A stretch of 64,000 nucleotides of DNA, from positions 959-64,958 of the forward strand of contig JARYMI010000016.1 in the NCBI GenBank assembly GCA_029907205.1, read 5' to 3'. This DNA comes from Clostridiales bacterium (GTDB lineage Bacteria > Acidobacteriota > Aminicenantia > Aminicenantales > UBA8522). Position 1 is the first letter of the stretch, and each line of letters starts with the position of its first letter. Position numbers and translations under genes: made by a program. A model generated the notes under the pieces. The model ran no database searches. It was not told the DNA's origin and worked only from the letters and a program-made list of their open reading frames with translations. Of this stretch, positions 1-64,000 are shown in pieces.

Positions 1-2
1 TC

Positions 3-221
3 GGGTATTTCGACAACGCTCTGGCCAAAATTTTTTCTCTGGCTTTGTTAAGAGAAGCGAAAGTCATCGCTTATACCTATTACCCAAAAAGACAGACCAA
101 CCTTTATGCCTCTACCCTCGGCAGTACGGCGCTATTCGATGAAAAACACATCGAAGATTTGCTCCCCACCCTGAAGAGCGGTTTCTACTATCTCTGGCTG
201 CCCCAATTCGCCAGCGATTGA
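3..221 (+). CDS. 3' fragment of a gene running off the window edge, unknown product. Its stop codon abuts the first repeat end.
   Basis: Frame 3 is open from the window start to TGA at 219-221 (72 codons). No recognisable motif. Confidence 0.3.
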   Translation, partial: GYFDNALAKIFSLALLREAKVIAYTYYPKRQTNLYASTLGSTALFDEKHIEDLLPTLKSGFYYLWLPQFASD

Positions 222-248
222 AAATTGGGGACAGCATACGTAACCACC
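221..248 (+). repeat. TIR-like repeat end, left orientation (aaaattggggacagcatacgtaaccacc)
   Basis: Matches the consensus shared with 9025-9050, 18418-18446, 22321-22351 and 12998-13024. Its inverted partner is at 2066-2093. Confidence 0.75.
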
Positions 249-482
249 TTAATTTCTCTTATTCTCTTGGCTGGATAACGCCCGCGATATATTAAGAACG
301 TTATATTAAAAAAAGGTCGACGCCCATTTTTCTTGACACGCGAGAAGAGGCAGGGATAGAATTTTCCTCCGAGTGATAAGACGTCGACTGTGCGAGTCTC
401 TTAAGAAAGACGCTAAATCTGTTATCATTTCCCGTACAGTCTCAATCCAATTTCGATATAACTACTCCGGGGAGGGGAAGTT

Positions 483-2030
483 ATGCGAACCCATGCTAAG
501 CATGACCGTTGCTGTAGAGCCGTTTACTGGGTTTTGCTTTTTTTTCTGACTTTAAGCGCGATCGCGTGCGCGAAGGCGGTAGAGGAGAAAAAGCTGAGGA
601 TTGCCGTGGCCACGTTTTCCCACGAAACCTGCACCTTCTGTCCCGACTCCACGACTGTTGAAGATTGGGAGTATTATGGGCCGCCCACGCGCGACATCAT
701 CAAGGCCGACAGCGGCTACATCGGCGGGTTTAGGGCAGCCTGCGAAGAATACGGCGACGTCGATCTCGTCGGGATTCTTTCCCCCCGTGGTTCCCGCGGC
801 GGCTCGTCGGGGAGCTGGATCACCCGGGAAGCTTTCGACAAATACGCCGGCCTCATCGTCGAAGACCTGAAGAAACAGGGTCCTTTTGACGGCGTCTTTC
901 TGGCTCTCCACGGCGCTATGGCCGTCAGTGGCATCCCAAAGCCCGAAGCAGAGCTGGCGCGCCGGGTGAGGGAGGCCGTGGGCAATGTTCCCATCATGAT
1001 CACCTTTGACCTCCATGCGAACGAAGACGAGGAGATCGCTGAAGCGGCTGATGCTGTCTTCATCATCAAGCGATACCCTCACTACGACACGACTCTAACC
1101 GGAGAGACTGCCGCGAGAGTGATGATCCAGACCCTGCGCGGCAGGTACAAGCCTACGATGGCGGTCAGAAAGCCGGGGGTCATCACGCCCAGCGTTTTTC
1201 AGGGCACGGGGACTTCGCCAGCCATGGAGATCATGGAGAGGGCTCGCATCTGGGAATGCGAGCATCCGGGGGCTCATGTCTCGGTCGCCTTCGGTTTTGC
1301 CTATGCGGATGTCCCGGACGCAGGCGCTGCGGTCGTCGTCGTCACCAATAATGACCAAGCTCTGGCCGAAAGGATCGCAGACGACATGTCCGATTACATC
1401 TGGCGGCTCAGGCATATGTTTGCCGGGAAAAAGCTTCCCCAGACGGAAGAGGGAGTAAAGCTGGCTATTACTGCAGCCCAAGAAGGAAAGACACCGGTTA
1501 TTGTCGCTGACCACAGCGACAGGACAGGCGGCTCGACGTATATCCTTGAAGAGCTCATTCGTCAAGGTGCCAGGAATTTCTGCGTCGCCACGCTGCGCGA
1601 TGAGAGGGCTCTCAAAGAAATCAAGGCGCGCTATAAGATGGGAGATCCCGTGTCTATCGCCGTTGGCGGGTGGACGGACAAATTCGCCGGCAAGCCAATA
1701 AAAATTGATGGCAAAATAGAATTCCTTGGCCAACTCGGCCGCGAAACCATAGCCGTCATCCTGTTTGGCGCCAACAACCGCGTCATCCTGACTCCTCAGC
1801 TCATGCAGGTCACTGACACGAGCATATTCGAGGTCCTTGGCCTCGACGCCAAAGCTCTGGATATCATCGTTCTCAAGTCACGCGTCCACTTCCGGAGAGG
1901 CTTTGCCGACACAGGCCTGGCTGGAGCCATCATCGAAGTCGACGCGCCAGGCTGGGGGCCGGCCGACCTAACCGTGCTCCCCTACCAAAACATCCCCAAG
2001 GATATCTACCCTGTTTATAAGAAAGACTGA
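483..2030 (+). CDS. M81-family metallopeptidase, microcystinase MlrC-like (DUF1485 N-terminus), secreted
   Basis: N-terminal signal-like hydrophobic segment. The RIAVATFSHETCTF motif is typical of the MlrC/DUF1485 N-domain. 515 aa. Good RBS (ggagggg) upstream of ATG. Confidence 0.65.
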   Translation: MRTHAKHDRCCRAVYWVLLFFLTLSAIACAKAVEEKKLRIAVATFSHETCTFCPDSTTVEDWEYYGPPTRDIIKADSGYIGGFRAACEEYGDVDLVGILSPRGSRGGSSGSWITREAFDKYAGLIVEDLKKQGPFDGVFLALHGAMAVSGIPKPEAELARRVREAVGNVPIMITFDLHANEDEEIAEAADAVFIIKRYPHYDTTLTGETAARVMIQTLRGRYKPTMAVRKPGVITPSVFQGTGTSPAMEIMERARIWECEHPGAHVSVAFGFAYADVPDAGAAVVVVTNNDQALAERIADDMSDYIWRLRHMFAGKKLPQTEEGVKLAITAAQEGKTPVIVADHSDRTGGSTYILEELIRQGARNFCVATLRDERALKEIKARYKMGDPVSIAVGGWTDKFAGKPIKIDGKIEFLGQLGRETIAVILFGANNRVILTPQLMQVTDTSIFEVLGLDAKALDIIVLKSRVHFRRGFADTGLAGAIIEVDAPGWGPADLTVLPYQNIPKDIYPVYKKD

Positions 2031-2065
2031 CCGTGCCCGCTCTTCGGTAATAAAATGGAGTTTAG

Positions 2066-2093
2066 TGCATTACGTATGGCGTCCCCATTTTAA
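2066..2093 (-). repeat. TIR-like repeat end, right orientation (reverse complement taaaatggggacgccatacgtaatgcac)
   Basis: Inverted copy of the 221-248 repeat. It contains the outward ATG at 2076 followed by GCGTCCCCA and then a stop, a vestigial version of the MASPIL start seen at 22468. Confidence 0.7.
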
Positions 2094-2105
2094 AGAGGAG
2101 GAAGG

Positions 2106-3650
2106 ATGAAACAAGTGCAAAAGAAAAGAAACAGAGGTTTTTGGGCTCTTGTTTTTTTGCTCGTATTGACGCTCCTTCTGCCGTCATTGAGTGCGGTTGA
2201 GAAGGCCAAAAAAATTGAAAAAGAAAAGAAATTTGTCCTCGACTGGCTGAGCCAGCCGGAGACGGTAGAAAAATTCGGGCAAATCTCAGACGCCATCTGG
2301 TCCTACGCCGAGCTCGGCCTCCAGGAATTCCGGTCCTCCAAGCTTCTGGCTGACACGCTCGAGCAGGCCGGCTTCAAGGTAGAGCGTGGACTGGCTGGAA
2401 TGCCCACGTGCTTCGTGGCTTCCTACGGCTCTGAGAAGCCTGTCATCGGCATCCTGGGTGAATTCGATGCTCTGCCCATGCTCTCCCAGAAAGGCCGGGT
2501 CCCGCGCCAGGACCCGCTCGTGGATGGCGCTCCCGGGCACGGCTGCGGACATAACGCGATGGGTACCGCCGCGGCTGCGGCCGCCATCGCCGTTAAGGAA
2601 ACGATCGAGAAATTCGGGCTCAAGGGAACGGTCAAGATGTTCGGCTCTCCGGCCGAGGAGACGCTCATCAGCCGTCCCTTCATGGTCAGGGCAGGTCTTT
2701 TTAACGACGTCGATGTCGTCATCGACAACCACAGCAGCAGCGATTTCGGGACGGATTACGGCGTCAGCGGGAACGCCCTTTTTTCCGCAATTTTCACCTT
2801 CAAGGGCAAGACTTCCCACGGCGCATCAGCCTGGGCTGGAAGGAGCGCCCTCGACGCAGTGGAAATCATGAATATTTCGACCAACTATCTCAGGGAACAT
2901 CTTAACCTCGCCCACCGCCTCCACTATGTCATCATCGAGGGCGGCGAAGCGCCCAACGTCGTCCCGGACAGAGCCAGCGTCTGGTATTACGTGCGGAACA
3001 GCGACGATCGCGTCGAGGAAACGTACGAGAAGGTCCTCAACTGCGCCAAGGCGGCAGCCCTGGCAACGGGGACGGAACTTCAAAAAATCAGGGTTCTGAG
3101 CGCCGTCCATCAGCGTCATGCCAACAAGGCGCTGGCCGAGCTCTTCCAGAAGAATATCGACCTCGTGGGAATGCCAGGGTGGACCGAGGAAGAGCATGCT
3201 TTTGCCAAGACCCTGCAAAAAGAGCTCGGTGAAGAAGAAAAAGGGATGCCCACAGACCTCAGGCCGCTCCGCGAGCCCTGGCCTGTATCCATAGGCGGAG
3301 GCTCCTCGGATGTGGGCGATGTCTCTCTCGTTGCGCCTTTAGCCACAATCAGGTTCCCTGGCCAGGTGCCCGGCGGTATCGGCCATCACTGGTCTTCTGT
3401 GGCTTCGAACTTCGGCTCGACAGCCTGGAAGGGGCTCAACGCGGGGGCCAAGGCCATGGCTGCTTCGGCCGTCGACCTCTTGACAAAGCCCAAGGAGCTC
3501 AAGAGAATTCGGGATGAGTTTGAAGCTTATGCGAAAGAGCATCCCTACAAACCTTTCCTGCCGGCCGATGCCCAGCCGCCGCTCGACCTGAACGAAGAGC
3601 TGATGAAGAAATGGCGCCCGATGCTCGAGCAAATCTTTAATAAAGATTAA
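2106..3650 (+). CDS. M20-family amidohydrolase/peptidase (AbgB-like, M20D), secreted
   Basis: Signal peptide. GHGCGHN and a long Ala-run metal-binding region typical of M20D amidohydrolases. Strong RBS aagaggagg upstream. 514 aa. Confidence 0.7.
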   Translation: MKQVQKKRNRGFWALVFLLVLTLLLPSLSAVEKAKKIEKEKKFVLDWLSQPETVEKFGQISDAIWSYAELGLQEFRSSKLLADTLEQAGFKVERGLAGMPTCFVASYGSEKPVIGILGEFDALPMLSQKGRVPRQDPLVDGAPGHGCGHNAMGTAAAAAAIAVKETIEKFGLKGTVKMFGSPAEETLISRPFMVRAGLFNDVDVVIDNHSSSDFGTDYGVSGNALFSAIFTFKGKTSHGASAWAGRSALDAVEIMNISTNYLREHLNLAHRLHYVIIEGGEAPNVVPDRASVWYYVRNSDDRVEETYEKVLNCAKAAALATGTELQKIRVLSAVHQRHANKALAELFQKNIDLVGMPGWTEEEHAFAKTLQKELGEEEKGMPTDLRPLREPWPVSIGGGSSDVGDVSLVAPLATIRFPGQVPGGIGHHWSSVASNFGSTAWKGLNAGAKAMAASAVDLLTKPKELKRIRDEFEAYAKEHPYKPFLPADAQPPLDLNEELMKKWRPMLEQIFNKD

Positions 3651-3788
3651 GCTCCCGACAGCGGCACTTTTCCGCCAGTGCGGCAGCACGATCTTCTCAT
3701 GACCAAGAATGTATGAAAATTTTTTGCCACGGACTTCAAAATTATATGTGACTGAAGATGCGATTTCTAATACAGTTCTTATGTTGGC

Positions 3789-5168
3789 TCAGAATCGAAG
3801 GATGAGTTTTGTCGTCGTGAAAAAGATCAAAAGACCGGTGATATCGACGATTGTGGTCAGCGCGGGGCTGGCCACTACAGCGGGGTCAAACTTGAGCCTG
3901 GCTGCGGCCAGCGGCAAGACGGCTCCTATCAGGGTAGAGCTTATCACTTGAAGAGCGAGCGCAATGCTTACGGCTAGGGCCACTGTCCAGAGCGAAATGG
4001 CCCCCGGCATGGCGGATTTCCCGCTGAAGATAAGAACCCGGCTGAAGGCGACCGCTGCCAGCAAAAGGCCGAGCAGAAGGGAAACCTGAATCTCTTTGAA
4101 AACGACTCTTAGAGCATCTTTCCCGGAAACTTCTTTCAGAGCCAGGGCGCGGACAACGAGAGTGGCTGACTGGCTTCCCGTGTTACCGCCCGTATCGGCG
4201 AGCATGGGCATGAACGTGGCCAGAATAGCGAACTGAAGGAGCAGCCCTTCAAAGCTCTGAACGATGTAGCCCGAGACAAACCCGAGCAGAGCCAAAGCTA
4301 AGATCCACAGCGATCTGTTTCTGAAATGATCCCAGGCTGAAGTTCTCAGGTAAGCTCGGGCTTCGTGGCGCCCGGCGATGGCCATGAACTTCTCCATGTC
4401 CTCGGTGTGCTCCTGGGTGACGATGTCGAAAGCATCATCATGGGTGATAATCCCGACGAGCGTTCTTTGACTGTTGACAACGGGCAAGGCGATGAGATCG
4501 TATTTCTGGATTTTCCGCGCTGCTTCTTCCTGGTCATCCGTCACCCAGGCAAAGGCAACATCCTTATTCATGATGTCGCGGATGCGAGCTTCGGGCCGCG
4601 CCAGAATGAGGTCTTTCAGAGAAATAAACCCGAGCAGTTCACGCTTCTGGTCTATCACATAGGCATAGTAGATTGTTTCCTTGTCCGGCGCCTCGAGACG
4701 CAGTTTCGCGATGGCATCGCCAGCCGTTAATTCTGGCGTGAGAGTCGCGTACTCTGAAGTCATGACAGCTCCGGCCGTGCCCTCCGGATAGGAAGCAAGC
4801 CTTCTTATGTCTTCTCTTTCCGCTTGAGCCAGGGCCGGAAGGATCGTCTCCTGTTTTTCTTTGGGCATATTCTTGAACAAATCAACCCTGTCGTCTGATG
4901 ACATGTCTGCAAACAGCCGGGCTAAGTCGTCGCGCTTCATAACCTCGGTCATGTCGACCTGAATATCTCTCTCCAGATGGCTGAAAATTTCAGATTGCAG
5001 AGGGTGTGGAGCTTGGCGCAAAACTTCCCAGGCTTCTCGGGGAGTCAGCGCCGAAATAAAATCGGCGATGACGCTGGGATGCCCCGACTGACAGAAAAGG
5101 CGCAGCTCCTCAGTATTCCCTGTGGCAATGGCTTCTCGCAGTTCCGGGACGAGGAGGGATATTTTCAC
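3789..5168 (-). CDS. mgtE: Magnesium transporter MgtE
   Basis: N-terminal MgtE_N region, tandem CBS-like region and a 5-TM C-terminal domain with the GNTGSQSATL-type motif. 459 aa. Confidence 0.85.
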   Translation of the reverse strand: MKISLLVPELREAIATGNTEELRLFCQSGHPSVIADFISALTPREAWEVLRQAPHPLQSEIFSHLERDIQVDMTEVMKRDDLARLFADMSSDDRVDLFKNMPKEKQETILPALAQAEREDIRRLASYPEGTAGAVMTSEYATLTPELTAGDAIAKLRLEAPDKETIYYAYVIDQKRELLGFISLKDLILARPEARIRDIMNKDVAFAWVTDDQEEAARKIQKYDLIALPVVNSQRTLVGIITHDDAFDIVTQEHTEDMEKFMAIAGRHEARAYLRTSAWDHFRNRSLWILALALLGFVSGYIVQSFEGLLLQFAILATFMPMLADTGGNTGSQSATLVVRALALKEVSGKDALRVVFKEIQVSLLLGLLLAAVAFSRVLIFSGKSAMPGAISLWTVALAVSIALALQVISSTLIGAVLPLAAARLKFDPAVVASPALTTIVDITGLLIFFTTTKLILRF

Positions 5169-5661
5169 GGCTCACCTCCCTTGGACTGCTCCGGGCTCGC
5201 AGCCGGGAGTGAACCGAAAGGTCAAGCGGCCTGAAAGTTATACCGGTTCACGCCGCTGGCTGCTGCGCACAGCCGTTGCAGCCCGCCTGGTCTTATCCAC
5301 AGCATCAAAAGCCGCCGCTCAGGCGATTTGAAGCACCATGGACTATCAGAATCACTCATGATCGCTCATCCGTTAGCATGAGTTTCTTATACATCTTGTC
5401 CTTTGTTCCGTCAAGAGAAAAAGCCGAGAAAAAGTTGACTGCGGGGCACAATTCTTACCATAGGTCAAGAGCCGACGGTCTCTCACCTGATCGCTGAGCC
5501 AGCTCAGCAGAAGATGAACTTGTCGGATTCTGGTAGAGCTATTTGGCCTAATTGACATTAACCCTCAGCGACACGGAAAAGATGACTTGCTTCGGCTGTC
5601 CATCAACTTTGACAGGAGCTTGATTTGAAGGCAATCTTGATTAAAAATAGATAACGAAAAA

Positions 5662-6606
5662 GTGCTTTCAGGTCCAGAGAGGAGATCAGCCATGCTGAGA
5701 AGATACGAGATTATCAACAACAAGATCGAGGAGACCGCGAACGACAAGAGCCCGATCATGATGTTCATCAACCCCGACGACAAGGAGAAACGTCAGCTCA
5801 TCGATCAATACGGGGTAGACGAGCACACGCTCGCTTCTGCCCTTGACCCTGATGAGCTCGCCCGGCTCGAATGCGAACCCAATCATATCGCTCTCGTCTT
5901 CAAACGCCCCAAGAATTATTCCGGGAAAGACCAACTTCTTTTCAAAGCCTCAACCCTGGGCATTTTTTTCTTTGGCGATTTTCTGATCATCGTCATGGGC
6001 GAAGACACGAATCTTTTCGAAGGAAAGCCCTTCGTCAAGGTGGGTTCGCCCCGCGAGGTCCTGCTCAAGCTCATCTACCGGTCGATCTTCCATTTTCTCG
6101 AGCACCTCAAGGTCATCAACATGATCTCGGACGAAGTGGAACAGAAGATCAACCGGGCCATGGAAAACCGCTTCCTGATCAACCTGTTCACTCTGCAGAA
6201 GAGCCTTGTTTACTACCAGAACGCCATCCATGCCAACGGCGTGCTCATCGAGAAGATCCGGCACAACTCTTCGAGGATCGGGTTCACGACCGAGGAGATT
6301 GAACTTCTCGAAGACATCCTCATCGAGAACAGCCAGTGCTATCGCCAGGCGGAGGTCTATTCCAACATCCTGGCCAGCTTGATGGACGCCCGGGCTTCGA
6401 TCGTCAGCAACAACATCAACGTCCTGGTCAAAACCCTGAACATCATCACAATCGCTATCATGGTGCCGACTCTCGTCGTCTCGGCTTTCTCGATGAACGT
6501 CCGGATCCCGCTGTCAGAGCTTTACTCGGCCTTCTGGATCATCTTGGGGATGGGAGGGTTGGCGATGGTCGGGTTTCTCCTCTTCTGGAAACTCCGCAAG
6601 TGGTGA
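5662..6606 (+). CDS. CorA-family divalent cation transporter (variant FSMN instead of YGMN motif)
   Basis: Long cytosolic N-domain plus two C-terminal TM helices with an SMNV motif between them where canonical CorA has GMN. 314 aa. Confidence 0.6.
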   Translation: MLSGPERRSAMLRRYEIINNKIEETANDKSPIMMFINPDDKEKRQLIDQYGVDEHTLASALDPDELARLECEPNHIALVFKRPKNYSGKDQLLFKASTLGIFFFGDFLIIVMGEDTNLFEGKPFVKVGSPREVLLKLIYRSIFHFLEHLKVINMISDEVEQKINRAMENRFLINLFTLQKSLVYYQNAIHANGVLIEKIRHNSSRIGFTTEEIELLEDILIENSQCYRQAEVYSNILASLMDARASIVSNNINVLVKTLNIITIAIMVPTLVVSAFSMNVRIPLSELYSAFWIILGMGGLAMVGFLLFWKLRKW

Positions 6607-6637
6607 TGCCGGTGGGGCTCAAGTTCCTCCCTAAAAA

Positions 6638-7138
6638 ATGCCGCTTTTAATGAAATGGCTCTTGCTTTTGTCATGCCTGGCGATCCTCTCCCTGGCCCTG
6701 AATTTTTTGAGCTACCGCCTGCTCAAGAAACGGATCCTAAAGAAACGGAAGTGGGATCTCAACATCTGTTGCGGCAAGACGGATGGCGGAGGCATTAACG
6801 CGGATATTATCCATCACACGAAGTTACCCCGTTTTGTTCTGATCGACTCTATCTATTCTTTGCCTTTTAAGGACCATCAGTTCGAGACCGTTCTCTGTTC
6901 GCACACTCTTGAGCACGTGGAAGATCCAGTCGGCTTTTACAAGGAACTGACCCGGGTTGGGAAGCAGATCACGATCGTTCTTCCGCCCCTTTGGGACTTT
7001 GCCGGGGTTCTTAATGTTTTCGAGCATCGCTGGATTTTTTTGACCCTTAAAAAAGTGCACACCCGTCTCCCAGCCCATGTCCGCCTGCCCCTCTCCAGAA
7101 CCGTCCAGCGCATCTTGAGACAGCGGATTCGCGCCTAA
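6638..7138 (+). CDS. Class I SAM-dependent methyltransferase domain protein (Methyltransf_11-like) with N-terminal TM segment
   Basis: NICCGKTDGGGINADI (SAM-binding glycine loop) and LEHVEDP motif. 166 aa. Confidence 0.45.
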   Translation: MPLLMKWLLLLSCLAILSLALNFLSYRLLKKRILKKRKWDLNICCGKTDGGGINADIIHHTKLPRFVLIDSIYSLPFKDHQFETVLCSHTLEHVEDPVGFYKELTRVGKQITIVLPPLWDFAGVLNVFEHRWIFLTLKKVHTRLPAHVRLPLSRTVQRILRQRIRA

Positions 7139-7250
7139 TCTAACCTGACGGGCTTGACTGCCCAAAGATTGGCCATCCCTAACCAGGGCATAACCGCCGT
7201 GCGGGCCGTGACCAAGAAGAAATGAAAGTGAAGGCATACAGGAAAGTTCT

Positions 7251-8375
7251 TTAACGGGAAGAGCGGAAGGCCAACCGTTCATATTCTTCAATAACGACCC
7301 GGTTCGCTGTCTCCCAATCTCTGCCTTTAATTTTCTGAAGTCCCGTGTTTTTTGTCCGGTTATAGAGCGTCTCGTCCGTCAATAGCCTCTGGCACTCATG
7401 AAAAAATGAAAAGCTATTCCTAGACTGGGCAACAAGGCCACCGCCCGTTTGGTTGATGATTTCTTGACATCCTCCCTGGTCCGAGACAACCGCTGGCACA
7501 CCAGAAGCGATGGCTTCCTGGATGACATTGCCAAAAGTCTCCGTGGTCGAAGGAAAGAGGAGGATATCTGCGCTGGCATAAGCGACCGAAAGATCCTCGC
7601 CAGTGAGATAGCCGGGGAAAACAGCGTCGGGCATGCGTTTTTTCAGCTCCTCTTCAAGGGGACCTCGGCCCAAGAGGACAAACACCGGCGAAGGGTTCGT
7701 TCCCTTTTTGAACAGATCGTAGACCTGAATAAAAACCTGGAGCCCTTTAAACCAGGCAAACCGGCCGCTGTAGAGGATAACTTTTTTTCTCTTGGCTCCC
7801 CACCTTCGGCGAAGGGATTCGCTGCGGAAAGATGGACTGAAGCGTCCTTCCGACAGCCCGCGTGACCATATGAGAGCCGCTTGAATGCCGTGTCTGGCCA
7901 GCTTGGAGGCGCTGTCCTTGCTGGGCACCAGCAGACTGTCAGCGCTGTTATAGAACCAGCGGAGAATCGGCCACCACGGCCGGCTCAAGTACCAGATGTT
8001 CTGTTCTTCAAGATAAGAGGTAAAATCAGTGTGATAGGAAATGACCAAGGGGATACGCTTGAGCTTGGCGTAACCTGATAGGCAAGTCCCGACGGCGTCG
8101 GGCACGGTCAGGTGAATCAGGTCAGGCTTGAATATCCTGATTTGCCGGAACAGGCTTGGTCCGGGGAGGGCAAATTTGTAGTCTGGATAGAAAGGAAGGG
8201 AGACAGCAGGAACTCTAAACACCAAGACTCCGGGCAACGTTGACGGTTGCCTGGAAAAAGACCAGACCGCAACTTCGTCCCGGCGTTTACGCAGAGACCG
8301 AATCAACTCGAATAACGTTTTTGTGGCGCCATCGAAGTCCTGAACAAAAAGACCCGCGTAGATTGCAACTCTCAT
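7251..8375 (-). CDS. Glycosyltransferase family 4 (group 1 GT)
   Basis: GT-B fold signature in the C-terminal half (FPSTTETFGNVIQEAIASGVPAV, an E-x7-E-like region). 374 aa. Confidence 0.7.
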   Translation of the reverse strand: MRVAIYAGLFVQDFDGATKTLFELIRSLRKRRDEVAVWSFSRQPSTLPGVLVFRVPAVSLPFYPDYKFALPGPSLFRQIRIFKPDLIHLTVPDAVGTCLSGYAKLKRIPLVISYHTDFTSYLEEQNIWYLSRPWWPILRWFYNSADSLLVPSKDSASKLARHGIQAALIWSRGLSEGRFSPSFRSESLRRRWGAKRKKVILYSGRFAWFKGLQVFIQVYDLFKKGTNPSPVFVLLGRGPLEEELKKRMPDAVFPGYLTGEDLSVAYASADILLFPSTTETFGNVIQEAIASGVPAVVSDQGGCQEIINQTGGGLVAQSRNSFSFFHECQRLLTDETLYNRTKNTGLQKIKGRDWETANRVVIEEYERLAFRSSR

Positions 8376-8467
8376 CCTTTTGCTGAATAAAGAATAAGAA
8401 ATGAGCCGATGGATGTCAAGAGAATTGTGGCGAATCTAACGGATCTAAAAGGTCCCGAACTGCCGTT

Positions 8468-8875
8468 TCAGGTTGCGAGCTTTGCCTCGATGGTAAAATC
8501 GGGCGGCCTCAGGATGTGGGCTTTCACTGTGCACTGATCCACAGCCCGAATGATGGCATTCCTGTATTTATTGGGAAACTCCGGCGGAAGCAGAAGCTCG
8601 ATCGAAATTTTGTCGATCATCTTGGTCTCGGCGTTCTTTTCTGTCCTCAAAACAACGGTCGCTTCATCAATGGGAATTCCCCTTTCCCGGCAGAAAGCGA
8701 GGACATAGTAGCCAGCGCAAGTGGCGATGGAAGCCAGAAAGAGGTCGAACGGCGCCGGTGCCGTCTCTTCGCCGCCCTGGTAGATGGGCTGGTCAGTCTT
8801 GATAACAAATCCTTTGCATTCTGCGTCAACCTTCAGGCCTCCTGGGAAAGAAACCTTGATCTCTCTATCGCTCAT
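8468..8875 (-). CDS. OsmC/Ohr family peroxiredoxin-like protein
   Basis: 135 aa. Conserved Cys pair spaced as in OsmC (ATCAGYY ... C). Typical length and pattern. Confidence 0.65.
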   Translation of the reverse strand: MSDREIKVSFPGGLKVDAECKGFVIKTDQPIYQGGEETAPAPFDLFLASIATCAGYYVLAFCRERGIPIDEATVVLRTEKNAETKMIDKISIELLLPPEFPNKYRNAIIRAVDQCTVKAHILRPPDFTIEAKLAT

Positions 8876-8995
8876 TCGTTACTCCTTGATAAGGGTCTTC
8901 TCATACAAAACAAATTCGCCCTCTTAACCTACTAACTCTATCGAAATAGTATAAATTTTTCAACCTCAAATAGAGCAAATCAGGGAAAGCTTATC

Positions 8996-9050
8996 AATAA
9001 TAATTGGGTAATAATTGGGGTAATAATTGGGGACAGCTTACATAATTACC
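8996..9050 (+). repeat. Tandem 11-bp microrepeat (gtaataattgg x3) merging into a TIR-like repeat end (left orientation)
   Basis: taattgggtaataattggggtaataattggggacagcttacataattacc. The last 26 bp match the repeat-end consensus. Confidence 0.75.
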
Positions 9051-9160
9051 CTATTTTTTTCAAACGCCGTTTCTTTGTATTATAATTCTCTCTTTCCTGA
9101 TAAAGGAAAAAAATGGAACCCGCAGCCTGTCGAAGAAAGCGTGCCGGGAGGGAGAAATCA

Positions 9161-9700
9161 ATGGCCAGGGCAAACGACTTAGAAGAAATGTTCCGCAAAC
9201 ACGGCTTCACCGATTTCCGCTGGCTTGACCCAAACGAGATCGTGGTCGCGCAGTGGGCCCGGATGAAGTGCCTTTATGGGTGCAACGAGTACGGAAAGAC
9301 AGCTTCCTGCCCGCCCAACGTCCCTTCTGTCGCAGAGTGCGAACGCTTTTTCCGGGAATACCGTCGAGCTGTCGTGTTCCATTTCGAAAAGAAAGTCGCC
9401 AAGCCGGAGGACCGGTTCGCCTGGACGCGAAAAACAAACCTCAAGCTCCTCAAGCTCGAGCAGGAGGTTTTCATATCGGGGTATGAAAAGGCCTTCCTTC
9501 TTTTCATGGATAGCTGCAACATCTGCGCCGAGTGCACCGGGAAGCGCGAGACCTGCAAGCAGCCGAAAATGGCTCGGCCGACGCCCGAGGCCATGGCCGT
9601 CGATGTCTTCGCGACGATTAAACAGATCGGCTATCCGATCGAGGTCCTTTCGAGCTATGAGCAGCCGATGAACCGCTATGCCTTCCTGCTTATAGAATAG
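9161..9700 (+). CDS. DUF2284-like predicted metal-binding protein (Cys-rich)
   Basis: CLYGCNEYGKTASCPP plus a second CxxC cluster. Start moved to the ATG at 9161, which has a gggaggga RBS. About 179 aa. Confidence 0.45.
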   Translation: MARANDLEEMFRKHGFTDFRWLDPNEIVVAQWARMKCLYGCNEYGKTASCPPNVPSVAECERFFREYRRAVVFHFEKKVAKPEDRFAWTRKTNLKLLKLEQEVFISGYEKAFLLFMDSCNICAECTGKRETCKQPKMARPTPEAMAVDVFATIKQIGYPIEVLSSYEQPMNRYAFLLIE

Positions 9701-9888
9701 GCAACGCCGGTCACGCCGGTTCTCCTCCTTGGCAATGAGAATGTCCGTGACCCCGGTATTTATCTCCTCCTAGACTTCGCCCCGGGGCGAGAAATAGACC
9801 ATGTCCATCTCATCGCCAGCTCCGAAACGCCCGAAGCTCTTATCATCCTAAAAATAAAAAAGTAAGAAAACCGGCTGCCGCAGATTAA

Positions 9889-9931
9889 GTGAATTACGTA
9901 TGCTGTCCCCCTGAATGCTGAATGCTGAATG
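9889..9931 (-). repeat. TIR-like repeat end (right orientation) followed by tandem 7-bp repeat (ctgaatg x3)
   Basis: gtgaattacgtatgctgtcccc is the reverse complement of the consensus left end. It pairs with 9025-9050 to bracket the DUF2284 gene. Confidence 0.75.
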
Positions 9932-10019
9932 TCTCTTGACACTCCGGATAAAAATAGGCTAAGGTTGGGTGCGATCTTCAGCGGCGGGTTGCTCTCGTCC
10001 CCCAAGAAGGAGGACTGCA

Positions 10020-10492
10020 TGAAAAAAGCTTTGAAAATCCTGGTTTTCATTTTGTTGTGCGAGCTGGCGGGTATCATCGGCTCCGTTTTTACGACGCCTT
10101 CGATCCCCGGGTGGTACGCAGGACTGTCCAAACCGCCGTTCAACCCGCCCAACTGGGTGTTTGCGCCGGTCTGGACTATCCTTTACGCCCTGATGGGACT
10201 CTCCGCTTATCTCGTTTTTGAAAAAGGCCCGGGGAGAAGCGACGTCAGGAAAGCCCTGGCGGTTTTCGCCGGGCAGCTTGTCCTCAACGCGCTCTGGTCG
10301 ATCGTCTTCTTTGGGGCGCACATGATCCTCGGCGCCGTCGTCGTCATCATCCTTTTATGGGGAATGATTCTCGCGTCGATCCTGCTGTTCTCGAAGATTT
10401 CCAGGGCGGCGGCGTATCTGCTCATTCCCTATATGATGTGGGTCAGCTTCGCGACGATCCTGAATATTTCCCTATACGTTCTCAACCGTTGA
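10020..10492 (+). CDS. tspO: TspO/MBR family tryptophan-rich sensory protein
   Basis: 157 aa, five hydrophobic helices, Trp-rich motifs (PGWYAGL, PPNWVFAPVWTILY). Start at the internal ATG with an aaggagg RBS. Confidence 0.8.
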
Positions 10493-10499
10493 GCCGCTG

Positions 10500-11135
10500 T
10501 CAGAGCGGCAGGTTCATCCGTTTCAGCAGTTCCTGGAATCGCGGCTCATCACGGAGAGCATCGTATTCCCCGCCGTGCACGCGGATCCACGGCAATACGG
10601 GAACACGGTCCCGGTAGCAGGCTTCCAGCAGGTCGAGCGCCTTGCTTTTCTCTCCGAGGGCGGCGTAAATCTGCGCTGTAAACCAGGCTCGCGACGCGTC
10701 CATGTGTTCGGCGATATCCAGCGCCTCCTGTCTCCGCCCGGCGTAGGCCAGCGGCTCCGCCAGGTCGATCTCCACAGCCTCGTGGAGATACTTTAATCCC
10801 CGGTCGATATTCTCCTCGGTGTACTGCGTTATATGATAGATCCCTCTGAGATAAGCCTCATACACCGCAGGGTTCACCTTGCGGGGTGACGAAAAGCGGG
10901 TCTGCTGCTCGGGCGTCAGCAGGACTTTGACTTCCCGCGCCACGCCCTAAACGACCTCGCTTTGCACGCGCAGCAACCGCGCTCCTGCGGCGGAGTCCGC
11001 CAGGGCGCCGGCCCGGTTAACCTTGAGGGCTACGGGACGGTCGAGCTGGATATCGCGCGCCTTCCAGACCTCGCCCATTCCGCCTTCGCCGAGTTTATCG
11101 AGGATCAGGTACTGAGCGATGGTCCGGCCGATCAC
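10500..11135 (-). pseudogene. Remnant of a Ser/Thr protein kinase-TPR gene: kinase N-terminus (62 aa, GxGxxG) and C-terminal TPR tail (147 aa), with the whole middle deleted and the frame shifted
   Basis: ORF 10947-11135 encodes [12 protein letters not shown]...VALKV (glycine loop plus VAIK-like lysine) and then stops. ORF 10500-10943 encodes a TPR-like tail ending RFQELLKRMNLPL, typical of kinase-TPR C-termini. The two are 4 bp apart in different frames. Confidence 0.7.
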
Positions 11136-11341
11136 AGCTTGCCGCCTCCGGACGGGCCACAGAACCGCCCGTCGTCCTGAGAATTCTTTATGATGGAGTG
11201 TCCGAGCGCCAATTTCGCCTCAAATCATCGACGGGAATGATAAATCGGGGCCTCACGGATGTCAAATTGAGCTGAAAGGTGCTTCATTTTGTGAATGAGT
11301 CAAGCTAAGAAAGAACCGGTCGCCGATTAAGATAGGAATGC

Positions 11342-12826
11342 TTATTCCTCGGCGAACGCATCCTTGAGGAGCTGGCTCTGCCGGCTGAAGGCCACCCGCG
11401 GGCTCCTGGTTTCCTTCATCAGCGAGATTTCCTGGGTGACGAGGCGGGCGATGTGCATCGTCTGCGCTGCGGCTTTGCGCGACTCCCTCTGGAAGAGAGG
11501 ATGATCGCGGTTGATATAGACGACATTTCCCTCAGAGAAGCATTCCGGCCCGAGCGGGCCAAAAAAATCGAGGCAGACCGAAACGCTCTCGGTTCCCATC
11601 CGCATCCTCCGGACGATGGCGTTCGGGGTGACTCTTTTGACCAGAGGATGGCGCTTCTTCTTTCTTTTTGGCAACCCCTCCGCCTCCTTCCCCGCCTTCG
11701 CCTCTCGGGGCTTGACTTCTGCTTCTTTTAGGGCCTTGCCTTTAGCTCCGATAACGGCGCCGCTTCCGGCCTCCCCCGGTTCGCCATACTCAATCGGGCC
11801 GAAGGGCGAGAGGTCAGGGTTGCGGGCCAGTGCTTTATGAATGCGCTCGAGGGCCTCGTTGACGGCCCGGCTCGCACGGCGCTGCTCGCTCCGGTCAGCT
11901 TCCTTGCCCAGGGCTTTCCCGATGACACCGACGACTTTTTCCATGATCTTGAGGAATTCCTGGTACTCGCCGGAATCGACGATAAAGCCCGACCGGTCGG
12001 AGGTGATGGGAAGGAAATCGGCGTTGATTTCTCCTTTGACCCGGGCTACCGCCTTTCCCCATGTTTCCATGCCGAAGAGGTCTTTTATCACCGTCGCGCC
12101 CCTGACTTTTATCTCGATACCCAGGTCCTTGAAGTCGGCGGCCGACTTCGGGGTGATGACGATTTCTCCGGTGACGGGGCCATACTTTGTGCCTTCAAGA
12201 AGCGGGATCCTGCGACCGATGATGCTCCGGGGGTAGAGGCGCCTGCCGTTGACGTAAACGGTAAATTCCGGAGCCTTGAGGGGAACGCTTTCCATGAGCT
12301 TCCTCTCCACGTCCTCGACGAGAAACGACTTCGAAAGCCCTGAGAGGATGACGCTCGTTCCATCGCCCCGCCGGGGGTCGGGCGCGAGAATCTCACAGGG
12401 GATATGCCATTCGTCTTTTGCTTCCTCCCAGGCTTTCTTGTCGAAAACAACCCGGGCGGCAAAATCCCTGTGCTGGGTGATGAGCTCGAAACGCGAGGCA
12501 GCAGCGAGGGAAGCGAATTTCCCGATGCCGAACTGGCCGATCCGGAGGCGTCCGAACCGGGGCGAGCGGGAATGGACGACCTTCTCGTCCGACCCGATGA
12601 TAAAATATTGTTTCAGGCCGGCGAGGTCCATGCCCGTGCCGTTGTCGCTGACGGTTATCCGAGCGGGCGAGATTTCGACGCGCACCTCTGTGGCGTCGGC
12701 GTCGTAGGCGTTGTTCACGAGCTCGCGGAGGAGCTCGACGCTTTCCGCGTAGAGGCGCTCGCCAATCGAGACGATGTGGCGCTTGTCGACGGTTACTTCG
12801 AGGCTTTTTTTCTCTTTAACGTCCAT
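11342..12826 (-). CDS. GHKL-superfamily ATPase (Hsp90/MORC-like HATPase_c_3 N-domain) protein, function unknown
   Basis: N-box ELVNNAYDADATEV, G1 box SDNGTGM, G2 box IGQFGIGKF. Basic KRKKKRHPLVKR segment. 494 aa. Confidence 0.6.
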   Translation of the reverse strand: MDVKEKKSLEVTVDKRHIVSIGERLYAESVELLRELVNNAYDADATEVRVEISPARITVSDNGTGMDLAGLKQYFIIGSDEKVVHSRSPRFGRLRIGQFGIGKFASLAAASRFELITQHRDFAARVVFDKKAWEEAKDEWHIPCEILAPDPRRGDGTSVILSGLSKSFLVEDVERKLMESVPLKAPEFTVYVNGRRLYPRSIIGRRIPLLEGTKYGPVTGEIVITPKSAADFKDLGIEIKVRGATVIKDLFGMETWGKAVARVKGEINADFLPITSDRSGFIVDSGEYQEFLKIMEKVVGVIGKALGKEADRSEQRRASRAVNEALERIHKALARNPDLSPFGPIEYGEPGEAGSGAVIGAKGKALKEAEVKPREAKAGKEAEGLPKRKKKRHPLVKRVTPNAIVRRMRMGTESVSVCLDFFGPLGPECFSEGNVVYINRDHPLFQRESRKAAAQTMHIARLVTQEISLMKETRSPRVAFSRQSQLLKDAFAEE

Positions 12827-12997
12827 GACGAACCTTCCCTCTGATCCGATCGCGGGGCTGACGCTCCTTCATCCCGGGACCGGAGCGCCTCAATGATATA
12901 AAATAGCAGGAGATATTTCAACGCCGATCGCAGGGGGAGCATATACAAATCGCCTGTGTTTCTGATACATTATATGAACAAAATCCATGAGTAAAGT

Positions 12998-13088
12998 AAA
13001 AGTGGGGAGAGCATACTCATTTACCTTATTTTTTGGAGAAATTGTGGAGAAATAGGGTAAACGAGTATGCTGTACCCAATTTTGAAGG
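12998..13088. mobile_element. Roughly 90-bp miniature inverted-repeat element (both TIR-like ends, about 30 bp of internal sequence)
   Basis: Left end aaagtggggagagcatactcatttacc (12998-13024). Right end ggtaaacgagtatgctgtacccaattttgaagg (13056-13088), which is the reverse complement of a diverged left end. Confidence 0.65.
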
Positions 13089-14251
13089 CGGCGGCGCTGC
13101 TCCTGGCGAGCGCTCTGTTCTTTTCCCCGCTTCCTCTTTCCTCCCAGGTGTTCGATTTTCATGGCCTCGTTTCCGGCTGGGCCACAGTTTCGGGCGAAAA
13201 AGGCACACCCTTCCAGGCCGGCCTCCGCTGGCTGCCCGCTTTCTCGCTCGTCAAAACCCTTCGCGGCGAAAGCCTCCTGGACGCTGAATTATCCGTAAAC
13301 GCCCGGGGCTCGGTTAACATCCACAGCAGCGATGACATCCGCACGGACGGGAAGATTAGGCTCTACCGCGGCCAGGCCAGGTTTTCCTCGCCCCGGTTCG
13401 AGGCGAGGCTAGGTTTACAGAAAATTAGCTTCGGCTCGGCTGCTTTTCTGCGTCCGCTCATGTGGTTCGACCGCCTCGACCCGAGGGACCCGCTGCAAAT
13501 CACAGACGGCGTCTATGGCCTGCTCCTTCGGTATTATTTTCTCAACAATGCAAACGTCTGGCTGTGGGGACTCTACGGAAACGAGGACCCGAAAGGATGG
13601 GAGTTCCTTCCGACCGCGACAAAACGGCCCGAGCTGGGAGGACGTATCCAGACGCCGCTGGGCAAGGGAGAGCTTGCCCTGAGCTATCACCACCGCCGGG
13701 CCACTGTAGCAGAAAGAGAGTTATTATCACCACCACCACAACTTTCTTCTTCCTTTGCGTCCTCGAACTCAACTGCGATTCCCGAGAACCGCTATGCCCT
13801 CGACGGCAAATGGGACTTCGGCGTGGGCGTCTGGTTCGAGGCCGTCGTCATCCGTCAGCACAACGAACGTCTCCCTTATGCCCGGCAAAGGTCTTTTGTC
13901 ATCGGCGTGGATTACACTTTCGGCCTCGGAAACGGCCTCCATGTCCTCTGGGAATACTTCGAGTACACTTCCGGCGCAAACACCTGGAGCGGCGGGCAGC
14001 AGGCCCGGTTCCTTGCCGTCTCGCTCGCCCACCCCATCGGAATCCTCGACAACCTGACCGGAATCCTCTATTATGACAGAGAGAATCGTGACGTCTACAC
14101 CTTTTTCCGCTGGCAGAGGACGTACGACCGCTGGAACTTCCACCTGATGGCCTTCTGGAATCCTAAGCGCTTTCAAATCTACGGGACCGAGGCCGGCGCC
14201 AACATGTTTGCCGGAAAGGGCATCCAGGTGATGGCCGTCTTCCACTATTGA
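13067..14251 (+). CDS. Putative outer-membrane beta-barrel protein (signal peptide, C-terminal aromatic residue). Its start codon lies inside the repeat end.
   Basis: 394 aa. N-terminal MLYPILKAAALLLASALFF signal-like sequence. Alternating beta-strand pattern, ends VFHY. The first 7 codons are encoded by the repeat. Confidence 0.5.
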   Translation: MLYPILKAAALLLASALFFSPLPLSSQVFDFHGLVSGWATVSGEKGTPFQAGLRWLPAFSLVKTLRGESLLDAELSVNARGSVNIHSSDDIRTDGKIRLYRGQARFSSPRFEARLGLQKISFGSAAFLRPLMWFDRLDPRDPLQITDGVYGLLLRYYFLNNANVWLWGLYGNEDPKGWEFLPTATKRPELGGRIQTPLGKGELALSYHHRRATVAERELLSPPPQLSSSFASSNSTAIPENRYALDGKWDFGVGVWFEAVVIRQHNERLPYARQRSFVIGVDYTFGLGNGLHVLWEYFEYTSGANTWSGGQQARFLAVSLAHPIGILDNLTGILYYDRENRDVYTFFRWQRTYDRWNFHLMAFWNPKRFQIYGTEAGANMFAGKGIQVMAVFHY

Positions 14252-14270
14252 AATGGAAGGTGAACGCAAG

Positions 14271-15110
14271 ATGGAAAACGCGGCTTTGATCCAGACTAAG
14301 GACCTCGTGAAAATCTACCCGATGGGGAGCCATGAGCTCGTCGCTCTCAACAACGTGAACCTGGATTTCAAGAAAGGCGAGTTCGCCGGCCTCGTGGGAC
14401 CGAGCGGCTCTGGAAAAACGACGCTCCTCAACATCGTCGGCTCGCTCGACTCCCCTACCCGGGGAAGCGCCATCGTCATGGGAAAAAAAGTCGAGGAGCT
14501 TAGCCACAAACAGGCTGCCCGCCTCCGCAATTCGCACATCGGGTTCATCTTCCAGACGTTTAACCTCCTGCCCGTCTACACGGTCTTCGAGAATGTCGAG
14601 TTCCCGCTCCTTCTTCTCGGGTTTTCACCGGCCGAACGCAAACGCCTGGTCATGGAAGCTCTCGATTGGGTGAGGCTGGCTGATAGAGCCAGATCCAGGC
14701 CGGCTCAGCTTTCCGGCGGCGAGAGCCAGCGTGTGGCCATCGCCCGGGCCATCGTCAAGAAACCAGCCATCATCTTAGCCGACGAGCCCACGGCCAACCT
14801 CGACGCCGAGAACTCCCACAACGTCCTCCAGATTATGGAAGAGCTGAACCAAGAGACCGGAACAACCTTCATTTTCGCTACCCATGACGAAAAGGTGATC
14901 AGCTATCTGCGAAGGAAGATCACTCTGATCGACGGCAGGGTGGTCCGGGACGAGGTTATGACGCCAGAGCGCCAGCCTGAGGCAAAAGCTCAAGCCCAAG
15001 CGCAGGCGCAGGCGCAGGCTAAGCCCTCCCCGGGGCGGACCGAACAGGCTGAAGAGACAGGAGGACCGGGAGGGACGGGAACGAGAGGAGGGTCAGGAGG
15101 ACGGCGATGA
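14271..15110 (+). CDS. ABC transporter ATP-binding protein (LolD/MacB/FtsE-type) with Ala-Gln repeat and Gly-rich C-terminal tail
   Basis: Walker A GPSGSGKTT, signature LSGGESQRV, Walker B IILADEPT. Start placed at the ATG with a ggaaggtga RBS. Confidence 0.85.
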   Translation: MENAALIQTKDLVKIYPMGSHELVALNNVNLDFKKGEFAGLVGPSGSGKTTLLNIVGSLDSPTRGSAIVMGKKVEELSHKQAARLRNSHIGFIFQTFNLLPVYTVFENVEFPLLLLGFSPAERKRLVMEALDWVRLADRARSRPAQLSGGESQRVAIARAIVKKPAIILADEPTANLDAENSHNVLQIMEELNQETGTTFIFATHDEKVISYLRRKITLIDGRVVRDEVMTPERQPEAKAQAQAQAQAQAKPSPGRTEQAEETGGPGGTGTRGGSGGRR

Positions 15111-16291
15111 AGATTCTCTTCAAGCTGGCTCTCAGGAACCTGCTGGGCGCAGGGCTTCGAACCTGGCTCAACATCGCTGTCCTCTCCTTCGCTTTCGTGG
15201 CCATCATCTGGACCCAGGGTTTTTACCGGGGAATGAGCCGGCAGGCGATTCAAGCGTTGACCGACGCAGAGTACGGGGGTGGTCAGTACTGGCATGAACA
15301 ATACGACCCTTTTAACCCGCTGACACTCGACGATGCCCATGGACGTGTGCCGGAACCTTTACAGAAGCTCATCGAGGAGCGCAAGGCTACGGCTGTTCTT
15401 ATCATCCAGGGAACGCTCTATCCCCATGGCCGGTTCCTGCCTGTAACGGTCAGAGGAATCGACCCTGCTCAGGGAGTCCTCCTCTTTCCTTCGGAATTCT
15501 TGGAGACTGGTGACGGGAACGACGCAGAAATCCCCGCGATCATCGGGAGCCGCATGGCCCGGTCGACCGGCCTCAAGGTCGGCGACACCGTGACCCTGCG
15601 CTGGCGGGACGCGCGAGGCGCCTTCGATGCCCGCAATATCCGCATCGTCCAGGTCATGAGCACGACCGTCCAGTCCATCGACCAGGGGCAAATCTGGCTA
15701 TCCCTCGACACTCTCCGCTCGCTCGCCGGTATGGAGGGGGAAGCTACCCTAATTACGCTGGCAAAAGGAACACCTTTCTTGGAGGAAATCCCGGGCTGGT
15801 CCTACAAGAGCCCGGACGTACTGCTCAAGGACATTCATGACCTCGTCCGGAGCAAGACGCTCGGCGCGACGATTCTCTATATTATCCTCATCCTCCTGGC
15901 CATGCTGGCCATCTTTGACACCCAGGTGCTGTCCATCTTCCGCCGGAGAAAAGAAATGGGAACCTTGATGGCCATGGGCATGACCCGGCTGAAAATCATC
16001 CAGCTTTTCACCATCGAGGGCGCCTTGCATTCGGTGCTTGCGGCCCTTGTCGCGGCTGTCTACGGGATTCCCCTGCTCACGCTTTCTGCCCGGAGCGGGT
16101 GGGCCATGCCCCAGGCCGTAGATAGCTACGGGTATGCCATCGGCGAGAGAATCTTTCCCGTTTACAGCGCCGGGCTGGTCATTGGGACGACGGTCCTGGT
16201 CATGTTAGTCACGACTGTGGTCAGTTTCCTCCCGACGCGAAAGATATCCCGGCTCAAGCCCACCGACGCTTTGCGCGGGAGGATGCCATGA
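15107..16291 (+). CDS. ABC transporter permease, FtsX/LolC-like (4 TM plus large periplasmic loop)
   Basis: N-terminal TM, long periplasmic domain, C-terminal 3-TM FtsX-like block. Translationally coupled to the upstream ATPase. Confidence 0.7.
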   Translation: MKILFKLALRNLLGAGLRTWLNIAVLSFAFVAIIWTQGFYRGMSRQAIQALTDAEYGGGQYWHEQYDPFNPLTLDDAHGRVPEPLQKLIEERKATAVLIIQGTLYPHGRFLPVTVRGIDPAQGVLLFPSEFLETGDGNDAEIPAIIGSRMARSTGLKVGDTVTLRWRDARGAFDARNIRIVQVMSTTVQSIDQGQIWLSLDTLRSLAGMEGEATLITLAKGTPFLEEIPGWSYKSPDVLLKDIHDLVRSKTLGATILYIILILLAMLAIFDTQVLSIFRRRKEMGTLMAMGMTRLKIIQLFTIEGALHSVLAALVAAVYGIPLLTLSARSGWAMPQAVDSYGYAIGERIFPVYSAGLVIGTTVLVMLVTTVVSFLPTRKISRLKPTDALRGRMP

Positions 16292-17565
16292 TCAAGTTCC
16301 TCCTTAAGGGCATTCTCCGCGACCGTTCCCGGAGCCTTTTTCCCTTTCTGACCGTGACTATCGGCGTGATGCTCACCGTCTTTCTCTATTGCTATATCAA
16401 GGGTGCGGAGAGCAATTTCATCGAATCAAGTGCCCGTTTCTCCACAGGCCATGTGAAAATCATGTCCCGCGCTTATGCCGCCGAGGCTGACCAGATTCCC
16501 AATGACCTGGCTTATGTTGGCGTCGAATCCCTGCTCCTCGAGCTGAGGCAGGAGTTTCCGGATATGGTCTGGACTCCGAGAATCCGGTTTGGCGGGCTTT
16601 TAGACATCCCGGACGAAGCCGGGGAGACGCGCTCGCAGGGCACGGTGGCCGGGCTGGCCGTTGACCTTTTCGGGAGCGATAGCCCCGAGCGTCTCATCAT
16701 CAACATCGAGAAGGCCGTGGTGAGCGGGCATCTTCCGCGAAAACAGGGGGAAATCCTCATCAGTGCCGACCTCGCCACGACTCTCGATGTGCGGCCGGGA
16801 GACACAGCGACACTCATCGGCTCGACGATGCACGGCAGCATGGCCATAACGAATTTCACGGTCGCCGGCACAATCCGGTTCGGCGTCACGGCCATGGACC
16901 GGGGCGCCGTCCTGGCCGATATCCACGATATCCAGGAAGCCCTTGACATGGAGGATGCGGCCGGTGAAATCCTGGGGTTTTACAGAGGTTTTATTTATAA
17001 GGATAAGGACGCTGAAGATATGGCCAGCCGGTTCAATGCTCGGCACCACGGGCAGGGGGAGAGCGACGAATTCCTCCCGGTCATGGTGACGCTCAAGAAC
17101 CAGAGCGGCCTTGCCGACCTTCTGGCCATGATGGGGATGTTCTCGTCGGTCGTCGTCCTCATCTTCGTCGCCGCGATGTCCATCGTCCTCTGGAACGCCG
17201 GCCTGATGGGCTCGCTCCGGAGATACGGCGAGATCGGCGTGCGGCTGGCCATGGGCGAGGACAAGGGCCATCTCTACCGTTCCCTGATCGCCGAATCCAT
17301 GCTGATCGCCGTTTTCGGAACGATCGCCGGCACGACCGTGGGCGTGGCCATCGCCTACTACATCCAGGTCCACGGCATTGACATCAGTTCGTTCATGAAG
17401 AGCTCCTCCCTGATGGTCACCGATGTCCTGAGGGCCCAGGTGACGCCGGTGAGCTTCGTCATCGGGTTTCTTCCGGGCCTTGGCGCGACTTTCATCGGCA
17501 CCTCTATCTCAGGAATCGGCATCTACAGGCGGAAGACATCGACCCTGATGAAGGAGCTCGAATGA
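16288..17565 (+). CDS. ABC transporter permease, FtsX/LolE-like (second permease)
   Basis: Same architecture as the previous gene. Start overlaps the previous stop (ATGA). Confidence 0.7.
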   Translation: MIKFLLKGILRDRSRSLFPFLTVTIGVMLTVFLYCYIKGAESNFIESSARFSTGHVKIMSRAYAAEADQIPNDLAYVGVESLLLELRQEFPDMVWTPRIRFGGLLDIPDEAGETRSQGTVAGLAVDLFGSDSPERLIINIEKAVVSGHLPRKQGEILISADLATTLDVRPGDTATLIGSTMHGSMAITNFTVAGTIRFGVTAMDRGAVLADIHDIQEALDMEDAAGEILGFYRGFIYKDKDAEDMASRFNARHHGQGESDEFLPVMVTLKNQSGLADLLAMMGMFSSVVVLIFVAAMSIVLWNAGLMGSLRRYGEIGVRLAMGEDKGHLYRSLIAESMLIAVFGTIAGTTVGVAIAYYIQVHGIDISSFMKSSSLMVTDVLRAQVTPVSFVIGFLPGLGATFIGTSISGIGIYRRKTSTLMKELE

Positions 17566-18416
17566 TGAATCAAGGCAGGAAAAAGGCCGCTCTTGCGGAA
17601 AGGGCTAACTTTATTATTTCTATATTATTTATATATTCTATAGGAATTATAGGAAAATTGGAATCAAGCTTTTGCCTGGTTCTGGAAGGAGAGTCGGCGG
17701 CAGGGAGCAGGCAAACCTCCCTGGATAGCCAGCAAACCCCTTCGGGCGAGTGGATCTTGGGCCGCGTCGATGAAAACATCATCTCGGGGAATAAAATCAT
17801 TGCCTCTCGCATGATCATCCACGGCCGACGCGGGAGCCGCTCTATCGAGGCGAAATCGTGGATACAGGGCGAAGACAAGGCCTTCACGGAGTACCTGGCG
17901 CCAGCCCAGGAGCGGGGAACGAAGATGCTCAAGCTCGGCGACCAGTTATGGACCTACTCGCCCTCGACCGACCGGACCATCCTCATATCGGGCCACATGC
18001 TGCGGCAGTCGGTCATGGGATCAGACCTTTCCTACGAGGACATGATGGAAGAACGGAGGCTCCTCAAAATGTACGAGGCAGCGGTCATCGGTGAAGAAAC
18101 CGTGCTCGACTCTACCTGCTGGGTGTTAGAGCTTAGGGCGAAGACGCCGGACGTCGCCTATCCCTCGAGGAAAATCTGGGTGGATAAGGAGCGGTTCGTC
18201 GTCCTCAGGGAAGAGCGCTATGCCAGGAGCGGCACGCTCCTCAAGACGACCGAAGTCAAGAGCATCGTCAAGGCCCAGGGGCGATGGATTCCAGAGAGGG
18301 TCGTCTACAAGGACGCGCTCAAGGCCGGAGACGGGACGGAATTCATCGTGGATGCGATCGAGTTCGACGCCTCCATCCCTGATTATCTTTTCACCAAGGC
18401 CTCCTTGCGGAAATGA
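17562..18416 (+). CDS. LolA-like outer-membrane lipoprotein-sorting/carrier family protein
   Basis: Follows the two FtsX-like permeases. Periplasmic beta-rich roughly 250 aa body resembling LolA/DUF4292-like proteins. The exact start is uncertain because of an AT-rich N-terminal region. Confidence 0.45.
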   Translation: MMNQGRKKAALAERANFIISILFIYSIGIIGKLESSFCLVLEGESAAGSRQTSLDSQQTPSGEWILGRVDENIISGNKIIASRMIIHGRRGSRSIEAKSWIQGEDKAFTEYLAPAQERGTKMLKLGDQLWTYSPSTDRTILISGHMLRQSVMGSDLSYEDMMEERRLLKMYEAAVIGEETVLDSTCWVLELRAKTPDVAYPSRKIWVDKERFVVLREERYARSGTLLKTTEVKSIVKAQGRWIPERVVYKDALKAGDGTEFIVDAIEFDASIPDYLFTKASLRK

Positions 18417-18417
18417 C

Positions 18418-18546
18418 CAATTGGGGGACAGCATACGTAATTACCAAAATTCCGGTAGCGGAATCCAACAAAAGGCAGGCACCGCCAAAAAGACGCCGGT
18501 GCTTGCTTCAACTGATCAACAGATCGGCAGTCTGCGGCGAAAAAAA
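18418..18546 (+). repeat. Partial copy of the miniature element: left TIR-like end plus conserved internal sequence, no right end
   Basis: ccaattgggggacagcatacgtaattacc followed by ...aagacgccggtgcttgcttcaactgatcaacagatcggcagtctgcggcg. This is about 90% identical to the internal part of 22321-22488. Confidence 0.8.
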
Positions 18547-21500
18547 ATGAAAAAGAGGCTGAAGAAGGCTTTCCTCGTCCTAGGAAGCATCCTGCTGTTT
18601 TTCCTGCTGGTCATCGTCATCGCTTCCCTGCTTTTTTTCTACCGGAAGCCCCTCATCAAGAGAATCGTAGAAAAACAGGTTGAAAAGCAGACGGGAATCC
18701 GTGTCGCCGTTGGAACTCTGGATTATTGGCTGTTTCCGCTGAGGATTGAAGCTGGCTCAGTCATGTTCAAAACGAAACTAGAAGAAACAGAAGTCGATGT
18801 TTTTGTCGGGAGGCTTATACTCAGAGGCGATATCCATCGCATCAGGAAAAAGGCGAGACCCTATTTTGAATCAATCGAGGCGGAGGGCGTCCGGATTATC
18901 TCTTATGTGGGGAAGGCCCGAAAAAAGATCGCCGTCGAAGACATCCTCCATGGCTTATCTTCAGGGATGAGCTACGTCAGAAAAATAGGCCTTAGAAACT
19001 CCTCTTTTAAGTTCATTTTTTCCAAACAAGAACTATCTTTTCAAGAAGTGGAGATCACTCTGTCATCATCCTGGAATCAAGAATCTATTGCCTATACCCT
19101 GCTCTGCCAGAAGGCCCAGGGAATTTTTCAATCCAAATCAGCTCAATTCCAAAACGCGATTCAGGCGTCCGGGACCCTGTTCCCCGGGGAAAAACCGGCC
19201 ATAAAGGGCGGGTTTGTTTTCACATCGAACCGTCTCGCTTACGCTGCCAAAGAAGAATATTTCGAAAAAATCACCGTGAATTTTGATGGAGCATTCGACT
19301 GGAGCAAAGAGGAATTTATCTTTCAATCGCTACAGGTCGAAATCCCGTCCTTCACGAGCCTCACGGGATCCCTTGATATTATTCTCAAAGACGAGTTGAC
19401 CTTTTCCATTCGCCCCCGGCTCCAAGTTGAAGACCTCGGCCGATTTTATCACCTAGTTAAAGACCGTTTGCCCCGGGAGTTCGAGGGGCTGGAGCTTCAA
19501 GGCAGCGCACTTTTTGAAGGAGAGGCCCGCATAAAGCCTCCAGATCCCGGGAAAAAGCTAAGCCTCAGCGGGCTGGTTGTGCTGAACCCTTCCCGTATCA
19601 AATTTCGGACCGCCGAATATCAACTTGACTGTCCCGTTTCAGGGGATTTCAGGATCGCCAGATTCCCGGACGATCCTGAGATATCCGGCCGCCTGAAGAT
19701 TTCCGATGGCTCTTTAGCTGGAAAAGCTGTGGAAGCCCATGGAATAGGACTCGATATTCCCTTTGTTTATGACCATAAAGAATCAATACTCAACATCGCG
19801 AGTTTAAAAGCCGGCGCTTTTCGCCTGGATATTCCTTACACGAAAATAAAAACAAACACTCCTAGGTTTTTTGGGCAGGGATTTCTGGATCTTAAGAAAA
19901 AGAGGCTCCATATTTTGCGGGCAAATGTCGAGGTGGACCCTTTCCCGGTGTTTTACATCAAAGCGCAGGCCGGTCTCAGCCCTCAGGATGCCAAGTCGTT
20001 TTCCGTTAAGAGTTCACAAATCAGCTTCCAGTCAGTGATGGATTTTTTCTCTTTCGCCGTTCCAAAGAAAGTCATGGATTGGGAACCTGACGGGCGGTTG
20101 AACGTTCAAATCGAAGCTCGCCATCCTTCCGGAGAAAAGGAAAAGGGCTGGCACGTAGCGGCAGAACTTGAATCCCTCGACGTGAAATTCCATGACCCTT
20201 CCTTCACGGCGGCCGGAGAAGCTCTCCGCGCGAAGCTTACCCTGGAGGGAACCCTCCGTCGTCCTTTGAAAGAAATTCTGTTCAGGGCAAGGATGGAGCT
20301 TTACCGGGGGGAATCTCTCTGGAAGGACTTTTATGTGGACTGGAGCAGGATGCCTCTTCAGAGTACTGTGATCGGCCGGTTTGACATTCCGCAGAAAAAA
20401 CTGACAGACTTCTCCCTGGGACTGGCCATTCCTGGTTTCGGCGAGATTGATGCAACAGGCCGGCTCGATTTACAGGAACCCCGTTTCGCTGATCTAAAAG
20501 TCACGGCCTCAGCGTTTCAACTCGCCGCTCTGTCCGCTTTCTTCAACCAGAGAAGAGCAGCCGGCCAAACGCAGGGGGAATGGAAAGGCGAGGCGGAGAG
20601 CCGCGTCAATGCCAGGTTCGATAAAAACGCTCTCTCCATCCTTGGATTTCTCAGGGTGAAGGATACGTCATGGACCGATGAAGCCAGGAATTTGGCAATA
20701 CAGGGAATAGAGGCGCATCTCCCTGTGCATTACGATTCTAAACCCAGATACGGAGAGGCGGATATCCCTTCTCCGGAAGACGGATATCTCCATGTGCAAA
20801 AAATTCGTGCTCCCTATCTGGACCTGTCGTCGCTGAGGCTGGACATCAAAGGCAGAAGAAACGGCTACTCGATCCAGCCTTTCGCGCTCGAGATATTCGG
20901 CGAGGAGGCCAGGGTGGGCGAGATATCTATCGAGTACCGGTCCAACCCGTCGGATTTTAAGGCTCTGACTTCGTTTTCCTGGATGGACGGAGATCTTTCC
21001 CAGGCTCCGTTTTCCTCCCGGGATTTCCAGCTCGAAGGAAAGTTATCCCTGGATCTTCCTCGTGTCGCAATCTCGCCGGACCTCGTGTCGACCGAGGGCG
21101 TAGCCAGGGCAAACGCATTCGGAGGAACGATCGCCATCAAAAACATCCAGATGGAAAGACCGTTCACCAAAAACAGGACGATTTCCTGCGATGTCGCGTT
21201 AGCGGAACTGGACCTTGAAAAAATCACGGATTCGATCCCGTTCGGCCGCGTCACGGGAATCATCAACGGAGAAATCCAGGACCTTGCCCTGTCCTACGGG
21301 CAGCCCGAACGCTTTGACATCCGTATCGAATCGGAAAGGAGAAAGGGAGTTCAGCAGAGATTCAGCGTGAAGGCCACAGACGATCTGACCATTCTCGGCA
21401 CGGGCGAAAGAACGGCCTTGTCTTCCCGGAGCGGATGGACCCGATTCGTCCGAGAATTCAGATATGACAAAATCGGGATCGCGTGTTCCTTGAAAAACGA

Positions 21501-21669
21501 CATCTTCTCTCTTCAGGGAACGATCTGGAGGAACGGAGTCGAATATCTCGTCAGAGGAACCGGCCTTTTCGCCATTAACGTGGTGAACAAACAGGCCCGG
21601 AATCAAATCCGTTTCAAGGATATGCTGAACCGGCTCCAGAGAATAGGCCAATCAAAACAATCCCCATGA
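18547..21669 (+). CDS. ydbH: AsmA-family/YdbH-like large inner-membrane-anchored protein (putative inter-membrane lipid transport)
   Basis: N-terminal signal-anchor MKKRLKKAFLVLGSILLFFLLVIV, then about 1000 aa of beta-rich sequence. It lies immediately upstream of a YnbE/YdbL-like gene, as in the E. coli ydbH-ynbE-ydbL operon. The ORF-track start at 18220 reads through the repeat and is rejected. Confidence 0.6.
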   Translation: MKKRLKKAFLVLGSILLFFLLVIVIASLLFFYRKPLIKRIVEKQVEKQTGIRVAVGTLDYWLFPLRIEAGSVMFKTKLEETEVDVFVGRLILRGDIHRIRKKARPYFESIEAEGVRIISYVGKARKKIAVEDILHGLSSGMSYVRKIGLRNSSFKFIFSKQELSFQEVEITLSSSWNQESIAYTLLCQKAQGIFQSKSAQFQNAIQASGTLFPGEKPAIKGGFVFTSNRLAYAAKEEYFEKITVNFDGAFDWSKEEFIFQSLQVEIPSFTSLTGSLDIILKDELTFSIRPRLQVEDLGRFYHLVKDRLPREFEGLELQGSALFEGEARIKPPDPGKKLSLSGLVVLNPSRIKFRTAEYQLDCPVSGDFRIARFPDDPEISGRLKISDGSLAGKAVEAHGIGLDIPFVYDHKESILNIASLKAGAFRLDIPYTKIKTNTPRFFGQGFLDLKKKRLHILRANVEVDPFPVFYIKAQAGLSPQDAKSFSVKSSQISFQSVMDFFSFAVPKKVMDWEPDGRLNVQIEARHPSGEKEKGWHVAAELESLDVKFHDPSFTAAGEALRAKLTLEGTLRRPLKEILFRARMELYRGESLWKDFYVDWSRMPLQSTVIGRFDIPQKKLTDFSLGLAIPGFGEIDATGRLDLQEPRFADLKVTASAFQLAALSAFFNQRRAAGQTQGEWKGEAESRVNARFDKNALSILGFLRVKDTSWTDEARNLAIQGIEAHLPVHYDSKPRYGEADIPSPEDGYLHVQKIRAPYLDLSSLRLDIKGRRNGYSIQPFALEIFGEEARVGEISIEYRSNPSDFKALTSFSWMDGDLSQAPFSSRDFQLEGKLSLDLPRVAISPDLVSTEGVARANAFGGTIAIKNIQMERPFTKNRTISCDVALAELDLEKITDSIPFGRVTGIINGEIQDLALSYGQPERFDIRIESERRKGVQQRFSVKATDDLTILGTGERTALSSRSGWTRFVREFRYDKIGIACSLKNDIFSLQGTIWRNGVEYLVRGTGLFAINVVNKQARNQIRFKDMLNRLQRIGQSKQSP

Positions 21670-21736
21670 CCGGGTTCCGTGATTTTGCTATACTAATAAA
21701 ATGAGAAAAATGAGCTTTTCAGGAAGGGAGGTCGCC

Positions 21737-22312
21737 ATGCGAAAATTTTCGCCTGTGTTCACAATTTTCATCATCCTGTTTGTTCTGGCCATTGCCTGCG
21801 TGACCATCAACATCTATTTTCCTGAGGCGGCCGTGCAAAAAACGGCGGAGGAGATCGTGGACGAGGTGAGAAAATCCGGGCAGGAAGGCAAAAAAAAGGA
21901 GGAAAAGAGTGTGAGCCAATCCGCCTTCTCTCTCATTCCCGCTGTGTATGCACAGGAAGAGGAAACGGTCTCCACCCCGAAAATCCGCGCCCTGAAGCAA
22001 TCCCTGAAGGACAAAGAACCCCTCCTCAAGCCCTTCTTCGATCAGGGCCATATCGGAGAAGCCAACAACGGGATGATCCAGATCCGCAGCGAGGAGGGCC
22101 TCTCCCTGAAGGATAAAGCGGAATTGAGGCGCCTGACGAAAGAAGTAAACAGCGAAAGGGAAACTCTGTACGCGGAGGTTGCCAAAGCGTTAAACATCGA
22201 AGAAAGCCAGGTTCCGAGGATACAGAAAATATTCGCCAGACGCTGGATCGAAAACAGCCCTCCCGGCTGGTGGATTCAAAACGATGACGGAGAATGGATC
22301 AGGAAACAATAA
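21737..22312 (+). CDS. Fused YnbE-like lipoprotein N-region plus YdbL (DUF1318) C-domain
   Basis: N-terminus LAIACVTINIYF resembles the YnbE lipoprotein core. C-terminus ...ENSPPGWWIQNDDGEWIRKQ matches the DUF1318/YdbL C-terminal signature. RBS gaagggagg present. Confidence 0.55.
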   Translation: MRKFSPVFTIFIILFVLAIACVTINIYFPEAAVQKTAEEIVDEVRKSGQEGKKKEEKSVSQSAFSLIPAVYAQEEETVSTPKIRALKQSLKDKEPLLKPFFDQGHIGEANNGMIQIRSEEGLSLKDKAELRRLTKEVNSERETLYAEVAKALNIEESQVPRIQKIFARRWIENSPPGWWIQNDDGEWIRKQ

Positions 22313-22320
22313 ACCTTCCA

Positions 22321-22488
22321 AATTGATCGGGTGACAGCATACATAATTACCAAATTTCCAAAAGAGAGATTCAACAAACGGTGGGCATCGCCAAGAAGAC
22401 GCCGGTGCTTGCTTCGACTGATCAACAGATCGGCAGTCTGCGGCGCAAAAAATTAAGGTAATTATGTATGGCGTCCCCAATTTTGAGG
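22321..22488. mobile_element. Complete roughly 168-bp miniature inverted-repeat element (MITE-like) with about 30-bp TIRs
   Basis: Left end aattgatcgggtgacagcatacataattacc (22321-22351). Right end ggtaattatgtatggcgtccccaattttgagg (22457-22488) is its reverse complement. The internal roughly 105 bp is shared with 18447-18546. Confidence 0.85.
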
Positions 22489-23889
22489 CGATTTTTCAAG
22501 CCCGGAAACATCATGGTCGACCGGGACGGCCAGGCGCGGATCATGGATTTCGGGATCGCCCGCTCGCTCAAGGGCAAGGGCATCACCGGTGCCGGAATGA
22601 TGATCGGGACGCCGGAATACATGTCGCCCGAGCAGGTCGAGGGCAAGGAGGTCGACGAGCGGTCGGACATCTATTCTCTCGGCGTCATTCTTTATGAAAT
22701 GGTGGCGGGGCGGGTGCCGTTCGAAGGCGAAACTCCTTTCACGGTCGGCGTGAAACACAAGAGCGAAGTTCCCCGGCCGCCCAAAGAGCTCAACGTCCAG
22801 ATTCCCGAGAGCCTCAACCAGGTGGTTTTGAAATGCCTGGAAAAAGACAAAGATAGGCGGTATCAAAGCGCCACAGAACTGAAAGGGGAATTAGGGCTGA
22901 TCGCAGAGGGAATGCCGGCTGCGGCGAAAGCGATTCCAAAGAGGAAGGCATTCACGTCCAGAGAAATTACAGTAACCGTGGGAGTGAAAAAGCTCGTCGT
23001 TCCCGCAGTCGCTCTCGTCGCCCTTGTTGTTCTGGCCGCCGTCCTCTGGCGTATCATCCCGAAAAGGAAGGCGTTGCCAATCCCAACGGACAGACCTTCT
23101 ATCGCCGTCATGTATTTCAAAAACAACGCGGGCGATTCGGGGCTCAACCACTGGCAGACCATGCTACCCAACCTGCTCGTCACCGACCTCACCCAATCGA
23201 GGTTCATTCGCGTCCTGAGCGAGGACAGACTCGGTCAAACCGTATGGGTGAGAGGCTTACTGATCGGTTTATCTTACCTTGAGCGAACTTCAGGACGTCC
23301 GGAAGCCGCCCTGGTAGAGCTGGATAAAGCCTGGACCAGCGCGGTCGCGGAAGACAGCTTGTGGGATCAAAGAGATATTCTGCTCAGTCAGGGGCTGGCG
23401 CATCTGGCGATGAAATCCATACGCCAAGCCCAAGATGTGACCGCCAAGCTGGAGGCGGCGGTCGCCCAGGCGCCCAACAAAAAACTCATCTGGTACTCTC
23501 ACTATCTGATGGGGATGATCGAGCTGGAAAAAAAGAACTATGCCAGGGCTATTGAACTGTTCAAGCTGGGATTGCCTTTGTTGGACGCGGATTCAGGAAA
23601 TCGCCTTTTATTTGCTGACGCAACGGGCACGGCCTTTTATGAATCGGGTGATCTCAACAGCGCTCGGCAGGAGTATCAGAGAATCATTTCTATGAATATC
23701 GGCAGGTTTGATTACGGCGACATCTATGCCAAAGCCCATTACCAACTTGGAAAAATCAGCGAACAGCAAGGAAAAAAGGCCGAGGCCGGAGAGCATTACC
23801 GGAAATTCCTTTTCCTCTGGAAGGATGCCGACTCCGGCCTGCCCGAAGTCGAGGACGCTCGCAAATCGCTGGCTCGTCTTCAGCCGTGA
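22468..23889 (+). pseudogene. 5'-truncated Hanks-type Ser/Thr kinase with TM segment and TPR domain. The ATP-binding lobe is missing and the first 7 codons come from the repeat end. Possibly expressed as a dead pseudokinase.
   Basis: The ORF begins MASPILR (repeat-encoded). It then runs FKPGNIMV...DFGIA...TPEYMSPE, which are kinase subdomains VIb to VIII. The glycine loop, VAIK lysine, alphaC glutamate and HRD are absent. A TM helix and TPR-like repeats follow. Confidence 0.7.
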
Positions 23890-24782
23890 CCGTCTCGCCT
23901 TATCACCCTTTTCGATCGGAAAAAGCCAGGCAGCGCTTTCTGGGGGTATATCAGCAGGGGGCGGAAAAATGGCCGGTGCCCTCGACCACCAGGATGGTTG
24001 AGACTTCTTTTGGCCAGACTTTTGTCAGGGTGAGCGGACCTCCGGATGCTCCTCCCCTCGTGCTGCTCCACGGCATTGACGGCAATTCGCTTCAGTGGAT
24101 CCCGAATATCAAAGCTTTATCCGGTTATTTCAGGGCCTACGCCGTTGACGGCATCTATGATTGCGGCCTGAGTGTCTATGCGCGTTTCTTTGAAGGTCCG
24201 GAAGACTTTACAAGCTGGCTTGATGAGTTGTTCGATGCTCTTGAGCTCAAAAATAAAATCCGTCTGGTTGGGCTTTCTTACGGCGGCTGGCAGGCCATCC
24301 ATTATGCCCTTCGCTTTCCCCAAAGGCTCGGTAAACTTGTGCTCCTGGCGCCAGCGGGAACGGTCCTGCCGATCCGTCTCATATGGCTCGTCAGAGCTGC
24401 TTTCTGCGCCATTCCCGTTCGTTACTTCGCCAGGAGTTTTATTTACTGGATTCTCCAGGATGCCGTGAGAAAAGATGAAACCACCCGGAAAATGGTCGAT
24501 GAATGGGTGGAATTTTCTTATGCGGCCATGAGGAGCTTCAAACCCAGGCGCCTGGTCAATCCGGCTGTTCTCAAAGACGAAGAATTGCGAAGTCTCAGAG
24601 TGCCGGCCCTCTTTTTGGTCGGTGAAAACGAGAAGCTTTATTCTGCCCGAAAAGCGATCAGGCGCCTCAATCGAGTAGCTCCCCAGATTAAGACAGAGCT
24701 CATTCCCGGCGCCGGCCACGACCTCACCATTGCCCGGGCGGAAATGGTCAACAGAAAAATCCTGGAGTTCCTCCTATCTTAG
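23886..24782 (+). CDS. Alpha/beta-fold hydrolase
   Basis: HG oxyanion motif (LLHGIDG), nucleophile elbow GLSYGG, C-terminal GAGHD His region. 298 aa. Confidence 0.7.
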   Translation: MTVSPYHPFRSEKARQRFLGVYQQGAEKWPVPSTTRMVETSFGQTFVRVSGPPDAPPLVLLHGIDGNSLQWIPNIKALSGYFRAYAVDGIYDCGLSVYARFFEGPEDFTSWLDELFDALELKNKIRLVGLSYGGWQAIHYALRFPQRLGKLVLLAPAGTVLPIRLIWLVRAAFCAIPVRYFARSFIYWILQDAVRKDETTRKMVDEWVEFSYAAMRSFKPRRLVNPAVLKDEELRSLRVPALFLVGENEKLYSARKAIRRLNRVAPQIKTELIPGAGHDLTIARAEMVNRKILEFLLS

Positions 24783-24803
24783 AAGCTCTGGGCAATCTTT
24801 TCC

Positions 24804-27800
24804 CTACTTCTTGACGCGGACCGGAAAGGGAGGCCGCCGAAGCTTTGGCGGCGGGTTCTTCTTGAGCAGGTCCATGACGACCTCGATCGCTTTCTCGAGT
24901 TGAGGATCGCGGCCGGCTATCATGTCAGCGGGCGTAATCTCCACCTCGATATCCGGCGGAACTCCCTCGTTCTCCACCACCCAGCCGTCTTCTGTCCAGA
25001 TGGCCAGGTTCGGTGCGGTCACCACTCCTCCATCCATGAGCACGGGGAATCCAAGCGTCCCAACCAACCCTCCCCACGTGCGCTTCCCGATAAGCGGGCC
25101 GAGGCCGAACTTGCGGAACATCCAGGGCAGCAAGTCTCCTCCCGAGCCGGCAGTCTCGTTGATAAGCATGACTTTCGGCCCCTGGATGGATGCACTCGGC
25201 GTTTTCAAATCAGCGCCGTAACGCATGGCCCACATGGAGATATAGGGCTTTCGCAGGTGGTCGATGTAGTAATCCGCCACCTGGCCGCCGCCGTTATGCC
25301 TCTCGTCGACGATGATGGCATCCTTGTGGGCCTGGGGGAAGAAATAGCGCTTGAAGTACACATGGCCTAAGGTCGACGTGTTTGGGACATAGACATAGGC
25401 GACGCGCCCTCCTGTCGCCTCCTCGACTTTCCTAAGGTTTCCCTCGACCCAGTCCCTGTTTCGTAGAGCGGCCTCGTTGGCGATGGGCACAACCTCAACG
25501 GTTCTTGAACCTGTGCCGTCCGGTGCAGGTCCGACGGTGATTTCTATTATTTTTTCAGCCGTGTTCTCGAGGGCGCTGAAGAGGTTCACAGGCGGCCGCA
25601 GATCCTTGCCGTTAACGGCGAGGAGATATTCCCCTGCCTTGACATCCACTCCAGGCTCAGTCAGGGGCGAACGGAGCTCGGGATTCCAGTTCAGCCCTCC
25701 ATAGACTTTCTTGAACCGATAGCGGCCGTTGGCGATTTCGTAATCGGCGCCAAGAAGCCCAACCGGCACGCTCTTCGGCTCAGCGAAGGAATCTCCTCCG
25801 CCGACCCGGTGATGGCCAACCGCGAGCTCGCTACACATCCACTGAATAAGCCTGTTGAGGTCGCTCCGGCAGGAAAGATGGGGCAAAAACTCAGCATATT
25901 TTTCCTTCATGGCTTTCCAGTTGCAGCCGTGCATGTTGGGATCGTAAAAATAATCGCGGTTTATGCGCCAGGCCTCATGGAAAATTTGCGGCCACTCCAC
26001 TCGGGGGTTAATCTTGACTTCAATACTATCGACGTTAATTTTACCCTGTCCGGACTGGATTTTCCCCGAAAGCGCAACTATCCCCCAGGTTTCCCTCGAG
26101 ACATAGAGCATCTTCTTCTTGTCTGCAGAGAGAATGTACCCGTTGATGCCTTCCATCACAATTTCATCCTTGCGCGTCTTCAGGTCGAATTTATGCAGCT
26201 TTGCACCTTCTGCTCCCGGCCCAAAAGCGCTGATGGCCCGGGGGGGATATTCTAAATAATAAACATGACCAGACTCGCCAACCTGAAGGTTGCGGTAACT
26301 CCCTGCGCTCACGGGAATGGCCACAATCCTCTGATTGATCCCTTCAAAATCAATGGAAACGGCCTCTTCTTTTTTCTTTGCCGGCGCTGGCTCGGTTTTT
26401 GCCTCTTTCCCAACCTGCGCGGCTTTTTCTTCTCTGGCCTTTTCTTTGTTGGCTTTTTCCTCGATGATTCCCTTCTCTTCATCGCTTTCCTTGGCCAGAG
26501 GGTTGGGCAGATCTTTCTTCAGGACAGCCATGTAGAGAGAGTTCGTCAGGGTCATGTCGGCATTCGACATATCAAACCATTGTTTCACCGGGCCAGCGTC
26601 GGTCGAAGAGAAAAAGTAGAGGTATTTACCGCCCGGGTCAAACACAGGCTCGCTGACCTCGCTCAACCCGTCCGTGACAGCGAAAGACTTATCTTTCTCG
26701 AGAGAATAAACATAAACCTTCTGGATGTAGGCCTGGGTGTTGAGGGTGTAAACAATCCATCTGGAATCGGGCGCCCAGGAGGAATAGACGCTGCGAATTC
26801 GCGTCGGGCCGTAAAGATATTCGGAGCCAATCTTTTTAGAAACGCCAGTTTTCAGGTCAATCCAATAAAGGCTCCAGGAATTGTCGGCATAGGAGATTTT
26901 CTGGCTATCGGGAGACCAGACAGGGGCATCATAAAAACCGGCACCGCTGAGCTTATATTTTTTCACTTCTCCCTTGCCGTCTTGACTGCGCACGTGGAGC
27001 TCGTACTCCCCGGATTCATCGGAAAAATAGGCGATGGCTTTCCCGTCCGGAGACCATGCCGGAGAGCGCTCATGGACGCCAGGGGTCAAGGTGATGTTCC
27101 GGAAATCGCCCTTTTCGGCGGGAAGCGTGATGATCTCGCCGCGGAACTCGAAAACCGCTCTCGCGCCCGTGGGAGAGATGGAAGCATTTCGGATATAGCG
27201 AGCGCCTTTGACGAACCTTTCGCGGATCTCGAGGAGGTCAGCGGCCACGCCGATCGTAAGCCTGGAGCTTTTTTGCGCCTGCGGGTCGAAGATATGGAGG
27301 TATCCTCCCTGTTCGTAGATGATTTTTCCGGCGCCGCAGGAAGCGCTGACGATGGGGAAATCTTCGTGGCGCGTGAGCTGCTGGATCCTCTTCGTTTTCG
27401 TATCATAAGAGAAAAGGTTGAACTCTCCGTTCCGGTCTGACCTGAAATAAATCTTGTCTCCGATCCACATCGGGTTGACATCGTTTGAGCGTCCTTCGGG
27501 CTGAGGAATTTCTTCGACGCTGTGGTCACGCCGGTTATAGATCAAGATAGTCGATGCCTGGCCGCCGCGGTAATTTTTCCACTGGACAAAGGCATCGGCC
27601 AGGGGGTTATAGGCGATCCGTGTTCCATCTGGCGAATAGGCCGCCCGAAAGACATAGGGAATTTCAAGCTGCTCGGGGAAGCCTCCCTCGACAGGAACCG
27701 TGAAAAGATGATTCCATGCTCGGGTGAAGGCATAGCGGGCCGAGGTAAAAAGAACAGATTTCCCATCGGGCGTGAACCCCTGAACCATATCAGGATAGGG

Positions 27801-28136
27801 ATGCCAGGTGAGCCGCCTGGGAATGCCCCCTTCAGCGGAAAGGATGTAAACATCCGTGTTTCCCTCGTACTGGGCGCTGAAGGCAATCCATTTTCCATCC
27901 GGGGAGAAAACCGGGTTGGATTCCAGGCCAAGGTCGGATGTCAGCTTGCGGGGGTTTTTCCCGTCTGTGTCCGCCGTCCAGAGGTCGCCGGCATAGGCAA
28001 AGGCAATCGCCGTTGCGCTTAGGGCCGGCTGGCTCAAAAACACCGTGTCCTTTGTATCGATGGCTGGAAGGAAAAGAGTGGCGGATAAGAACATGGTTGA
28101 GAAGAAAGCGAAAAACGAAAGAATTCTGGACTTCAT
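24804..28136 (-). CDS. Tricorn protease homolog (S41B): TolB-like beta-propellers, PDZ and S41 peptidase domain, secreted
   Basis: About 1110 aa. N-terminal signal. Repeated SP[DA]G(KR)xIAF propeller motifs. C-terminal S41 region with an RNGGG-type motif. Start set at MKSRIL, which has an aaggagg RBS. Confidence 0.8.
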   Translation of the reverse strand: MKSRILSFFAFFSTMFLSATLFLPAIDTKDTVFLSQPALSATAIAFAYAGDLWTADTDGKNPRKLTSDLGLESNPVFSPDGKWIAFSAQYEGNTDVYILSAEGGIPRRLTWHPYPDMVQGFTPDGKSVLFTSARYAFTRAWNHLFTVPVEGGFPEQLEIPYVFRAAYSPDGTRIAYNPLADAFVQWKNYRGGQASTILIYNRRDHSVEEIPQPEGRSNDVNPMWIGDKIYFRSDRNGEFNLFSYDTKTKRIQQLTRHEDFPIVSASCGAGKIIYEQGGYLHIFDPQAQKSSRLTIGVAADLLEIRERFVKGARYIRNASISPTGARAVFEFRGEIITLPAEKGDFRNITLTPGVHERSPAWSPDGKAIAYFSDESGEYELHVRSQDGKGEVKKYKLSGAGFYDAPVWSPDSQKISYADNSWSLYWIDLKTGVSKKIGSEYLYGPTRIRSVYSSWAPDSRWIVYTLNTQAYIQKVYVYSLEKDKSFAVTDGLSEVSEPVFDPGGKYLYFFSSTDAGPVKQWFDMSNADMTLTNSLYMAVLKKDLPNPLAKESDEEKGIIEEKANKEKAREEKAAQVGKEAKTEPAPAKKKEEAVSIDFEGINQRIVAIPVSAGSYRNLQVGESGHVYYLEYPPRAISAFGPGAEGAKLHKFDLKTRKDEIVMEGINGYILSADKKKMLYVSRETWGIVALSGKIQSGQGKINVDSIEVKINPRVEWPQIFHEAWRINRDYFYDPNMHGCNWKAMKEKYAEFLPHLSCRSDLNRLIQWMCSELAVGHHRVGGGDSFAEPKSVPVGLLGADYEIANGRYRFKKVYGGLNWNPELRSPLTEPGVDVKAGEYLLAVNGKDLRPPVNLFSALENTAEKIIEITVGPAPDGTGSRTVEVVPIANEAALRNRDWVEGNLRKVEEATGGRVAYVYVPNTSTLGHVYFKRYFFPQAHKDAIIVDERHNGGGQVADYYIDHLRKPYISMWAMRYGADLKTPSASIQGPKVMLINETAGSGGDLLPWMFRKFGLGPLIGKRTWGGLVGTLGFPVLMDGGVVTAPNLAIWTEDGWVVENEGVPPDIEVEITPADMIAGRDPQLEKAIEVVMDLLKKNPPPKLRRPPFPVRVKK

Positions 28137-28494
28137 GCCAGCCTCCTTAAGAAAAATTTGTGTTAAACATACACATATGCCTCCAATTATATGCATATTA
28201 CGGTTTATGTCCACAAAGCGTTTGCCCTCAAATTTGCCGATAACGATTAGGCGTCAGTAAAAACGGCTTGGCTTTTAAAAGAATTCAGATGGTCCTAACA
28301 TATACTGCGAAATATATAAAGATTGATTCCGGATATATGGGGCAATTGGTGGAGTGGCCGGAATTTGAGCGGCTATGGGCATCACTCAAGGGCTTCAAAT
28401 AATCGTTCCAAAGAGACCGGTAAAAATCCTTCGAAAGCAAGGGATGGGCCGGCGCTTCCTGACACAAATGGGACAAATCAAATAAAGAGGGAGG

Positions 28495-28824
28495 TTAGCT
28501 CCGGCAGACCAACCCGTTCTTCTGGCATTTAATGACGGTCGGAGCTGATATCGAACAGGCGGCGGTATCCGTGTCGGCAAAAAGGATTTGGACAACATGC
28601 GTGCCGGCTGAAAGCGTCCATTCCTTGGTGCTTCCGGCCCCGACAATGCCATAGTTAATGCCGTTGATTATAATTTTGTAAGCCCTTCCTGATTGCGACT
28701 GGTTTTCGACATAAAAAATTCCCGTATTGTTTTTTTCACATTCTTCCATCAAGGCCTCGCAGGCCGGCATTAGGGCTAAGGAGATAAAAATCGATACGAG
28801 AAATATGGCGTTTTCTTTCTTCAT
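28495..28824 (-). CDS. Small secreted Cys-containing protein, unknown function
   Basis: MKKENAIFLVSIFISLALMPAC signal peptide. 109 aa. No recognisable domain. Confidence 0.4.
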   Translation of the reverse strand: MKKENAIFLVSIFISLALMPACEALMEECEKNNTGIFYVENQSQSGRAYKIIINGINYGIVGAGSTKEWTLSAGTHVVQILFADTDTAACSISAPTVIKCQKNGLVCRS

Positions 28825-29004
28825 GGTCGACACCTCGGCTCTCAATAAAAATGCTTATTTGCAATGATGATGATTTTGCGACAGCGAGTCAATCACCCCA
28901 TGGGGGGATTTTGAAGGTGATTTTTCTCCCCCGCCCCCTAATCAGAAGGATATCCATGAACCTAAGAAGAGGTTAATGATCGCCTTGAAACAGGAAGGTC
29001 TCGG

Positions 29005-29427
29005 TTAGAAGCGGCCGGTGGAGCCGAACCCGCCCTCCCCGCGGGTCGTTTCGTCTAACTCTTCCACCTCGACGACCTCCACTGTCACGACCGGCTGGAT
29101 GAGCATCTGGGCGATCTTCATCCCTCTCTGGATGGCGAAGGGCTCGCCGCCGAGGTTCGCCATGACGACGCGGACTTCTCCCCTGTATCCAGCATCGACG
29201 ACTCCAGCCAGGCGGTGGACGCCCCGCAGGGAGAGACCGCTCTTGTCCCAGATGAGGCCGACATAGCCCTCCGGGATGGCCATCTTGATCCCCGTCGGGA
29301 TCGCCTTCACTTCTCCCGCCCCGATCACATCATCAACCGCAGAAAAGAGATCGAGCCCCGCGTCCCCCGGGTGATGATAGATAGGCAGCCTCGCTTCTGG
29401 AGTTATTTTGTTTATTTTAAGTTTCAT
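29005..29427 (-). CDS. dut: dUTP diphosphatase
   Basis: AGLDL, GLIWDKSGL and R-x-GGFGSTG dUTPase motifs. 140 aa. Confidence 0.9.
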   Translation of the reverse strand: MKLKINKITPEARLPIYHHPGDAGLDLFSAVDDVIGAGEVKAIPTGIKMAIPEGYVGLIWDKSGLSLRGVHRLAGVVDAGYRGEVRVVMANLGGEPFAIQRGMKIAQMLIQPVVTVEVVEVEELDETTRGEGGFGSTGRF

Positions 29428-29479
29428 GGCATGAATCCCCTAAACTCTTATAACCTGATGTATTCGCAAATTATCCCAG

Positions 29480-29517
29480 AAAGCTGCTCCCTCTCCCCGA
29501 CCCTCTCCTATATAGGG
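29480..29517 (+). terminator. GC-rich hairpin plus T8 run (intrinsic-terminator-like) between dut and nrdG
   Basis: ccctctcc-tatata-gggagaggg followed by gattttttttctc. Confidence 0.45.
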
Positions 29518-29558
29518 AGAGGGGATTTTTTTTCTCTCATTTCGTGAACAGTTCAGGT

Positions 29559-30257
29559 CTAGACCCCTTCGACCCGGACTTCGCCAAAATACGGCTTTAT
29601 AATTTTAGTCATTCTATCGATTTCATCAATTTCATAGGGTTTAACGTGGAGATAGTTCCGGTCAATCGGGTTCTTCGTTGAAAACTGCTGGATCTGGAAG
29701 GTCTTCGCCCCCTTGAGCATCGCCGCAATCTCGACGAGGTCCTCTTCTCCGACGAGGCCGGGCACGACCGTCGTCCTGAACATGTAAGGCAGGCCAGAAG
29801 TCCTGATAATCTCGATACTCCGAGCGATCTTCTCTTCCATTCCAGCGGCGCGCACAACCTGAGCATACCGCCTCAGCGGCGCCTTGATATCCATGGCCAG
29901 GTAGTCCACCAGTTTCTTTCCGATGAGTTCTTCCAGCCGCTCCGGGAACGAGCCGTTCGTGTCCACTTTAACAAGAAGATTGCGGTCTTTGATCACCCGG
30001 CAGAGGACCTCGAGGTCTTCCTGGAGGAGCGGCTCACCGCCGCTGAGGCAGACAGCTTCAAGCCAGCCACGCCGCGAATCGAGATGGCTCACGAAATAAT
30101 CGAGCGGCATTGTCGGGAGCGATTCTGGCCGCAGGACAAGGTCAGCGTTGTGGCAATAGGGACAGCGAAAATTGCACCCGGCCAGAAAAACGGTTGAGGA
30201 GATAAACCCCGGGTAATCAAGCGGAGCGAACTTTTCTAAACCCTTAATTTCAACCAA
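29559..30257 (-). CDS. nrdG: Anaerobic ribonucleoside-triphosphate reductase activating protein (radical SAM)
   Basis: CNFRCPYCHN radical-SAM cluster motif. 232 aa. Adjacent to nrdD. Confidence 0.85.
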   Translation of the reverse strand: MVEIKGLEKFAPLDYPGFISSTVFLAGCNFRCPYCHNADLVLRPESLPTMPLDYFVSHLDSRRGWLEAVCLSGGEPLLQEDLEVLCRVIKDRNLLVKVDTNGSFPERLEELIGKKLVDYLAMDIKAPLRRYAQVVRAAGMEEKIARSIEIIRTSGLPYMFRTTVVPGLVGEEDLVEIAAMLKGAKTFQIQQFSTKNPIDRNYLHVKPYEIDEIDRMTKIIKPYFGEVRVEGV

Positions 30258-30502
30258 GAGTCGAGCTCCAGGTGGTCGTTGAAGATGCCGAGCACCTTTC
30301 CGTCCTCGCGCAGGACAAAGACCGGGATGACGATCGCTCCCTTCTCATCGCGCTTGATCTGGCCGAGGAATTCCCTTATCCGCAGCTTGCTCTCTTTCTG
30401 GGCCAAGCTGAGTTCCTGGCCTCCGAGTTTGGTCTCCTTCAGGTAATTCTTGAAGGCGTCGCACCTATCGCAATTCGGGTACGTGAAAAGGAGATAGTCC
30501 AT
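30236..30502 (-). CDS. Glutaredoxin-like small redox protein (NrdH-like)
   Basis: 88 aa. YPNCDRC CxxC active site near the N-terminus. Located between nrdD and nrdG. Confidence 0.6.
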   Translation of the reverse strand: MDYLLFTYPNCDRCDAFKNYLKETKLGGQELSLAQKESKLRIREFLGQIKRDEKGAIVIPVFVLREDGKVLGIFNDHLELDSWLKLRV

Positions 30503-30505
30503 GGC

Positions 30506-32581
30506 TCAGAAAAGCTTCTCGTAAGGAGTTCTGTCCCTAAACTCTTGCTGCTTGCCGTCGTTCCAGGTCCGCACGGGCCGGAGATAGCCGACAATCCTTG
30601 AGTAGACCTCTGTCTGCGACCCGCACTTCGGGCAGGAGGGATGCCGGCCCCTGAGGTAGCCGTGGTTGTCGCAGACGGAAAAAGTCGGTGTGATGCTGAA
30701 GTACGGAATCTTGGTCTCGGCAATCTTTCGCACGAGCTTGCGGCAGGTCTCGCGGTCGATCGACTCCGGCAAGAACGTGTGGAAGATCGTTCCGCCCGTG
30801 TAAAGACACTGAATGTCCTGCTGGTGCCGGATGGCCTCGAAGACATCGCGGGTGGCGTCGACATTGAGCTGAGTGGAGTTCGTGAGATAGGGGTACTTGT
30901 CCGTCCCGGCCGTGATGATATTCTTGTATTTTTCCCGGTCCAGGCGGGCCAAGCGGTAGGACGTGCTCTCGGCAGGCGTGGCCTCGAGGTTGTAGAGGTT
31001 TCCGGTCTCTTCCTGAAACTTCTGGAGCACTCCTTTCATAAAGGTCAGCGTCTCGATGGCGAATTCCTTGCCCTCCGGCGTTCCGACCCCTTTGCCCAGG
31101 AAGTTCAGGCAGGCCTCGTGCATCCCGCAGACGCCGATTGTCGAGAAATGGTTGTCGAAGTGTCCGAGATAGACCATCGTGTAGGGAATGAGGCCTTTAG
31201 CCAGCATGCTGTTAACTACTTCCCGCTTCGTCTCCAGGGATTCCTTGGCCAAGACCATGAGCTCACGCAGCTTGGAGAAAAATTCCTCCCTCGAGTTCGC
31301 TTCGTAACCGACCCGGTTGAGGTTGATCGTGACGACCCCGATCGACCCCGTCGAATCCCCCGGCCCCCAGATGTTTCCCGGCCGCCGCAGAAGCTCTCGT
31401 TGGTCGAGGTTGAGGCGGCAGCACATCGCCCGGATGTCGCCCGGGTTCAGGTTTGTCCCGATGTAATTCTGGAAATAGGGAATCCCGTACTTGGCTGTCG
31501 CCTCGAAAAGCAAATCGGCGATGGGCGAATCCCAGGCGAAATCCCTGGAGATGTTGTACGTCGGGATGGGAAAGGTGAAAACGCGGCCCTTCTGGTCTCC
31601 CTCGATCATCAGCTCCAGGAAGGACCGGTTGATCATGTCGATTTCTTCCTGATAATCGCCGTATGTTGAGTCGAGCTCCACGCCCCCGACAACAACGCGC
31701 TTGTCCTTCATATCCTCCGGCACGGTCAGGTCAAAGGTCAGGTTGGAGAACGGCGTCTGCCACCCCCAGCGCGACGGGACGTTGAGCCCGAAGATGAGCT
31801 TCTGGACATCTTGCTTGACTCTGTCATAATCGAGCTTATCGGCCCGGACAAACGGCGCCAAGAGCGTGTCAACCGAGGAGAAGGCCTGGGCGCCGGCGAA
31901 TTCTCCCTGCATCGTGCCGATGAAATTGACCATGTGGAGAGTGGCCGTTTCTAAATGTTTAGCCGGGTAGGAGTGCACCTGATTGGGGACATGGCCAAAC
32001 CCTTTGCGGAGGAGTTTCTCAAGCGACCAGCCGGCGCAGTAGCCGACAATCGGGTAAGAAAGGTCATGGAGGTGGAATTCTCCTTCGAGATGCGCTTTCT
32101 TGATTCTCTCGGAATAGAGCTGGTTGAGAGCAAAATTGGACAGGACCTCGCCCGAGACGCGAGCGTTGAGCCCTGAAAAGCTCATCACGCCTTCGTTGCT
32201 GTTCTCCCTGATTTTCCAGTCTACGTCGTTGATGTAATCCTTGATCAACCGCTCGAGGTTGATCCCTGTTTTCTTGGCCTCGCGGATGGATTTGTGCCTC
32301 TCGCGGTAGAGGATGTAGGATTTGGCCACCTCGTGGTAACCCTGTTTCATCAGCACCATTTCCACGATGTCCTGGATCTGTTCGACCGAAGGGATTGTGT
32401 AGCCTCCGAACTTGTCTTCGAGCATGAACGTCGCGATATCCGAGACGGTCTTGGCGGCAGCGCGGTCTGTTATGCCGTTTGCCTCCATCGCTTTATAGAC
32501 GGCATTGGTTATCTTATCCTGGACGAAATCGACGACGGTCCCGTCTCTTTTTTTGATCCTGGAAACACCCCGGGTCATCAA
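30506..32581 (-). CDS. nrdD: Anaerobic ribonucleoside-triphosphate reductase (class III RNR)
   Basis: N-terminal ATP-cone. C-terminal CPKCGS zinc ribbon and RIVGYLRP glycyl-radical motif. 691 aa. Confidence 0.9.
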   Translation of the reverse strand: MMTRGVSRIKKRDGTVVDFVQDKITNAVYKAMEANGITDRAAAKTVSDIATFMLEDKFGGYTIPSVEQIQDIVEMVLMKQGYHEVAKSYILYRERHKSIREAKKTGINLERLIKDYINDVDWKIRENSNEGVMSFSGLNARVSGEVLSNFALNQLYSERIKKAHLEGEFHLHDLSYPIVGYCAGWSLEKLLRKGFGHVPNQVHSYPAKHLETATLHMVNFIGTMQGEFAGAQAFSSVDTLLAPFVRADKLDYDRVKQDVQKLIFGLNVPSRWGWQTPFSNLTFDLTVPEDMKDKRVVVGGVELDSTYGDYQEEIDMINRSFLELMIEGDQKGRVFTFPIPTYNISRDFAWDSPIADLLFEATAKYGIPYFQNYIGTNLNPGDIRAMCCRLNLDQRELLRRPGNIWGPGDSTGSIGVVTINLNRVGYEANSREEFFSKLRELMVLAKESLETKREVVNSMLAKGLIPYTMVYLGHFDNHFSTIGVCGMHEACLNFLGKGVGTPEGKEFAIETLTFMKGVLQKFQEETGNLYNLEATPAESTSYRLARLDREKYKNIITAGTDKYPYLTNSTQLNVDATRDVFEAIRHQQDIQCLYTGGTIFHTFLPESIDRETCRKLVRKIAETKIPYFSITPTFSVCDNHGYLRGRHPSCPKCGSQTEVYSRIVGYLRPVRTWNDGKQQEFRDRTPYEKLF

Positions 32582-32815
32582 GCGCCTCCTTTCCTCTCTC
32601 CAAATAGCGGAAACCGGTCAAGAAACCATCAATATGAATGCCATATCTTGTATAAGTTGATGGTTCTTTCTACAAAATATTGTATTTTGCGCCAGAAAAT
32701 TTACTCCCAATTTTGGAGCTTGTCAAGGGGTTAGGGCGACTTTTTTTGCTTTTTTTTGAAAAAATTTTTGTCTATGCTATCTACGGATGAAAAAAGCCTG
32801 AAAAAGAGGTCCCGA

Positions 32816-33211
32816 ATGAAAAGATTAGACATCTCAACTTCTGCGAAAGAAGCCTTTATCGACATCACGGCCAAGGTGGATGAGGAAATCCGGAAGGCGC
32901 GAATTGAGGCGGGCGTCTGTCTTATCTATGTCCCTCACACTACGGCAGCGGTGACGATCAACGAGAACGCCGACCCGACAGTGAGGCAGGATTTGTTGAC
33001 GGTCCTGCGGAAAGCGGTTCCCGATTCGCTTCCTTACGCCCATACAGAGGGGAATTCTCCGGCCCATGTCAAGGCCAGCCTGGTCGGCTCCTCGGTTGCC
33101 GTCATCATTGAGGCCGGGGGGATTGCTCTCGGGACTTGGCAGGGCATTTTTTTCTGCGAATTTGACGGCCCGCGCCGGCGCCAGGTCTATCTCAAAATCA
33201 TCCCCTGTTGA
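32816..33211 (+). CDS. YjbQ/UPF0047 family protein
   Basis: 131 aa from the internal ATG (aagagg RBS). Motifs VPHTTAAVTINEN and HVKASLVG are typical of YjbQ. Confidence 0.65.
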   Translation: MKRLDISTSAKEAFIDITAKVDEEIRKARIEAGVCLIYVPHTTAAVTINENADPTVRQDLLTVLRKAVPDSLPYAHTEGNSPAHVKASLVGSSVAVIIEAGGIALGTWQGIFFCEFDGPRRRQVYLKIIPC

Positions 33212-33216
33212 GCTTT

Positions 33217-33822
33217 TTAAAAGGTAAGACCAAGAGCGCGGAGCTCTTTTTCCAAGTCAGTGCGGGGTTGGTAGAGGATAGTCTTGAAGCCGAGATTTGC
33301 GGCTGCCCGGATATTTTCTTCCATGTCGTCAATAAAAACACAGGCCGAAGCCTCGGCCCCGGCACTTTTGAGCGCCTCCTGGTAGATTCTCGGATGAGGT
33401 TTCATTACGCCCACTTCGAAGGAAAGGACGTAAGCATCAAAAATGAGGATCTCGGGGAAATTATCCTTGATGAAACTGAACCGGACGACGTCTGTGTTTG
33501 AGAGAAGGACAAGCCGGTATTTTCCCCTGAGCTTTTTATAGAGCTCAAGAACTGGCGGGTTGAGCCAGAAGACGTCTGTGTAGGCGGCGAAAAAATCCTC
33601 GTAGTTTACTGATGCATTAAGCTCAGCAGTGGCACGGTCATAGAACTGCTGCGGCGTTATTCTCCCCGTATCGAAAAGTTCAATCATCTCTGCCCGGCGG
33701 TGGACGACTTCCCTGATCTTTTCCTCGGAGAGAGAACAGGTGGCCGCGATTTTCCGGAAGAAAATTGCGTTATCGAACCAGAGAACGACTTTGCCAAGGT
33801 CAGAGATGATTGTCCGGATCAT
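33217..33822 (-). CDS. HAD-superfamily hydrolase (subfamily IA-like)
   Basis: N-terminal DLGKV (DxG/D-type motif I), later LLSNT and a C-terminal DD motif. 201 aa. Confidence 0.6.
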   Translation of the reverse strand: MIRTIISDLGKVVLWFDNAIFFRKIAATCSLSEEKIREVVHRRAEMIELFDTGRITPQQFYDRATAELNASVNYEDFFAAYTDVFWLNPPVLELYKKLRGKYRLVLLSNTDVVRFSFIKDNFPEILIFDAYVLSFEVGVMKPHPRIYQEALKSAGAEASACVFIDDMEENIRAAANLGFKTILYQPRTDLEKELRALGLTF

Positions 33823-33837
33823 CAGAGACGCCTTCGA

Positions 33838-35145
33838 TCACGACGCTTGAGCCAGCCTTGTCGGGAGTTCTATTCCCGTGCCCTCCTTCCTGGCTGCTCG
33901 CTTAAGGAGCAGGGAGAAGATGAGGCCCATGAAGCCGAGCAAAGCGAACATCAGGATGGTGTTCGTGTAATCGCCGTCAGCCAGGTCAGTCAGCCGGCCT
34001 GCCAGCCAGTTGAACAGGGTCAGCCCGACATTTTGGATCAAGGTCATCAGCCCGAAGGCTGTTCCCAGCCGCTTTTCCTCGACCATAATCGGGATCGCCG
34101 GCCACATGGCCGCAGGGACAAGGGAGAAAGAAATCCCGAGCACAACCATGGCCGCCGCGGGCGCAAAATGGGTCAGGCCCAGGGAAAGATGAACAGGCAC
34201 TAAAATTAGCGAGCCTAAGATCATCATCGTTGCCCGCCTGCCTATTTTATCGGCCAAAAACCCGAACACGGGCGTAAAAACCATCGAGCCGGAGATGACG
34301 AGCGAAGTATAGAACCCGCCCTTGACCGCGCTGAACCCGAACTTTGTCTGGAGGAACACGGTCGAGAACGCTGTAAACGGGAAGATGGCCGAGTAGAAGG
34401 TCATGCACAGGAGGGAGACAAACCAGAAGGAGGGCTTGAACCGGAAGACATCCCGCAAGACAAATTTATCCTCTCCTGCGGCGGCTTTTTCCTTCATAAA
34501 ATATTTTTCGTTCGCCCTGTCAAGGCCAGAATAGATAAAAAAGAGAGCAAAACTGACGAACATGATGATGGAGGAAACCCAGATGGCCAGCCGCCAGGAA
34601 CCACTCCACTCCTGAATCCTGGCCGCGGAATTGAGAGCGGCGAACGTTCCCAGACGGGCGACGGTCAGATTAAGGCCGAAGGCAAGAGCCAGCTCTTTTC
34701 CCCTGAACCACTTGGAAAGAACCTTGCTCTGGGTGATGATGAGCGACTCGGAGCCGAGTCCATAGATTAGCCTACCGACAAGCATCATCGAAAATGCTTG
34801 GCTCGCGGCGGTCAGAAAAACGCCCGCTGCGCAGAGGGCAGCAAACAAGGTCCCTGCTTTTCGGATGCCAATCTTGTCTAACAGGATGCCGCCGATAAGG
34901 ACCATGATGAAATTGGGCAGGTAATAGAAACTGAACAGAAGCCCATACTGAGCCCGCGTGATGTTCATCCCCTTCATGATGAAATCGGCAATCGGGCTCA
35001 CAGCATCGTACGCATAATAGGCGCCAAAAATGACCAGGCCCATGATGAGCAGGACAATCCACCGAAGCCTGTAAACTGTTTCCTTTGTTTCTTCGGGCAT
35101 GCTCATGTCATCCGTCCATTTAAGGATCCATAATGCGATTTTCAC
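33838..35145 (-). CDS. MFS transporter (12 TM)
   Basis: About 12 hydrophobic helices. MFS-like G-x3-D-(R/K)-x-G-R motif (FLADKIGRR). The start may be at an internal ATG. Confidence 0.65.
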   Translation of the reverse strand: MKIALWILKWTDDMSMPEETKETVYRLRWIVLLIMGLVIFGAYYAYDAVSPIADFIMKGMNITRAQYGLLFSFYYLPNFIMVLIGGILLDKIGIRKAGTLFAALCAAGVFLTAASQAFSMMLVGRLIYGLGSESLIITQSKVLSKWFRGKELALAFGLNLTVARLGTFAALNSAARIQEWSGSWRLAIWVSSIIMFVSFALFFIYSGLDRANEKYFMKEKAAAGEDKFVLRDVFRFKPSFWFVSLLCMTFYSAIFPFTAFSTVFLQTKFGFSAVKGGFYTSLVISGSMVFTPVFGFLADKIGRRATMMILGSLILVPVHLSLGLTHFAPAAAMVVLGISFSLVPAAMWPAIPIMVEEKRLGTAFGLMTLIQNVGLTLFNWLAGRLTDLADGDYTNTILMFALLGFMGLIFSLLLKRAARKEGTGIELPTRLAQAS

Positions 35146-35373
35146 AATGGGCGCTGGATGCCGCCCAAAAGCCCCCGTAGCGGAGGGGGGACCCGTCGGC
35201 TTCTCCGACGGGGGGAACCGACGGGACTGGTTCCCCGGGGGCCGGGGGCCGAGGGTGGCATCCGGTGCCCATTAGACTCACACGGACAGAACGGTTGCGC
35301 CGTCCATTTTGTTCTCGCAATGTCCTTGAAAATTATGATAATACTATCCCGATGTCAAGAATTTTCACGATAT

Positions 35374-35560
35374 GAGAGCATCTCAAATTCTGTGATGGAT
35401 AAATAATTTGAAAGAACGGGTGTCACGGCGCGTCCCCGTCCGTCCTCGCTCCACCCATCCCCCGTGGGGGAACCCCTTACGCTGCGGGCGTTGCGGGGCT
35501 GACGCCGTGCCACCCCTTCTTTCATAGCCCATCAAATTATCACAGAATTTGAGATGCATC
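35374..35560. repeat. 187-bp unit bounded by a perfect 19-bp inverted repeat (GCATCTCAAATTCTGTGAT) enclosing a GC-rich hairpin-rich core. Possible second MITE family or looped operator pair.
   Basis: Arm 1 at 35374-35398. Arm 2 (reverse complement) at 35529-35560. The core 35415-35520 is much more GC-rich than its flanks. Confidence 0.5.
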
Positions 35561-35610
35561 TTTATGATATCAGTGAGACTTCGCAAGCAGGTCATGAAAG
35601 GAGGATAATC

Positions 35611-37317
35611 GTGAAAGTTTTGTCGAGAAACAAAGGATTCTCATCTATCCGGTTTATCCTGACGCTCGCCGGGTTCATCACCCTGGTCGTCGGAGGGGCA
35701 CTGGCGTTGTATTTTACTAAAGGAAAAACGATCACGACTCAGGATATTGCTTCTGCAGAGAAAATCATCAACCTCCGCTTCACCCAGAAAGAAAGAAAAA
35801 TGATGCGGGAAAACCTCAGGGAGAACGCGTCTGATTATGCCAAGCTGCGGGATGTCAGCCTGGCAAACAGCGTGCCGCCTGCTCTCACCTTCAACCCTGT
35901 AGTCCCCGGTTTGATTCTTAAAAAGGACATAAAAGATAGAACGGCTATCACCCTTCATGAAAACCCGACTATCGAACGGCCAGCCGACCTCGAGGACCTG
36001 GCTTTTTATCCGGTCACAGCCCTGGCTCAGCTCATCCGGTCGGGCCATGTCAGCTCTACCGAACTTACCAAAATGTATCTCCGCAGGCTTAAAAAGTACG
36101 GGCCCCGGTTGGAATGTGTTGTTACGCTGACAGAAGACCTGGCGCTCGAGCAAGCGAAAAAAGCCGACGAAGAGATCGCCGCGGGCCGCTACCGCGGCCC
36201 GCTCCACGGCATTCCCTGGGGGGCAAAGGACCTTCTATCCACCAAGGGAATCAAAACGACCTGGGGCGCCCGGCCTTACAAAGATCAGGTCATTGATGAG
36301 GACGCGACTGTGGTCAAACGCCTGGAGGAAGCGGGCGCGGTGCTCGTTGCCAAGCTGAGCATGGGAGCTTTGGCCTGGGGGGATGTCTGGTTCGGCGGAA
36401 AAACCAAAAACCCTTGGAATTATGAGGAAGGGTCGAGCGGCTCGTCGGCCGGCTCAGCCGCAGCCACGGCTGCCGGGCTTGTCGGGTTTGCTATCGGCAC
36501 AGAGACGTGGGGGTCGATCGTCTCTCCCTCAACGCGCTGCGGCGTCACTGGACTGCGGCCGACCTATGGCCGCGTCAGCCGCACAGGAGCCATGGCTCTG
36601 AGCTGGAGCATGGACAAGATCGGCCCGATCTGCCGCTCGGTTGAGGACTGCGCCTTGGTGTTTGAGGCCATTCATGGACCGGACGGCCAGGACCTCACCG
36701 TCGTTGACTTCCCTTTCTTTTGGGACCCAACGCTCGACTTGAAGACAATCCGGGTCGGCTATTTGAAGAAGGCTTTCGAGAGAGACTACCCGACCAAGAA
36801 AAATGATGAGGCTTCTCTCGACCTCATCCGCGGCCTTGGCGTTGAGCTTCTCCCGTTCGAGCTTCCTGAAAACCTGCCTGTCGATTCTCTGGCCTTTATC
36901 TTAAACGCTGAGGCGGCCGCCGCTTTTGATGAGCTGACCAGGTCCAACCGCGATGATTTGCTTGTGCGTCAGGTCCGGAACGCCTGGCCGAATGTCTTCA
37001 GGCAGGCCAGATTCATTCCCGCGGTTGAATACATCCAGGCCAACAGAATCCGGACCCTCCTCATGAAGGAAATGGCCAAAAGGATGGCCGCAATCGACGT
37101 CTATATCGCTCCCTCATTTGGCAGCAACAATCTCCTCTTCACCAACCTGACCGGCCATCCAGCGGTGGTCGTGCCCAACGGCTTCAATGAGAAGGGCTCG
37201 CCAACGAGCCTATCTTTTATCGGTAACCTCTACGAGGAAGCCAAAGCCCTCCGACTGGCCCTGGCCTTCCAGCAAGCGACTGATTTTCACCTGAAACATC
37301 CTGAGCTTAAAGAGTGA
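35611..37317 (+). CDS. Amidase-signature family amidase with N-terminal membrane anchor
   Basis: GGSSGGSAAATAAG amidase signature and catalytic Ser/Lys context. GTG start with an aaaggagg RBS. About 568 aa. Confidence 0.8.
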   Translation: MKVLSRNKGFSSIRFILTLAGFITLVVGGALALYFTKGKTITTQDIASAEKIINLRFTQKERKMMRENLRENASDYAKLRDVSLANSVPPALTFNPVVPGLILKKDIKDRTAITLHENPTIERPADLEDLAFYPVTALAQLIRSGHVSSTELTKMYLRRLKKYGPRLECVVTLTEDLALEQAKKADEEIAAGRYRGPLHGIPWGAKDLLSTKGIKTTWGARPYKDQVIDEDATVVKRLEEAGAVLVAKLSMGALAWGDVWFGGKTKNPWNYEEGSSGSSAGSAAATAAGLVGFAIGTETWGSIVSPSTRCGVTGLRPTYGRVSRTGAMALSWSMDKIGPICRSVEDCALVFEAIHGPDGQDLTVVDFPFFWDPTLDLKTIRVGYLKKAFERDYPTKKNDEASLDLIRGLGVELLPFELPENLPVDSLAFILNAEAAAAFDELTRSNRDDLLVRQVRNAWPNVFRQARFIPAVEYIQANRIRTLLMKEMAKRMAAIDVYIAPSFGSNNLLFTNLTGHPAVVVPNGFNEKGSPTSLSFIGNLYEEAKALRLALAFQQATDFHLKHPELKE

Positions 37318-37377
37318 AGGTTCATGATTAGCCCGTTTTTCCGCGGGGGCGGGGCTTATAGATCAGCCGGCTCTTAT

Positions 37378-37800
37378 CTAAAGCTTTTCCCTTATGCCAG
37401 CGGCCTTAGCCGAAACTCCCAAGTCGGGGACACTTATGATGCCATCCTTCGTGTCGACTCCGACTTTGAATTCCGCCCTGACCAGCCTCGCCACGCCGTC
37501 CGGAGGAGTCGGCGATCTGAACTCGAAGCTTAGGTTTTCCCCATCATAAACGATCTCAGAAACAGGAACATCGGTAAAGTAGCCCTGGGATTCGCTGATT
37601 GTTCCCTCGAGAGTTCCGTTCACGTTCCTCAGGTTCAGAGTGAGATAGAAGTACTCCCCGTCAGCATCAATCTCAATCTTCCAAGCGCCGATGATTTTGC
37701 CGTAATCCGGAGCCTGCTGCACCCCCTGCGAAAAAGAAAAACACATTGAGAGGAAGAAGATGAAGGCGACCAGAAAGGGGAAACGACGTTTGTTCATCAA
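37378..37800 (-). CDS. Secreted hypothetical protein (lipocalin-like size)
   Basis: Signal peptide MMNKRRFPFLVAFIFFLSMCFS. 140 aa. No motif recognised. Confidence 0.4.
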   Translation of the reverse strand: MMNKRRFPFLVAFIFFLSMCFSFSQGVQQAPDYGKIIGAWKIEIDADGEYFYLTLNLRNVNGTLEGTISESQGYFTDVPVSEIVYDGENLSFEFRSPTPPDGVARLVRAEFKVGVDTKDGIISVPDLGVSAKAAGIREKL

Positions 37801-38043
37801 AACCTCCTGTTTCGCAGCCGTTTCTCAAACAGCTTTTTTTATATTTTAAGGTTGTATTATCTCCGATGGCAAGCCTCTCATACAAGAAAATTTTTTCGAT
37901 CTGCCCACGCCATAACCTTCTATCTTGGATACGAAAAAACGAGCCGAAGGGTTGCCCGACTTCCCGTTTTGTCCATAGGCAAGACCTCTTGTTGACATCA
38001 TTTCCTCCTTGACAAGGCCAGGAGAGATTTTAGAAGATTCGAA

Positions 38044-39738
38044 ATGATGAGAACGGCAATCGTCGGCCAAGATAAAGAAGACCTCGCCGAAGCCCTCGCG
38101 GATCTTTCTAAAAAAAGGGTTATTGAGCGCATCTGGAAAAAAGACTGGACGGTCTGGAAAAATGAGCCGGAGGAGATAGCCAACCGCATGGGCTGGCTCA
38201 CCTGTCCACAAGAAGCCTGCAAAGCACTTCCCGGGATTGGTCGTTTCGTCCAAGAAGTAAAGCGAGACGGCTACACCAACGCTCTTCTCCTGGGGATGGG
38301 CGGCTCCAGCCTGGCGCCGCTTGTCTTGAGCTCAACCTTTAAAACAAAGCCGGGCTATCTCGACCTCATAGTCCTCGATTCGACCGTGCCAGCCGCAGTC
38401 CTGGGGGTTAGGCGCAGGCTAAACCCAGCCAAGACGTTGTTCATTGTCTCCTCAAAATCGGGCACCACGGTAGAGACAATGTCCCTGTTCAATCTTTTCT
38501 GGAACTGGACAGCCGAATGCCTGGGAAAGGCCAGAACCGGCGAGCATTTCATCGCCATTACTGACGAAGGCACCCCGCTGGCCGAGGAGGCCCGCCGGCT
38601 TCGCTTCCGGTCTCTTTTTTTAGGCGATCCGGAAATCGGGGGCCGCTTCTCGGCTCTCTCCTTGTTTGGGCTTATCCCCGGCTCCCTTAAAGGCATTAAC
38701 ATTCCCCTGATTCTGAAGTCAGCCGGGGAGATGGCTCAAAGATGCCGGCAAACAGCAGACCTTAAGGCCAACCCCGGCGCTTGTCTGGGCGCAGTCTTAG
38801 GGGTCATGGCGAAAAAAGGGAGAGACAAGACTACGTTCTTTCTCTCGCCCAGGCTCGCTTCTCTCGGCGCCTGGCTCGAGCAGCTCATCGCCGAGAGCAC
38901 AGGCAAAGAAGGCAAGGGAATTGTTCCTGTCGAAGGAGAACCTATCGGCCCGAGCGATGTTTATGGGCCTGACCGCTTCTTTATTTCCATCCGGCTGAGA
39001 GGAGATATCTCGAACGAAAACGCTCTGCGACAACTGAAAAGAGCCGGGTTCCCAGCGCTTTCTCTGAATGTCCCTTCGGCCGGCCATCTCGGCGGACAGT
39101 TTTTCCTCTGGGAGTTTGCCACAGCCGTGGCCGGGCACATTCTTGGCATCAACCCCTTCAATCAGCCAGACGTGGACTTGACCAAAAAGAAAACACAGGG
39201 GTTCCTCGAAACCTATCGCAAAAAGGGAATCCTTCCTGAAGAAAAGCTCCGGATTCTGGATGATGGCATCTGTCTGTTTTCAGAGGCCAGGGTTTCAACT
39301 CTAGCCGAAGGGATGAAAAACTTCCTTGGTCAGGCCCGGCCAGGTGATTATATCGGCATCCAGGCTTTTCTCTCTCCCGAGCCCTTGACAACGCTGGCCC
39401 TTCAAAAACTGAGGGCTCTCTTGCGGGAAAAGACCCGTCTGGCCGTGACTCTGGGCTATGGGCCCCGTTTTCTTCACTCCACTGGACAGCTCCACAAGGG
39501 AGACTCAGGAAGAGGCCTTTTTATTCAGATCACATCCCCAGCTTTTGAAGATATCCCCATTCCTGATGGGCCTGGCTCTCTCCGTTCTTCGTTAAGCTTT
39601 GGAGTGCTCTGTGCTTCTCAGGCCAGGGGAGATCATGAAGCCCTCAAGTCTGCCGGCCGCCGCATCATGCGCATTGAGCTGAGCCAAGAGGTGGGCACGG
39701 GACTCACGGCGATTCTTTCAGCCGTTCAAGAAAAATGA
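38044..39738 (+). CDS. pgi: Glucose-6-phosphate isomerase
   Basis: LLGMGGSSLAP phosphate-binding motif and overall PGI SIS-domain pattern. 564 aa. Confidence 0.7.
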   Translation: MMRTAIVGQDKEDLAEALADLSKKRVIERIWKKDWTVWKNEPEEIANRMGWLTCPQEACKALPGIGRFVQEVKRDGYTNALLLGMGGSSLAPLVLSSTFKTKPGYLDLIVLDSTVPAAVLGVRRRLNPAKTLFIVSSKSGTTVETMSLFNLFWNWTAECLGKARTGEHFIAITDEGTPLAEEARRLRFRSLFLGDPEIGGRFSALSLFGLIPGSLKGINIPLILKSAGEMAQRCRQTADLKANPGACLGAVLGVMAKKGRDKTTFFLSPRLASLGAWLEQLIAESTGKEGKGIVPVEGEPIGPSDVYGPDRFFISIRLRGDISNENALRQLKRAGFPALSLNVPSAGHLGGQFFLWEFATAVAGHILGINPFNQPDVDLTKKKTQGFLETYRKKGILPEEKLRILDDGICLFSEARVSTLAEGMKNFLGQARPGDYIGIQAFLSPEPLTTLALQKLRALLREKTRLAVTLGYGPRFLHSTGQLHKGDSGRGLFIQITSPAFEDIPIPDGPGSLRSSLSFGVLCASQARGDHEALKSAGRRIMRIELSQEVGTGLTAILSAVQEK

Positions 39739-39770
39739 AGACGCCTTTGACGCCGGTCTAAGGTCTGATC

Positions 39771-40517
39771 TTAATAAAGCCCAGCGAACAGAAGATCGGC
39801 GTGAAAAAGCTCGCGGGTTTGGCGGCGAGTCTTTAGGTCCACTGTTTGTTTGATGTCGATATAGAACCAGAATTTATCAAAAAGCCTCAGTTTCATAAGA
39901 TAATATCGCGCAAAATCTGTCGCCGAATCGACAAGAATCTTCCCCACTTCTTTCTGCTTATCATCAAAAACAACGATGGAATACTTTTCAGCGCCCCCTG
40001 GCGAGGTTGCCTTCTCCAACTTTCCAAAGACTTTGGCTTTTCCTTTGCCTTCCCATTCTTCGCTCTTATTAAAAGCTGTGATCTTCAGGGCCTGGAAATT
40101 AGCTCGTTCATTAAGGTCAAGATGGTCTTCCAATACGGGCTCTTCTCCCCGTGTAAAAATAGTGCTGTACTGGCCGCCTTCTTTCATCTCGATCGTGTCG
40201 GCGATGAGCACAGAAGGTTCATCCTTGAAGAGCGACCCCTTGACTCTGACTTCTTTCCCAACCAAGTAGCCGGCGTCCTGGCCCTGGATTTTTCCCTGGA
40301 CGACGATGTCAAACCCTTTGGCCGGAGGAAGATAGAAGTATTTCCCAAGCCCGACTTTGACTATCCCTTCAAACTCCGGGACTCCTCCTGTGTCAGCATG
40401 AGGCGTTTTTTGAGCAGCGTGTTCCTGAGCTTCTCGGGCGAGAGCCATTCCGGCTGTGGCCACAAAAAAGACGAGTGCATAAACGGCGAACCTCGAAAGC
40501 TTATCTCTGAAAATCAT
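39771..40517 (-). CDS. Secreted hypothetical protein
   Basis: Signal peptide. 248 aa. No motif recognised. Confidence 0.4.
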   Translation of the reverse strand: MIFRDKLSRFAVYALVFFVATAGMALAREAQEHAAQKTPHADTGGVPEFEGIVKVGLGKYFYLPPAKGFDIVVQGKIQGQDAGYLVGKEVRVKGSLFKDEPSVLIADTIEMKEGGQYSTIFTRGEEPVLEDHLDLNERANFQALKITAFNKSEEWEGKGKAKVFGKLEKATSPGGAEKYSIVVFDDKQKEVGKILVDSATDFARYYLMKLRLFDKFWFYIDIKQTVDLKTRRQTRELFHADLLFAGLY

Positions 40518-40626
40518 CGCTCATACCTCCAATCTTGAATCAGACGGCAGAATTCATCAAAAGAGGATATTTTATACCACCATGGAAGGCAAAAGTAAAG
40601 TAGAAAATTGTCGCAACAGGCCGGGG

Positions 40627-42474
40627 TCAGTTATCTTTCTTGACCACCCTGCCAGAGGATGAACGAGAAGAGGAAGACGTGTTGGGGGCGGACCTTGCCG
40701 GCGCCGGCGAACTGGATGGAGACCGGGAGAAAGACGGCGAGGACCTCGGAGCGCTTCGGGGAGCGGAAAAGGAGGAAGGAGCAGAATAGGACCGGGAGAT
40801 AGAATAGCTGGATTTTGAGGATGAAGAAGGGGAATTTCGCAGAGAAGTGCTTTCCCGCCTCCAGGTGGAGGAGAACGAAGGTGATTGCGGCCTGTCCTCC
40901 CTGGGCCGGTTGCTTCCGAACGATGACACGTCCGGAGAAGACCCCTTGGATAGCCCGGGCCTTGAGATAACGGGGTTTGAAGAGTATGCCTTCGGTTCCA
41001 TCCGGTTTGGAGAAGAAGTTCTGCCTCGCAGAGAAGAAGTTCTCGGCGAAGCGGACGGATATCCTCCCACACTCCGGCTCTCCGAGAGATTCCTCGAAAC
41101 GCTTTTTGTTGATGGCTCAACCCGGCCTGTCCTGGCTGTCGGCCGATCCTTGTCTCCCGCCGGACTCTTGAGGGTTCTCACGACTGAACCCCGGCTTATG
41201 GCGTCCGAAGCCTTACCCGTCAGCCCGGCTTGAGGACGCGAAAAGCTTTTTACTCCGGATGAACCGGCCAGAGAAGAGCGGCTGATGGTCGGTTTGATAT
41301 CAGGCTGCCGCTCCTGAAGCGTTATCTGCCCGAGGCGTGAAGCTTCCACCCGGCTCAGAGCGACATGAGACACATTCGGAGATTGCAACTGGCTCTTGCG
41401 AACGACTGTTAGCGCCCGGGAGTGGGCTGGATAATAAGAATGGTGATAACGGTCATAAAAATAGTTGTTGACGATGACAACCGGCCGATTGTACCAGCTC
41501 AGCGGACACCAGCCGATATAGTCATGCCCCCAATACCAGTGCACCCAGGCAGGACCCCAATGGCGGGTGGGAATCCAGTACCAGCCCAGGCCAAGCCTCC
41601 AATGCCACCTTCCGTAATGATAGACGCACCAGCCCCAGGGCTCATAAGAAACCCAGGTCCATCCAAAAACTGGGTACCAGACCCATCTCCCATAATAATA
41701 GGGCCTCCAGTAGGAATCGACAATATAAGGCACCCAGACATACCCGTAAGGCCTTTCGTACACCCAACGGCCATGAGTGTCGAGCTCATACTCGTACTCA
41801 TCAAGTTCAGAGGGAAGATACCGCCTGGAGGCGTACTGCCTGATCAAGGAATCACGCTCTTCATTCCAGTAGTGGAAGTTATCCCTCAACGAAGACAGGA
41901 GTCTCTGCGTGCCCAACTGCCCGGAGGAAGCGACAAGGCTTTCCCGGCTTCCTACCAACCGGGAGCCGCTCTCGCCAGCGGCTTCAGCCGACCCTTCCAC
42001 CACCGCGATTTCTGTCCCGCCGCCAGGCCGCACATCAAACCGATAGAGCCCCTCTTCAAGAATGTAGAACGATGCATCCGGGGTGTGAACTTCAAAAACC
42101 TTTTCTTCTTCAAGGAAACTGATCCGGAGATAGACATTGCCGTCCAAAAGATGCAGCCGCACGCGGTTGTCTCCTTCTCTCGGCAAGACGGCAAATTCAA
42201 CTTGGGTTCTGTCATCAAGGCGGAGATAGTTCTTTTTGGCAAAATGGACCTCTGCCCGCCCGGCTTGAGTGGCCAGCTTGTCCCCTTCGACAACAACCAG
42301 GTTGACGATGCCCTCCTCCGTGCCCATCTCATTCGCCCTCTCGACAACAACGTCGCCTTTGACAAAAGAAAGGCGGGCAATACCGTACCTGTCGTATCCT
42401 TCTTCATCATCGGCCTGGACGATAAAGGGTAAGAAAAGAACCAGGCCTGCGATGATCATGGCTCTTTTTCTCAT
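40627..42474 (-). CDS. FecR-domain protein with Trp/Tyr-rich repeat segment and about 230-aa Ser/Arg/Pro-rich disordered tail
   Basis: Signal peptide, FecR-like beta domain (VEGSAEAAG...). Then YVWVPY...WGWCVYHYGRWHW aromatic repeats. The tail is dominated by S, R and P. Confidence 0.5.
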   Translation of the reverse strand: MRKRAMIIAGLVLFLPFIVQADDEEGYDRYGIARLSFVKGDVVVERANEMGTEEGIVNLVVVEGDKLATQAGRAEVHFAKKNYLRLDDRTQVEFAVLPREGDNRVRLHLLDGNVYLRISFLEEEKVFEVHTPDASFYILEEGLYRFDVRPGGGTEIAVVEGSAEAAGESGSRLVGSRESLVASSGQLGTQRLLSSLRDNFHYWNEERDSLIRQYASRRYLPSELDEYEYELDTHGRWVYERPYGYVWVPYIVDSYWRPYYYGRWVWYPVFGWTWVSYEPWGWCVYHYGRWHWRLGLGWYWIPTRHWGPAWVHWYWGHDYIGWCPLSWYNRPVVIVNNYFYDRYHHSYYPAHSRALTVVRKSQLQSPNVSHVALSRVEASRLGQITLQERQPDIKPTISRSSLAGSSGVKSFSRPQAGLTGKASDAISRGSVVRTLKSPAGDKDRPTARTGRVEPSTKSVSRNLSESRSVGGYPSASPRTSSLRGRTSSPNRMEPKAYSSNPVISRPGLSKGSSPDVSSFGSNRPREDRPQSPSFSSTWRRESTSLRNSPSSSSKSSYSISRSYSAPSSFSAPRSAPRSSPSFSRSPSSSPAPARSAPNTSSSSRSSSGRVVKKDN

Positions 42475-42639
42475 CTCTTGTCTCCTTCCCGAAACATCTT
42501 AGAGCAAATCTCATGCCAACTGATTTGCCCTGAAGGAACCTGAATGATCGGAGCCGGGTGTCCAGGATAAAGGACACTTGATAATGAAGAGGGTCAAATA
42601 ATGATGGCCGGAAATGAGTGAACGGCCGAAGCCGCTGGA

Positions 42640-42690
42640 TAAGCAAAAAAGAGGGGTTCGATTTCTCAAACCCCTCGTCCGGTTGATTTT
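42640..42690 (-). terminator. Intrinsic terminator downstream of the cpxP/spy-like gene
   Basis: Minus strand: gaggggtttgagaaatcgaacccctc followed by ttttttgc. Confidence 0.55.
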
Positions 42691-42708
42691 TCTTTGTTTA
42701 CTGGAGTT

Positions 42709-43248
42709 TTACCACCACCACCGATCTCTCAGACGAGGGCGTAGTGGACCTCTTCCCCAAAAAGGATGCGGACTCAAGCCAGGCCTGCCGCCGCCTCTGC
42801 CAAAGAAGGCGCCTGGCCTCATTTCTCTCATGTGGGCCATTCGCGCTCTGAGCTTAGCCAGTTTTTCCTGTTGTTCTGGGGTAAAGATTTTTTTTATTTC
42901 AGCCTGGTGTTTAAAAGAGCTCTTTAGCCGCCCGGCTCTCAACTTGAACATCTCGTCGATAAGAGCGTCTATCTTTTTTTCATTGGCCTGGGGGTTCTTT
43001 CTCAGTTCTCTCAGCTCAGTCCGGAATTTTTCCATCTGGTCAAGGAAAGCCTTTCTTTCTTCCTGCCTGGCCTTCCGGAATTCTTCGAGTTTAGCCTTCT
43101 GGTCTGGAGTCAAATCCAGGTATTCCTCCCAAAATGGCCTCAATGTCCGCTCCGGATCCCGGGCTGGTTGGCCCAAAGCCAAAGAGGGGCCGAAAGCGAT
43201 GAGGGCAGCTAACAAAATCAGCCCCAAGAGCACCGATGACTTCTTCAT
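42709..43248 (-). CDS. Spy/CpxP-family periplasmic chaperone-like protein (LTxxQ motif)
   Basis: Signal peptide. Repeated LTPDQKAKLEEF / FTPEQQEKL LTxxQ motifs. Start at MKKSS with a GGAGG RBS. Confidence 0.65.
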   Translation of the reverse strand: MKKSSVLLGLILLAALIAFGPSLALGQPARDPERTLRPFWEEYLDLTPDQKAKLEEFRKARQEERKAFLDQMEKFRTELRELRKNPQANEKKIDALIDEMFKLRAGRLKSSFKHQAEIKKIFTPEQQEKLAKLRARMAHMREMRPGAFFGRGGGRPGLSPHPFWGRGPLRPRLRDRWWW

Positions 43249-43314
43249 GACAAACCTCCTGTCGTTTTCTTCACTATCATTAGACAACGATCTGGGGCAA
43301 ATCTTGGCCCCAGC

Positions 43315-44385
43315 TCAAATTTCTTGCCGGCTGAAGGATTTCGCATCCCAACTGACCAAACCTCGTTGAGACAGGGACGTCAGAAGAGGTTTTATCCCTT
43401 TACCCAGAGACAATATCTCCCGGAGCATTTGTCTTCTGCATCCATCGTCGGCAGGGCCCAGGATCGTCAGTGAGCCCCCCCTCCCGCCAGCGCCGTTAAC
43501 TTTCCAGCCTGATGCCTTGTGCCTTTTGGCCACTTTGATGATGGCATCCGCTTCCCGCGAAATGAGCTGCGGCAGCAACGCTCTCTGGCATTCGTTGTTC
43601 TCAATCATGACTTCGCCGTAAGAATCCAGGTTTCCGGCCAGCAAGCTGGCTTTGGCTCTGGAAGGCAGCTCTTTCATTTTTTCCAGGGTTCTCCGCTCAG
43701 GCCCTCCCCTCTTGAGCCTGGCAATAACCTTCTTGTGGATAGCTGATGAGAGATGAGGCTTCCCCAGGTAGATCAGGCAAAGGCGCCGGTCAAGCTCGTC
43801 CCACATCCGTGCCTGGAGGGAAATTCTTTCCACCCGCGTCTGAGGGTATTCAGGAATGTGGATAAAACAGATGCCTCCGAAAGCAGCGCAAACCTGGTCC
43901 TGAACGCCGCTCTGCATGTTGAGGTCTTCTGTCTCTACCCGATGGGCCAGGGAGGCGATCTTCTGAAGCGAAATTTTTCTGTTGCTGAGGAAGAGCAACC
44001 CACCGAGCAAGGCAACAGAGACCGAGGCAGACGTTCCTGTGGAGATTCCAGCCGGAACGGGCGAAAAGACGCTGATCTCGCACTTGAGGTGGGGCGGAGG
44101 AGGAACCCTGGCGATGATGTGCTGGAGAAGAGGGTGCGGGGAAGAAGGTTGGCTCGGATTGACCCAAAAACTCTGGCCGTAATTTTCTGCGTGGAGGAGA
44201 ACGTTTTTCTTGCTTTTTTCTCTGTTCTCATAGACTTTGATCTGCGCCTCAACCGCAGGCGCCACAGCCAGGTTAAGGACCCATCCGTCCCCGGCAAACC
44301 ATGTGTCTGTCCAGCCGCCGATGTCATTGATGCGGAGCGGAGCCCGACTGCGGATAAGCCTGAGGCAGCGCTCGGCTGTCCTCAT
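43315..44385 (-). CDS. GHMP-family sugar kinase
   Basis: PAGISTGTSASVSVALLGG GHMP ATP-binding motif. 356 aa. Directly upstream of the sugar ABC transporter. Confidence 0.6.
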   Translation of the reverse strand: MRTAERCLRLIRSRAPLRINDIGGWTDTWFAGDGWVLNLAVAPAVEAQIKVYENREKSKKNVLLHAENYGQSFWVNPSQPSSPHPLLQHIIARVPPPPHLKCEISVFSPVPAGISTGTSASVSVALLGGLLFLSNRKISLQKIASLAHRVETEDLNMQSGVQDQVCAAFGGICFIHIPEYPQTRVERISLQARMWDELDRRLCLIYLGKPHLSSAIHKKVIARLKRGGPERRTLEKMKELPSRAKASLLAGNLDSYGEVMIENNECQRALLPQLISREADAIIKVAKRHKASGWKVNGAGGRGGSLTILGPADDGCRRQMLREILSLGKGIKPLLTSLSQRGLVSWDAKSFSRQEI

Positions 44386-44404
44386 TGTTTTTTCTTTCTC
44401 CAGC

Positions 44405-45397
44405 TCAGGTCTCCCGGCGGTAACGGATCTGGTCGAGGCTTACCGCCACGATAATGATAAACCCGATGATGATTTCCTGGATGTAGTTGGGCCAGCCCAT
44501 CATCGTGCTGCCGTTGCGGAGAAAGGCCATGATGAAGACGCCGATCATCGAGCCCAAGATGCTTCCCTGCCCTCCGCTCAGGCTGCCTCCGCCGATGACA
44601 ACCGCCGCAATGATATCAAGCTCAAGGCCCACAGCCACAGTCGGATCACCCACGGTCAGCCTGGAAAACTGCATGACGCCGCTCATCCCGCAAAAAAGCC
44701 CGGCCAAGCCATAGATAATGACCTTCGTCCTCCTGGTCCGGATGCCGCACAACCTGGCCGCCGCCTCATTGGAGCCGATGGCGAAGACGTGGCGCCCGAA
44801 CATTGTGAAGCGCAGGACAACGGCCATGGCCGCTGCCAGAAGAATCATCAGCCATATTCCTGGCGCCATGAGCAGCCAAGGAGGTTGCGGGCTGCGCGCC
44901 ATGAGATCATTGACCCAGGTAATGGGAGCATCGATCTTCTGATTTTCAGCCAGCCATTTGGCGGCGCCCCGGGCAATGCCCAACATGCCCAGAGTGATAA
45001 TAAAAGGCACCAGCCGCAACGAAGTGATCAGGCTTCCATTAATCAGCCCGATCGCGCTTCCTGTCAGCATCCCGCCGAGGACGCCAAGCCACGGCGGCAG
45101 CCCGGCGTTGATGATGAAAGCAACAATACAGCTCGAAAGAGCAATGTTCGAGGCCACCGAAAGGTCAATCCCGCCGCTGATGATCACGAACGTCATGCCC
45201 AGCGCTGCCAGGGCCACGATCACCGATTGCGTGGCCACGCTTTTAAAGTTGCCGGCCCTGAGGAAACGATCCTGGACTTCTGGCACGAGCGAAAAGATGA
45301 GGATGACGAGAAGGAGCCCGAGAAAAGGCGCCACGATGTTGGCCACAAACCTGAATCTGCTGCTGGTCTTCGTTGTTTGATCAGTCATATCCTTCAT
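44405..45397 (-). CDS. Sugar ABC transporter permease (RbsC-like)
   Basis: About 10 TM helices, branched-chain/ribose permease pattern. 330 aa. Confidence 0.75.
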   Translation of the reverse strand: MKDMTDQTTKTSSRFRFVANIVAPFLGLLLVILIFSLVPEVQDRFLRAGNFKSVATQSVIVALAALGMTFVIISGGIDLSVASNIALSSCIVAFIINAGLPPWLGVLGGMLTGSAIGLINGSLITSLRLVPFIITLGMLGIARGAAKWLAENQKIDAPITWVNDLMARSPQPPWLLMAPGIWLMILLAAAMAVVLRFTMFGRHVFAIGSNEAAARLCGIRTRRTKVIIYGLAGLFCGMSGVMQFSRLTVGDPTVAVGLELDIIAAVVIGGGSLSGGQGSILGSMIGVFIMAFLRNGSTMMGWPNYIQEIIIGFIIIVAVSLDQIRYRRET

Positions 45398-45404
45398 CTA
45401 AAAT

Positions 45405-46919
45405 CTAATGCAGGCCGGCCGAGGTCCTGCCCGTGGTTGTGGCCGCGGTGAGGCTTTGCTCATTCCATTCAGACACCGGCCTCACCTCCGCCAACTGTCC
45501 ACGGTAGAAGACGGCGATCCGGTCACAAACGCCCAGGAGTTCAGGCAGGTAAGAGCTCACAAACAGGATGGCCTTCCCCTGAGCAGCTAGCTCGGCCATC
45601 CACTGGTAAACCTGGAGCTTGCTGAGGATATCGATGCCCCGCGTCGGCTCATCCAACAACAGAACCTTGGCCTCTTGATGCAATAGCCGAGCCAGCGCGA
45701 CTTTCTGCTGGTTTCCGCCCGAGAGAGTCAGGATGGACTGGCCCGGACTCTGAGCTTTTATTTTCATCCTCTGAATCCATCTCTCTACCTCTTTGTTGCG
45801 CAGTCCGAGCCGCAGAAATCCGAAGCGGGAATAGGGCGCAAGACGGCTGAGCGTGATGTTGTCCGCAACGGACTGGCCTGGGGATAGACCCTCTCCTTGC
45901 CTGTCTTCGCTCAGGAAGCCGATGCCGTGATCAATTCTCAGCCGGGGCCCCGTCAGGGCAATCTCCTCTTTTCCGATTCTTAGGACTCCTTCATGACAGG
46001 CGTCGAGCCCAAAAAGGGCGCGCAGGAACTCCGTCCTCCCGGAGCCAACGAGGCCCGCCAGGCCGAGTATTTCGCCATGATGGAGAGAGAGGCTGACCTC
46101 GGCTTGCATGCGTTTTCCCCTCAGCCTGAAAGCGGCCAAGGCGACGGGCCCAACCTCATGAGGAAGACGCGGAAACACCTCTCTAACCTTCTTCCCGACC
46201 ATCAGCTGAATGATCCCGTCCAGGGATATTTCCTCCATCTGTCCCGACCCGACATTCTTCCCGTCTCGCAGGACGGAGAACCGATCAGCCACTTGCTGAA
46301 CCTCTTCCAGAAAATGGCTGATATAGACGATGCTGACGCCCTGGCCCTTGAGCTGTTTGATGAGCCTAAAAAGCCGGTGCCTGTCCTCCCCAGAAAGTGA
46401 GCTCGTCGGCTCGTCCATGATGAGGATTTTAGCCTTCTCGAGAAGCGCCCGGGAAATCTCCACAATCTGGCGAGCGGCCACACTCAACCTCCTGACCGGG
46501 ACATCGGGGGCGATCTCAGGATGAGAAACCAGGCGGAGCACCTCACAGGCTTTTTGCCTCATTTTTTTGCGGCGCAGGAAGCCGCAGGCCTTCCACTCCT
46601 GGCCCAACATGATATTCTCCTCAACCGTCATGTGAGGAGCAAGGTTGAGTTCCTGGTAGATGACCGAAATGCCCATCTTTCGGCCTTCGAGGGGGCTGGC
46701 CGGCGAATATTTAGCTCCTTCGAGGTTCATCGTTCCTCTCGTGGGTCTTATGGCTCCGCTCATGATTTTGATGAGAGTGCTCTTGCCAGCGCCGTTTTCT
46801 CCTAACAGGGCATGGACCTCTCCCCTTTTGAGGTCAAAATGGACATCGTCAAGCGCACGGGTGGCGCCAAAAGACTTGCTGATGCCTTTCATGGAGAGCA
46901 GCGGCCGTGTTTGGTTCAT
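45405..46919 (-). CDS. Sugar ABC transporter ATP-binding protein, duplicated ABC domains (RbsA-like)
   Basis: Two Walker A / signature / Walker B sets (GENGAGKST ... LSGGNQQKVALA ...). 504 aa. Confidence 0.85.
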   Translation of the reverse strand: MNQTRPLLSMKGISKSFGATRALDDVHFDLKRGEVHALLGENGAGKSTLIKIMSGAIRPTRGTMNLEGAKYSPASPLEGRKMGISVIYQELNLAPHMTVEENIMLGQEWKACGFLRRKKMRQKACEVLRLVSHPEIAPDVPVRRLSVAARQIVEISRALLEKAKILIMDEPTSSLSGEDRHRLFRLIKQLKGQGVSIVYISHFLEEVQQVADRFSVLRDGKNVGSGQMEEISLDGIIQLMVGKKVREVFPRLPHEVGPVALAAFRLRGKRMQAEVSLSLHHGEILGLAGLVGSGRTEFLRALFGLDACHEGVLRIGKEEIALTGPRLRIDHGIGFLSEDRQGEGLSPGQSVADNITLSRLAPYSRFGFLRLGLRNKEVERWIQRMKIKAQSPGQSILTLSGGNQQKVALARLLHQEAKVLLLDEPTRGIDILSKLQVYQWMAELAAQGKAILFVSSYLPELLGVCDRIAVFYRGQLAEVRPVSEWNEQSLTAATTTGRTSAGLH

Positions 46920-46922
46920 GAT

Positions 46923-47924
46923 TCAAACATCGGGATAGGCGGAAAAATCAGGAAGAAGAAGCGTCTTGATCTCCGGGTCATCCATGTTTTCCCGCGTGAC
47001 GAGATAGACTCCGGTGTCAATAATCGGGTCAATCGGCAGGCCTTTAAGGTGGAGCACCATCTGCTTAACTCCCAAGTATGCCATTTTTACAGGATTCTGG
47101 AGAATGAGCCCGGAGATCTGCCCTTCCCGAAGCGCCTGGACAAGCTTGGGAGAGCTGTCAAACCCGACAAAGACGATCCTCCCGGCGCGTCCGCTCTCTT
47201 GAAGCGCCCGAAGCATTCCGAATGTGCTGGATTCATTGGGACAGAAGATGCCATCGACGTCGGGAAACCGGCCCAAAAGGTTCTCGGCAAGTTGATAAGC
47301 GCTCTCAGTCGTGGCTCCGGCATATTGGTCATGAACAAGCAAAGAAATGGCTGGCGATTCCCGCTTAATCGTCTCGAAGAATCCTTCCTCTCTCTGCGTG
47401 GTCGAAGCAGATCCCACCTGGTAGCGGATGAGGAAGACTTTTCCCTTGCCATCGAGCAATTCAATGATCCTCCGGGCAGCGATCACGCCCCCCTTGTGAT
47501 TGTCCGTCGCCACATAACTGATATAATCGCTGCCTTGAAGACCGGAATCAATGATCACGACGGGGATTTTTTCCCTGACAGCGTCACGGACAGGCCGGCA
47601 GAGAGCTCGATCGTCCAGCGGGGCCAGGACAATCCCGTCGACTCCGCGGCTGATAAAGTCCTCGACAACCGTGATCTGTTGGGCCCGGTCGTCCTCCTTC
47701 TGGGGTCCTTTCCAGATCACCTCAACGCCGAACTCCCGCGCGGCCATCAAAGCTCCCATATGGATGGATTTCCAGAATTCGTGGGTTGTTCCTTTCGGGA
47801 TGACCGCGATCCGGAGTCTTTTGGGCTTCTCTCCGCCGGAAGACTGCTCAGGCTTTCCTTTGCAGCCTGGTTGAAGGATAAGAAAAAGCAGAAGAGTAAA
47901 GGTGAGAATCAAGTTTTGTATCAC
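46923..47924 (-). CDS. Periplasmic sugar-binding lipoprotein (RbsB-like, type I PBP)
   Basis: Signal peptide with lipobox-like LQPGC. Periplasmic binding protein fold pattern. 333 aa. Confidence 0.75.
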   Translation of the reverse strand: MIQNLILTFTLLLFLILQPGCKGKPEQSSGGEKPKRLRIAVIPKGTTHEFWKSIHMGALMAAREFGVEVIWKGPQKEDDRAQQITVVEDFISRGVDGIVLAPLDDRALCRPVRDAVREKIPVVIIDSGLQGSDYISYVATDNHKGGVIAARRIIELLDGKGKVFLIRYQVGSASTTQREEGFFETIKRESPAISLLVHDQYAGATTESAYQLAENLLGRFPDVDGIFCPNESSTFGMLRALQESGRAGRIVFVGFDSSPKLVQALREGQISGLILQNPVKMAYLGVKQMVLHLKGLPIDPIIDTGVYLVTRENMDDPEIKTLLLPDFSAYPDV

Positions 47925-48035
47925 GCTTAGAATATACAGATAAGCAAAAGCTCAGTCAATTTGGAGGGATATTTTAACCAAGAAAACGGGGACGGACCTT
48001 CGCTGAGGACTGTCCCCTAGAACACTGACGAGTTT

Positions 48036-48233
48036 TTAGGCTTTCTTCAGGATGGGCATTCCCGTCTTGGCCGTCTCGATGACTTTGAAGCCGGCCGGGA
48101 CGGAGTCAAGGGCGCCGGGTCTGATGTCGCGAGCGAAATAATAGATGACTTGTTTCCTGCCGCCCTTCAGAGTGACGGTTCGAGAGTGCAGAAAGTACTT
48201 CACCCCTTTTTTGTTGGTGAATTCGTAAGCCAT
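48036..48233 (-). CDS. Small basic hypothetical protein (65 aa)
   Basis: Start at MAYEFTNKKG with a GGAGG RBS. No motif recognised. Confidence 0.35.
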   Translation of the reverse strand: MAYEFTNKKGVKYFLHSRTVTLKGGRKQVIYYFARDIRPGALDSVPAGFKVIETAKTGMPILKKA

Positions 48234-48326
48234 AAATAACCTCCTATGAATCCGCCTTTCCTCGATCTTGACAAAGTATTTATAAAAAAAAAGAACCTCT
48301 GTCAAGCTCAATTTATTTTTTTCTTT

Positions 48327-48755
48327 TCAAGAAATAATAAGGTCTTCCCGGCCCAGTTGCCGCAAAATCCGCGGGTAGAGGTCGAACACCGGCTTGAGGA
48401 ACGGCACGATCTTAGTTGCGAGGGCAATATTACCATCGGCGCTGACCTTGCCACCAAACAACGCCTGGATGACATTGGCTTTGCCCAACCAAAACTCATG
48501 GTTGAAGTCGGCCGAACTCATGAGCGTCAGGTCCGGTTTCACTCCCGTCTCGCCCAGAGTGAAAGAAAAATACTTTCCCGCCGGCGGCACATCCCGGCAG
48601 TTGATCGTCATCAGGCCGTCAGGGTCGTGAACCTGGAAACGGACGATGAGTTTTGACTTATGGAAGTCGGGACCAATGGCCGGGTTTGAAGCGATAGCCT
48701 CGAAAAAAGAACGAAAGATATCAAACATCTCCTCCTGACTTTTGAAATACGGCAT
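48327..48755 (-). CDS. SCP2 sterol-carrier-like domain protein
   Basis: About 142 aa. A hydrophobic-tunnel pattern and KANVIQALFGGK-like motif typical of SCP-2. aaggagg RBS. Confidence 0.5.
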   Translation of the reverse strand: MPYFKSQEEMFDIFRSFFEAIASNPAIGPDFHKSKLIVRFQVHDPDGLMTINCRDVPPAGKYFSFTLGETGVKPDLTLMSSADFNHEFWLGKANVIQALFGGKVSADGNIALATKIVPFLKPVFDLYPRILRQLGREDLIIS

Positions 48756-48777
48756 CACCGTCCTCCTTATCGGCCTC

Positions 48778-49059
48778 TCAGTGGATGAACCCGACCGAAG
48801 GCGGAAGATCGGCCGGAATAATGGGGCCAAAATTTTCCTCATACCTCCTGACGTTGGCCTGGAGAGCTTCCATGAATCTCTTGGCGTGAGCGGGGCTCAG
48901 GATGGTCCGTGAGACGAGCTTGCCCATCGGGCCATCCGGAAAGATGAACGCAAAATCAAAAATGAATTCTTCTTTTGTGTGGCGGATGGCCGCCAAGTTG
49001 GAATAGTGGCCTAAAGCAATGTGCTCGTCCACTTTGATGTCGATTTTCTTTTCCTCCAT
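48778..49059 (-). CDS. DUF3467-like small protein
   Basis: 93 aa. The HYSNLAAIRHTKEEFIFDF pattern resembles DUF3467. Confidence 0.4.
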   Translation of the reverse strand: MEEKKIDIKVDEHIALGHYSNLAAIRHTKEEFIFDFAFIFPDGPMGKLVSRTILSPAHAKRFMEALQANVRRYEENFGPIIPADLPPSVGFIH

Positions 49060-49186
49060 CTCGCCTCCTCTCTTCGAGAATTGCCCTTATTTTCGCTGAA
49101 TTCAGGGGGAATTTCAACATAAATAAAATTTTAAAAAAAAATAAAAAAAAACTTTACTTTTGCATTTTGAGTGGTATAATAAAAGT

Positions 49187-49226
49187 GGCTTTCTTGCGCG
49201 GGCTGGAGAAAGCCCCCACCTTTTTG
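49187..49226. terminator. Hairpin with T/A-rich tails, usable as a terminator on the minus strand for the 49459-50319 gene and possibly on the plus strand
   Basis: ggctttct-tgcgcgggctgg-agaaagcc followed by cccacctttttgg (plus strand) or preceded by ttttatt (minus strand). Confidence 0.45.
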
Positions 49227-49458
49227 GTTCCCATCATCAACCCCCCTTTTGCTGACAACAGCCCGCACCTCTTCTGCCCATTTATCCGCTCCACGCATCA
49301 TCATTCCGCAACAGGGAAGTTCGAAGATCGAGAGTCGAGGAAAAAGAAAAAATAAGAAGAGGGGCTAACGGGAGGGAAAGCACAAGCCGTTGCAGAGAGA
49401 GAGAAAGAGAAAGAAAGAGAAAGAGAATAAATAAAGAGAATGAAGTTCCAGGAGTGCT

Positions 49459-50319
49459 TCAGGTGATTGGATCGCCTTCCGGGTATTTGGCGACGACTTC
49501 GACCGGAACTTCGAAGACTTTGCCCCAGCCCCCGAAACGCTGGACAACTTGCGGGCTGGTCAGCCCTCTTTTTTTCCCGTTCTCGATAAGATACACGGGC
49601 CGGTTGGGACGGTTGCTCTGCTCGATGATCAACCAGCCCTCAAACGTCAGGTCGATCATCTGTCCTTCTTCCATTTTTTCGAGCGTGTCATTGGACACTT
49701 CAACAAGATACTTCCAGGGGTCCTTTCCTCTTTTGAGGTCATAGTTGTAACGGAAAAGACTTTCAAGATCTTTAAAAGCTCGACGGACGTATTGACCCGG
49801 CCCCCGGCGCTCGATCATGTAGACGGCGTCTCTCCGTCCCTTTACATATCTCTGATGGAGATAAGCAAGGTTATCGGACATCGGCCACTTCGAGAACTCA
49901 GCGTCCATGGCGTTGAGAAGTCGTCGGCAAGCAGAGAGTTCATAAGGCATCACCTCCGCCTTTCTCATGGAGCTTTCGAGGTCCTGGAAGGCGCGAGTGA
50001 GGTAGAAAAAAGCGTTGTAGAGGTTTGTCCTCAGGAATCCAGCCCGATAATAATCGGACCTCTCCTCTGTCAGCCGCAAAAAGAGCCGGCAGGAGGCCAG
50101 AAAGGCCTCCGATTTAAAAAGGACTGCCTGTTCCTCATCGGAAATGGCATTGTTCCAGCCTTTGAAATGGCCAAAGCTCGTCTCAGCCAGGAACGAAGCC
50201 TGCTTTTCGAGTTCAAGAGCCAGGCCGTAGATTTGCTGTCTTCGATCGGCCCTGCCGGCTGAGAAAACTGTCAAGATAAAAATAATAAAAATGATTGGTT
50301 TGAGACCGTTCCTTTTCAT
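49459..50319 (-). CDS. Secreted/periplasmic hypothetical protein
   Basis: Start at MKRNGLKPIIFIIFILTVF with a GGAGG RBS. 287 aa. No motif recognised. Confidence 0.4.
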   Translation of the reverse strand: MKRNGLKPIIFIIFILTVFSAGRADRRQQIYGLALELEKQASFLAETSFGHFKGWNNAISDEEQAVLFKSEAFLASCRLFLRLTEERSDYYRAGFLRTNLYNAFFYLTRAFQDLESSMRKAEVMPYELSACRRLLNAMDAEFSKWPMSDNLAYLHQRYVKGRRDAVYMIERRGPGQYVRRAFKDLESLFRYNYDLKRGKDPWKYLVEVSNDTLEKMEEGQMIDLTFEGWLIIEQSNRPNRPVYLIENGKKRGLTSPQVVQRFGGWGKVFEVPVEVVAKYPEGDPIT

Positions 50320-50455
50320 CTTGACCTCCGGCTTTTCATGTCCTAAGTTATCTTTGTCCGGGCCGAAAGTCAACTAGGCATATTCGCCGCTCGTCAACCT
50401 TGACGGAAAAACTTGGCGGTGCTAAATTGGCGGAAAACAAAACAGAAGGGAGAGA

Positions 50456-50920
50456 TTGGATATGGACAAAACGAGAAGCTTGGCCAAGAGATACCAAAGA
50501 ATCCACGCCCAGCTCGCTGAGCTCTTTCTCAAGACGAAGAACAAAACCTCTCGTCTGGCCAGCATCGCCGCTCTCCTCCACCACAAAATGCCGCACTTCT
50601 TCTGGACCGGCTTCTACCTCCTCAGCGAAGGCGAGCTTGTTGTCGGGCCCTACCAGGGTTCCCTGGCCTGCCCGGTCCTTGAAAAACACAAAGGCGTCTG
50701 CTGGGCAGGCATTCTGCGTCGGCAGCCAGTCATCGTTCCCGATGTCCATCAATTCCCCGGACACATCGCCTGCGACAGCCGCTCCAACTCTGAGATTGTC
50801 ATCCCTCTGTTCGACGAAAAAGGCGAGGTCTGGGGGGTCCTGGACGTCGACAGCCGCGCCTTTGACGCTTTCACAGAAATTGATAGAGAATGGCTCGAGA
50901 AAATCGTTGCGTTGATTTAG
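50456..50920 (+). CDS. GAF-domain protein (free methionine-(R)-sulfoxide reductase-like)
   Basis: 154 aa. GAF fold pattern with a conserved Cys and HFFWTGFY, ACDSRSNSEIVIPL motifs, as in fRMsr/YebR. Confidence 0.6.
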   Translation: MDMDKTRSLAKRYQRIHAQLAELFLKTKNKTSRLASIAALLHHKMPHFFWTGFYLLSEGELVVGPYQGSLACPVLEKHKGVCWAGILRRQPVIVPDVHQFPGHIACDSRSNSEIVIPLFDEKGEVWGVLDVDSRAFDAFTEIDREWLEKIVALI

Positions 50921-50941
50921 CGGGCCTTACCGTTCAGCTTC

Positions 50942-52414
50942 TCACTCGGTATAGTATTTAATCACCCGGCGGACAGCCTCCTCGCAGACCTTGCAGAAGG
51001 GCTTGGCTCCTTTCGTGAACATCAAACAATCAACGGCCGGACGGTAAAGCCCCCAGGACGAATACCCAGCGCCTTCCATGGCACCGACCATCCCCGAGAA
51101 CCTGCTCCGGCGGAGAAACTCATCCACTTTGTTGGCCTGTTCCCGCGACAGTTTCTCGGACTCCTCCACGAGCCTTTCCACGTCGGCTAGCGGCGCTCCG
51201 GCTCTCTTCATGACCGCGATTCTCGTGTTGATCTCTGCGCGGATCTTCTGGTAGGCGCCGTCCATCCTGTCGAACTCTTCTTTCTCCCAGGGCGTGGGAA
51301 TCTCGATCTCCGGCGTGAGCAAGTCTTTCCACTTGAGGTTCTTGGGGTCAAGGAGGGCGGTGATGTTCGGCTCGAGCGGCTCGACCCCCTTCGGGTAGAA
51401 TTCGTTATAGGCAACCTCCGACGTGTAGTACTCGTCGGCCAGACCGGCGAACGAATGGCCAAATTCATGGAGGAAGAGATACTCATACCACTGATTGTCT
51501 GTGGTAAAAGTGCAGAAGAGGTTATAAATCCCGCCGCCGCCGTAACGCCTGTGATTGACCATGATGACAAGGGCGTCATAAGGAACATGAGCGGCGATGT
51601 TGCGCAAACTCTTGTTATCTTCTGTCAGGACATAGCGTTCAGAGCCGAGGGAATCAAAAGAGGCGCTCACGGCTGTGTTCTTATAGCTCCCGTGACTCGG
51701 CTCATCGCAACCGCTTTCAGCCGATGGTTTGAAAACACAAGAGAGGTTGAAAAGGTCGGGCCGGCTTTTATAAGGCTCCAGGCTGAAGAAGACCTCGGTA
51801 AAGCGTTTCAAGTCTGCAAGGAGTTTTTTCTCCTCGGCCGCCGTGTAACCCTCAGCGACGAAAGCGATGTCGACTTTCTCATGCGGGTCGCCGCTCTTAA
51901 GAACCCGAAGGACTTTCACCCCAGCGACGAGTGATTCCCTGTTGATGAAGATGTCAGCAGGGTCTATCTCGGCGCGAAAGATGGGCTGGAGAATATTCTC
52001 CCTGTTTCGTAACTCGACCGTAAAAATGATTTTGTTCTTGGGATACGGGATGAGGGCAGACTCATGGTACGTCCTTTTAACTCCGCGCAGCGCCATGTCC
52101 GTTGTCTTGTATTCTCCGAAATAGCTGTCAAAGCCCCGAGAAAAAATGAGCTCACCCGAGGCGGCATCGTACACTTTGACGCAATAGCGGCCGAGGTCAA
52201 AGGGATCAAGAAGGTTCTTGAGGCTCCCCGGCCAAACGCCTTGATCGTAAACCTGGTCGAGTGTGATAAACTCCTCTTTGGCGTCTCCACCGTGAAAGGT
52301 GTCTATGCGCATTGTCCGGTCGATAAAATATTTATCAAAGTCGACGGGAGACGCGGTGGCGAGAATTCCCGAAAAGATCAATATGAGAATAAAAAAAAGA
52401 AAACGCCTGGGCAT
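50942..52414 (-). CDS. M64-family (IgA-peptidase-like) zinc metallopeptidase, secreted
   Basis: Signal peptide. HEFGHSFAGLADEYY zinc-binding motif characteristic of peptidase M64. Start at the internal ATG with a GGAGG RBS. Confidence 0.7.
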   Translation of the reverse strand: MPRRFLFFILILIFSGILATASPVDFDKYFIDRTMRIDTFHGGDAKEEFITLDQVYDQGVWPGSLKNLLDPFDLGRYCVKVYDAASGELIFSRGFDSYFGEYKTTDMALRGVKRTYHESALIPYPKNKIIFTVELRNRENILQPIFRAEIDPADIFINRESLVAGVKVLRVLKSGDPHEKVDIAFVAEGYTAAEEKKLLADLKRFTEVFFSLEPYKSRPDLFNLSCVFKPSAESGCDEPSHGSYKNTAVSASFDSLGSERYVLTEDNKSLRNIAAHVPYDALVIMVNHRRYGGGGIYNLFCTFTTDNQWYEYLFLHEFGHSFAGLADEYYTSEVAYNEFYPKGVEPLEPNITALLDPKNLKWKDLLTPEIEIPTPWEKEEFDRMDGAYQKIRAEINTRIAVMKRAGAPLADVERLVEESEKLSREQANKVDEFLRRSRFSGMVGAMEGAGYSSWGLYRPAVDCLMFTKGAKPFCKVCEEAVRRVIKYYTE

Positions 52415-52440
52415 GGTCAAACCTCCTGTTTTGCTCCGTG

Positions 52441-53298
52441 TCAATTCTTTCGAGACCCCCGACCCTTCTGGACCATCTTTCCGGCCGTTTCCTTGATGAT
52501 CTTAACGGCTGCGGCCGCTGTGATCCCGGAGGGATCGCGCGTCGGGTTGAGCTCAACGACGTCCATCCCGACAAGATTTGCCTTTAAAGAATGGATGATG
52601 TCAACGGCCTGGCGTGTCGTCAGGCCTCCGGGCTCGTGATGGGAGACGCCTGGCGCAAAGGCCGGGTCGAGGGCGTCCAAATCAAAGGAGATATAAAGGG
52701 GATTCCGGAAACTCAAGACCGGCCCGCCTTCAAGGTCTTTCATCTCGATCATTCGGACACCATGACGGCTGGCCACAGCCCGCTGGTCTGAAGTGGCGGC
52801 CCTGACGCCAACCTGGACGAGTTCCTTGGCCAACCCCTCTTCCATGATTCGGGCAAAAGGGCAGGCGTGGGAATAGCGATCACCGTAAAGCTCTTCATAC
52901 AGGTCCGGATGGGCGTCAAAATGGAGGAGGGAGAGGGCAGAAAATTTTTTTGCCAGAGCTCTCACAACAGGATATGTGACGGAATGGTCACCTCCCAAGA
53001 TAATCGGCCTGGCTTTTTTCCCGACTACTTCCAAAACCGCGGCTTCAATTCGGCTGAAGGTCTTATCCACGTCGCCGGACGTATCCACATCACCCCAATC
53101 GACGAGCACCGCCTCCTTCTCAAGGTTGACGCCCAGTTCAGTGAACGGGTTAAGAGCTCTCCCTGTTGAAGCCGCCCGGATGGCTGCCGGCCCCAGAGCT
53201 GCTCCCCTGAGGAAGCAGGATTTTTCGTCAAAAGGAACCCCGATGATGGCAAGATCATAATCACGGCTTTTTTTGATGGCTCCACCGAAATCAGTCAT
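52441..53298 (-). CDS. Arginase/agmatinase-family ureohydrolase
   Basis: GGDHS, DAHPD and SFDLDALDP manganese-binding motifs. 285 aa. Translationally coupled to the flanking genes. Confidence 0.8.
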   Translation of the reverse strand: MTDFGGAIKKSRDYDLAIIGVPFDEKSCFLRGAALGPAAIRAASTGRALNPFTELGVNLEKEAVLVDWGDVDTSGDVDKTFSRIEAAVLEVVGKKARPIILGGDHSVTYPVVRALAKKFSALSLLHFDAHPDLYEELYGDRYSHACPFARIMEEGLAKELVQVGVRAATSDQRAVASRHGVRMIEMKDLEGGPVLSFRNPLYISFDLDALDPAFAPGVSHHEPGGLTTRQAVDIIHSLKANLVGMDVVELNPTRDPSGITAAAAVKIIKETAGKMVQKGRGSRKN

Positions 53299-53313
53299 GT
53301 CGGGCCTCCTCAG

Positions 53314-54561
53314 TCAGGAAACTGTCAAGATGGCAGCCGCAAAGCTGACAGCTGACGCCGTCGCTTCTTCTCGCCAGAATTCATAATCAAGAACCTGGCC
53401 CCGGGATTCTGGGAAAATTTCGAGAAGCGAGGCCAGGGTCCCGAGCCCGCAGACGTTGTACCTGTCTCTGACCCTCCGCGATTCAGCCCATAGAGCTTCA
53501 ACATCCCCGCGGCTGAGAGCCTCGAGGAGGGCATGGTCGTGCTGTTTAGCCTCAAGGAGGAGGGACATCGCCCTTTCCCGGTGGCCAAACTTTGGGCCGA
53601 TGTGGGAAAAATCGACGCCAGCGACAAAAAGAGAGTCATGTTTATTTTCATCCCAGCAGGCCCTCATCTCTTCCAAAAACCGGGCCACGTCGTTGATTTG
53701 GGAAGGGCGGGAAACACGTTCAACGTCTGCGGCGAAAGAGCCGCACAGGATGGGGACGAGAGAGAAGGATGTGCCGTAAAGGTGCTGGAGAAAAACGAGC
53801 TGGAACTCGAGAGAATGCTCCCGACGGTGGGAAATGTCGTAAGGGGCCACAGCGCGGTTGCCCGCTTTTTTAAGTTTGTTGACAACATCGCGGTCTGTCT
53901 TCGTTCGTCCAAGGGGCGTCTCGTAGTCTTTCTCCGTTAGAGAGAAATACCCTTCATCCAGGCTATGACCGGTGCCCAAAAGGAAAACCCGGCGGGGAGA
54001 GACATCCCTGATCGCCCGGTAGGCTTTGGCGTAGACTCTTTTTCCAACCTCAAAGTCGATGTGCGGAGCGATCAGAGCACAGATGCGGCCGGGAGGAGTC
54101 CCAGGGACGGCATCATCTCCCCCCGAAAAAAAGAAAGATTCAAGATAATGGGACAGCTCGCGGGGGTTGGCCGGATAAGAATGGCCCGCGTGGGATGCTT
54201 CCCTGACTTCGAGCCGGACATATTCCTCGAGAAGCCGTTCCTTTTCCTTCTGGTACTGCCAACTCTGCAGAAGAAAGGAGGCTTCCAGCTCAGCAACGAT
54301 CCTTTCGATGTGCCCGCAGTCAACGAGCATCCCCCGCTTCAGCCGGACGAACTCTACCTGGATATCCCGTACCGTCCTCTGACCGTCGATGAGTCCGAGT
54401 AGACTCAGCGCATCGCCCTGGAGTATGACGGGGTCACGGATCAACCCCAGGTGGTCCCTCACTAACAGAGCTTTTTCTCCCCGGTAGGACGTGGGAATGA
54501 CTTCCAGGTCCGTCCTCAGCCGCGGGATTGGGCTATCTTCTTTCATTTGGCTCGGAAACAA
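53314..54561 (-). CDS. PqqD-like peptide-binding (RRE) N-domain fused to a MEMO1/AmmeMemoRadiSam-B-like domain
   Basis: Residues 30-120 align to PqqD (LQGDALSLLGLIDGQRTVRDI resembles the PqqD LNETAAAILELVDGRRDV). Then the SHAGHSYP Memo HAG motif and a Memo-like body. TTG or ATG start 5 codons apart. Confidence 0.55.
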   Translation of the reverse strand: MFPSQMKEDSPIPRLRTDLEVIPTSYRGEKALLVRDHLGLIRDPVILQGDALSLLGLIDGQRTVRDIQVEFVRLKRGMLVDCGHIERIVAELEASFLLQSWQYQKEKERLLEEYVRLEVREASHAGHSYPANPRELSHYLESFFFSGGDDAVPGTPPGRICALIAPHIDFEVGKRVYAKAYRAIRDVSPRRVFLLGTGHSLDEGYFSLTEKDYETPLGRTKTDRDVVNKLKKAGNRAVAPYDISHRREHSLEFQLVFLQHLYGTSFSLVPILCGSFAADVERVSRPSQINDVARFLEEMRACWDENKHDSLFVAGVDFSHIGPKFGHRERAMSLLLEAKQHDHALLEALSRGDVEALWAESRRVRDRYNVCGLGTLASLLEIFPESRGQVLDYEFWREEATASAVSFAAAILTVS

Positions 54562-54781
54562 TAATAGCCTTCATTAAGTACATTTTTTTGGCCAAAAATG
54601 CAATATCAGGGAGGTCTTAAAAAAATGGCCTCCTTGATTCATTGTCTTGATTCAAGAAGGCCATCGAAAGGAGGGTGGGGGTGGGGGGAGAGAGGGATCT
54701 TAGCCCCCTCTCCTTTTTCACAACCTCGGCTACGCCTTGGATGAGAAAAACTCGAGCCTTTGAGGCTGCGACAACGTCATC

Positions 54782-54799
54782 CTGTCACACGCGTGACAG
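54782..54799. promoter_or_regulatory. 18-bp near-perfect palindrome CTGTCACACGCGTGACAG in the divergent intergenic region (candidate operator)
   Basis: 17 of 18 positions are self-complementary. It lies between the divergently oriented Memo-like operon and the ferritin-like gene. Confidence 0.45.
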
Positions 54800-54947
54800 C
54801 GGCGCAATCCCCTTTAAGGATGGTTTTGGGGGTGATCTTTCCTCCCCTCCTCTCCTCCCCATTCAGGCGCAGGCTCAAGCCCTTGATGGCTTTTCTTTTT
54901 CTGAGAAATGATTATAATCTGAGAGAAAAACACCACAAGGAGGACCC

Positions 54948-55928
54948 GTGGAAAAACTAAAAACAGTCAAGACGCAGCCGGACGCCCTAAGGCTGCTCAA
55001 CATTGCCCTGGAGCATGAATGGGCGGTGAGTTTCGAATACACCATCCACGCCTATTCCATGCCAAAAGGGGAATTTTTCTACGATGACCCGGTCATGAAA
55101 CTCAAGACTGACGCGAGGGCTCAGACAATCCAGATCGGCATCGACGAGATGTACCATGCCCTCCAGCTTGGCATTGTCATCACTCAACTGGGAGGGACCC
55201 CTTCATTCAAGACGGACAAAGTCATCCGCTATCCTAAGATCATCGAAAACCTCCGGCGGGACAAGATGACAGAAGACCTCGTCACCGACCTCTACCAGTC
55301 CGCCGAATGGGAAGAGGGCGCTTTCCCCAAGATTCAGAACATGGTCCTCAACATTTCTTACGACGAGGTGCGCCACTCGCGCCAGTTCGAGACGATGATC
55401 AGGACGATGGAAGAGGAGGGGTCGACTGAAGCCCTCTGCTTCAAAGAAACCCCGGATGCCGCCGCCAGAGAGGATGTCCGGCTTCTCCACGACATCACCC
55501 GTATGGAAAACGAGCTCATGCACCGCTACCTCAAGTACGTCATCCTTTTTAGCGAGCACCAGGACCTCAGCCAGCGGCTGTTCAAGAACTCGATCAACCA
55601 TATGCGGCACTGGGACAAGAACTCGGGCATCCTTGTCAAGCTGGGCAGCGTCATCCAGATTGAGAACGCGGTCAGGGACACTGACGGAGTCGAAAAAAGC
55701 ACGGACCCGATGCCATCGTTCTACCCGGGAGAGGACCGGCTGTCCGCCCTTGAAACGCTCATCCCGGCCGAGGAGAAGCTCATTGCCGCCTACGAAAGAC
55801 TTCTCAACCTGCTGCCGCCCGGAGAAATCAGGGATCAGATCGGCCTTCACCTTGGGCTGAACAGGGAGCATCTCTTCACCCAGGAATGGCTGCTCACAAA
55901 TGCCCGAAAGATTAAAGGGCTTCGCTGA
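54948..55928 (+). CDS. Ferritin-like superfamily di-iron protein
   Basis: Paired E...ExxH motifs (LEHEWAVSFEY, IDEMYHALQ, RMENELMHRYL, INHMRHW). 326 aa. Confidence 0.5.
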   Translation: MEKLKTVKTQPDALRLLNIALEHEWAVSFEYTIHAYSMPKGEFFYDDPVMKLKTDARAQTIQIGIDEMYHALQLGIVITQLGGTPSFKTDKVIRYPKIIENLRRDKMTEDLVTDLYQSAEWEEGAFPKIQNMVLNISYDEVRHSRQFETMIRTMEEEGSTEALCFKETPDAAAREDVRLLHDITRMENELMHRYLKYVILFSEHQDLSQRLFKNSINHMRHWDKNSGILVKLGSVIQIENAVRDTDGVEKSTDPMPSFYPGEDRLSALETLIPAEEKLIAAYERLLNLLPPGEIRDQIGLHLGLNREHLFTQEWLLTNARKIKGLR

Positions 55929-56003
55929 TAAGGTGGCCTCTGCGGCGGCCAGGAGGAGGATCGGCGGTTACGGAGAGGAACTTAGGTCATCGGAGGATGA
56001 ACC

Positions 56004-56564
56004 ATGAAAAACATAAGAACCCAGCTTAAGCGCTTTCAGTATTTCTACCCTTACACCGTGGCACTGGTGGGAGCTTCAGTCGGGGGCCAGGTCAACTTCA
56101 TGAGTTGCGCCTGGCACACAGCTCTCTCTTTCGACCCGCCGCTTTTCGGCGTTTTAGTCTCCCGCAAACGCTTCTCTCACGGGATCATCTCCAAGGCAAG
56201 AGAGTTCACAGTGAACTTTCTCAGCTTCGAGAGGGTAAAGCTGTCCGCCCAGATGGGCCGAAAATCAGGCCATGACCTGGACAAGGTCAAGGAGTTCAAG
56301 CTTCGCCTGGCACGCTCGAAGGTCATTCAATCTCCAATCGTGGAGGAGGCTTACGTTTCTTTTGAATGCCGGCTGGCTGAAGTGCGGGCTTACGGCGACC
56401 ATGACCTTTTTGTCGGTGAGGTTCTGGCTGTTCATGAGGAGCCCGGCTGTTTCAACGCCGAAGGGATTCTCAACCCGGGAAAGGTCCGGCCGCTTCTTTA
56501 CCTGGGAAGCGATTTTTACCTCACCGTCGACCAGGACACACTCAAGCACGTATTGCCAGACTAA
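56004..56564 (+). CDS. Flavin reductase-like FMN-binding protein
   Basis: VNFMSCAWHTALSFDPP motif of the flavin-reductase split-barrel family. 186 aa. Confidence 0.7.
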   Translation: MKNIRTQLKRFQYFYPYTVALVGASVGGQVNFMSCAWHTALSFDPPLFGVLVSRKRFSHGIISKAREFTVNFLSFERVKLSAQMGRKSGHDLDKVKEFKLRLARSKVIQSPIVEEAYVSFECRLAEVRAYGDHDLFVGEVLAVHEEPGCFNAEGILNPGKVRPLLYLGSDFYLTVDQDTLKHVLPD

Positions 56565-56621
56565 AATGGTCAAGAGCTTTTTTTCTAACCTTCGTTTCGC
56601 TATACTAATAAAGAAATTCTG

Positions 56622-57539
56622 ATGGCCGCTGTCCTCAAAGTTGAAAACCTCCACAAGTCCTTCAAGGTGGGGTTCATCCCCAAAAAGCGGGAAATCCTGA
56701 AGGGCATTTCTTTTTCGGTCGAGGCGGGGGAGATTTTCGGCTATCTCGGCCCCAACGGCGCCGGCAAAACCACCACTCTGAAGTGCACGCTTGGGTTGAT
56801 TTTCCCGGATCAGGGCCAAATCGAAATCTTCGGCCATTCCCACCTTTCCCTTGAGGCCAAAGAGCGCATCGGCTACCTGCCGGAAAGCCCTTATTTTTAT
56901 GAATACCTCACTGGGGGGGAGTTTCTTGATTTCTATGCCCGTCTTTTTCTGTTAGGAAAAAAAGAAAAGGAAGAAAGGATCCGAAGCCTCCTCCGGCTTG
57001 TGGGGCTGGAGCGGGCGGCCCGCCTCCAGCTCCGCAAATTCTCCCGCGGCATGCTCCAAAGAATCGGACTGGCCCAGGCGCTTATCAACGACCCTGAGCT
57101 TGTTTTTCTCGATGAGCCGTTGGGCGGCCTCGACCCTCTCGGCCGGAAAGAGCTCAGGGATATCATCATTCGCTTAAAACGAGAGGGGAAAACGATCTTC
57201 CTATGCTCCCATATCCTCCAGGACATCGAGATGATCTGCGACCGGGTGGCCATCCTTGTCGGCGGCCGGGTCATCAGCCAGGGAGCGCTTGAGGCCCTTG
57301 TCTCGGAAAAAATCCTTTACACCGAGGTCACTCTGTCTGGCCTCTCTGAATCCGACCTCGAGGGCTTAGGCGAGCCGGTCTCCTCTCATGGCGACAGGAT
57401 AATGCTCAAAGTTTTTCAGGAGGATAACATCGAGCGCCTGGTGGCTCTTGTTCAAGATAAGAAGGCGAGAATCCATTCTCTTGTCCCCCGGACAGAAACT
57501 CTTGAAGATATTTTTGTCGAAATGGTGAGACAGGGATGA
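56622..57539 (+). CDS. ABC transporter ATP-binding protein (ABC-2 type)
   Basis: Walker A GPNGAGKTT, LSGGMLQRIGLAQAL-like signature, Walker B LVFLDEP. 305 aa. Confidence 0.85.
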   Translation: MAAVLKVENLHKSFKVGFIPKKREILKGISFSVEAGEIFGYLGPNGAGKTTTLKCTLGLIFPDQGQIEIFGHSHLSLEAKERIGYLPESPYFYEYLTGGEFLDFYARLFLLGKKEKEERIRSLLRLVGLERAARLQLRKFSRGMLQRIGLAQALINDPELVFLDEPLGGLDPLGRKELRDIIIRLKREGKTIFLCSHILQDIEMICDRVAILVGGRVISQGALEALVSEKILYTEVTLSGLSESDLEGLGEPVSSHGDRIMLKVFQEDNIERLVALVQDKKARIHSLVPRTETLEDIFVEMVRQG

Positions 57540-58300
57540 AAATCAAAGCGATCGCGCTCAACACGTTTAAGGAGGCGATCCGGGACCGCATCCTCTATCT
57601 CCTTTTCTTTTTTGCCGCCGTTTCCGTCATTTTTTCCCGGGTGCTGGCTGTCCTGACTGTCGGCGACCGGGTTAAGATCGTCAAGGATGTCGGCCTGGCC
57701 TCGATCTCTCTTTTCGGCGTCTTGATGGCCGTTATGATCGGCACGGGCCTGGTCTATAAGGAAATCGACAAAAAGACGATCTACACCCTTATTTCGAAGC
57801 CCATCCGCCGCTTCGAGTTTCTCTTGGGAAAATTCTTTGGCTTGGTCTTGACCCTGCTCATCATGACGTCCCTCATGAGCTTGATATTCCTCCTCACGGT
57901 CTTTTTTCACACCTTTAAGATTGAAGCCGGGCTTCTCTTGGCCGTCCTGTTTATTTTTATCGAGCTCATCCTCATCACGGCGGTGGCTATTCTCTTCTCC
58001 TGTTTCTCGACCCCGATCCTGAGCTCTCTTTTTTCCCTGTCTTTCTTTCTCATCGGGCATTTCTCCTGGAGCCTCGAAACTCTCATCCAGAAGACCAAGT
58101 CAGCGCCGCTGAAGCTCTTCATCCAGGCGCTCTATGCCCTCCTCCCAGACCTGGAGAATTTCAATTTCAAGACAGAAGTCGTCTACGGGTTGACGGTCCT
58201 TCCAAAATATTACCTTTTTTCCGCCCTCTACGGCCTGGCCTACACGGCTTTCATCCTGACGCTGGCCGTCCTCATCTTCAAGAGAAGGGATTTCGTCTGA
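57536..58300 (+). CDS. ABC-2 family transporter permease
   Basis: 6 TM helices, 254 aa. Start overlaps the upstream stop. Confidence 0.7.
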   Translation: MKIKAIALNTFKEAIRDRILYLLFFFAAVSVIFSRVLAVLTVGDRVKIVKDVGLASISLFGVLMAVMIGTGLVYKEIDKKTIYTLISKPIRRFEFLLGKFFGLVLTLLIMTSLMSLIFLLTVFFHTFKIEAGLLLAVLFIFIELILITAVAILFSCFSTPILSSLFSLSFFLIGHFSWSLETLIQKTKSAPLKLFIQALYALLPDLENFNFKTEVVYGLTVLPKYYLFSALYGLAYTAFILTLAVLIFKRRDFV

Positions 58301-59169
58301 TGCCCGTGAGAGCCGTATCGGCCCGCCGAAAGAGTTTCTCTGCAATCTTTATCTTTTTCTTCGCCGTCCTCTTGTTGGGCGGCATCATTGCGCTCAAGAT
58401 CGAAGTGGACAGGATTCCCCGGAAGAAAATCCCCGGCGCTTCCATCATCTACATTCCCTCCGGCAAGTACATGAAATACGCGACGTTCGGCTACTCCTCA
58501 GTCGTCGCAGACCTCGTCTATCTCTGGGCCATCCAGTATTACAGCACGCTCACCATTGTCGACCGGTATCAGAACCTCGAGCACATCTTCTCCATCATCG
58601 CGGAGCTCGACCCGCGCTACAAGGACCCGTACGAAGTCGGCGCCCTCATCGCGATATACGAAGCCAAGGATCTCGAACTTGGCTTAAGAATTCTGGACAT
58701 GGGCCTGGCCAAGAACCCGGGTGAGTGGATTTTCCCGTTCCAGGCCGGGCACTACGCTCAGCTGGCCAAGGACTTCGAGCTGGCCCGCAAGTATTACGAG
58801 AAAGCGATGAAAATCCCCGGTGCGCCCGACATCGCAAAAAGGCTCTATGCGGCGGCCAGCTTCAGGACAATGGACCTCAAAGCGTCCTGGGAAACCTGGC
58901 AGGAAATCTATGCGACCGCCACAGACCAGCGCGTCAAGGACATCGCCCTGAGGCATCTTTACCGTGTGAAATCGGCCATAGACATCGCCCTCCTCGAAGA
59001 AGCGATTGCCAGGTTCAAAGAGCGGTACGGCCGCAACCCTGAGGAACTAAAAGAGCTCGTGCGGGCGCGATTTCTGCCGTCCTTGCCCAAGGATCTGGAC
59101 GGAAAAGATTACGTCTACGACAAGGAGAAAGGAGAGCCAAGCGCTCCCACAATCTGGTGGAAAAAGTAA
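58300..59169 (+). CDS. Membrane-anchored helical-repeat (TPR-like) protein, unknown function
   Basis: N-terminal TM, then an all-alpha repeat region. ATGA overlap with the permease. Confidence 0.4.
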   Translation: MPVRAVSARRKSFSAIFIFFFAVLLLGGIIALKIEVDRIPRKKIPGASIIYIPSGKYMKYATFGYSSVVADLVYLWAIQYYSTLTIVDRYQNLEHIFSIIAELDPRYKDPYEVGALIAIYEAKDLELGLRILDMGLAKNPGEWIFPFQAGHYAQLAKDFELARKYYEKAMKIPGAPDIAKRLYAAASFRTMDLKASWETWQEIYATATDQRVKDIALRHLYRVKSAIDIALLEEAIARFKERYGRNPEELKELVRARFLPSLPKDLDGKDYVYDKEKGEPSAPTIWWKK

Positions 59170-59921
59170 TCATTATCCTATTCGGTTTAGCCTGGGGAAG
59201 CTTCCTCAACGTCGTCATCTATCGTCTTCCCCGCGGGCAGAGCCTCGTCCGGCCTCCTTCTTCCTGCCCCCGCTGCGGAAAAAGAATCAAAGCGCGCGAC
59301 AACATCCCCGTTCTTTCGTTCCTCCTTCTTAGGGGCAAGTGCCGGTCCTGCGGGGCGCGGATCTCTCTTGTTTACCCGGTGGTCGAAATCCTGACGGCGC
59401 TTTGCTTGCTTCTTCTCTACTATCAGCATTCGCTGAGCCTCCATTTTTTTGCGTCCTGCTTCTTTGCAAGTGCCCTTATCGTTCTCGGTTTTATCGATTA
59501 CTTCCACCAGATCCTTCCCGACGAGATCACTCTCCCGGGACTCGTGTTGGCTGTCCTCTACGCTTTCTTCCGGCCTGATCTGAGCCTGCGACAGGGGCTC
59601 ATCGGCGCGGTCGCCGGGGCATCTTTCTTGCTCCTCATCTACGCAGCCTACTATTTCCTCAGGAAAAAAGAAGGCCTGGGCATGGGCGACGTGACTATGA
59701 TGCTCTTTGTCGGCGCTTATTTAGGCTGGCTAAAGGCTTTCCTGACACTTATCCTGGCCTCTCTCGCGGGAGCGGTCGTCGGACTATTCCTTCTGTATTT
59801 CCGCAAAAAAGACCTCCACTACGCCCTTCCTTTCGGAACATTCCTCGCGCCGGCGGCCTTTTTCTCGCTTGTCTGGGGCGAAAGGCTTATCGCCGCCTAC
59901 CTCAGCCTTTTCCGACAGTAG
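59157..59921 (+). CDS. pilD: Prepilin peptidase (A24 family)
   Basis: N-terminal tetra-Cys motif CPRCG...CRSCG. Multi-TM body with conserved Asp residues. 254 aa. Confidence 0.8.
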   Translation: MEKVIIILFGLAWGSFLNVVIYRLPRGQSLVRPPSSCPRCGKRIKARDNIPVLSFLLLRGKCRSCGARISLVYPVVEILTALCLLLLYYQHSLSLHFFASCFFASALIVLGFIDYFHQILPDEITLPGLVLAVLYAFFRPDLSLRQGLIGAVAGASFLLLIYAAYYFLRKKEGLGMGDVTMMLFVGAYLGWLKAFLTLILASLAGAVVGLFLLYFRKKDLHYALPFGTFLAPAAFFSLVWGERLIAAYLSLFRQ

Positions 59922-59985
59922 CCACCAACGACGGGGCCGGTCCTCTTTTGAGGACCGTTCACGGATTTGAATTTTCCCCCTGACT

Positions 59986-61824
59986 GTGATAATTGACAGA
60001 AGACAGGGTCTGCAGATGTCTCAAGGAAGGACCGCGAGCCAGATCATCTTGGTCGTTTTCCTCCTTTCTCTGGGCTCTTCCCTTTTTATCAACCTCCCTG
60101 TCATCCATCAGCACTTCCTGTTCTCCGACCAGGCCGTTTATTACGCCATGACTCAGAGCATCGCCCACGACGGAGACTTGGAGTACACGAAAAAAGACCT
60201 CATCCGGTATTATGAAGATTTCATGGCCGGACCTCAGGGCATTTTCCTGAAAAAAGCCTCAAACGGCAAGCTCTTCTACGCCAAATCCTGGGCTTACTCG
60301 CTGTTCGCCGCTCCCTTTGTCAGGGTTTTCGGGTATAACGGCTTCCTCGTCTTTCATTCCCTCCTTTTTCTCCTCATCCTGCTCATGGGGTATGCCTACC
60401 TGTCGCTTTCCAACTCCCCGGTTTCCTCAATCGTCTACCTTCTCTCCTTTCTTTTCGCCTCTGTGGCCGGCGTTTATTTTCTCTGGATCACCCCTGATTT
60501 TTTCAACCTGGCCCTGGTCTTCGCCATTATTTTTCTCTGGCTCTACAAGATTAAACACGGCGAACTGCCGCCCGAGGAAAGGAGCCCCGTCCGCTCGGAT
60601 AATATCTTCCTGCGCTCCTGGACCGACTATGCGGCGGCGATTCTCATCGGTGTTGCGACTTTCTCCAAGCCGCCAAACATCGTCCTTATGGCTCCGCTCG
60701 TCGTTTTCGCCTTTGTTAGGAAAAGAATTGTCAAGGCGCTCGTCCTGAGCCTGGTTTTTGTCCTCACTCTCAGCCTCTTCTTCGGGATGAATTATCTCCT
60801 GACGTCCGAATGGAATTATCAGGGCGGCGAGCGAAAGACTTTTTTCTTCACTTTCCCTTTAGAAAGGAATGAATTCACTTTTGACAACCTGGGCCATACA
60901 ATGACCTCCGAGGGCTATTTCCAGGAGTTTCTGTTGCCGCCCCAGTTCATTTTCTTTAACATCTTCTACTATTTCTTCGGCCGGTACACGGGACTGACCT
61001 GGTATTTTTTTCCTGCTGTCCTGGCCCTTATTCTTTTCTTTTCTTCCTCTAGGCGTAGGCTCTGCGACTGGCTTGTCCTAGCCACGGCAGCGGGAGGCAT
61101 TCTGATTTACATCGTCTTCATGCCCGACAACTACAGCGGAGGCGGCGGCTCTCTGGCCAACCGCTATTTCCTCAACATCTACCCGCTTTTCCTCTTCCTT
61201 CCGCCCGGGGGAAAAAAACGCCGGGACATCATCCTCATCTGGGTCATGGCGGCTATTTTCATCTCGCAGATCCTTGTCAGCCCCTTCCGCTCTTCGGCTC
61301 AGCCAGCCACCCACGCCAAGAGGTTTCCGTTCAAAGCCCTGCCCGTAGAGATGACCCTGGTCAATAACCTCCCCACCAACACGAACCCGGATGCCTTTCG
61401 CGTGCACATCTGGCCGGATAAGCCTCAGCCGGCCAGGGAATTCCTCCACTTCCTGGACGACAACTTCTACCCCAGGCTTGAACCCACGGGCATCTGGACG
61501 CGGGGCGCAAAAACCTGCGAGCTGATCCTGAAAACCTATTATCCCCTTCGGGAAATAGGCGTCCGCGTGCTCAACAACCCGAGAGCCAACAACGAGATCA
61601 CAGTCAGGGTAGAGGGGCAAACCAAGAAGGTCGTCCTCCAGCCCATGCAGCGGGCAACGCTCAGCTTTCCCGTTGGGAACGGGTTTAAGGTTGAAGAACG
61701 TTACAACTACCGGATTAAAATCAAGGCAGCCAAAGGTTCCATCCCCTATTATGAAGACCAGGCCAGCAAGGAGAGGCGGTATTTGGGCGTCTTCTTTGAG
61801 CTCAACCTTGTCCCCAGAGAATAA
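59986..61824 (+). CDS. Polytopic membrane protein, possible GT-C-type glycosyltransferase
   Basis: About 10 TM helices in the N-terminal 420 aa plus a soluble roughly 190-aa C-domain. No definitive motif. Confidence 0.35.
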   Translation: MIIDRRQGLQMSQGRTASQIILVVFLLSLGSSLFINLPVIHQHFLFSDQAVYYAMTQSIAHDGDLEYTKKDLIRYYEDFMAGPQGIFLKKASNGKLFYAKSWAYSLFAAPFVRVFGYNGFLVFHSLLFLLILLMGYAYLSLSNSPVSSIVYLLSFLFASVAGVYFLWITPDFFNLALVFAIIFLWLYKIKHGELPPEERSPVRSDNIFLRSWTDYAAAILIGVATFSKPPNIVLMAPLVVFAFVRKRIVKALVLSLVFVLTLSLFFGMNYLLTSEWNYQGGERKTFFFTFPLERNEFTFDNLGHTMTSEGYFQEFLLPPQFIFFNIFYYFFGRYTGLTWYFFPAVLALILFFSSSRRRLCDWLVLATAAGGILIYIVFMPDNYSGGGGSLANRYFLNIYPLFLFLPPGGKKRRDIILIWVMAAIFISQILVSPFRSSAQPATHAKRFPFKALPVEMTLVNNLPTNTNPDAFRVHIWPDKPQPAREFLHFLDDNFYPRLEPTGIWTRGAKTCELILKTYYPLREIGVRVLNNPRANNEITVRVEGQTKKVVLQPMQRATLSFPVGNGFKVEERYNYRIKIKAAKGSIPYYEDQASKERRYLGVFFELNLVPRE

Positions 61825-63722
61825 TGTGCGGCATCTGCGGCATCGCCACAACTTCAAAGGCCGAGGCGGTATCCCCCGCTGTTTTGACATCGATGTGCCG
61901 GACGATTGTCCACCGCGGCCCTGACGATGAGGGAATTTATAAGGAAGAAACAGCGGGCCTGGCCGCCCGGCGGCTGAGCATCATCGACCTTGCCGGCGGC
62001 CATCAACCCCTGGCCAACGAGGACCGGACAATCTGGATCGCCCATAACGGCGAGGTGTACAATTTCCCGCAGTTGCGGGAGGCGCTGGCCGGACGCGGCC
62101 ACGTCTTCCGGACCCGCACAGATACAGAGACGATCGTCCACAGCTACGAAGAATGGGGTGAAGAATTTGTCCATAAGCTCAGGGGCATGTTCGCTTTTGC
62201 TATCTGGGACGGCCGAGAACGAAAGCTTCTTTTAGTGAGGGACAGGCTTGGCGTCAAACCCCTCTATTACACTCTCCTGGGCGACGGGACTCTCGTTTTC
62301 GGCTCAGAGCTCAAAGCCGTCATCGCCCATCCTCAGGTGCAAAGGGCCCTTGAGCCGAAAGCTCTGGACTTGTACCTGACTCTCGAGTACGTGCCGGCGC
62401 CTTTCAGCATGTTCAAAGACATCCACAAGCTTCCGGCCGGAAGCATCCTTGTTTACAAAGAAGGCCAGGCCGAAATCAAGAGCTATTGGGATGTTGTGGC
62501 GGCGCTGCCTAAAAAACGGGAGGTCACGGAAAAAGAGCTGCCGGCCATCATGGATGAGCTCTACGCTCTTCTCAAGGAATCGGTCCATCTGAGGCTCATC
62601 AGCGACGTGCCGCTGGGCGCTTTCCTGAGCGGCGGGATTGACTCCTCGACCATCGTCGGGCTGATGAGAGAGCTCGGCGCCTCGCCGCTCAAGACATTCT
62701 CCATCGGGTTTGAAGAGGTTTCCTATAACGAGCTTAAATATGCCCGCCGGGTCGCCGAAAGATTCGCCACCGACCACGAGGAATTCATCCTCGAGCCTCA
62801 GGCGCTTGAACTCACCGAGAAGCTCATCCGTCATTTAGATGAGCCGTTCGGCGATTTCTCCATCTTCCCCACCTATCTGGTCAGCCAGATGGCCCGCTCC
62901 CGGGTGAAGGTCATCCTCTCTGGAGACGGAGGGGACGAAGTCTTCGGCGGTTACGAACATTATCAAGCGCAAAAAATCGCCGGCTCTAAGGCTGTTAAAA
63001 CAGCCGGGCGCCCCCTCTCTCGCTTGATCAACACCTTCCCGCCCTCGAGCAAGAAAAAAGGTTTCTGGAATAAGCTCCAGAGATACCTCCTTGGGCTCGA
63101 ACAGGACCCAAGGCTCAGGCATTTACGGTGGATGACCTTCCTCTCCTCCCGGGACAAGGGCAGACTCTACACGGACGACTTGAAAACTCGATTGGGCGGG
63201 CTGGAAGAGATGACTGAGCTTTCCCCGTTTCGCGAAATTTTTGCCGCACTTCCCTCCTTCGACCCGATAAACGGGGAGCTTTATCTTGACCTCAAGACCT
63301 ACCTGGCTGACGACATCATGGTCAAAGTGGACAGGATGAGCATGGCCGCCTCCCTTGAAGCCAGAGAGCCTCTTTTAGACCATAAACTCGTCGAGTTTGC
63401 TTTCAGCCTGCCGGGCGGGCTCAAGCTCAACGGGCTCAAAACGAAATGGGTATTCAAGAAAACAATGGAGAGGCTTCTCCCGCGGGAGAATATCTACCGG
63501 CCCAAGGAGGGGTTCAGCATCCCGATCAAGCACTGGCTACGGCACGAGCTCAAGGATATGCTTCTCGACTATCTGAGCGAAAAGAGAATCAAGGAGCAAG
63601 GTCTGTTCAACTATGGCCCCGTCAAGAAAATGATCGACGGCCACCTCACCGGACGGAAAAACTGGAGTCACCAGCTCTGGGCTCTCCTCGTCTTTGAAGT
63701 CTGGCGCGAGAATTACCTGTAA
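61824..63722 (+). CDS. asnB: Asparagine synthetase (glutamine-hydrolysing)
   Basis: MCGICGI Ntn-amidotransferase start and SGGIDSS PP-loop motif. 632 aa. Confidence 0.85.
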   Translation: MCGICGIATTSKAEAVSPAVLTSMCRTIVHRGPDDEGIYKEETAGLAARRLSIIDLAGGHQPLANEDRTIWIAHNGEVYNFPQLREALAGRGHVFRTRTDTETIVHSYEEWGEEFVHKLRGMFAFAIWDGRERKLLLVRDRLGVKPLYYTLLGDGTLVFGSELKAVIAHPQVQRALEPKALDLYLTLEYVPAPFSMFKDIHKLPAGSILVYKEGQAEIKSYWDVVAALPKKREVTEKELPAIMDELYALLKESVHLRLISDVPLGAFLSGGIDSSTIVGLMRELGASPLKTFSIGFEEVSYNELKYARRVAERFATDHEEFILEPQALELTEKLIRHLDEPFGDFSIFPTYLVSQMARSRVKVILSGDGGDEVFGGYEHYQAQKIAGSKAVKTAGRPLSRLINTFPPSSKKKGFWNKLQRYLLGLEQDPRLRHLRWMTFLSSRDKGRLYTDDLKTRLGGLEEMTELSPFREIFAALPSFDPINGELYLDLKTYLADDIMVKVDRMSMAASLEAREPLLDHKLVEFAFSLPGGLKLNGLKTKWVFKKTMERLLPRENIYRPKEGFSIPIKHWLRHELKDMLLDYLSEKRIKEQGLFNYGPVKKMIDGHLTGRKNWSHQLWALLVFEVWRENYL

Positions 63723-64000
63723 AACAGTCTTCAGTTGAAGAAGCCATGCTTCGCCGGGTTTTAGGTTTCAAGATATAAACAAACACCGAGCACCCGACGG
63801 GTCCTGTCTCGGTTCACCCCCGGCGAACGCTCGCGATCGACACTGTTGATTTCTGTTTCAAAGAGTCTGCGGCATCAAGCGCTCGGTCCGGCGGGGGGCC
63901 CCCGAACCGTGCCACCCATCGGGCGCTTCCGTTGAGAGATTTGATCATTATCCTTTGCCTTTCTTGGAGGAGCTGATTTTCTCGATGACAAGAACTTCCT

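Follow-up and report, generated by a model that had tools for sequence, protein, structure and literature searches.

The window, a 64 kb stretch of DNA analysed as a whole, contains nine copies of an inverted repeat (TIR) and no more, as determined by a scan with a 22-nt core allowing up to five mismatches. Cores start at 227, 9029, 13004, 18424 and 22330 on the plus strand, and occupy positions 2065–2086, 9889–9910, 13056–13077 and 22457–22478 on the minus strand. A profile of the nine units recovered the same nine copies (nhmmer with filters off, E 4e-10 to 2e-7), confirming the places listed in the first-pass annotation, and its next-best match over the whole 64 kb had E = 38, so that no extra copies, diverged ones included, are present between 22.5 and 64 kb. 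The 28-mer put forward in that annotation, searched with up to three mismatches, gave four matches in the window versus none in 100 shuffles. The copies occupy seven sites, all between ORFs or at ORF edges, in keeping with the intergenic placement noted earlier, and comprise four solo units, two dimers (short convergent pairs) and one half element, all of them gene-less. The features are as follows.

221–256, plus strand: solo TIR unit upstream of the M81 peptidase gene (483–2030); core 227–248, GGGGACAGCATACGTAACCACC; E 3.7e-10.
2057–2093, minus strand: solo TIR unit; core 2065–2086; E 1.8e-7.
8990–9028, plus strand: 'outer-end stutter', in which the outer end is partially duplicated in tandem (aataattgggt / aataattggggt / aataatt-GGGGAC).
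9023–9058, plus strand: solo TIR unit; core 9029–9050; E 5e-9.
9882–9915, minus strand: solo TIR unit downstream of the DUF2284 gene; core 9889–9910.
9911–9931, plus strand: threefold tandem repeat of CTGAATG adjoining the outer end of unit 9882–9915.
9972–9973, no strand: empty site (ggtgc/gatc), filled in a related genome by a 40-nt solo TIR unit (L012 3123–3162).
12997–13084, no strand: short convergent pair (the '90-nt element'), with arms 12997–13033 (plus) and 13048–13084 (minus).
18418–18546, plus strand: half element, TIR(+) 18418–18453 and about 100 nt of spacer with no right arm (127 nt, 86%).
22321–22488, no strand: complete convergent pair of 168 nt, TIR(+) 22325–22359 and TIR(-) 22449–22485.
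22468–23889, plus strand: 5'-truncated Ser/Thr kinase ORF adjoining TIR(-), covering Pkinase profile positions 124–253 only.

The unit spans about 36 nt and reads AAAATT-GGGGACAGCATACGTAATTACC-TTAATTT, reaching 6 nt beyond GGGG on the outer side (AAAATT) and about 8 nt inward of the core (TTAATTT); GGGG is thus not the terminus for which it had been taken. The octamer GGGGWSAS is exact in five of the nine copies (GGGGACAG or GGGGAGAG) and one base off in the other four. Single units fold no better than shuffled sequences (z -1.4 to +1.5), their flank-complementarity signal is negligible (4.34 vs 4.12), and neither a GTAG nor a CGTC head is found in the unit consensus. Rfam returned no matches for the repeats, and a terminator scan did not single them out.

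Individual sites differ in their surroundings. Unit 2057–2093 lies between the M81 peptidase stop codon and the ribosome-binding site and start (2106) of an M20 peptidase, while unit 9023–9058 is followed directly by a promoter-like TTCAAA-16-TATAAT (9059–9086) and then by the DUF2284 gene (9113–9700). The complete 168-nt element and the mini-element of about 90 nt, both recognised at first pass, are indeed convergent pairs. In the shorter of the two the cores (13004–13025 and 13056–13077) are separated by a 30-nt spacer, both arms carry the variant ATACTC.TTTACC, and the predicted single-stranded fold has an energy of -21.6 kcal/mol (z -8.6); in the longer one a 105-nt spacer (22352–22456) lies between the cores and the fold reaches -27.6 kcal/mol (z -3.3). 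Both thus form long hairpins, as expected of any inverted repeat. The claim that copies always occur as left-then-right pairs carries weight for these two alone. The M81 peptidase gene lies within one long-range pair (227/2086) and the DUF2284 gene within another (9029/9910), but statistically these pairs cannot be told apart from four solo units, and pairs spaced 300–3000 nt apart in 116 other loci show no convergent bias (9 '+-' vs 21 '-+'). The half element stops at the probable ATG (about 18549) of a DUF748 gene, and its spacer is the same as that at 22352–22456. The internal sequence reported as shared between these two elements is therefore real, although identity is 86% over 127 nt (18420–18546 vs 22326–22452) and not about 90%; since the repeat together with its 105-nt spacer is present twice in the window, it was copied as a block. 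The listed ATG of the kinase ORF falls inside the adjoining TIR(-).

Beyond the window, the 19-nt core GGGGACRSCATACRTAATT is found exactly in more than 116 genome loci labelled as at least nine phyla, and is not specific to this genome. The commonest octamer across phyla is GGGGACAC. Neighbouring copies within 300 nt of each other are convergent in 59 cases, divergent in two and in direct tandem in 42, the spacer lengths of the convergent pairs peak at 37 and 82 nt, and the two arms of a doublet resemble each other no more than they resemble arms of other doublets. About 20% of units have truncated duplicates of their own outer end. In at least ten loci (L010, L066, L094, L002, L048, L031, L013, L032, L033 and L058), labelled Planctomycetota, Thermodesulfobacteriota, Aminicenantes and Myxococcales and thus representing four phyla, a core copy in gene orientation lies 40–90 nt upstream of a gene for an IS200-like Y1/HUH transposase of 220–240 aa, and a second, inverted copy is located within about 35 nt of the transposase stop or overlaps the 3' end of that gene. 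When metagenomes were scanned with the 22-mer GGGGACRSCATACRTAATTACC, an exact match to two window copies (18424 and 22457–22478), 15 loci were identified, two of which (L118 and L131) have a repeat copy at the 3' end of a transposase gene; in L118 the transposase stop codon is inside the repeat and the upstream copy adjoins a TTGACA -35 box. The transposase gene need not be single-copy, since near-identical duplicates can sit on one contig, and for two such copies of the bracketed unit the likeness ends 6 nt outside GGGG, placing the element boundary there.

For the bracketed protein, Pfam Y1_Tnp gives 49 bits, above its cutoff of 23, and NCBIfam REP_Tyr_transpos gives 71 bits, under the curated cutoff of 80. 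A six-member profile ranks E. coli TnpA-REP (4ER8; E 5.6e-9) above ISDra2 TnpA, and 63% identity over 219 aa is shared with Geobacter GSU2396. An alignment of the bracketed proteins displays the motifs NHVH, LWQGRF, RYVELNP and WSSA, in agreement with subclass 2.1 (PMC6006769), whose traits in Table 1 of that paper are NHVH, W[EQ], Y[IV]ELNP, an SS tail and a length of about 238 aa. A gene-bearing version with the same ends does exist, a possibility for which a search had been proposed, but in other genomes and not in the window, where the earlier view that no transposase is present was upheld: no gene or fragment for this protein was detected in the window by tblastn (best E 1.9) or by a profile search of six-frame pieces (best E 1.5), and Pfam found no transposase domain among the 40 window ORFs scanned. 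The gene is found in none of about 13 examined loci with window-like flanks (AAAATT...ACC/CAC TTAATT), four from the closest relative included.

TIR-associated tyrosine transposases (TIRYTs) are RAYT-like, IS200-family Y1/HUH single-strand DNA endonucleases that make up TnpA-Y1 subclass 2.1. According to PMC3733652 (Di Nocera, De Gregorio and Rocco 2013, BMC Genomics 14:522), one TIRYT gene between two inverted repeat copies constitutes a TIRtron, TIRs of this class share GGGGWSAS and are organised as 'single, dimeric or grouped', and Additional file 5 includes gsu 2396 among the TIRYTs; Quentin et al. 2018 (PMC6006769) equate TIRYTs with TnpA-Y1 subclass 2.1. The 59 convergent, two divergent and 42 tandem neighbours match that organisation, and the non-folding single units fit the published description 'TIRs rather than secondary structures'. 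It is therefore very probable that the nine repeats are dispersed TIR copies of a TIRtron, served by an IS200-like TIRYT. The earlier picture, in which inverted-repeat units and short two-armed elements form a non-coding, non-autonomous family with its transposase elsewhere, thus holds, whereas the statement that this is not a described element does not: the window is a new example of an already described, poorly studied class of mobile element (PMC3733652, PMC6006769). The term is used by two papers in the literature surveyed, which yielded no experimental or biochemical work on a TIRYT.

At least two window units, among them 9882–9915 (L083 about 826–857), occupy orthologous places in a related genome that is only about 82% identical, and are therefore old copies that may no longer move. 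Their cores are identical at 34/34 and about 30/30 positions, versus about 82% for genes. Where the window carries the tandem repeat 9911–9931, another short sequence, CCCTGTGATA, stands twice in tandem in the relative, and presence or absence of a single 40-nt unit distinguishes the two genomes at window 9972/9973. The first-pass annotation had proposed a search for target duplications, and none was seen at this sole filled/empty pair (window 9972/9973 vs L012 3123–3162), nor were direct repeats found flanking the two complete pairs (12997–13084 and 22321–22488). Synteny with the relative (L083) stops at 9913, and breaks exactly at two units between which lie 12.6 kb of other genes. The kinase gene is truncated right at a repeat unit, whereas its ortholog in L083 is full length. 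Single host genes bracketed by units are those for the M81 peptidase and DUF2284 in the window and TspO in the relative.

Mobilisation in trans by a TIRYT in this genome is an assumption. In the most likely mechanism, a TIRYT presumably encoded elsewhere in the genome would recognise the conserved core GGGGAC..CATACRTAATT and, by a putative catalytic activity on what would be a single-stranded substrate, cut and rejoin DNA at a predicted position near the outer end. Units and two-armed elements would thereby be spread or removed with no target-site duplications, and convergent pairs could form REPIN-like hairpins in single-stranded DNA. A more far-reaching notion, conceivable albeit doubtful, is that TIRYT repeats may be more than a passive family and serve as sites of breakage and rejoining at which host DNA is moved or deleted. 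On this view the exactness of the 19-nt core across phyla would imply either repeated horizontal spread or a very strong constraint imposed by an enzyme, the synteny breaks, the truncated kinase gene and the bracketed host genes would mark such events, and the truncated outer-end duplicates seen in about a fifth of units would reflect repeated rejoining after cuts made just inside the outer end. In that case TIRYTs would actively rearrange genomes and could capture host genes, with a defined and testable cut site.

Several other explanations share part of this evidence. A classical MITE would be an internally deleted DDE transposon (for instance a Tn3-family 'TIME') that moves by cut-and-paste or by replicative transposition and duplicates its target. 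The short two-armed elements would suit this, having inverted ends, GGGG near those ends, an intergenic position and no capacity to encode a protein. Tn3 has a transposase of about 1000 aa and 38-bp inverted repeats starting with GGGG. However, the sole gene repeatedly bracketed encodes a Y1/HUH transposase of 220–240 aa and not a DDE enzyme, direct repeats are absent at the complete pairs and the filled/empty site, GGGG is not terminal, and the common solo units and head-to-tail arrays are not products of two-ended DDE transposition; this explanation is largely refuted and retains hardly any probability. The resemblance to Tn3 ends suggested at first pass did not survive, the partner being IS200-like, and a Tn3-derived TIME was rejected on the size of the partner (a Y1_Tnp of about 220 aa) and the start of the repeat 6 nt outside GGGG. 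Canonical REP/REPIN sequences, whose RAYT is single-copy and inherited vertically (Bertels groups 2/3, of the E. coli and Pseudomonas type), come closer, since the convergent doublets resemble REPINs and the associated protein is RAYT-like, with E. coli TnpA-REP as its best solved relative. A canonical REP unit is an imperfect palindrome of 20–40 nt with a GTAG (or CGTC) head, and it is the inverted doublet that replicates. On the doublet the observations point both ways, with the convergent bias and the twice-present block of repeat and spacer on one side, and on the other the lack of extra likeness between arms of one doublet and a solo unit that is polymorphic by itself. In contrast to canonical REPs, the single unit is non-palindromic and has neither head, the protein signature is that of subclass 2.1 with a C-terminal extension and not of 2.2 or 2.5, the core is common to several phyla instead of being species-specific, and the gene can be present as near-identical duplicates on one contig, making this reading improbable.

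It may also be asked whether the units are conserved protein-binding or RNA elements (operators, terminators or mRNA stabilisers) that selection maintains and that are not themselves mobile, given that all copies are intergenic, cores are far better conserved than their surroundings between window and relative, pairs make stable hairpins with A/T runs outside, and one unit adjoins a promoter-like site. Neighbouring genes are, however, functionally unrelated, copies occur upstream as well as downstream of genes and in either orientation, and neither Rfam nor the terminator scan picks out the units. Furthermore, this proposal leaves unexplained the transposase bracketing, the arrays, the unit-sized polymorphism and the copied repeat-plus-spacer block, and is very improbable, although the units may have a secondary host role.

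Assignment to the TIRtron/TIRYT class turns an 'unknown MITE' into a classified element, in a class that is almost unstudied. Annotators encountering GGGGAC..CATACRTAATT repeats in Aminicenantes, Planctomycetota, Desulfobacterota and others can link them to a RAYT-like tyrosine transposase and not to Tn3. In this genome the units mark differences in gene order from a close relative and a destroyed kinase gene, and the 19-nt core, the boundary 6 nt outside GGGG and the outer-end stutter together supply a concrete substrate with which a TIRYT could first be assayed in vitro.

Among known systems, MITEs and TIMEs are likewise small and non-coding, with two inverted ends, a transposase acting in trans and block copying, but differ from the present family in their target duplication and DDE partner, and in its frequent solo ends and tandem arrays. 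IS200/IS605 elements (IS608, ISDra2) share the transposase superfamily (HUH plus catalytic Tyr) and the expectation of single-strand chemistry free of target duplication, yet their ends are subterminal hairpins rather than inverted repeats, and their transposase of about 150 aa has a Y---Q motif where the TIRYT-like protein has Y..LNP and a 90-aa C-terminal tail. REPIN/RAYT systems (Bertels and Rainey 2011, PMC3116915; Nunvar 2010; Ton-Hoang 2012) similarly tie non-autonomous repeats to a domesticated IS200-like tyrosine transposase and feature intergenic, hairpin-folding convergent doublets with no target duplication, whereas the units described here are not palindromes, lack the GTAG head and have a core that crosses phyla. 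With respect to TIRtrons and TIRYTs, the window differs in holding gene-less repeats only; the accessible text of the papers gives a shared motif of 8 nt, as against a 19-nt core exact in more than 116 loci here, and is silent on outer-end partial duplicates, the inner-end -35 box and the stop codon within the repeat. Shared features are long inverted repeats, and not hairpin REPs, on both sides of a RAYT-like Y1/HUH gene, GGGGWSAS within a repeat dispersed as singles, dimers and clusters, and a protein with the motifs NHVH, WQ, Y[IV]ELNP and WSS that is 63% identical to gsu 2396.

All nine copies of the inverted repeat described in the first-pass annotation were confirmed, both by a scan with a 22-nt core (up to five mismatches) and by a profile search. 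The core scan located them as follows:

227, left orientation (+), repeat core
9029, left orientation (+), repeat core
13004, left orientation (+), repeat core
18424, left orientation (+), repeat core
22330, left orientation (+), repeat core
2065–2086, reverse complement (−), repeat core
9889–9910, reverse complement (−), repeat core
13056–13077, reverse complement (−), repeat core
22457–22478, reverse complement (−), repeat core

The 28-mer originally proposed has four matches in the window with at most three mismatches, against none in 100 shuffles, and a nine-unit profile run over the 64-kb window with all filters off recovers the identical nine copies (E 4e-10 to 2e-7), with no tenth copy across the whole 64 kb, where the next match has E = 38. 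The conserved unit spans about 36 nt, AAAATT + GGGGACAGCATACGTAATTACC + TTAATTT, its GGGG side being the outer end and its TAATT side the inner. Segments 18420–18546 and 22326–22452 are 86% identical, and a block consisting of a 105-nt spacer plus repeat is present twice in the window. The copies make up seven sites, all between ORFs or at ORF boundaries. All seven fall within the first 22.5 kb, leaving the other 41.5 kb free of them (p ~7e-4 if placement were uniform), and it is this repeat-rich part (1–22500), too, that is rearranged in comparison with a related genome. A different and unrelated 39-nt inverted repeat (53447–53485 and 53694–53732, 74% complementary, 208 nt apart) is found near a Memo-like gene.

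No gene or fragment for a TIR-associated tyrosine transposase (TIRYT, an IS200-like Y1/HUH enzyme) is present in the window, including in a search of all its six-frame pieces with a TIRYT profile (best E 1.5), and no transposase domain was detected among the 40 larger ORFs scanned. The initial reading, a non-autonomous inverted-repeat family with its transposase presumably elsewhere, is sound in its logic. The same profile result leads us to reject the spacer as a decayed transposase gene, and carriage by phage is likewise rejected, the exact core occurring in one of 2.9 million viral contigs. Where the scanned ORFs have a Pfam match, they are of the usual chromosomal kind for an anaerobe (NrdD/NrdG, a tricorn-like protease, ABC transporters, peptidases). 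The window contains no tRNA genes, and the absence of any Rfam match at gathering threshold along its whole length indicates that the repeat is not a described RNA family.

The core is not private to this genome. A single scan with GGGGACRSCATACRTAATT over 185,579 species-representative genomes returned at least 116 loci, and the labels among the matches listed include Aminicenantes/Acidobacteriota, Planctomycetota (Thermoguttaceae, Isosphaeraceae, Brocadiaceae), Desulfobacterales, Syntrophales, Geobacter, Myxococcales, Armatimonadota, Verrucomicrobiales, Ignavibacteriaceae, Chitinophagaceae and Nitrospiria, among others. Across 145 exact instances among these matches, conservation does not reach beyond the core plus a few bases on its flanks, and the outer 6–7 nt are lineage-dependent (e.g., gaattcc, gagtttc, aataatt). 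At one locus (L057, 7121–7207) there is overlap between the 19-mer match and the 3′ acceptor end of a tRNA-Glu gene (GGGGACGCCA), explained by a partial match arising by chance or else by a unit that inserted flush against the tRNA.

Clustering of ORFs over all loci listed yielded one family, found in 18 loci, and in two of these (L010 and L002) a gene of ~220 aa has a repeat copy on either side. Bracketing was assessed by tblastn and a relaxed motif scan. A common arrangement emerged in ten loci labelled Planctomycetota, Thermodesulfobacteriota, Aminicenantes and Myxococcales (L010, L066, L094, L002, L048, L031, L013, L032, L033, L058), in which the upstream copy shares the orientation of the gene and lies 40–90 nt before its start, and the downstream copy is inverted and lies at most ~35 nt past the stop codon or overlaps the 3′ end of the gene. 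Scanning metagenomes with the 22-mer GGGGACRSCATACRTAATTACC, exact in the window copies at 18424 and 22457–22478, gave 15 loci, two of which (L118, L131) contain the partner gene, its 3′ end carrying a copy of the 22-mer. In L118 (394–1140) the upstream copy borders with its inner end on a promoter-like TTGACA-17-TAGAGT, and the downstream copy contains the TAA stop codon. A unit in the window (9023–9058) is directly followed by TTCAAA-16-TATAAT (9059–9086) upstream of a DUF2284 gene, and TTGAC/TTTAC is found ~20 nt inside the repeat in many copies from Aminicenantes. L032 (590–2090) and L013 (2700–3610) belong to one contig, CAWGIE010000031, where three tandem repeat units are found at each end of the TIRYT gene. 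The gene is partly duplicated in tandem (510 nt), and an identical copy of it is located ~9.5 kb away; here the element resembles in its behavior a multi-copy insertion sequence, not a single domesticated gene. Longer Y1 transposases (~300–320 aa, only ~32–38% identical, with a helix-turn-helix-like C-terminal tail) were seen at L100 (4266–5304) and L009 (7301–7729). The former has a core copy with two mismatches ~75 nt upstream, and the gene at the latter has no flanking copy, the nearest being ~1.3 kb distant. Use of the core may thus extend to at least two subgroups of the protein.

Among 270 copies in the 116 loci listed, neighbors within 300 nt are convergent (TAATT ends facing) in 59 cases, divergent in two and head-to-tail in 42, with spacers of 6–246 nt peaking at 37 and 82 nt. 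Single units lack a palindromic structure, and folding of one unit into a REP-type hairpin can be rejected, since a covariation-style test found negligibly different complementarity for own and foreign flanks (4.34 vs. 4.12) and six window units folded no better than shuffles (z −1.4 to +1.5). The two window pairs do fold into long hairpins, which is unavoidable for inverted repeats, and no element was flagged by a simple terminator scan, owing to its loop limit of 8 nt. The notion that doublets evolve as one unit is unsupported, arm mismatches in three genomes being about as frequent within doublets (7.7–9.4) as between them (7.6–8.9). As to the element boundary, two 97%-identical TIRtron copies (TIRYT genes bracketed by two inverted repeats) on one contig remain alike up to 6 nt outside GGGG, so that the repeat, and not GGGG as previously suggested, forms the element end.

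Comparison with the related genome CAZKBY01 (~82% nucleotide identity in shared genes) captured a presence/absence polymorphism. The window is uninterrupted at 9972|9973 (ggtgc|gatc), where the relative has a 40-nt solo unit (L012, 3123–3162). The first-pass annotation had proposed looking for target duplications; there is none at this filled/empty pair, nor are there flanking direct repeats at the two complete window pairs. The polymorphism, this absence and the twice-present repeat–spacer block fit a proposed single-strand Y1 chemistry rather than a DDE mechanism. In the relative, TIR dimers lie on both sides of the TspO gene, which appears to be without ~175 nt found in the window (10173–10347).

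In 58 of 289 copies (~20%), the outer flank plus GGG is duplicated in truncated form just outside the repeat, a ‘stutter’, compared to 2.9% for the control and 1% at the inner end. Examples in the window are:

8990–9028, outer-end stutter
9911–9931, outer-end stutter

It is also seen in many other loci (e.g., L002, L032, L050, L083), and the outer side of one orthologous unit has CTGAATG three times in the window and CCCTGTGATA twice in the relative. The stutter may have been left behind by rounds of cutting and rejoining close to the outer end, and predicts cleavage in or just after the outer AATT(CC)GGGG(AC).

Both gene-order breakpoints with respect to the relative sit at TIR units. In L083, the DUF2284 gene and its downstream unit are followed after 0.9 kb by a second unit and then a full-length Ser/Thr kinase gene, whereas in the window the matching pair encloses 12.6 kb of DNA with unrelated genes (for TspO, a HATPase protein, a MacB-like ABC transporter, a LolA-like protein, DUF748 and DUF1318). 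The DUF2284-to-kinase distance is 12.6 kb in the window, against 1.5 kb in the relative. Homology ends at window position 9913 and restarts at 22496 (L083 interval 857–2406), and the middle segment of L083 (858–1742) has no window counterpart by tblastx. The window kinase-TPR gene (22468–23889) is missing its first 547 nt and covers only positions 124–253 of the Pkinase profile, its truncation point being exactly the outer end of the TIR(−) unit and its listed ATG falling inside the repeat, while the ortholog (L083, 1859–3466) has a full kinase domain and an N-terminal zinc ribbon. The orthologous units themselves are identical at 34/34 and ~30/30 positions, against a background of 82%.

The partner protein scores 49 bits against Pfam Y1_Tnp (PF01797; cutoff 23) and 71 bits, under the curated 80, against the NCBIfam REP-associated tyrosine transposase. 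A PDB search with a single sequence gave no match; a six-member profile alone reached E. coli TnpA-REP (4ER8, E 5.6e-9, vs. only 0.02 for ISDra2 TnpA). Among the invariant residues are N-H-V/T-H, LWQGRF, RYVE.NPV and WSSA, with a conserved tail (..RTGRPLG..KPGPK) after them. The protein shares 63% identity over 219 aa with gsu 2396, which Additional file 5 of Di Nocera et al. 2013 (PMC3733652) lists as a TIRYT. In that paper the name denotes RAYT-like genes with long terminal inverted repeats on both sides, the units being called TIRtrons; GGGGWSAS is stated to be common to many TIRYT-associated TIRs, and moderately abundant dispersed TIR families to occur singly, as dimers or in groups. According to Quentin et al. 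2018 (PMC6006769), TIRYT corresponds to TnpA-Y1 subclass 2.1, characterized by NHVH, W[EQ], YIELNP, an SS tail, a median of 238 aa and a lack of REP hairpins. The term appears in these two papers only of the literature searched, and the core sequence in none, the PMC3733652 supplements being without TIR sequences as text. Because the TIRYT class is without experimental characterization in this literature, three features are noteworthy: the 19-nt core shared across phyla, the association of units with breakpoints, and the stutter. The window family, taken at first for an undescribed element reminiscent of Tn3 ends, belongs instead to a named class: it is of the TIRYT/TIRtron kind.

Follow-up and report, generated by a model that had tools for sequence, protein, structure and literature searches.

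The annotated start codons of two unrelated genes in the window (the whole stretch of 64,000 nucleotides that was analysed) lie in the end of a dispersed palindromic repeat. We consider it probable (about 0.7) that this repeat belongs to a MITE-like family, abundant in Aminicenantes genomes, whose TIR core happens to hold an ATG, and that the fusions to genes are an occasional by-product. According to this explanation, GTATG would occur in the conserved TIR core by happenstance, with an outward frame that is open to the element edge. If the DNA beside a TIR end is lost by adjacent deletion, or if an element lands in the 5′ end of a gene, the TIR would be fused to a coding region, and after an in-frame fusion the ORF would start within the TIR.

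Nine copies of the core GTATGSYGTMCCC with at most one mismatch are present in the window, four on the plus strand and five on the minus strand, compared with 0.14 occurrences expected by chance from dinucleotide-preserving shuffles. This confirms the original prediction that the two genes owe their shared N-termini to the end of a dispersed repeat. A profile made from the nine copies recovered the same nine ends of about 36 nt and nothing else in the window, and all nine are confined to 1–22.5 kb. Their short core reads GTATGsyGTCCCCAAWTTT. Together with 55 fetched loci, the window provided a total of 91 TIR ends. The consensus of 59 Aminicenantes-type ends is AAATTAGGGAATTAyGTATGsyGTCCCCAAWTTT, with 85–98% conservation per position in the GTATG..GTCCCC stretch. 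Complete elements are non-coding and 75–250 bp long, with variable interiors and TIRs of about 36 nt, the arms of which are 81–86% complementary to each other. Read outward, the TIR consists of TAA-N6-ATG followed by a frame that stays open up to the element edge and encodes M-[L/A]-S-P-[I/N]-... A single TIR unit is A+T-rich except for GGGGAC and does not form a hairpin by itself. The predicted RNA fold of 12996–13090 reaches −40 kcal/mol (z = −7.2), with the ATG base-paired to the partner TIR. Judged from these features, the repeat is the TIR of a MITE-like palindromic element, a term that describes its anatomy, while mobility is putative. The ATG is intact in 49 of the 59 Aminicenantes-type ends and is equally conserved in left TIRs, right TIRs and Desulfobacterota copies; it would be conserved as part of the TIR core and not for translation. 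Many TIR ends also show short tandem duplications of the terminus plus flank, which are variable.

The copies in the window comprise two complete units, one partial element and four further ends. A left-type end (222..258, minus strand) lies upstream of the M81 peptidase gene and has a degenerate orthologous copy in locus L009. The solo right-type end at 2055..2091 (plus strand) is conserved at the orthologous position of the same locus (3005–3041). Its site at 2076 reads ATG GCG TCC CCA TTT TAA, with one A fewer than the copy at 22468 and a stop after five codons, and this TIR end adjoins the AGGAGG/SD of the M20 peptidase gene (2106). In the left-type end at 9024..9059 (minus strand), which is preceded by three copies of TAATAATTGGGG, the ATG is mutated to AAG. 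The right-type end at 9879..9912 (plus strand) has an orthologous copy with a different flank in locus L011 (822–857); its site at 9900 reads ATG CTG TCC CCC TGA, with a stop after four codons, and is followed by three copies of CTGAATG. The complete 85-bp palindromic unit (12999–13083) consists of a left TIR (12999..13036, minus strand) that pairs with a right TIR (13046..13083, plus strand, profile match E = 3e-7). The partial element at 18419..18546 (plus strand) retains a left TIR end (18419–18456) and an interior that is 86% identical to that of the copy at 22326; the right TIR is missing, and the element adjoins the ATG (18547) of a DUF748 gene. The second complete unit, of 157 bp (22326–22483), is bounded by a left TIR (22326..22360, minus strand) and a right TIR (22445..22483, plus strand). 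All four sites that had originally been quoted (13067, 22468, 2076 and 9899/9900) are present as described.

In the right TIR of the 85-bp unit, an in-frame TAA (13058–13060) is followed by the ATG (13067–13069) and, at the outer edge, by TTG (13082–13084). The right TIR of the 157-bp unit contains TAAGG (22454–22458), TAA (22459–22461) and the ATG (22468–22470). It had been emphasized that two unrelated genes use the repeat in the same frame. This is true, but adds no independent support: in this orientation, the TIR contains a single ATG, with an in-frame TAA 9 nt upstream, and any ORF started in the TIR must therefore use that frame. Owing to the TAA-N6-ATG arrangement and the open frame, ORF callers start any open frame beyond the TIR at this ATG. 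Likewise, the start of the common motif M-x-x-P-I-L-R/K comes from the repeat, but its last position, the R/K of residue 7, falls just beyond the TIR consensus.

The first of the two genes encodes a porin-like outer-membrane beta-barrel protein (OMP) of 394 aa (13067..14251, plus strand). Positions 13065–13088 are gtATGctgtacccaattttgaagg, and the ORF begins with MLYPILK, its first five to six codons being encoded by the TIR. The gene is annotated at NCBI from the TIR ATG, ATG13067 (QHH14_08150), and is the first of an ABC/FtsX/TP_0789-like cluster. Its AlphaFold model (pLDDT 83) consists of an N-terminal helix (residues 3–19) followed by about 18 strands, and Foldseek matched it to the porins OmpC/OmpF/Omp32 (E about 1e-9). 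As a porin-like beta-barrel, the protein must be exported and therefore needs a signal peptide. Only ATG13067 and TTG13082 are in-frame starts located before the hydrophobic core AAALLLASALFF; the next one, GTG13148, is past the cleavage region. Since both candidates lie in the TIR or at its edge, translation of the OMP very probably begins in repeat-derived sequence. The porin would still be functional and, on that assumption, initiate at one of these two codons, with roughly even odds predicted for ATG13067 and TTG13082. Neither is preceded by an SD. If transcription begins upstream, ATG13067 is paired in the −40 kcal/mol hairpin, and TTG13082, which is half TIR-derived, stands at the base of the same stem. 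A consensus scan of the 240-nt intergenic region revealed no plus-strand sigma-70-like site upstream of 13067. The TIR-encoded residues would form only the n-region of a cleaved signal peptide, which is why N-terminal proteomics cannot resolve the start of this protein.

Comparison of the OMP start in orthologues, as had been suggested, was informative. Homologues are found nearly exclusively in Candidatus Aminicenantes MAGs, and the label ‘Clostridiales bacterium’ given at NCBI appears to be mistaken. The closest orthologues, P0002–P0005, are 78–81% identical in the mature part, and their N-termini are different, conventional and K/R-rich (e.g. MKRCGLRRVAF...). Their loci have no TIR at the gene start: none is adjacent in L001, and in L049 one lies 140 nt upstream. 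This comparison shows that the window gene lacks the ancestral n-region and start codon and that the TIR directly adjoins the h-region of its signal peptide; the start is very likely supplied by the repeat. A homologous TIR end occurs at the same junction in a more distant pair, P0008 (L002) and P0007 (L051). The L002 copy reads GGGTAAATGAGTAAACTGTCCCCAATTTTGA; its TIR ATG has changed to AAA (GTAAA), and the annotation begins at a new ATG located 6 nt farther upstream, which results in MSKLSPIL... A similar N-terminus without the repeat, which would have spoken for coincidence, was not encountered, as P0008 carries a repeat end at this position. In L051, the TIR has GTAAG, and the gene has its own ATG 12 nt past the TIR in the context TTG AAG AAA ATG. 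The loss of the TIR ATG in two orthologous copies indicates that the ATG as such is dispensable. In the OMP tree, the window gene groups with the TIR-less orthologues, and the TIR-adjacent P0007 and P0008 form another clade, a topology that conflicts with a single ancestral TIR insertion. Some orthologous loci have the TIR next to the OMP gene and others lack it, and no clean empty site was recovered. Possible routes to the fusion are an insertion into the 5′ end or an adjacent deletion starting from an L049-like state, in one or two events.

The second gene is a Ser/Thr kinase-TPR ORF of 473 aa (22468..23889, plus strand) that is 5′-truncated and internally deleted. Positions 22466–22488 are gtATGgcgtccccaattttgagg, and the ORF begins with MASPILR; it is annotated at NCBI from the TIR ATG as ‘protein kinase’ (MDH7512909.1). 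In this TIR copy, the arrangement TAAGG-N9-ATG places an SD-like sequence at a plausible spacing. If the whole 157-bp element is transcribed, the left TIR pairs with the region of the kinase ATG. No plus-strand sigma-70-like promoter site was detected upstream of 22468 in a consensus scan. The origin of this arrangement can be followed in L011, the end of contig CAZKBY010000074.1, the DNA of which is 82% identical to the window. Here, a right TIR (1740–1775), 32 nt of which (1743–1774) are identical to the window TIR at 22445..22483, is followed by four CCAATTTT-like units, a promoter-like site (TTGACT-17-TATTTT) and a full-length kinase gene from 1866. The TIR of L011 thus sits 90 nt upstream of an intact gene. 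In the window, the TIR is followed by a junction of about 12 nt, GAGGCGATTTTT, of unclear origin (22484..22495, plus strand), and kinase homology resumes at 22496. This point corresponds to L011 2406, at about codon 180 and within the codons for HRDLKPGN; from there, 22496–23227 aligns with L011 2406–3137 at 82% identity (blastn). The junction was taken from blastn and the raw sequence, as a global MAFFT alignment misplaced the TIR. Because the same TIR is present in L011, it predated the deletion and was already located upstream of the kinase gene. The comparison shows that the lineage of the window then lost about 605 bp, which directly followed the outer end of this pre-existing TIR and comprised the promoter, the 5′-UTR and 180 codons.

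The proposal that the repeat rescued a 5′-deleted kinase is not supported by what remains of the protein. Similarity to the Pkinase profile begins only at position 124 of its 263 positions. With the N-lobe gone, the product lacks the glycine-rich loop, the VAIK lysine, helix C and the HRD aspartate, and hence cannot phosphorylate anything; relative to P0121, about 375 residues of the TPR region are missing as well. Compared with L011, the ORF has a dN/dS of 0.105 over 243 codons (dS 0.82), and no frameshift or stop interrupts its 473 codons, both deletions being in frame. The low dN/dS suggests either that the deletion is recent or that the remnant is still constrained. Together with the in-frame deletions, it would also be compatible with a translated non-kinase protein that is still under selection. 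In the explanation that we prefer, the ORF would be a recent, catalytically dead remnant and its in-frame ATG a one-in-three accident.

To assess whether TIR ends generally act as gene starts, all 91 were read outward in three frames, counting ORFs of at least 150 codons as long. Seven long ORFs were found in frame 0, seven in frame 1 and two in frame 2, so that the ATG frame shows no excess. Leaving aside P0008 and the two genes of the window, the long ORFs in frame 0 are apparent antisense shadows of GC-rich genes, except for one in L026 that has its own SD and ATG 11 codons downstream. A check whether other copies also abut ORFs in the ATG frame had been suggested; among about 47 other ATG-bearing Aminicenantes-type ends, no further genuine frame-0 fusion was found. 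That the repeat creates 5′ ends of genes is very likely correct for the OMP, but among about 90 ends no other one feeds a real gene via the TIR ATG. An SD-like 5-mer lies 5–16 nt upstream of the ATG in 9 of the 59 Aminicenantes-type ends, and 46 of the 59 have none. Many ends stand just upstream of host promoters or SDs without supplying them (L011, L012, L020, L022 and the copy at 2074 of the window). TIR ends are open in all frames, and some carry TAAGG. In L003, the annotated start of a SEC-C gene (P0247) is a GTG inside the TIR, 13 nt upstream of the TIR ATG and in another frame, and the native N-terminus has been replaced; in L016, the TIR gives a stop codon to the upstream gene. The GTG of P0247 and the two ATG cases indicate that fusions recur but use whichever start lies in frame by chance, as would be expected if random junctions, and not a dedicated module, were filtered by selection.

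These results bear directly on the original prediction that the repeat end is a portable expression module, providing a promoter and/or RBS together with the ATG, that has been exapted repeatedly to create or repair 5′ ends, the kinase among them. The TAAGG-N9-ATG of the kinase copy and some others, the in-frame stop before an ATG whose frame is open to the element edge, and two uses within 22 kb would fit such a role. So would the TIR-encoded N-termini of P0008 and, via GTG, P0247, as well as the intact 473-codon ORF of the kinase remnant with its low dN/dS, and Neisseria REP2 and Borrelia IR repeats provide precedents (PMC3184786). Nevertheless, the consensus scan detected no sigma-70-like promoter facing outward, SD-like 5-mers are limited to a minority of ends, and the ATG would be sequestered in a long hairpin whenever the element is co-transcribed. 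Moreover, the ATG is no better conserved in right than in left TIRs or in Desulfobacterota copies, the orthologous OMP genes persist after losing it, further genuine frame-0 fusions are absent, and the kinase product has neither the ATP-binding lobe nor the HRD motif. We therefore regard a dedicated module as unlikely. More serious, though still doubtful, is the possibility of a pure annotation effect, in which neither TIR ATG is used: the porin would start at TTG13082, the kinase ORF would be an untranslated pseudogene, and the shared N-terminus would be the conceptual translation of a non-coding repeat by an ORF caller that begins at the earliest start following a stop. Read in frame from TTG13082, the porin starts with MKAAALLL..., a textbook n-region plus h-region, and L051 has the same TTG AAG in frame upstream of the gene's own ATG. 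The poor SD context and the stem pairing of ATG13067 point in the same direction, as does the deletion of the kinase promoter and first 180 codons. On the other hand, TTG13082 shares the lack of an SD and the location at that stem, and being half TIR-derived, it would still be a start supplied by the repeat. With a TTG start, the h-region of P0008 would be too short, so that the TIR-encoded residues seem to be needed there, and the frame of the kinase remnant is uninterrupted over its 473 codons.

It is also conceivable, if improbable, that the repeats are conserved protein-binding or recombination sites that bound exchangeable gene segments, the fusions being by-products of site-specific or homologous recombination at these sites. 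Copies are retained at orthologous positions in genomes that are about 81% identical, the core is conserved across phyla, many ends show tandem duplications of terminus and flank, and neither a TSD nor a nearby transposase was found in the loci examined. Gene order differs exactly at TIRs between the window and CAZKBY contig 74: in the window, 12.5 kb separate DUF2284-TIR from TIR-kinase, and in contig 74 only SpoU lies between them. Yet MITE/REP-type repeats typically take the form of small palindromic high-copy units with unrelated interiors that break assemblies. In the fetched loci, the repeats have no associated recombinase or integrase, and homologous recombination between any dispersed repeats would yield the same rearrangements. 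A still more speculative view, to which we give very little weight, regards the repeat as the trace of a mobile or recombination system, as yet undescribed, that Aminicenantes and Desulfobacterota share. The cross-phylum core, the lack of TSDs, the variable terminal micro-duplications and the position of the repeat at breakpoints of gene-order changes and adjacent deletions would fit this view, and the ends may have been shaped to keep truncated genes translatable. We favour a MITE-like family with an incidental ATG.

The distribution of the family was examined with a 20-nt form of the core, for which JGI metagenomes and a genome set with a single representative of each species were scanned. 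Copies were found in the Aminicenantes MAGs CAZKBY, JBBILQ, UBA4085 and CAYUKK, and also as 75-bp palindromic doublets in a Desulfobacterales MAG and as doublets of 42–76 nt in other contigs. The 20-nt core AATTAyGTATGGyGTCCCC is common to Aminicenantes and Desulfobacterota. Four core matches, taken as chance, were the only ones in viral contigs. The copies at 223, 2074, 9898 and 22466 are shared between the window and the CAZKBY genome (81% identity). In this MAG, contigs start and finish in repeat copies (L003), as expected of a high-copy repeat. At 21 left–right TIR pairings, in which some ends were reused, no consistent direct repeat of at least 5 bp was detected; a recurring flanking AATT is palindromic and reads as an extension of the TIR. 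No transposase or integrase domain was found in ten tested ORFs next to copies or in ORFs between TIR pairs of the fetched loci. The ORFs between or beside TIRs are ordinary and encode, among others, M81 and M20 peptidases, DUF2284, penicillin amidase, a periplasmic binding protein and methyltransferases. An Rfam scan of the whole window gave no family at the gathering threshold. In an informal comparison with dif/Xer sites, integron attC and Tn3-type and IS66-type ends, no convincing alignment was obtained. Within the literature library searched, no relevant paper contained the core sequence, and nothing relevant on repeats in Aminicenantes was returned. The family, with its core, lack of TSDs, terminal micro-duplications and cross-phylum spread, appears to be undescribed.

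Among the properties that define MITEs, the repeat shows short, multi-copy, non-coding units with TIRs, and a target-site duplication was not observed. IS1, IS26 and Tn3-family elements cause adjacent deletions by intramolecular transposition, which start from the outer end of the element and remove a variable length of flank. Similarly, the deletion at the kinase locus begins at the outer end of the TIR, leaving this end intact and fused to new sequence. It differs from these deletions in the filler of about 12 nt at the junction, and no transposase or autonomous partner was found in the fetched loci. The inverted doublets of the Aminicenantes repeat are similar in layout to REPINs; the units of REP/REPIN repeats are themselves short, GC-rich and imperfectly palindromic, carry a conserved tetranucleotide on the 5′ side and are associated with a RAYT gene. 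Correia elements, which are MITEs of Neisseria, are likewise short TIR-bounded intergenic palindromes, but their TA target duplication, defined outward promoters and IHF sites were not found for the Aminicenantes repeat. When co-transcribed, Correia elements fold into long hairpins and influence the expression of neighbouring genes (partly after PMC3184786).

Repeats in frame with chromosomal ORFs have been described for enterobacterial MITE-like elements, pneumococcal BOX/RUP/SPRITE and Anabaena MITEs (Delihas 2011, PMC3184786). Such fusions occur at the 5′ or 3′ end, their products are often hypothetical or altered, and they are viewed as evolutionary tinkering (PMC3184786). The Aminicenantes repeat resembles them in that a dispersed non-coding repeat forms the 5′ end of annotated genes. 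It differs in its sequence and host phylum, in that comparative loci here reveal the origin of a fusion, namely the loss of flanking DNA from a pre-existing TIR end, and in that, in one case, the contribution of the repeat would be confined to the n-region of a signal peptide that is cleaved off. A promoter, an RBS and an ATG stand upstream of ORFs in Neisseria REP2 and in the IR repeats of Borrelia plasmids (PMC3184786). As with these repeats, the TIR ATG becomes the start codon of unrelated downstream genes. REP2, however, is devoid of TIRs, brings along a promoter and RBS and is systematically placed in front of ORFs, whereas the TIR has no detected promoter, an SD-like motif in a minority of copies and two to three of about 59 ends fused to genes. 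A promoter, an RBS and a systematic position upstream of ORFs define REP2-type repeats, and the TIR was not found to share these features.

The fusion of repeats to the 5′ ends of ORFs is already known in kind, and the Aminicenantes TIR is, by analogy, an additional case. It is a well-documented example, taken from an uncultured phylum, of genes that receive a new head from a dispersed palindromic repeat. The kinase loci catch both states, from a TIR 90 nt upstream of an intact gene to a TIR fused at about codon 180, and the porin-like gene would have obtained its signal-peptide n-region and start codon from the repeat. For annotation, the family is a hazard, since ORF callers that start at the TIR ATG would produce ‘protein kinase’ calls on dead remnants and spurious shared N-termini. 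At the same time, the repeat may serve to mark the breakpoints of rearrangements in MAGs of Aminicenantes.

Gene order around the terminal inverted repeats (TIRs) was compared between window positions 9913-22444 and positions 858-1739 of L011, the end of contig 74 (CAZKBY010000074.1) of the Aminicenantes MAG CAZKBY, and was found to change exactly at the TIRs. The window carries 12.5 kb between the TIR beside the DUF2284 gene and the TIR beside the kinase ORF, holding TspO, a 494-aa gene, the OMP-ABC-FtsX cluster, DUF748 and DUF1318, whereas in contig 74 only a SpoU methylase gene lies between the same DUF2284-side and kinase-side TIRs. At L001, the locus of an OMP orthologue, SpoU is located directly upstream of OMP. 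Comparison of these sequences indicates that rearrangement breakpoints are marked by TIR repeats. In the CAZKBY genome (L003), the TspO gene is flanked by two small elements (2561-2737 and 3128-3250). According to blastn coordinates (L003 2561-3250 against window 9998-10495), this TspO copy seemingly lacks ~186 nt found in the window. OMP and the kinase have their best homologues in Candidatus Aminicenantes / Acidobacteriota MAGs, as do the syntenic loci, and the name 'Clostridiales bacterium' in the NCBI record of the source MAG is probably a taxonomic mislabel.

Many TIRs are bordered, just outside their outer end, by two to four short tandem units, each made up of a few terminal bases of the TIR and 5-8 nt of flanking sequence, such as TAATAATTGGGG x3, CTGAATG x3 and CCAATTTT x4 (window 9005-9030 and 9908-9930; L011 1775-1805; also comparison loci L004, L005, L007, L014, L016, L029, L043 and L044). 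The unit varies from copy to copy and differs even between orthologous TIRs, with CTGAATG at window 9910 versus CCCTGTGATA in L011. The TIR core (GAATTAYGTATGGTGTCCCCAAA) also occurs in contigs of Desulfobacterales and other non-Aminicenantes MAGs, as palindromic doublets of 42-80 nt adjoining ordinary metabolic genes (L010 4753-4833, L014 1005-1084, L023 6240-6319, L035 and L040). The repeat family spans more than one phylum. The 20-nt core pattern additionally matches the 3' end of a tRNA-Glu(TTC) gene plus 8-10 nt past the CCA (TTGGGGACGCCA|TACATAATTG) in Ignavibacteria-like contigs (L006 7120-7207, L025 and L039), and in L024 and L032 only a 3' tRNA fragment is present. This match could be either chance or a clue to the origin of the TIR.

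Both ORFs that are annotated from a TIR ATG, OMP and the truncated kinase, have TTTTGA(A)GGCG in common at their junctions (window 13081-13091 and 22482-22491). This stretch lies outside the TIR consensus, encodes the K/R shared at residue 7 and is absent from the orthologous kinase TIR of L011. Filler, a subfamily-specific extension and conversion between copies are candidates for its origin. Besides its 5' truncation, the kinase-TPR ORF (22468-23889) shows an in-frame internal deletion of ~375 aa compared with its relative P0121 (query 259 to subject 591), apparently bounded by TPR-region segments that resemble each other, RFIRVLSEDRLGQ and RFIEMGEKLGQ. Additional degenerate TIR-like fragments occur upstream of the 85-bp element, in the intergenic region (window 12943-12964, GGGGGAGCATATACAAATCGCC; 12985-12999, ATGAGTAAAGT), which suggests older copies, nested or decayed. 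Two OMP orthologues share a separate motif unrelated to the TIR, GGTCGRACCATGATAAYTTATTTA, ~250 nt ahead of the gene (L050 1195-1250 and L051 1270-1320); this motif may represent a different repeat or a regulatory sequence.

Further genes begin or end at the repeats. The element copy at window 18419-18560 lacks the right TIR, and its interior directly adjoins the 1040-aa DUF748 gene at that gene's ATG (18547; GCGGCGAAAAAAAATGAAAAAG). No Shine-Dalgarno sequence precedes this ATG at the element-gene junction. The loss of the right TIR may represent a further adjacent deletion, halted at the start codon. For the 230-aa SEC-C domain protein P0247 (L003 4798-5490, minus strand), the annotated start is a GTG that lies within a TIR but in a frame other than that of the TIR's ATG; the protein's N-terminus reads MYYVCCPPNFCCCGSRKKYKKCC, and its homologues begin with different residues. 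At L016 4068-4103, a 580-aa ORF (2347-4089) terminates at a TAA within the left TIR (CATACATAA), and the repeat is therefore also able to supply stop codons and C-terminal residues.

What the first reader, a model, noticed from the sequence alone, without database searches (positions are those of the whole stretch)
18547..22312. AsmA-like ydbH module with a fused ynbE-ydbL gene
A roughly 1040-aa signal-anchored beta-rich AsmA/YdbH-like protein is followed by a 191-aa ORF. The N-terminus of that ORF looks like the small lipoprotein YnbE and the C-terminus like YdbL (DUF1318). This reproduces the E. coli ydbH-ynbE-ydbL phospholipid-transport operon, but with two genes fused into one. The whole module is bounded by copies of the repeat element. 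It sits directly after a Lol-like ABC/FtsX/LolA cluster, suggesting an envelope-lipid trafficking island.
Basis: partly seen in the sequence, partly recalled or inferred. Interest (0 to 1): 0.55.

Follow-up and report, generated by a model that had tools for sequence, protein, structure and literature searches.

The report
AsmA-like bridge gene with fused lipoprotein–YdbL partner
This is a two-gene module for a probable lipid bridge between the two membranes of a Gram-negative-type cell, in which the small outer-membrane lipoprotein partner and its YdbL-type helper domain are joined into one protein; the joined form is widespread in public genomes but has apparently not been described.

Summary
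Window 18547-21669 encodes a 1040-aa, N-terminally anchored, almost all-beta protein. Window 21737-22312 encodes a 191-aa protein. A 127-nt repeat flanks the pair, and a Lol-like cluster lies upstream.

- The large protein belongs to the AsmA-like clan. Its closest family is DUF748 (45 bits, cut-off 50). It is not a YdbH-family member.
- The C-terminal half of the small protein is a true YdbL/DUF1318 domain (Pfam 69.6 bits; TM 0.87 to the E. coli YdbL crystal structure).
- The N-terminal part is a lipoprotein signal followed by a very conserved module, C-VTINIYFPEAAV..AEEIVDEVR. This module shows no significant similarity to YnbE (Pfam, hhalign, shuffle test).
- In Betaproteobacteria the same module is a separate ~60-aa lipoprotein gene. 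It sits between an AsmA-like gene and a separate, signal-peptide-bearing DUF1318 gene, with an ATGA overlap. The window gene is therefore a genuine fusion of a YnbE-positioned lipoprotein with YdbL.

The fusion is not special to this window. It occurs in Aminicenantes, Desulfobacterota, Methylomirabilales and some Gammaproteobacteria. A homologue of the large gene was found in 84 of 87 related loci. The Lol-like neighbourhood is not conserved. The repeats are genome-specific intergenic elements that mark synteny breakpoints.

Verdict: a new variant of a known kind, of moderate interest.

The parts
18420..18546 (+). Copy 1 of a genome-specific dispersed repeat. It has the left end GGGGACAGCATACGTAATTACC and lacks the right inverted end. 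It fills the whole spacer between the LolA-like stop (18416) and the large gene's ATG.
   Evidence: Homology to the closest relative L083 begins exactly at 18547.
18547..21669 (+). Gene for a 1040-aa inner-membrane-anchored AsmA-like (repeating beta-groove type) protein. Its closest Pfam family is DUF748.
18568..18639 (+). N-terminal hydrophobic signal-anchor (about aa 8-31) of the large protein.
   Evidence: Sequence; AF2 helix 2-49.
20992..21645 (+). C-terminal domain (about aa 816-1033) of the large protein. It is conserved in all partner large proteins, of both fused and split operons, and has no Pfam family. It is the inferred docking site for the lipoprotein strand.
21726..21731 (+). Shine-Dalgarno-like GGGAGG, 5 nt before the small gene's ATG.
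21737..22312 (+). Gene for the 191-aa fused lipoprotein-DUF1318 protein.
21737..21799 (+). Lipoprotein signal peptide and lipobox (aa 1-21, ...LAIA-C21). The Cys is invariant in homologues.
21797..21874 (+). Strand-plus-acidic-helix module (aa 21-46, CVTINIYFPEAAVQKTAEEIVDEVRK). It is the most conserved part of the protein. In Betaproteobacteria it is a separate ~60-aa lipoprotein gene.
21875..21964 (+). Lys/Glu-rich disordered linker (aa 47-76). It ends in the conserved FSLIPAVYAQ, which aligns with the signal-peptide cleavage site of stand-alone DUF1318 proteins.
21965..22309 (+). YdbL-type DUF1318 domain (aa 77-191).
   Evidence: Pfam; Foldseek to the YdbL crystal 28oj; BLASTP to E. coli YdbL.
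22326..22484 (+). Copy 2 of the repeat, complete with both inverted ends (MITE-like hairpin, z = -4.2). Its right end runs into a truncated kinase ORF.
   Evidence: Homology to L083 stops at 22325.

Best explanation
The two genes encode an intermembrane bridge of the AsmA-like type, the class thought to carry phospholipid from the inner to the outer membrane.

- The 1040-aa protein is anchored in the inner membrane by its N-terminal helix. It extends a long beta-groove across the periplasm.
- The 191-aa protein is exported and lipidated on Cys21, and is probably sorted to the outer membrane.
- Its first mature residues (VTINIYF) are inferred to add as a beta strand to the open C-terminal end of the groove. 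YnbE does this with YdbH in E. coli.
- The acidic helix that follows (AEEIVDEV) is inferred to sit in the conserved basic pocket of the protein's own C-terminal YdbL-type domain. A ~30-residue flexible linker tethers that domain.
- The fusion would fix helper to lipoprotein at 1:1. That would prevent runaway self-association of the strand and avoid the toxicity of excess free YdbL seen in E. coli.

Shown here: domain identities, gene fusion versus split, lipobox, and co-occurrence with the large gene.
Inferred: strand augmentation, helix docking in cis, outer-membrane location, and lipid as cargo.
For: Large protein:
- All 33 homologues hit DUF748 (best E 5e-13). Some also hit TamB, YhdP or AsmA.
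- AF2 gives a TM helix plus about 55 beta strands.
- Foldseek hits the Vps13 N-terminal fragment (prob 1.0), ApoB100 and LptD.

Small protein, C-terminal domain:
- DUF1318 at 69.6 bits.
- The AF2 domain superposes on E. coli YdbL 28oj with TM 0.87 and rmsd 2.1.
- Residues essential in E. coli YdbL (E35, N58, R61, Y65, I79, W104, K107; PMC13464000) align with identical window residues E108, N138, R141, Y145, I162, W187, K190. Of these, E108, N138, R141, Y145 and W187 are invariant; I162 and K190 are at least 90% conserved.

Small protein, N-terminal module:
- Invariant Cys after a hydrophobic leader with A or S at -1 in the close homologues aligned (A, S or G across the wider family). The lipobox pattern was met in 122 of 138 motif-bearing representatives.
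- Helix 30-48 reaches pLDDT 91 for residues 31-40, next to a linker below 50.
- The module is 76% identical between this window and a gammaproteobacterial homologue, against 38% for the best aligned segment of the protein.

Fusion versus split:
- A profile of the module finds 699 cluster representatives. Many are about 55-85 aa.
- In Nitrogeniibacter mangrovi and in metagenome contigs, the ~60-aa lipoprotein gene lies between a ~640-aa homologue of the large protein and a separate DUF1318 gene with its own signal peptide. The junction is an ATGA overlap.
- The fused linker's AYAQ aligns with that signal peptide's cleavage site.

Co-occurrence: a homologue of the large protein is present in 84 of 87 related loci.

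E. coli precedent for strand augmentation, helix-pocket binding and YdbL dosage toxicity: PMC11126948 and PMC13464000.
Against: - There is no detectable sequence homology between the N-terminal module and YnbE. PF13617 gives no hit at E<=10. hhalign probability is 0.6-28%, and the aligned segments cover only the leader or a 5-mer. Pairwise scores are no better than shuffles, p = 0.2-0.5.
- There is no detectable similarity between the large protein, or its C-terminal domain, and E. coli YdbH.
- The DUF748 hit is below Pfam's gathering score (45.1 against 50).
- AF2 did not predict a strand for VTINIYF in the monomer. I could not read contacts from the model, so cis-docking of the helix is not verified.
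- E. coli sorting rules for lipoproteins may not hold in this phylum.
- No experiment exists for any member of this subfamily.
Confidence: 0.68

Rival explanations
1. The N-terminal part is only a lipid anchor and tether. It places a YdbL-like domain at a membrane and does not itself join the bridge. Any YnbE-like partner would be missing or encoded elsewhere.
For: No significant similarity to YnbE. AF2 predicts no strand for residues 22-28 in the monomer.
Against: The module is the most conserved part of the protein across phyla: 76% against 38% for the best aligned segment of the protein. A mere tether would not be. It also exists as an independent ~60-aa gene product, always in the YnbE position. 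No other small lipoprotein gene lies in the module.
Confidence: 0.15
2. The module is a true but very diverged YnbE homologue and the large protein a diverged YdbH. The whole operon would then be orthologous to ydbH-ynbE-ydbL.
For: Same gene order. Same layout of lipobox, short alternating strand ([IV]TIN[IM]) and acidic helix (KA.D..[VI]..[DE]). DUF1318 is shared with significant scores. Both YdbH and the window protein touch the same region of the DUF748 profile weakly.
Against: Every statistical test of homology for the lipoprotein and for the large protein failed. The YnbE alignment available was of low diversity (Neff 1.8), so the test is weak rather than decisive.
Confidence: 0.3
3. The module is cargo of a mobile element bounded by the repeats, and forms a lipid-trafficking island with the Lol-like cluster.
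For: Direct 127-nt repeats flank it exactly. Synteny with the closest relative begins and ends at the repeat edges.
Against: The closest relative (L083) has the same module, next to the same Tricorn protease gene, without any repeat. So the module is resident and the repeats and flanking genes moved around it. The repeat is found at five or more intergenic sites in the window and carries no transposase. FtsX genes are absent from all 87 related loci, and a LolA-like gene is in only one.
Confidence: 0.04
4. The 191-aa ORF is an assembly or frameshift artefact that joins two real genes.
For: In split operons the two genes overlap by ATGA, so one indel would join them.
Against: 812 homologues were found, and all 120 listed cover at least 83% of the query at similar length. 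80 genome loci from several phyla carry the fusion. The linker is conserved in sequence.
Confidence: 0.01

Closest known systems
E. coli YdbH-YnbE-YdbL intermembrane bridge (PMC11126948, PMC13464000)
   Same: Same gene order: large inner-membrane-anchored AsmA-like protein, then small lipoprotein, then DUF1318. The DUF1318 domain is homologous and has the same fold. The YdbL residues needed for YnbE binding are conserved. The lipoprotein has a short strand-like segment followed by an acidic helix.
   Different: The lipoprotein and DUF1318 are one polypeptide, so the YdbL-like domain is tethered rather than free in the periplasm. The lipoprotein module is not detectably related to YnbE (PF13617). 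The large protein is not in the YdbH family, is closest to DUF748, is 1040 aa rather than 879 aa, and has its own unclassified C-terminal domain.
Split operons of the same subfamily in Betaproteobacteria (e.g. Nitrogeniibacter mangrovi CP048836.1, lipoprotein WP_173764563.1; Nitrotoga, Chitinivorax)
   Same: The large protein has a homologous C-terminal domain (E 1e-14 to 1e-16). The CVTINIYFPAA..AADKIIDEV module is the same. The DUF1318 subfamily is the same (39% identity).
   Different: There are three genes instead of two. The DUF1318 protein has its own cleavable signal peptide. The large protein is about 640 aa. All three are annotated as hypothetical or DUF1318 only.
DUF748 (PF05359) and other AsmA-like clan families (TamB, YhdP, AsmA)
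   Same: N-terminal anchor and long beta-rich periplasmic region. Sequence hits of E 5e-12 (window) and 5e-13 (best homologue) to DUF748. Weaker hits to TamB, YhdP and AsmA in homologues.
   Different: The score is below the DUF748 gathering threshold. The outer-membrane partner is a small lipoprotein, not a barrel such as TamA.

Membership tests
AsmA-like clan / repeating beta-groove lipid-transfer proteins | N-terminal transmembrane anchor | tested here: met
   Hydrophobic stretch at aa 8-31. AF2 helix 2-49.
AsmA-like clan / repeating beta-groove lipid-transfer proteins | Long, almost all-beta periplasmic region of groove type | tested here: inconclusive
AsmA-like clan / repeating beta-groove lipid-transfer proteins | HMM match to a clan family above the curated cut-off | tested here: inconclusive
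   DUF748 at 45.1 bits, E 5e-12, against a cut-off of 50. All 33 homologues match DUF748 at E<=1e-3; 8 match TamB, 6 YhdP and 1 AsmA.
YdbH family (PF11739 / NF007971) | HMM match to the YdbH-like model | tested here: not met
   No hit for the window protein or for 10 partner proteins from other phyla. E. coli YdbH scores 970 bits as a positive control.
YdbH family (PF11739 / NF007971) | Profile similarity to E. coli YdbH | tested here: not met
   hhalign probability 0.2% for the full length and 3% for the C-terminal domain. BLASTP E 0.56.
YdbH family (PF11739 / NF007971) | Operon with a small lipoprotein and a DUF1318 protein | tested here: met
   Present as a fusion here and as three genes in Betaproteobacteria.
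YdbL / DUF1318 (PF07027) | HMM match above the gathering score | tested here: met
   69.6 bits against 27, residues 94-190, profile positions 5-92 of 92.
YdbL / DUF1318 (PF07027) | Fold of the solved YdbL structure | tested here: met
   Foldseek to 28oj: E 1.3e-5, TM 0.87 (target-normalised), rmsd 2.1 over 95 columns. Domain pLDDT 90-98.
YdbL / DUF1318 (PF07027) | Conservation of residues required for YnbE binding and function (R61, Y65, I79, plus E35, N58, W104, K107) | tested here: met
   Aligned as R141, Y145, I162, E108, N138, W187, K190. Five are invariant; I162 and K190 are at least 90% conserved. Residue list from PMC13464000.
YdbL / DUF1318 (PF07027) | Free periplasmic protein with its own cleavable signal peptide | tested here: not met
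   The domain is internal, at residues 77-191 of a lipoprotein. Only a remnant of the cleavage site (AYAQ) remains.
YnbE family (PF13617, Lipoprotein_19) | HMM match to the YnbE-like model | tested here: not met
   No hit at E<=10 for the window N-terminus or for 10 stand-alone relatives. E. coli YnbE scores 59 bits as a positive control.
YnbE family (PF13617, Lipoprotein_19) | Profile-profile or pairwise similarity to YnbE | tested here: not met
   hhalign aligns only the signal peptide (prob 28%) or the 5-mer TIN motif (prob 0.6%). Smith-Waterman against 5000 shuffles gives p = 0.21-0.48. The YnbE alignment was enterobacterial only.
YnbE family (PF13617, Lipoprotein_19) | Lipobox with lipidated Cys | tested here: met
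   Invariant Cys21. A or S at -1 in the homologues aligned (A, S or G across the wider family). The lipobox pattern (as recalled from PROSITE) holds for the window and for 122 of 138 motif-bearing representatives. Lipidation itself is not testable here.
YnbE family (PF13617, Lipoprotein_19) | Gene between the AsmA-like gene and the DUF1318 gene | tested here: met
   Seen in split operons L082, L085 and L086. In the window the module occupies the same position within the fused ORF.
YnbE family (PF13617, Lipoprotein_19) | Beta strand that augments the bridge, then an acidic helix bound by YdbL | not testable with these tools
   Helix 30-48 is predicted with pLDDT about 91 for residues 31-40. No strand is predicted in the monomer. 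No multimer prediction or contact read-out was available.

The most novel reading that the evidence does not exclude
The fused protein is a self-chaperoned precursor. The YdbL-type domain holds the lipoprotein's helix in cis during export and sorting. It is then released, or cut off, at the strictly conserved signal-peptidase-like A-x-A-Q site in the linker once the N-terminal strand has docked on the bridge. More broadly, the triad of AsmA-like protein, CVTINIYFP lipoprotein and DUF1318 would be an ancient, phylum-spanning form of outer-membrane lipid bridge, of which enterobacterial YdbH-YnbE-YdbL is one diverged branch.
Probability: 0.15. Interest if true: 0.75.

Novelty: new variant of a known kind. 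Interest (0 to 1): 0.5.

Why it matters
In E. coli it is still open whether YdbL acts transiently on YnbE or stays as part of the YdbH-YnbE bridge, and why its dosage is so critical (PMC13464000).

A natural fusion of the lipoprotein partner to YdbL, kept across several phyla, bears on both questions.
- It is independent 'Rosetta-stone' evidence that the two proteins act together, one to one.
- It shows that permanent tethering is compatible with function.
- It extends the triad of DUF1318, small lipoprotein and AsmA-like protein beyond the YdbH family, to DUF748-like proteins in Acidobacteriota, Desulfobacterota, Methylomirabilota and Proteobacteria.
- It defines an unannotated small-lipoprotein family (CVTINIYFP...) that annotation pipelines currently call hypothetical.

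The window itself is one ordinary member of this group.

Tried and rejected
1. YnbE homology of the N-terminus was tested with the Pfam PF13617 scan, hhalign of two alignments against an enterobacterial YnbE alignment, and Smith-Waterman against 5000 shuffles. All were negative.
2. YdbH homology of the large protein was tested with BLASTP, Pfam, NCBIfam, and hhalign of the full-length and C-terminal alignments. All were negative.
3. A PDB sequence-profile search with the large-protein alignment gave only one chance hit.
5. I tested whether an internal translation start in the linker makes a free, secreted DUF1318. There is no conserved in-frame ATG/GTG/TTG with a Shine-Dalgarno motif across 80 loci, so this is rejected.
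6. I tested whether the flanking repeat is a known RNA. Rfam gives no match at E<=1.
7. Promoter and terminator consensus scans around the module found no more sites than shuffles.
8. I tested whether the Lol-like cluster travels with the module. It does not.
9. Representatives of 90-230 aa that match the N-terminal profile but lack a DUF1318 domain: all eight that I inspected are frameshifted or chimeric metagenome calls. I did not count this class as a third architecture.


Full report
WHAT IS THERE

The mechanical ORF list shows a + strand ORF from 18220 to 21669. Homologues all begin MKKKLKK..., which places the real start at 18547 and gives 1040 aa. A second + strand ORF follows after a 67-nt spacer. 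Its start at 21737 is preceded by GGGAGG, and it ends at 22312, giving 191 aa. The finding's coordinates are therefore exact.

The large protein is 100% identical to a GenBank MAG protein labelled 'Clostridiales bacterium'. Every close relative of both genes comes from Aminicenantes or Acidobacteriota MAGs, so that label is probably wrong.

THE LARGE PROTEIN

Sequence evidence:
- Pfam gives only DUF748, a member of the AsmA-like clan, at 45.1 bits and E 5e-12. This is just under the gathering score of 50. The two matched stretches lie at the N-terminus and mid-protein.
- All 33 full-length homologues match DUF748 at E<=1e-3. Eight also match TamB, six YhdP and one AsmA.
- Nothing matches the YdbH-like model PF11739 or NCBIfam NF007971. 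Both score E. coli YdbH at 970 and 1401 bits.
- BLASTP and hhalign against E. coli YdbH are at chance.

Structure evidence:
- The AF2 model has mean pLDDT 76.7. It consists of one N-terminal helix (2-49) followed by about 55 long strands.
- Foldseek against the PDB returns lipid-carrying beta structures: the Vps13 N-terminal fragment (prob 1.0), ApoB100 and LptD.

I conclude that the protein belongs to the AsmA-like clan but is not a YdbH-family member.

THE SMALL PROTEIN, C-TERMINAL HALF

- Residues 94-190 match DUF1318 at 69.6 bits against a cut-off of 27.
- The AF2 domain (pLDDT 90-98) superposes on the E. coli YdbL crystal structure 28oj with target-normalised TM 0.87 and rmsd 2.1 Å.
- BLASTP to E. 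coli YdbL gives E 3e-14.
- The residues that De'Ath et al. found essential or important for YdbL function and YnbE binding are E35, N58, R61, Y65, I79, W104 and K107 (PMC13464000). They align with identical window residues E108, N138, R141, Y145, I162, W187 and K190.
- Of these, five are invariant in the family; I162 and K190 are at least 90% conserved.

This half is a true YdbL-type domain with its helix-binding surface intact.

THE SMALL PROTEIN, N-TERMINAL HALF

After a hydrophobic leader comes an invariant Cys21 with Ala or Ser at -1 in the homologues aligned. The leader satisfies the classical lipobox pattern, as do 122 of 138 motif-bearing cluster representatives.

The next 25 residues, CVTINIYFPEAAVQKTAEEIVDEVR, are the most conserved part of the protein. 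They are 76% identical between this window and a gammaproteobacterial homologue, whose best aligned segment is only 38% identical.

AF2 predicts a helix for residues 30-48, with pLDDT about 91 for residues 31-40. A disordered Lys/Glu-rich linker follows at 48-76.

IS THE N-TERMINAL MODULE YnbE?

By sequence, no.
- The Pfam YnbE model does not hit the window N-terminus or ten stand-alone relatives, even at E<=10.
- hhalign against an enterobacterial YnbE alignment pairs only the signal peptide, or the five residues [VI]TIN[IM].
- Local alignment scores are no better than composition-matched shuffles, p = 0.21-0.48.

The eye-catching parallels are [IV]TIN[IM] and KA.D..V..E. They are real but not statistically distinguishable from chance. 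The available YnbE alignment was of low diversity, so remote homology is not excluded.

IS IT A FUSION OF TWO GENES?

Yes.

I searched 1.84 billion cluster representatives with a profile of residues 17-75. It found 699 matches. Of the best 150:
- 56 carry the DUF1318 domain;
- 67 are 51-84 aa, and the 48 retrieved read ...ACVTINIYFPAAAAEKAADKIIDEVWQ plus a short polar tail; at least a few of this size class are contig-end or frameshifted fragments;
- the rest are 90-230 aa, and the eight inspected are frameshifted or chimeric calls.

In the complete genome of Nitrogeniibacter mangrovi, the 62-aa lipoprotein gene lies between two genes. Upstream is a 639-aa ORF whose product is homologous to the window's large protein. 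Downstream is a separate 138-aa DUF1318 gene with its own signal peptide. Metagenome contigs show the same three genes.

The lipoprotein stop and the DUF1318 start overlap as ATGA. One indel would therefore join them.

The fused protein's conserved ...PAVYA|Q aligns residue for residue with the cleavage site ...SLALA|Q of the stand-alone DUF1318. The linker is the former polar tail plus the remnant of a signal peptide. That remnant argues for fusion rather than fission, but I did not test the direction phylogenetically.

HOW COMMON IS THE FUSION?

- 812 homologues were found, and the 120 listed are nearly all full-length matches of about 190-210 aa.
- 80 genome loci carry the fusion. They come from Aminicenantes, Terriglobales, Syntrophorhabdia, Desulfovibrionia, Methylomirabilales and several Gammaproteobacteria.
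- A homologue of the large protein is present in 84 of 87 related loci. Two of the three exceptions are contig ends.
- What is shared across all of them is the C-terminal ~210 residues of the large protein. This domain has no Pfam family.

Public annotation calls the fused protein 'YdbL family' or 'DUF1318' and calls the stand-alone lipoprotein 'hypothetical'. I found no paper that mentions the fusion.

HOW IT PROBABLY WORKS

The E. coli work shows three things (PMC11126948, PMC13464000):
- YnbE adds a strand to the C-terminal groove of YdbH.
- YnbE's acidic C-terminal helix binds a basic pocket of YdbL.
- YdbL restrains YnbE self-association and is toxic in excess.

The window module has the same parts in the same order. 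I therefore infer the same roles: VTINIYF as the docking strand, AEEIVDEV as the helix held by the protein's own DUF1318 domain, and the fusion as a way to fix the ratio at 1:1. Only the parts list, their conservation and their co-occurrence are shown here. The contacts are inferred.

THE SURROUNDINGS

The repeats:
- The 127-nt repeats are real. They belong to a genome-specific, MITE-like family whose inverted ends are GGGGACAGCATACGTAATTACC.
- The family has copies at five or more intergenic sites in the window. It is absent from all related loci held at the time of that search.

Comparison with the closest relative (L083, module DNA 84% identical):
- DNA homology starts exactly at 18547 and stops at 22325. 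It resumes at the Tricorn protease gene, 24800-28213.
- The module is therefore resident. The repeats, a truncated kinase-TPR gene and a hydrolase gene have been inserted or rearranged around it.

The Lol-like cluster:
- It is next to the module only here. No FtsX gene was found in the other loci, and a LolA-like gene was found in only one, about 6 kb downstream on the opposite strand.
- Two relatives show unrelated neighbours.
- L083 keeps a 176-bp remnant of the cluster's first gene.

There is no conserved 'island'.

VERDICT

The family labels are too specific, and the case is not unique to this window. It is one member of a widespread, undescribed variant of the AsmA-like bridge systems.

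Noticed in passing
window 223-255, 9025-9060, 9884-9910 (-), 13000-13075, 18420-18546, 22326-22484: A genome-specific dispersed repeat with inverted ends GGGGACAGCATACGTAATTACC (6 matches against 0 expected). Forms range from a ~75-nt hairpin to a 159-nt MITE-like copy. It is absent from all related loci held at the time of that search and has no Rfam match.
   Followed up: partly
window 18547 and 22325, against L083 10001-13785: DNA homology with the closest relative starts and stops exactly at the inner edges of the two repeat copies. The repeats therefore mark rearrangement or insertion junctions. Copy 1 replaces the whole native upstream region of the large gene.
   Followed up: partly
window 22468-23889 (+): A Ser/Thr kinase-TPR ORF lacks the N-terminal lobe (it matches Pkinase profile positions 124-253 only). 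Its first codons lie inside the right inverted end of repeat copy 2, so it is probably a truncated remnant.
   Followed up: partly
window 13067-18416 (+): A five-gene cluster with 4-nt overlaps between its last four genes: a 394-aa protein with no Pfam family (possibly an outer-membrane barrel), a LolD-like ABC ATPase, two FtsX permeases and a LolA_like protein (198 bits). A 176-bp remnant of the first gene survives in L083 (4318-4493).
   Followed up: partly
window 9029-9910: A pair of inverted repeat ends encloses a 195-aa Cys-rich ORF (9113-9700) rather than a transposase.
   Followed up: no
window 21920-21955 (aa 62-73 of the small protein): A hydrophobic stretch plus A-x-A-Q in the linker is conserved in every phylum that has the fusion. 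It aligns with the signal-peptide cleavage site of stand-alone DUF1318 proteins. Why it has not decayed is unexplained. An internal start codon was ruled out.
   Followed up: partly
L082 6001-6189 (Nitrogeniibacter mangrovi WP_173764563.1); also Nitrotoga, Chitinivorax, Methylotenera: A family of ~60-aa lipoproteins (ACVTINIYFPAAAAEKAADKIIDEVWQ...) is annotated only as hypothetical. It has no Pfam or NCBIfam model. In the two contexts examined (Nitrogeniibacter mangrovi and one set of metagenome contigs) it sits between an AsmA-like gene and a DUF1318 gene.
   Followed up: yes
whole window: The contig is deposited as 'Clostridiales bacterium' (locus tag QHH14_08175), and many related MAGs are labelled 'uncultured Eubacteriales'. 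The gene content (AsmA-like, lipoprotein sorting, outer-membrane genes) and all close relatives point to Aminicenantes/Acidobacteriota. The label is probably a taxonomic mislabel.
   Followed up: no
window 24804-28214 (-): A 1136-aa Tricorn-type protease gene is syntenic with L083 (86% DNA identity). It is the only conserved neighbour of the module in the closest relative.
   Followed up: no
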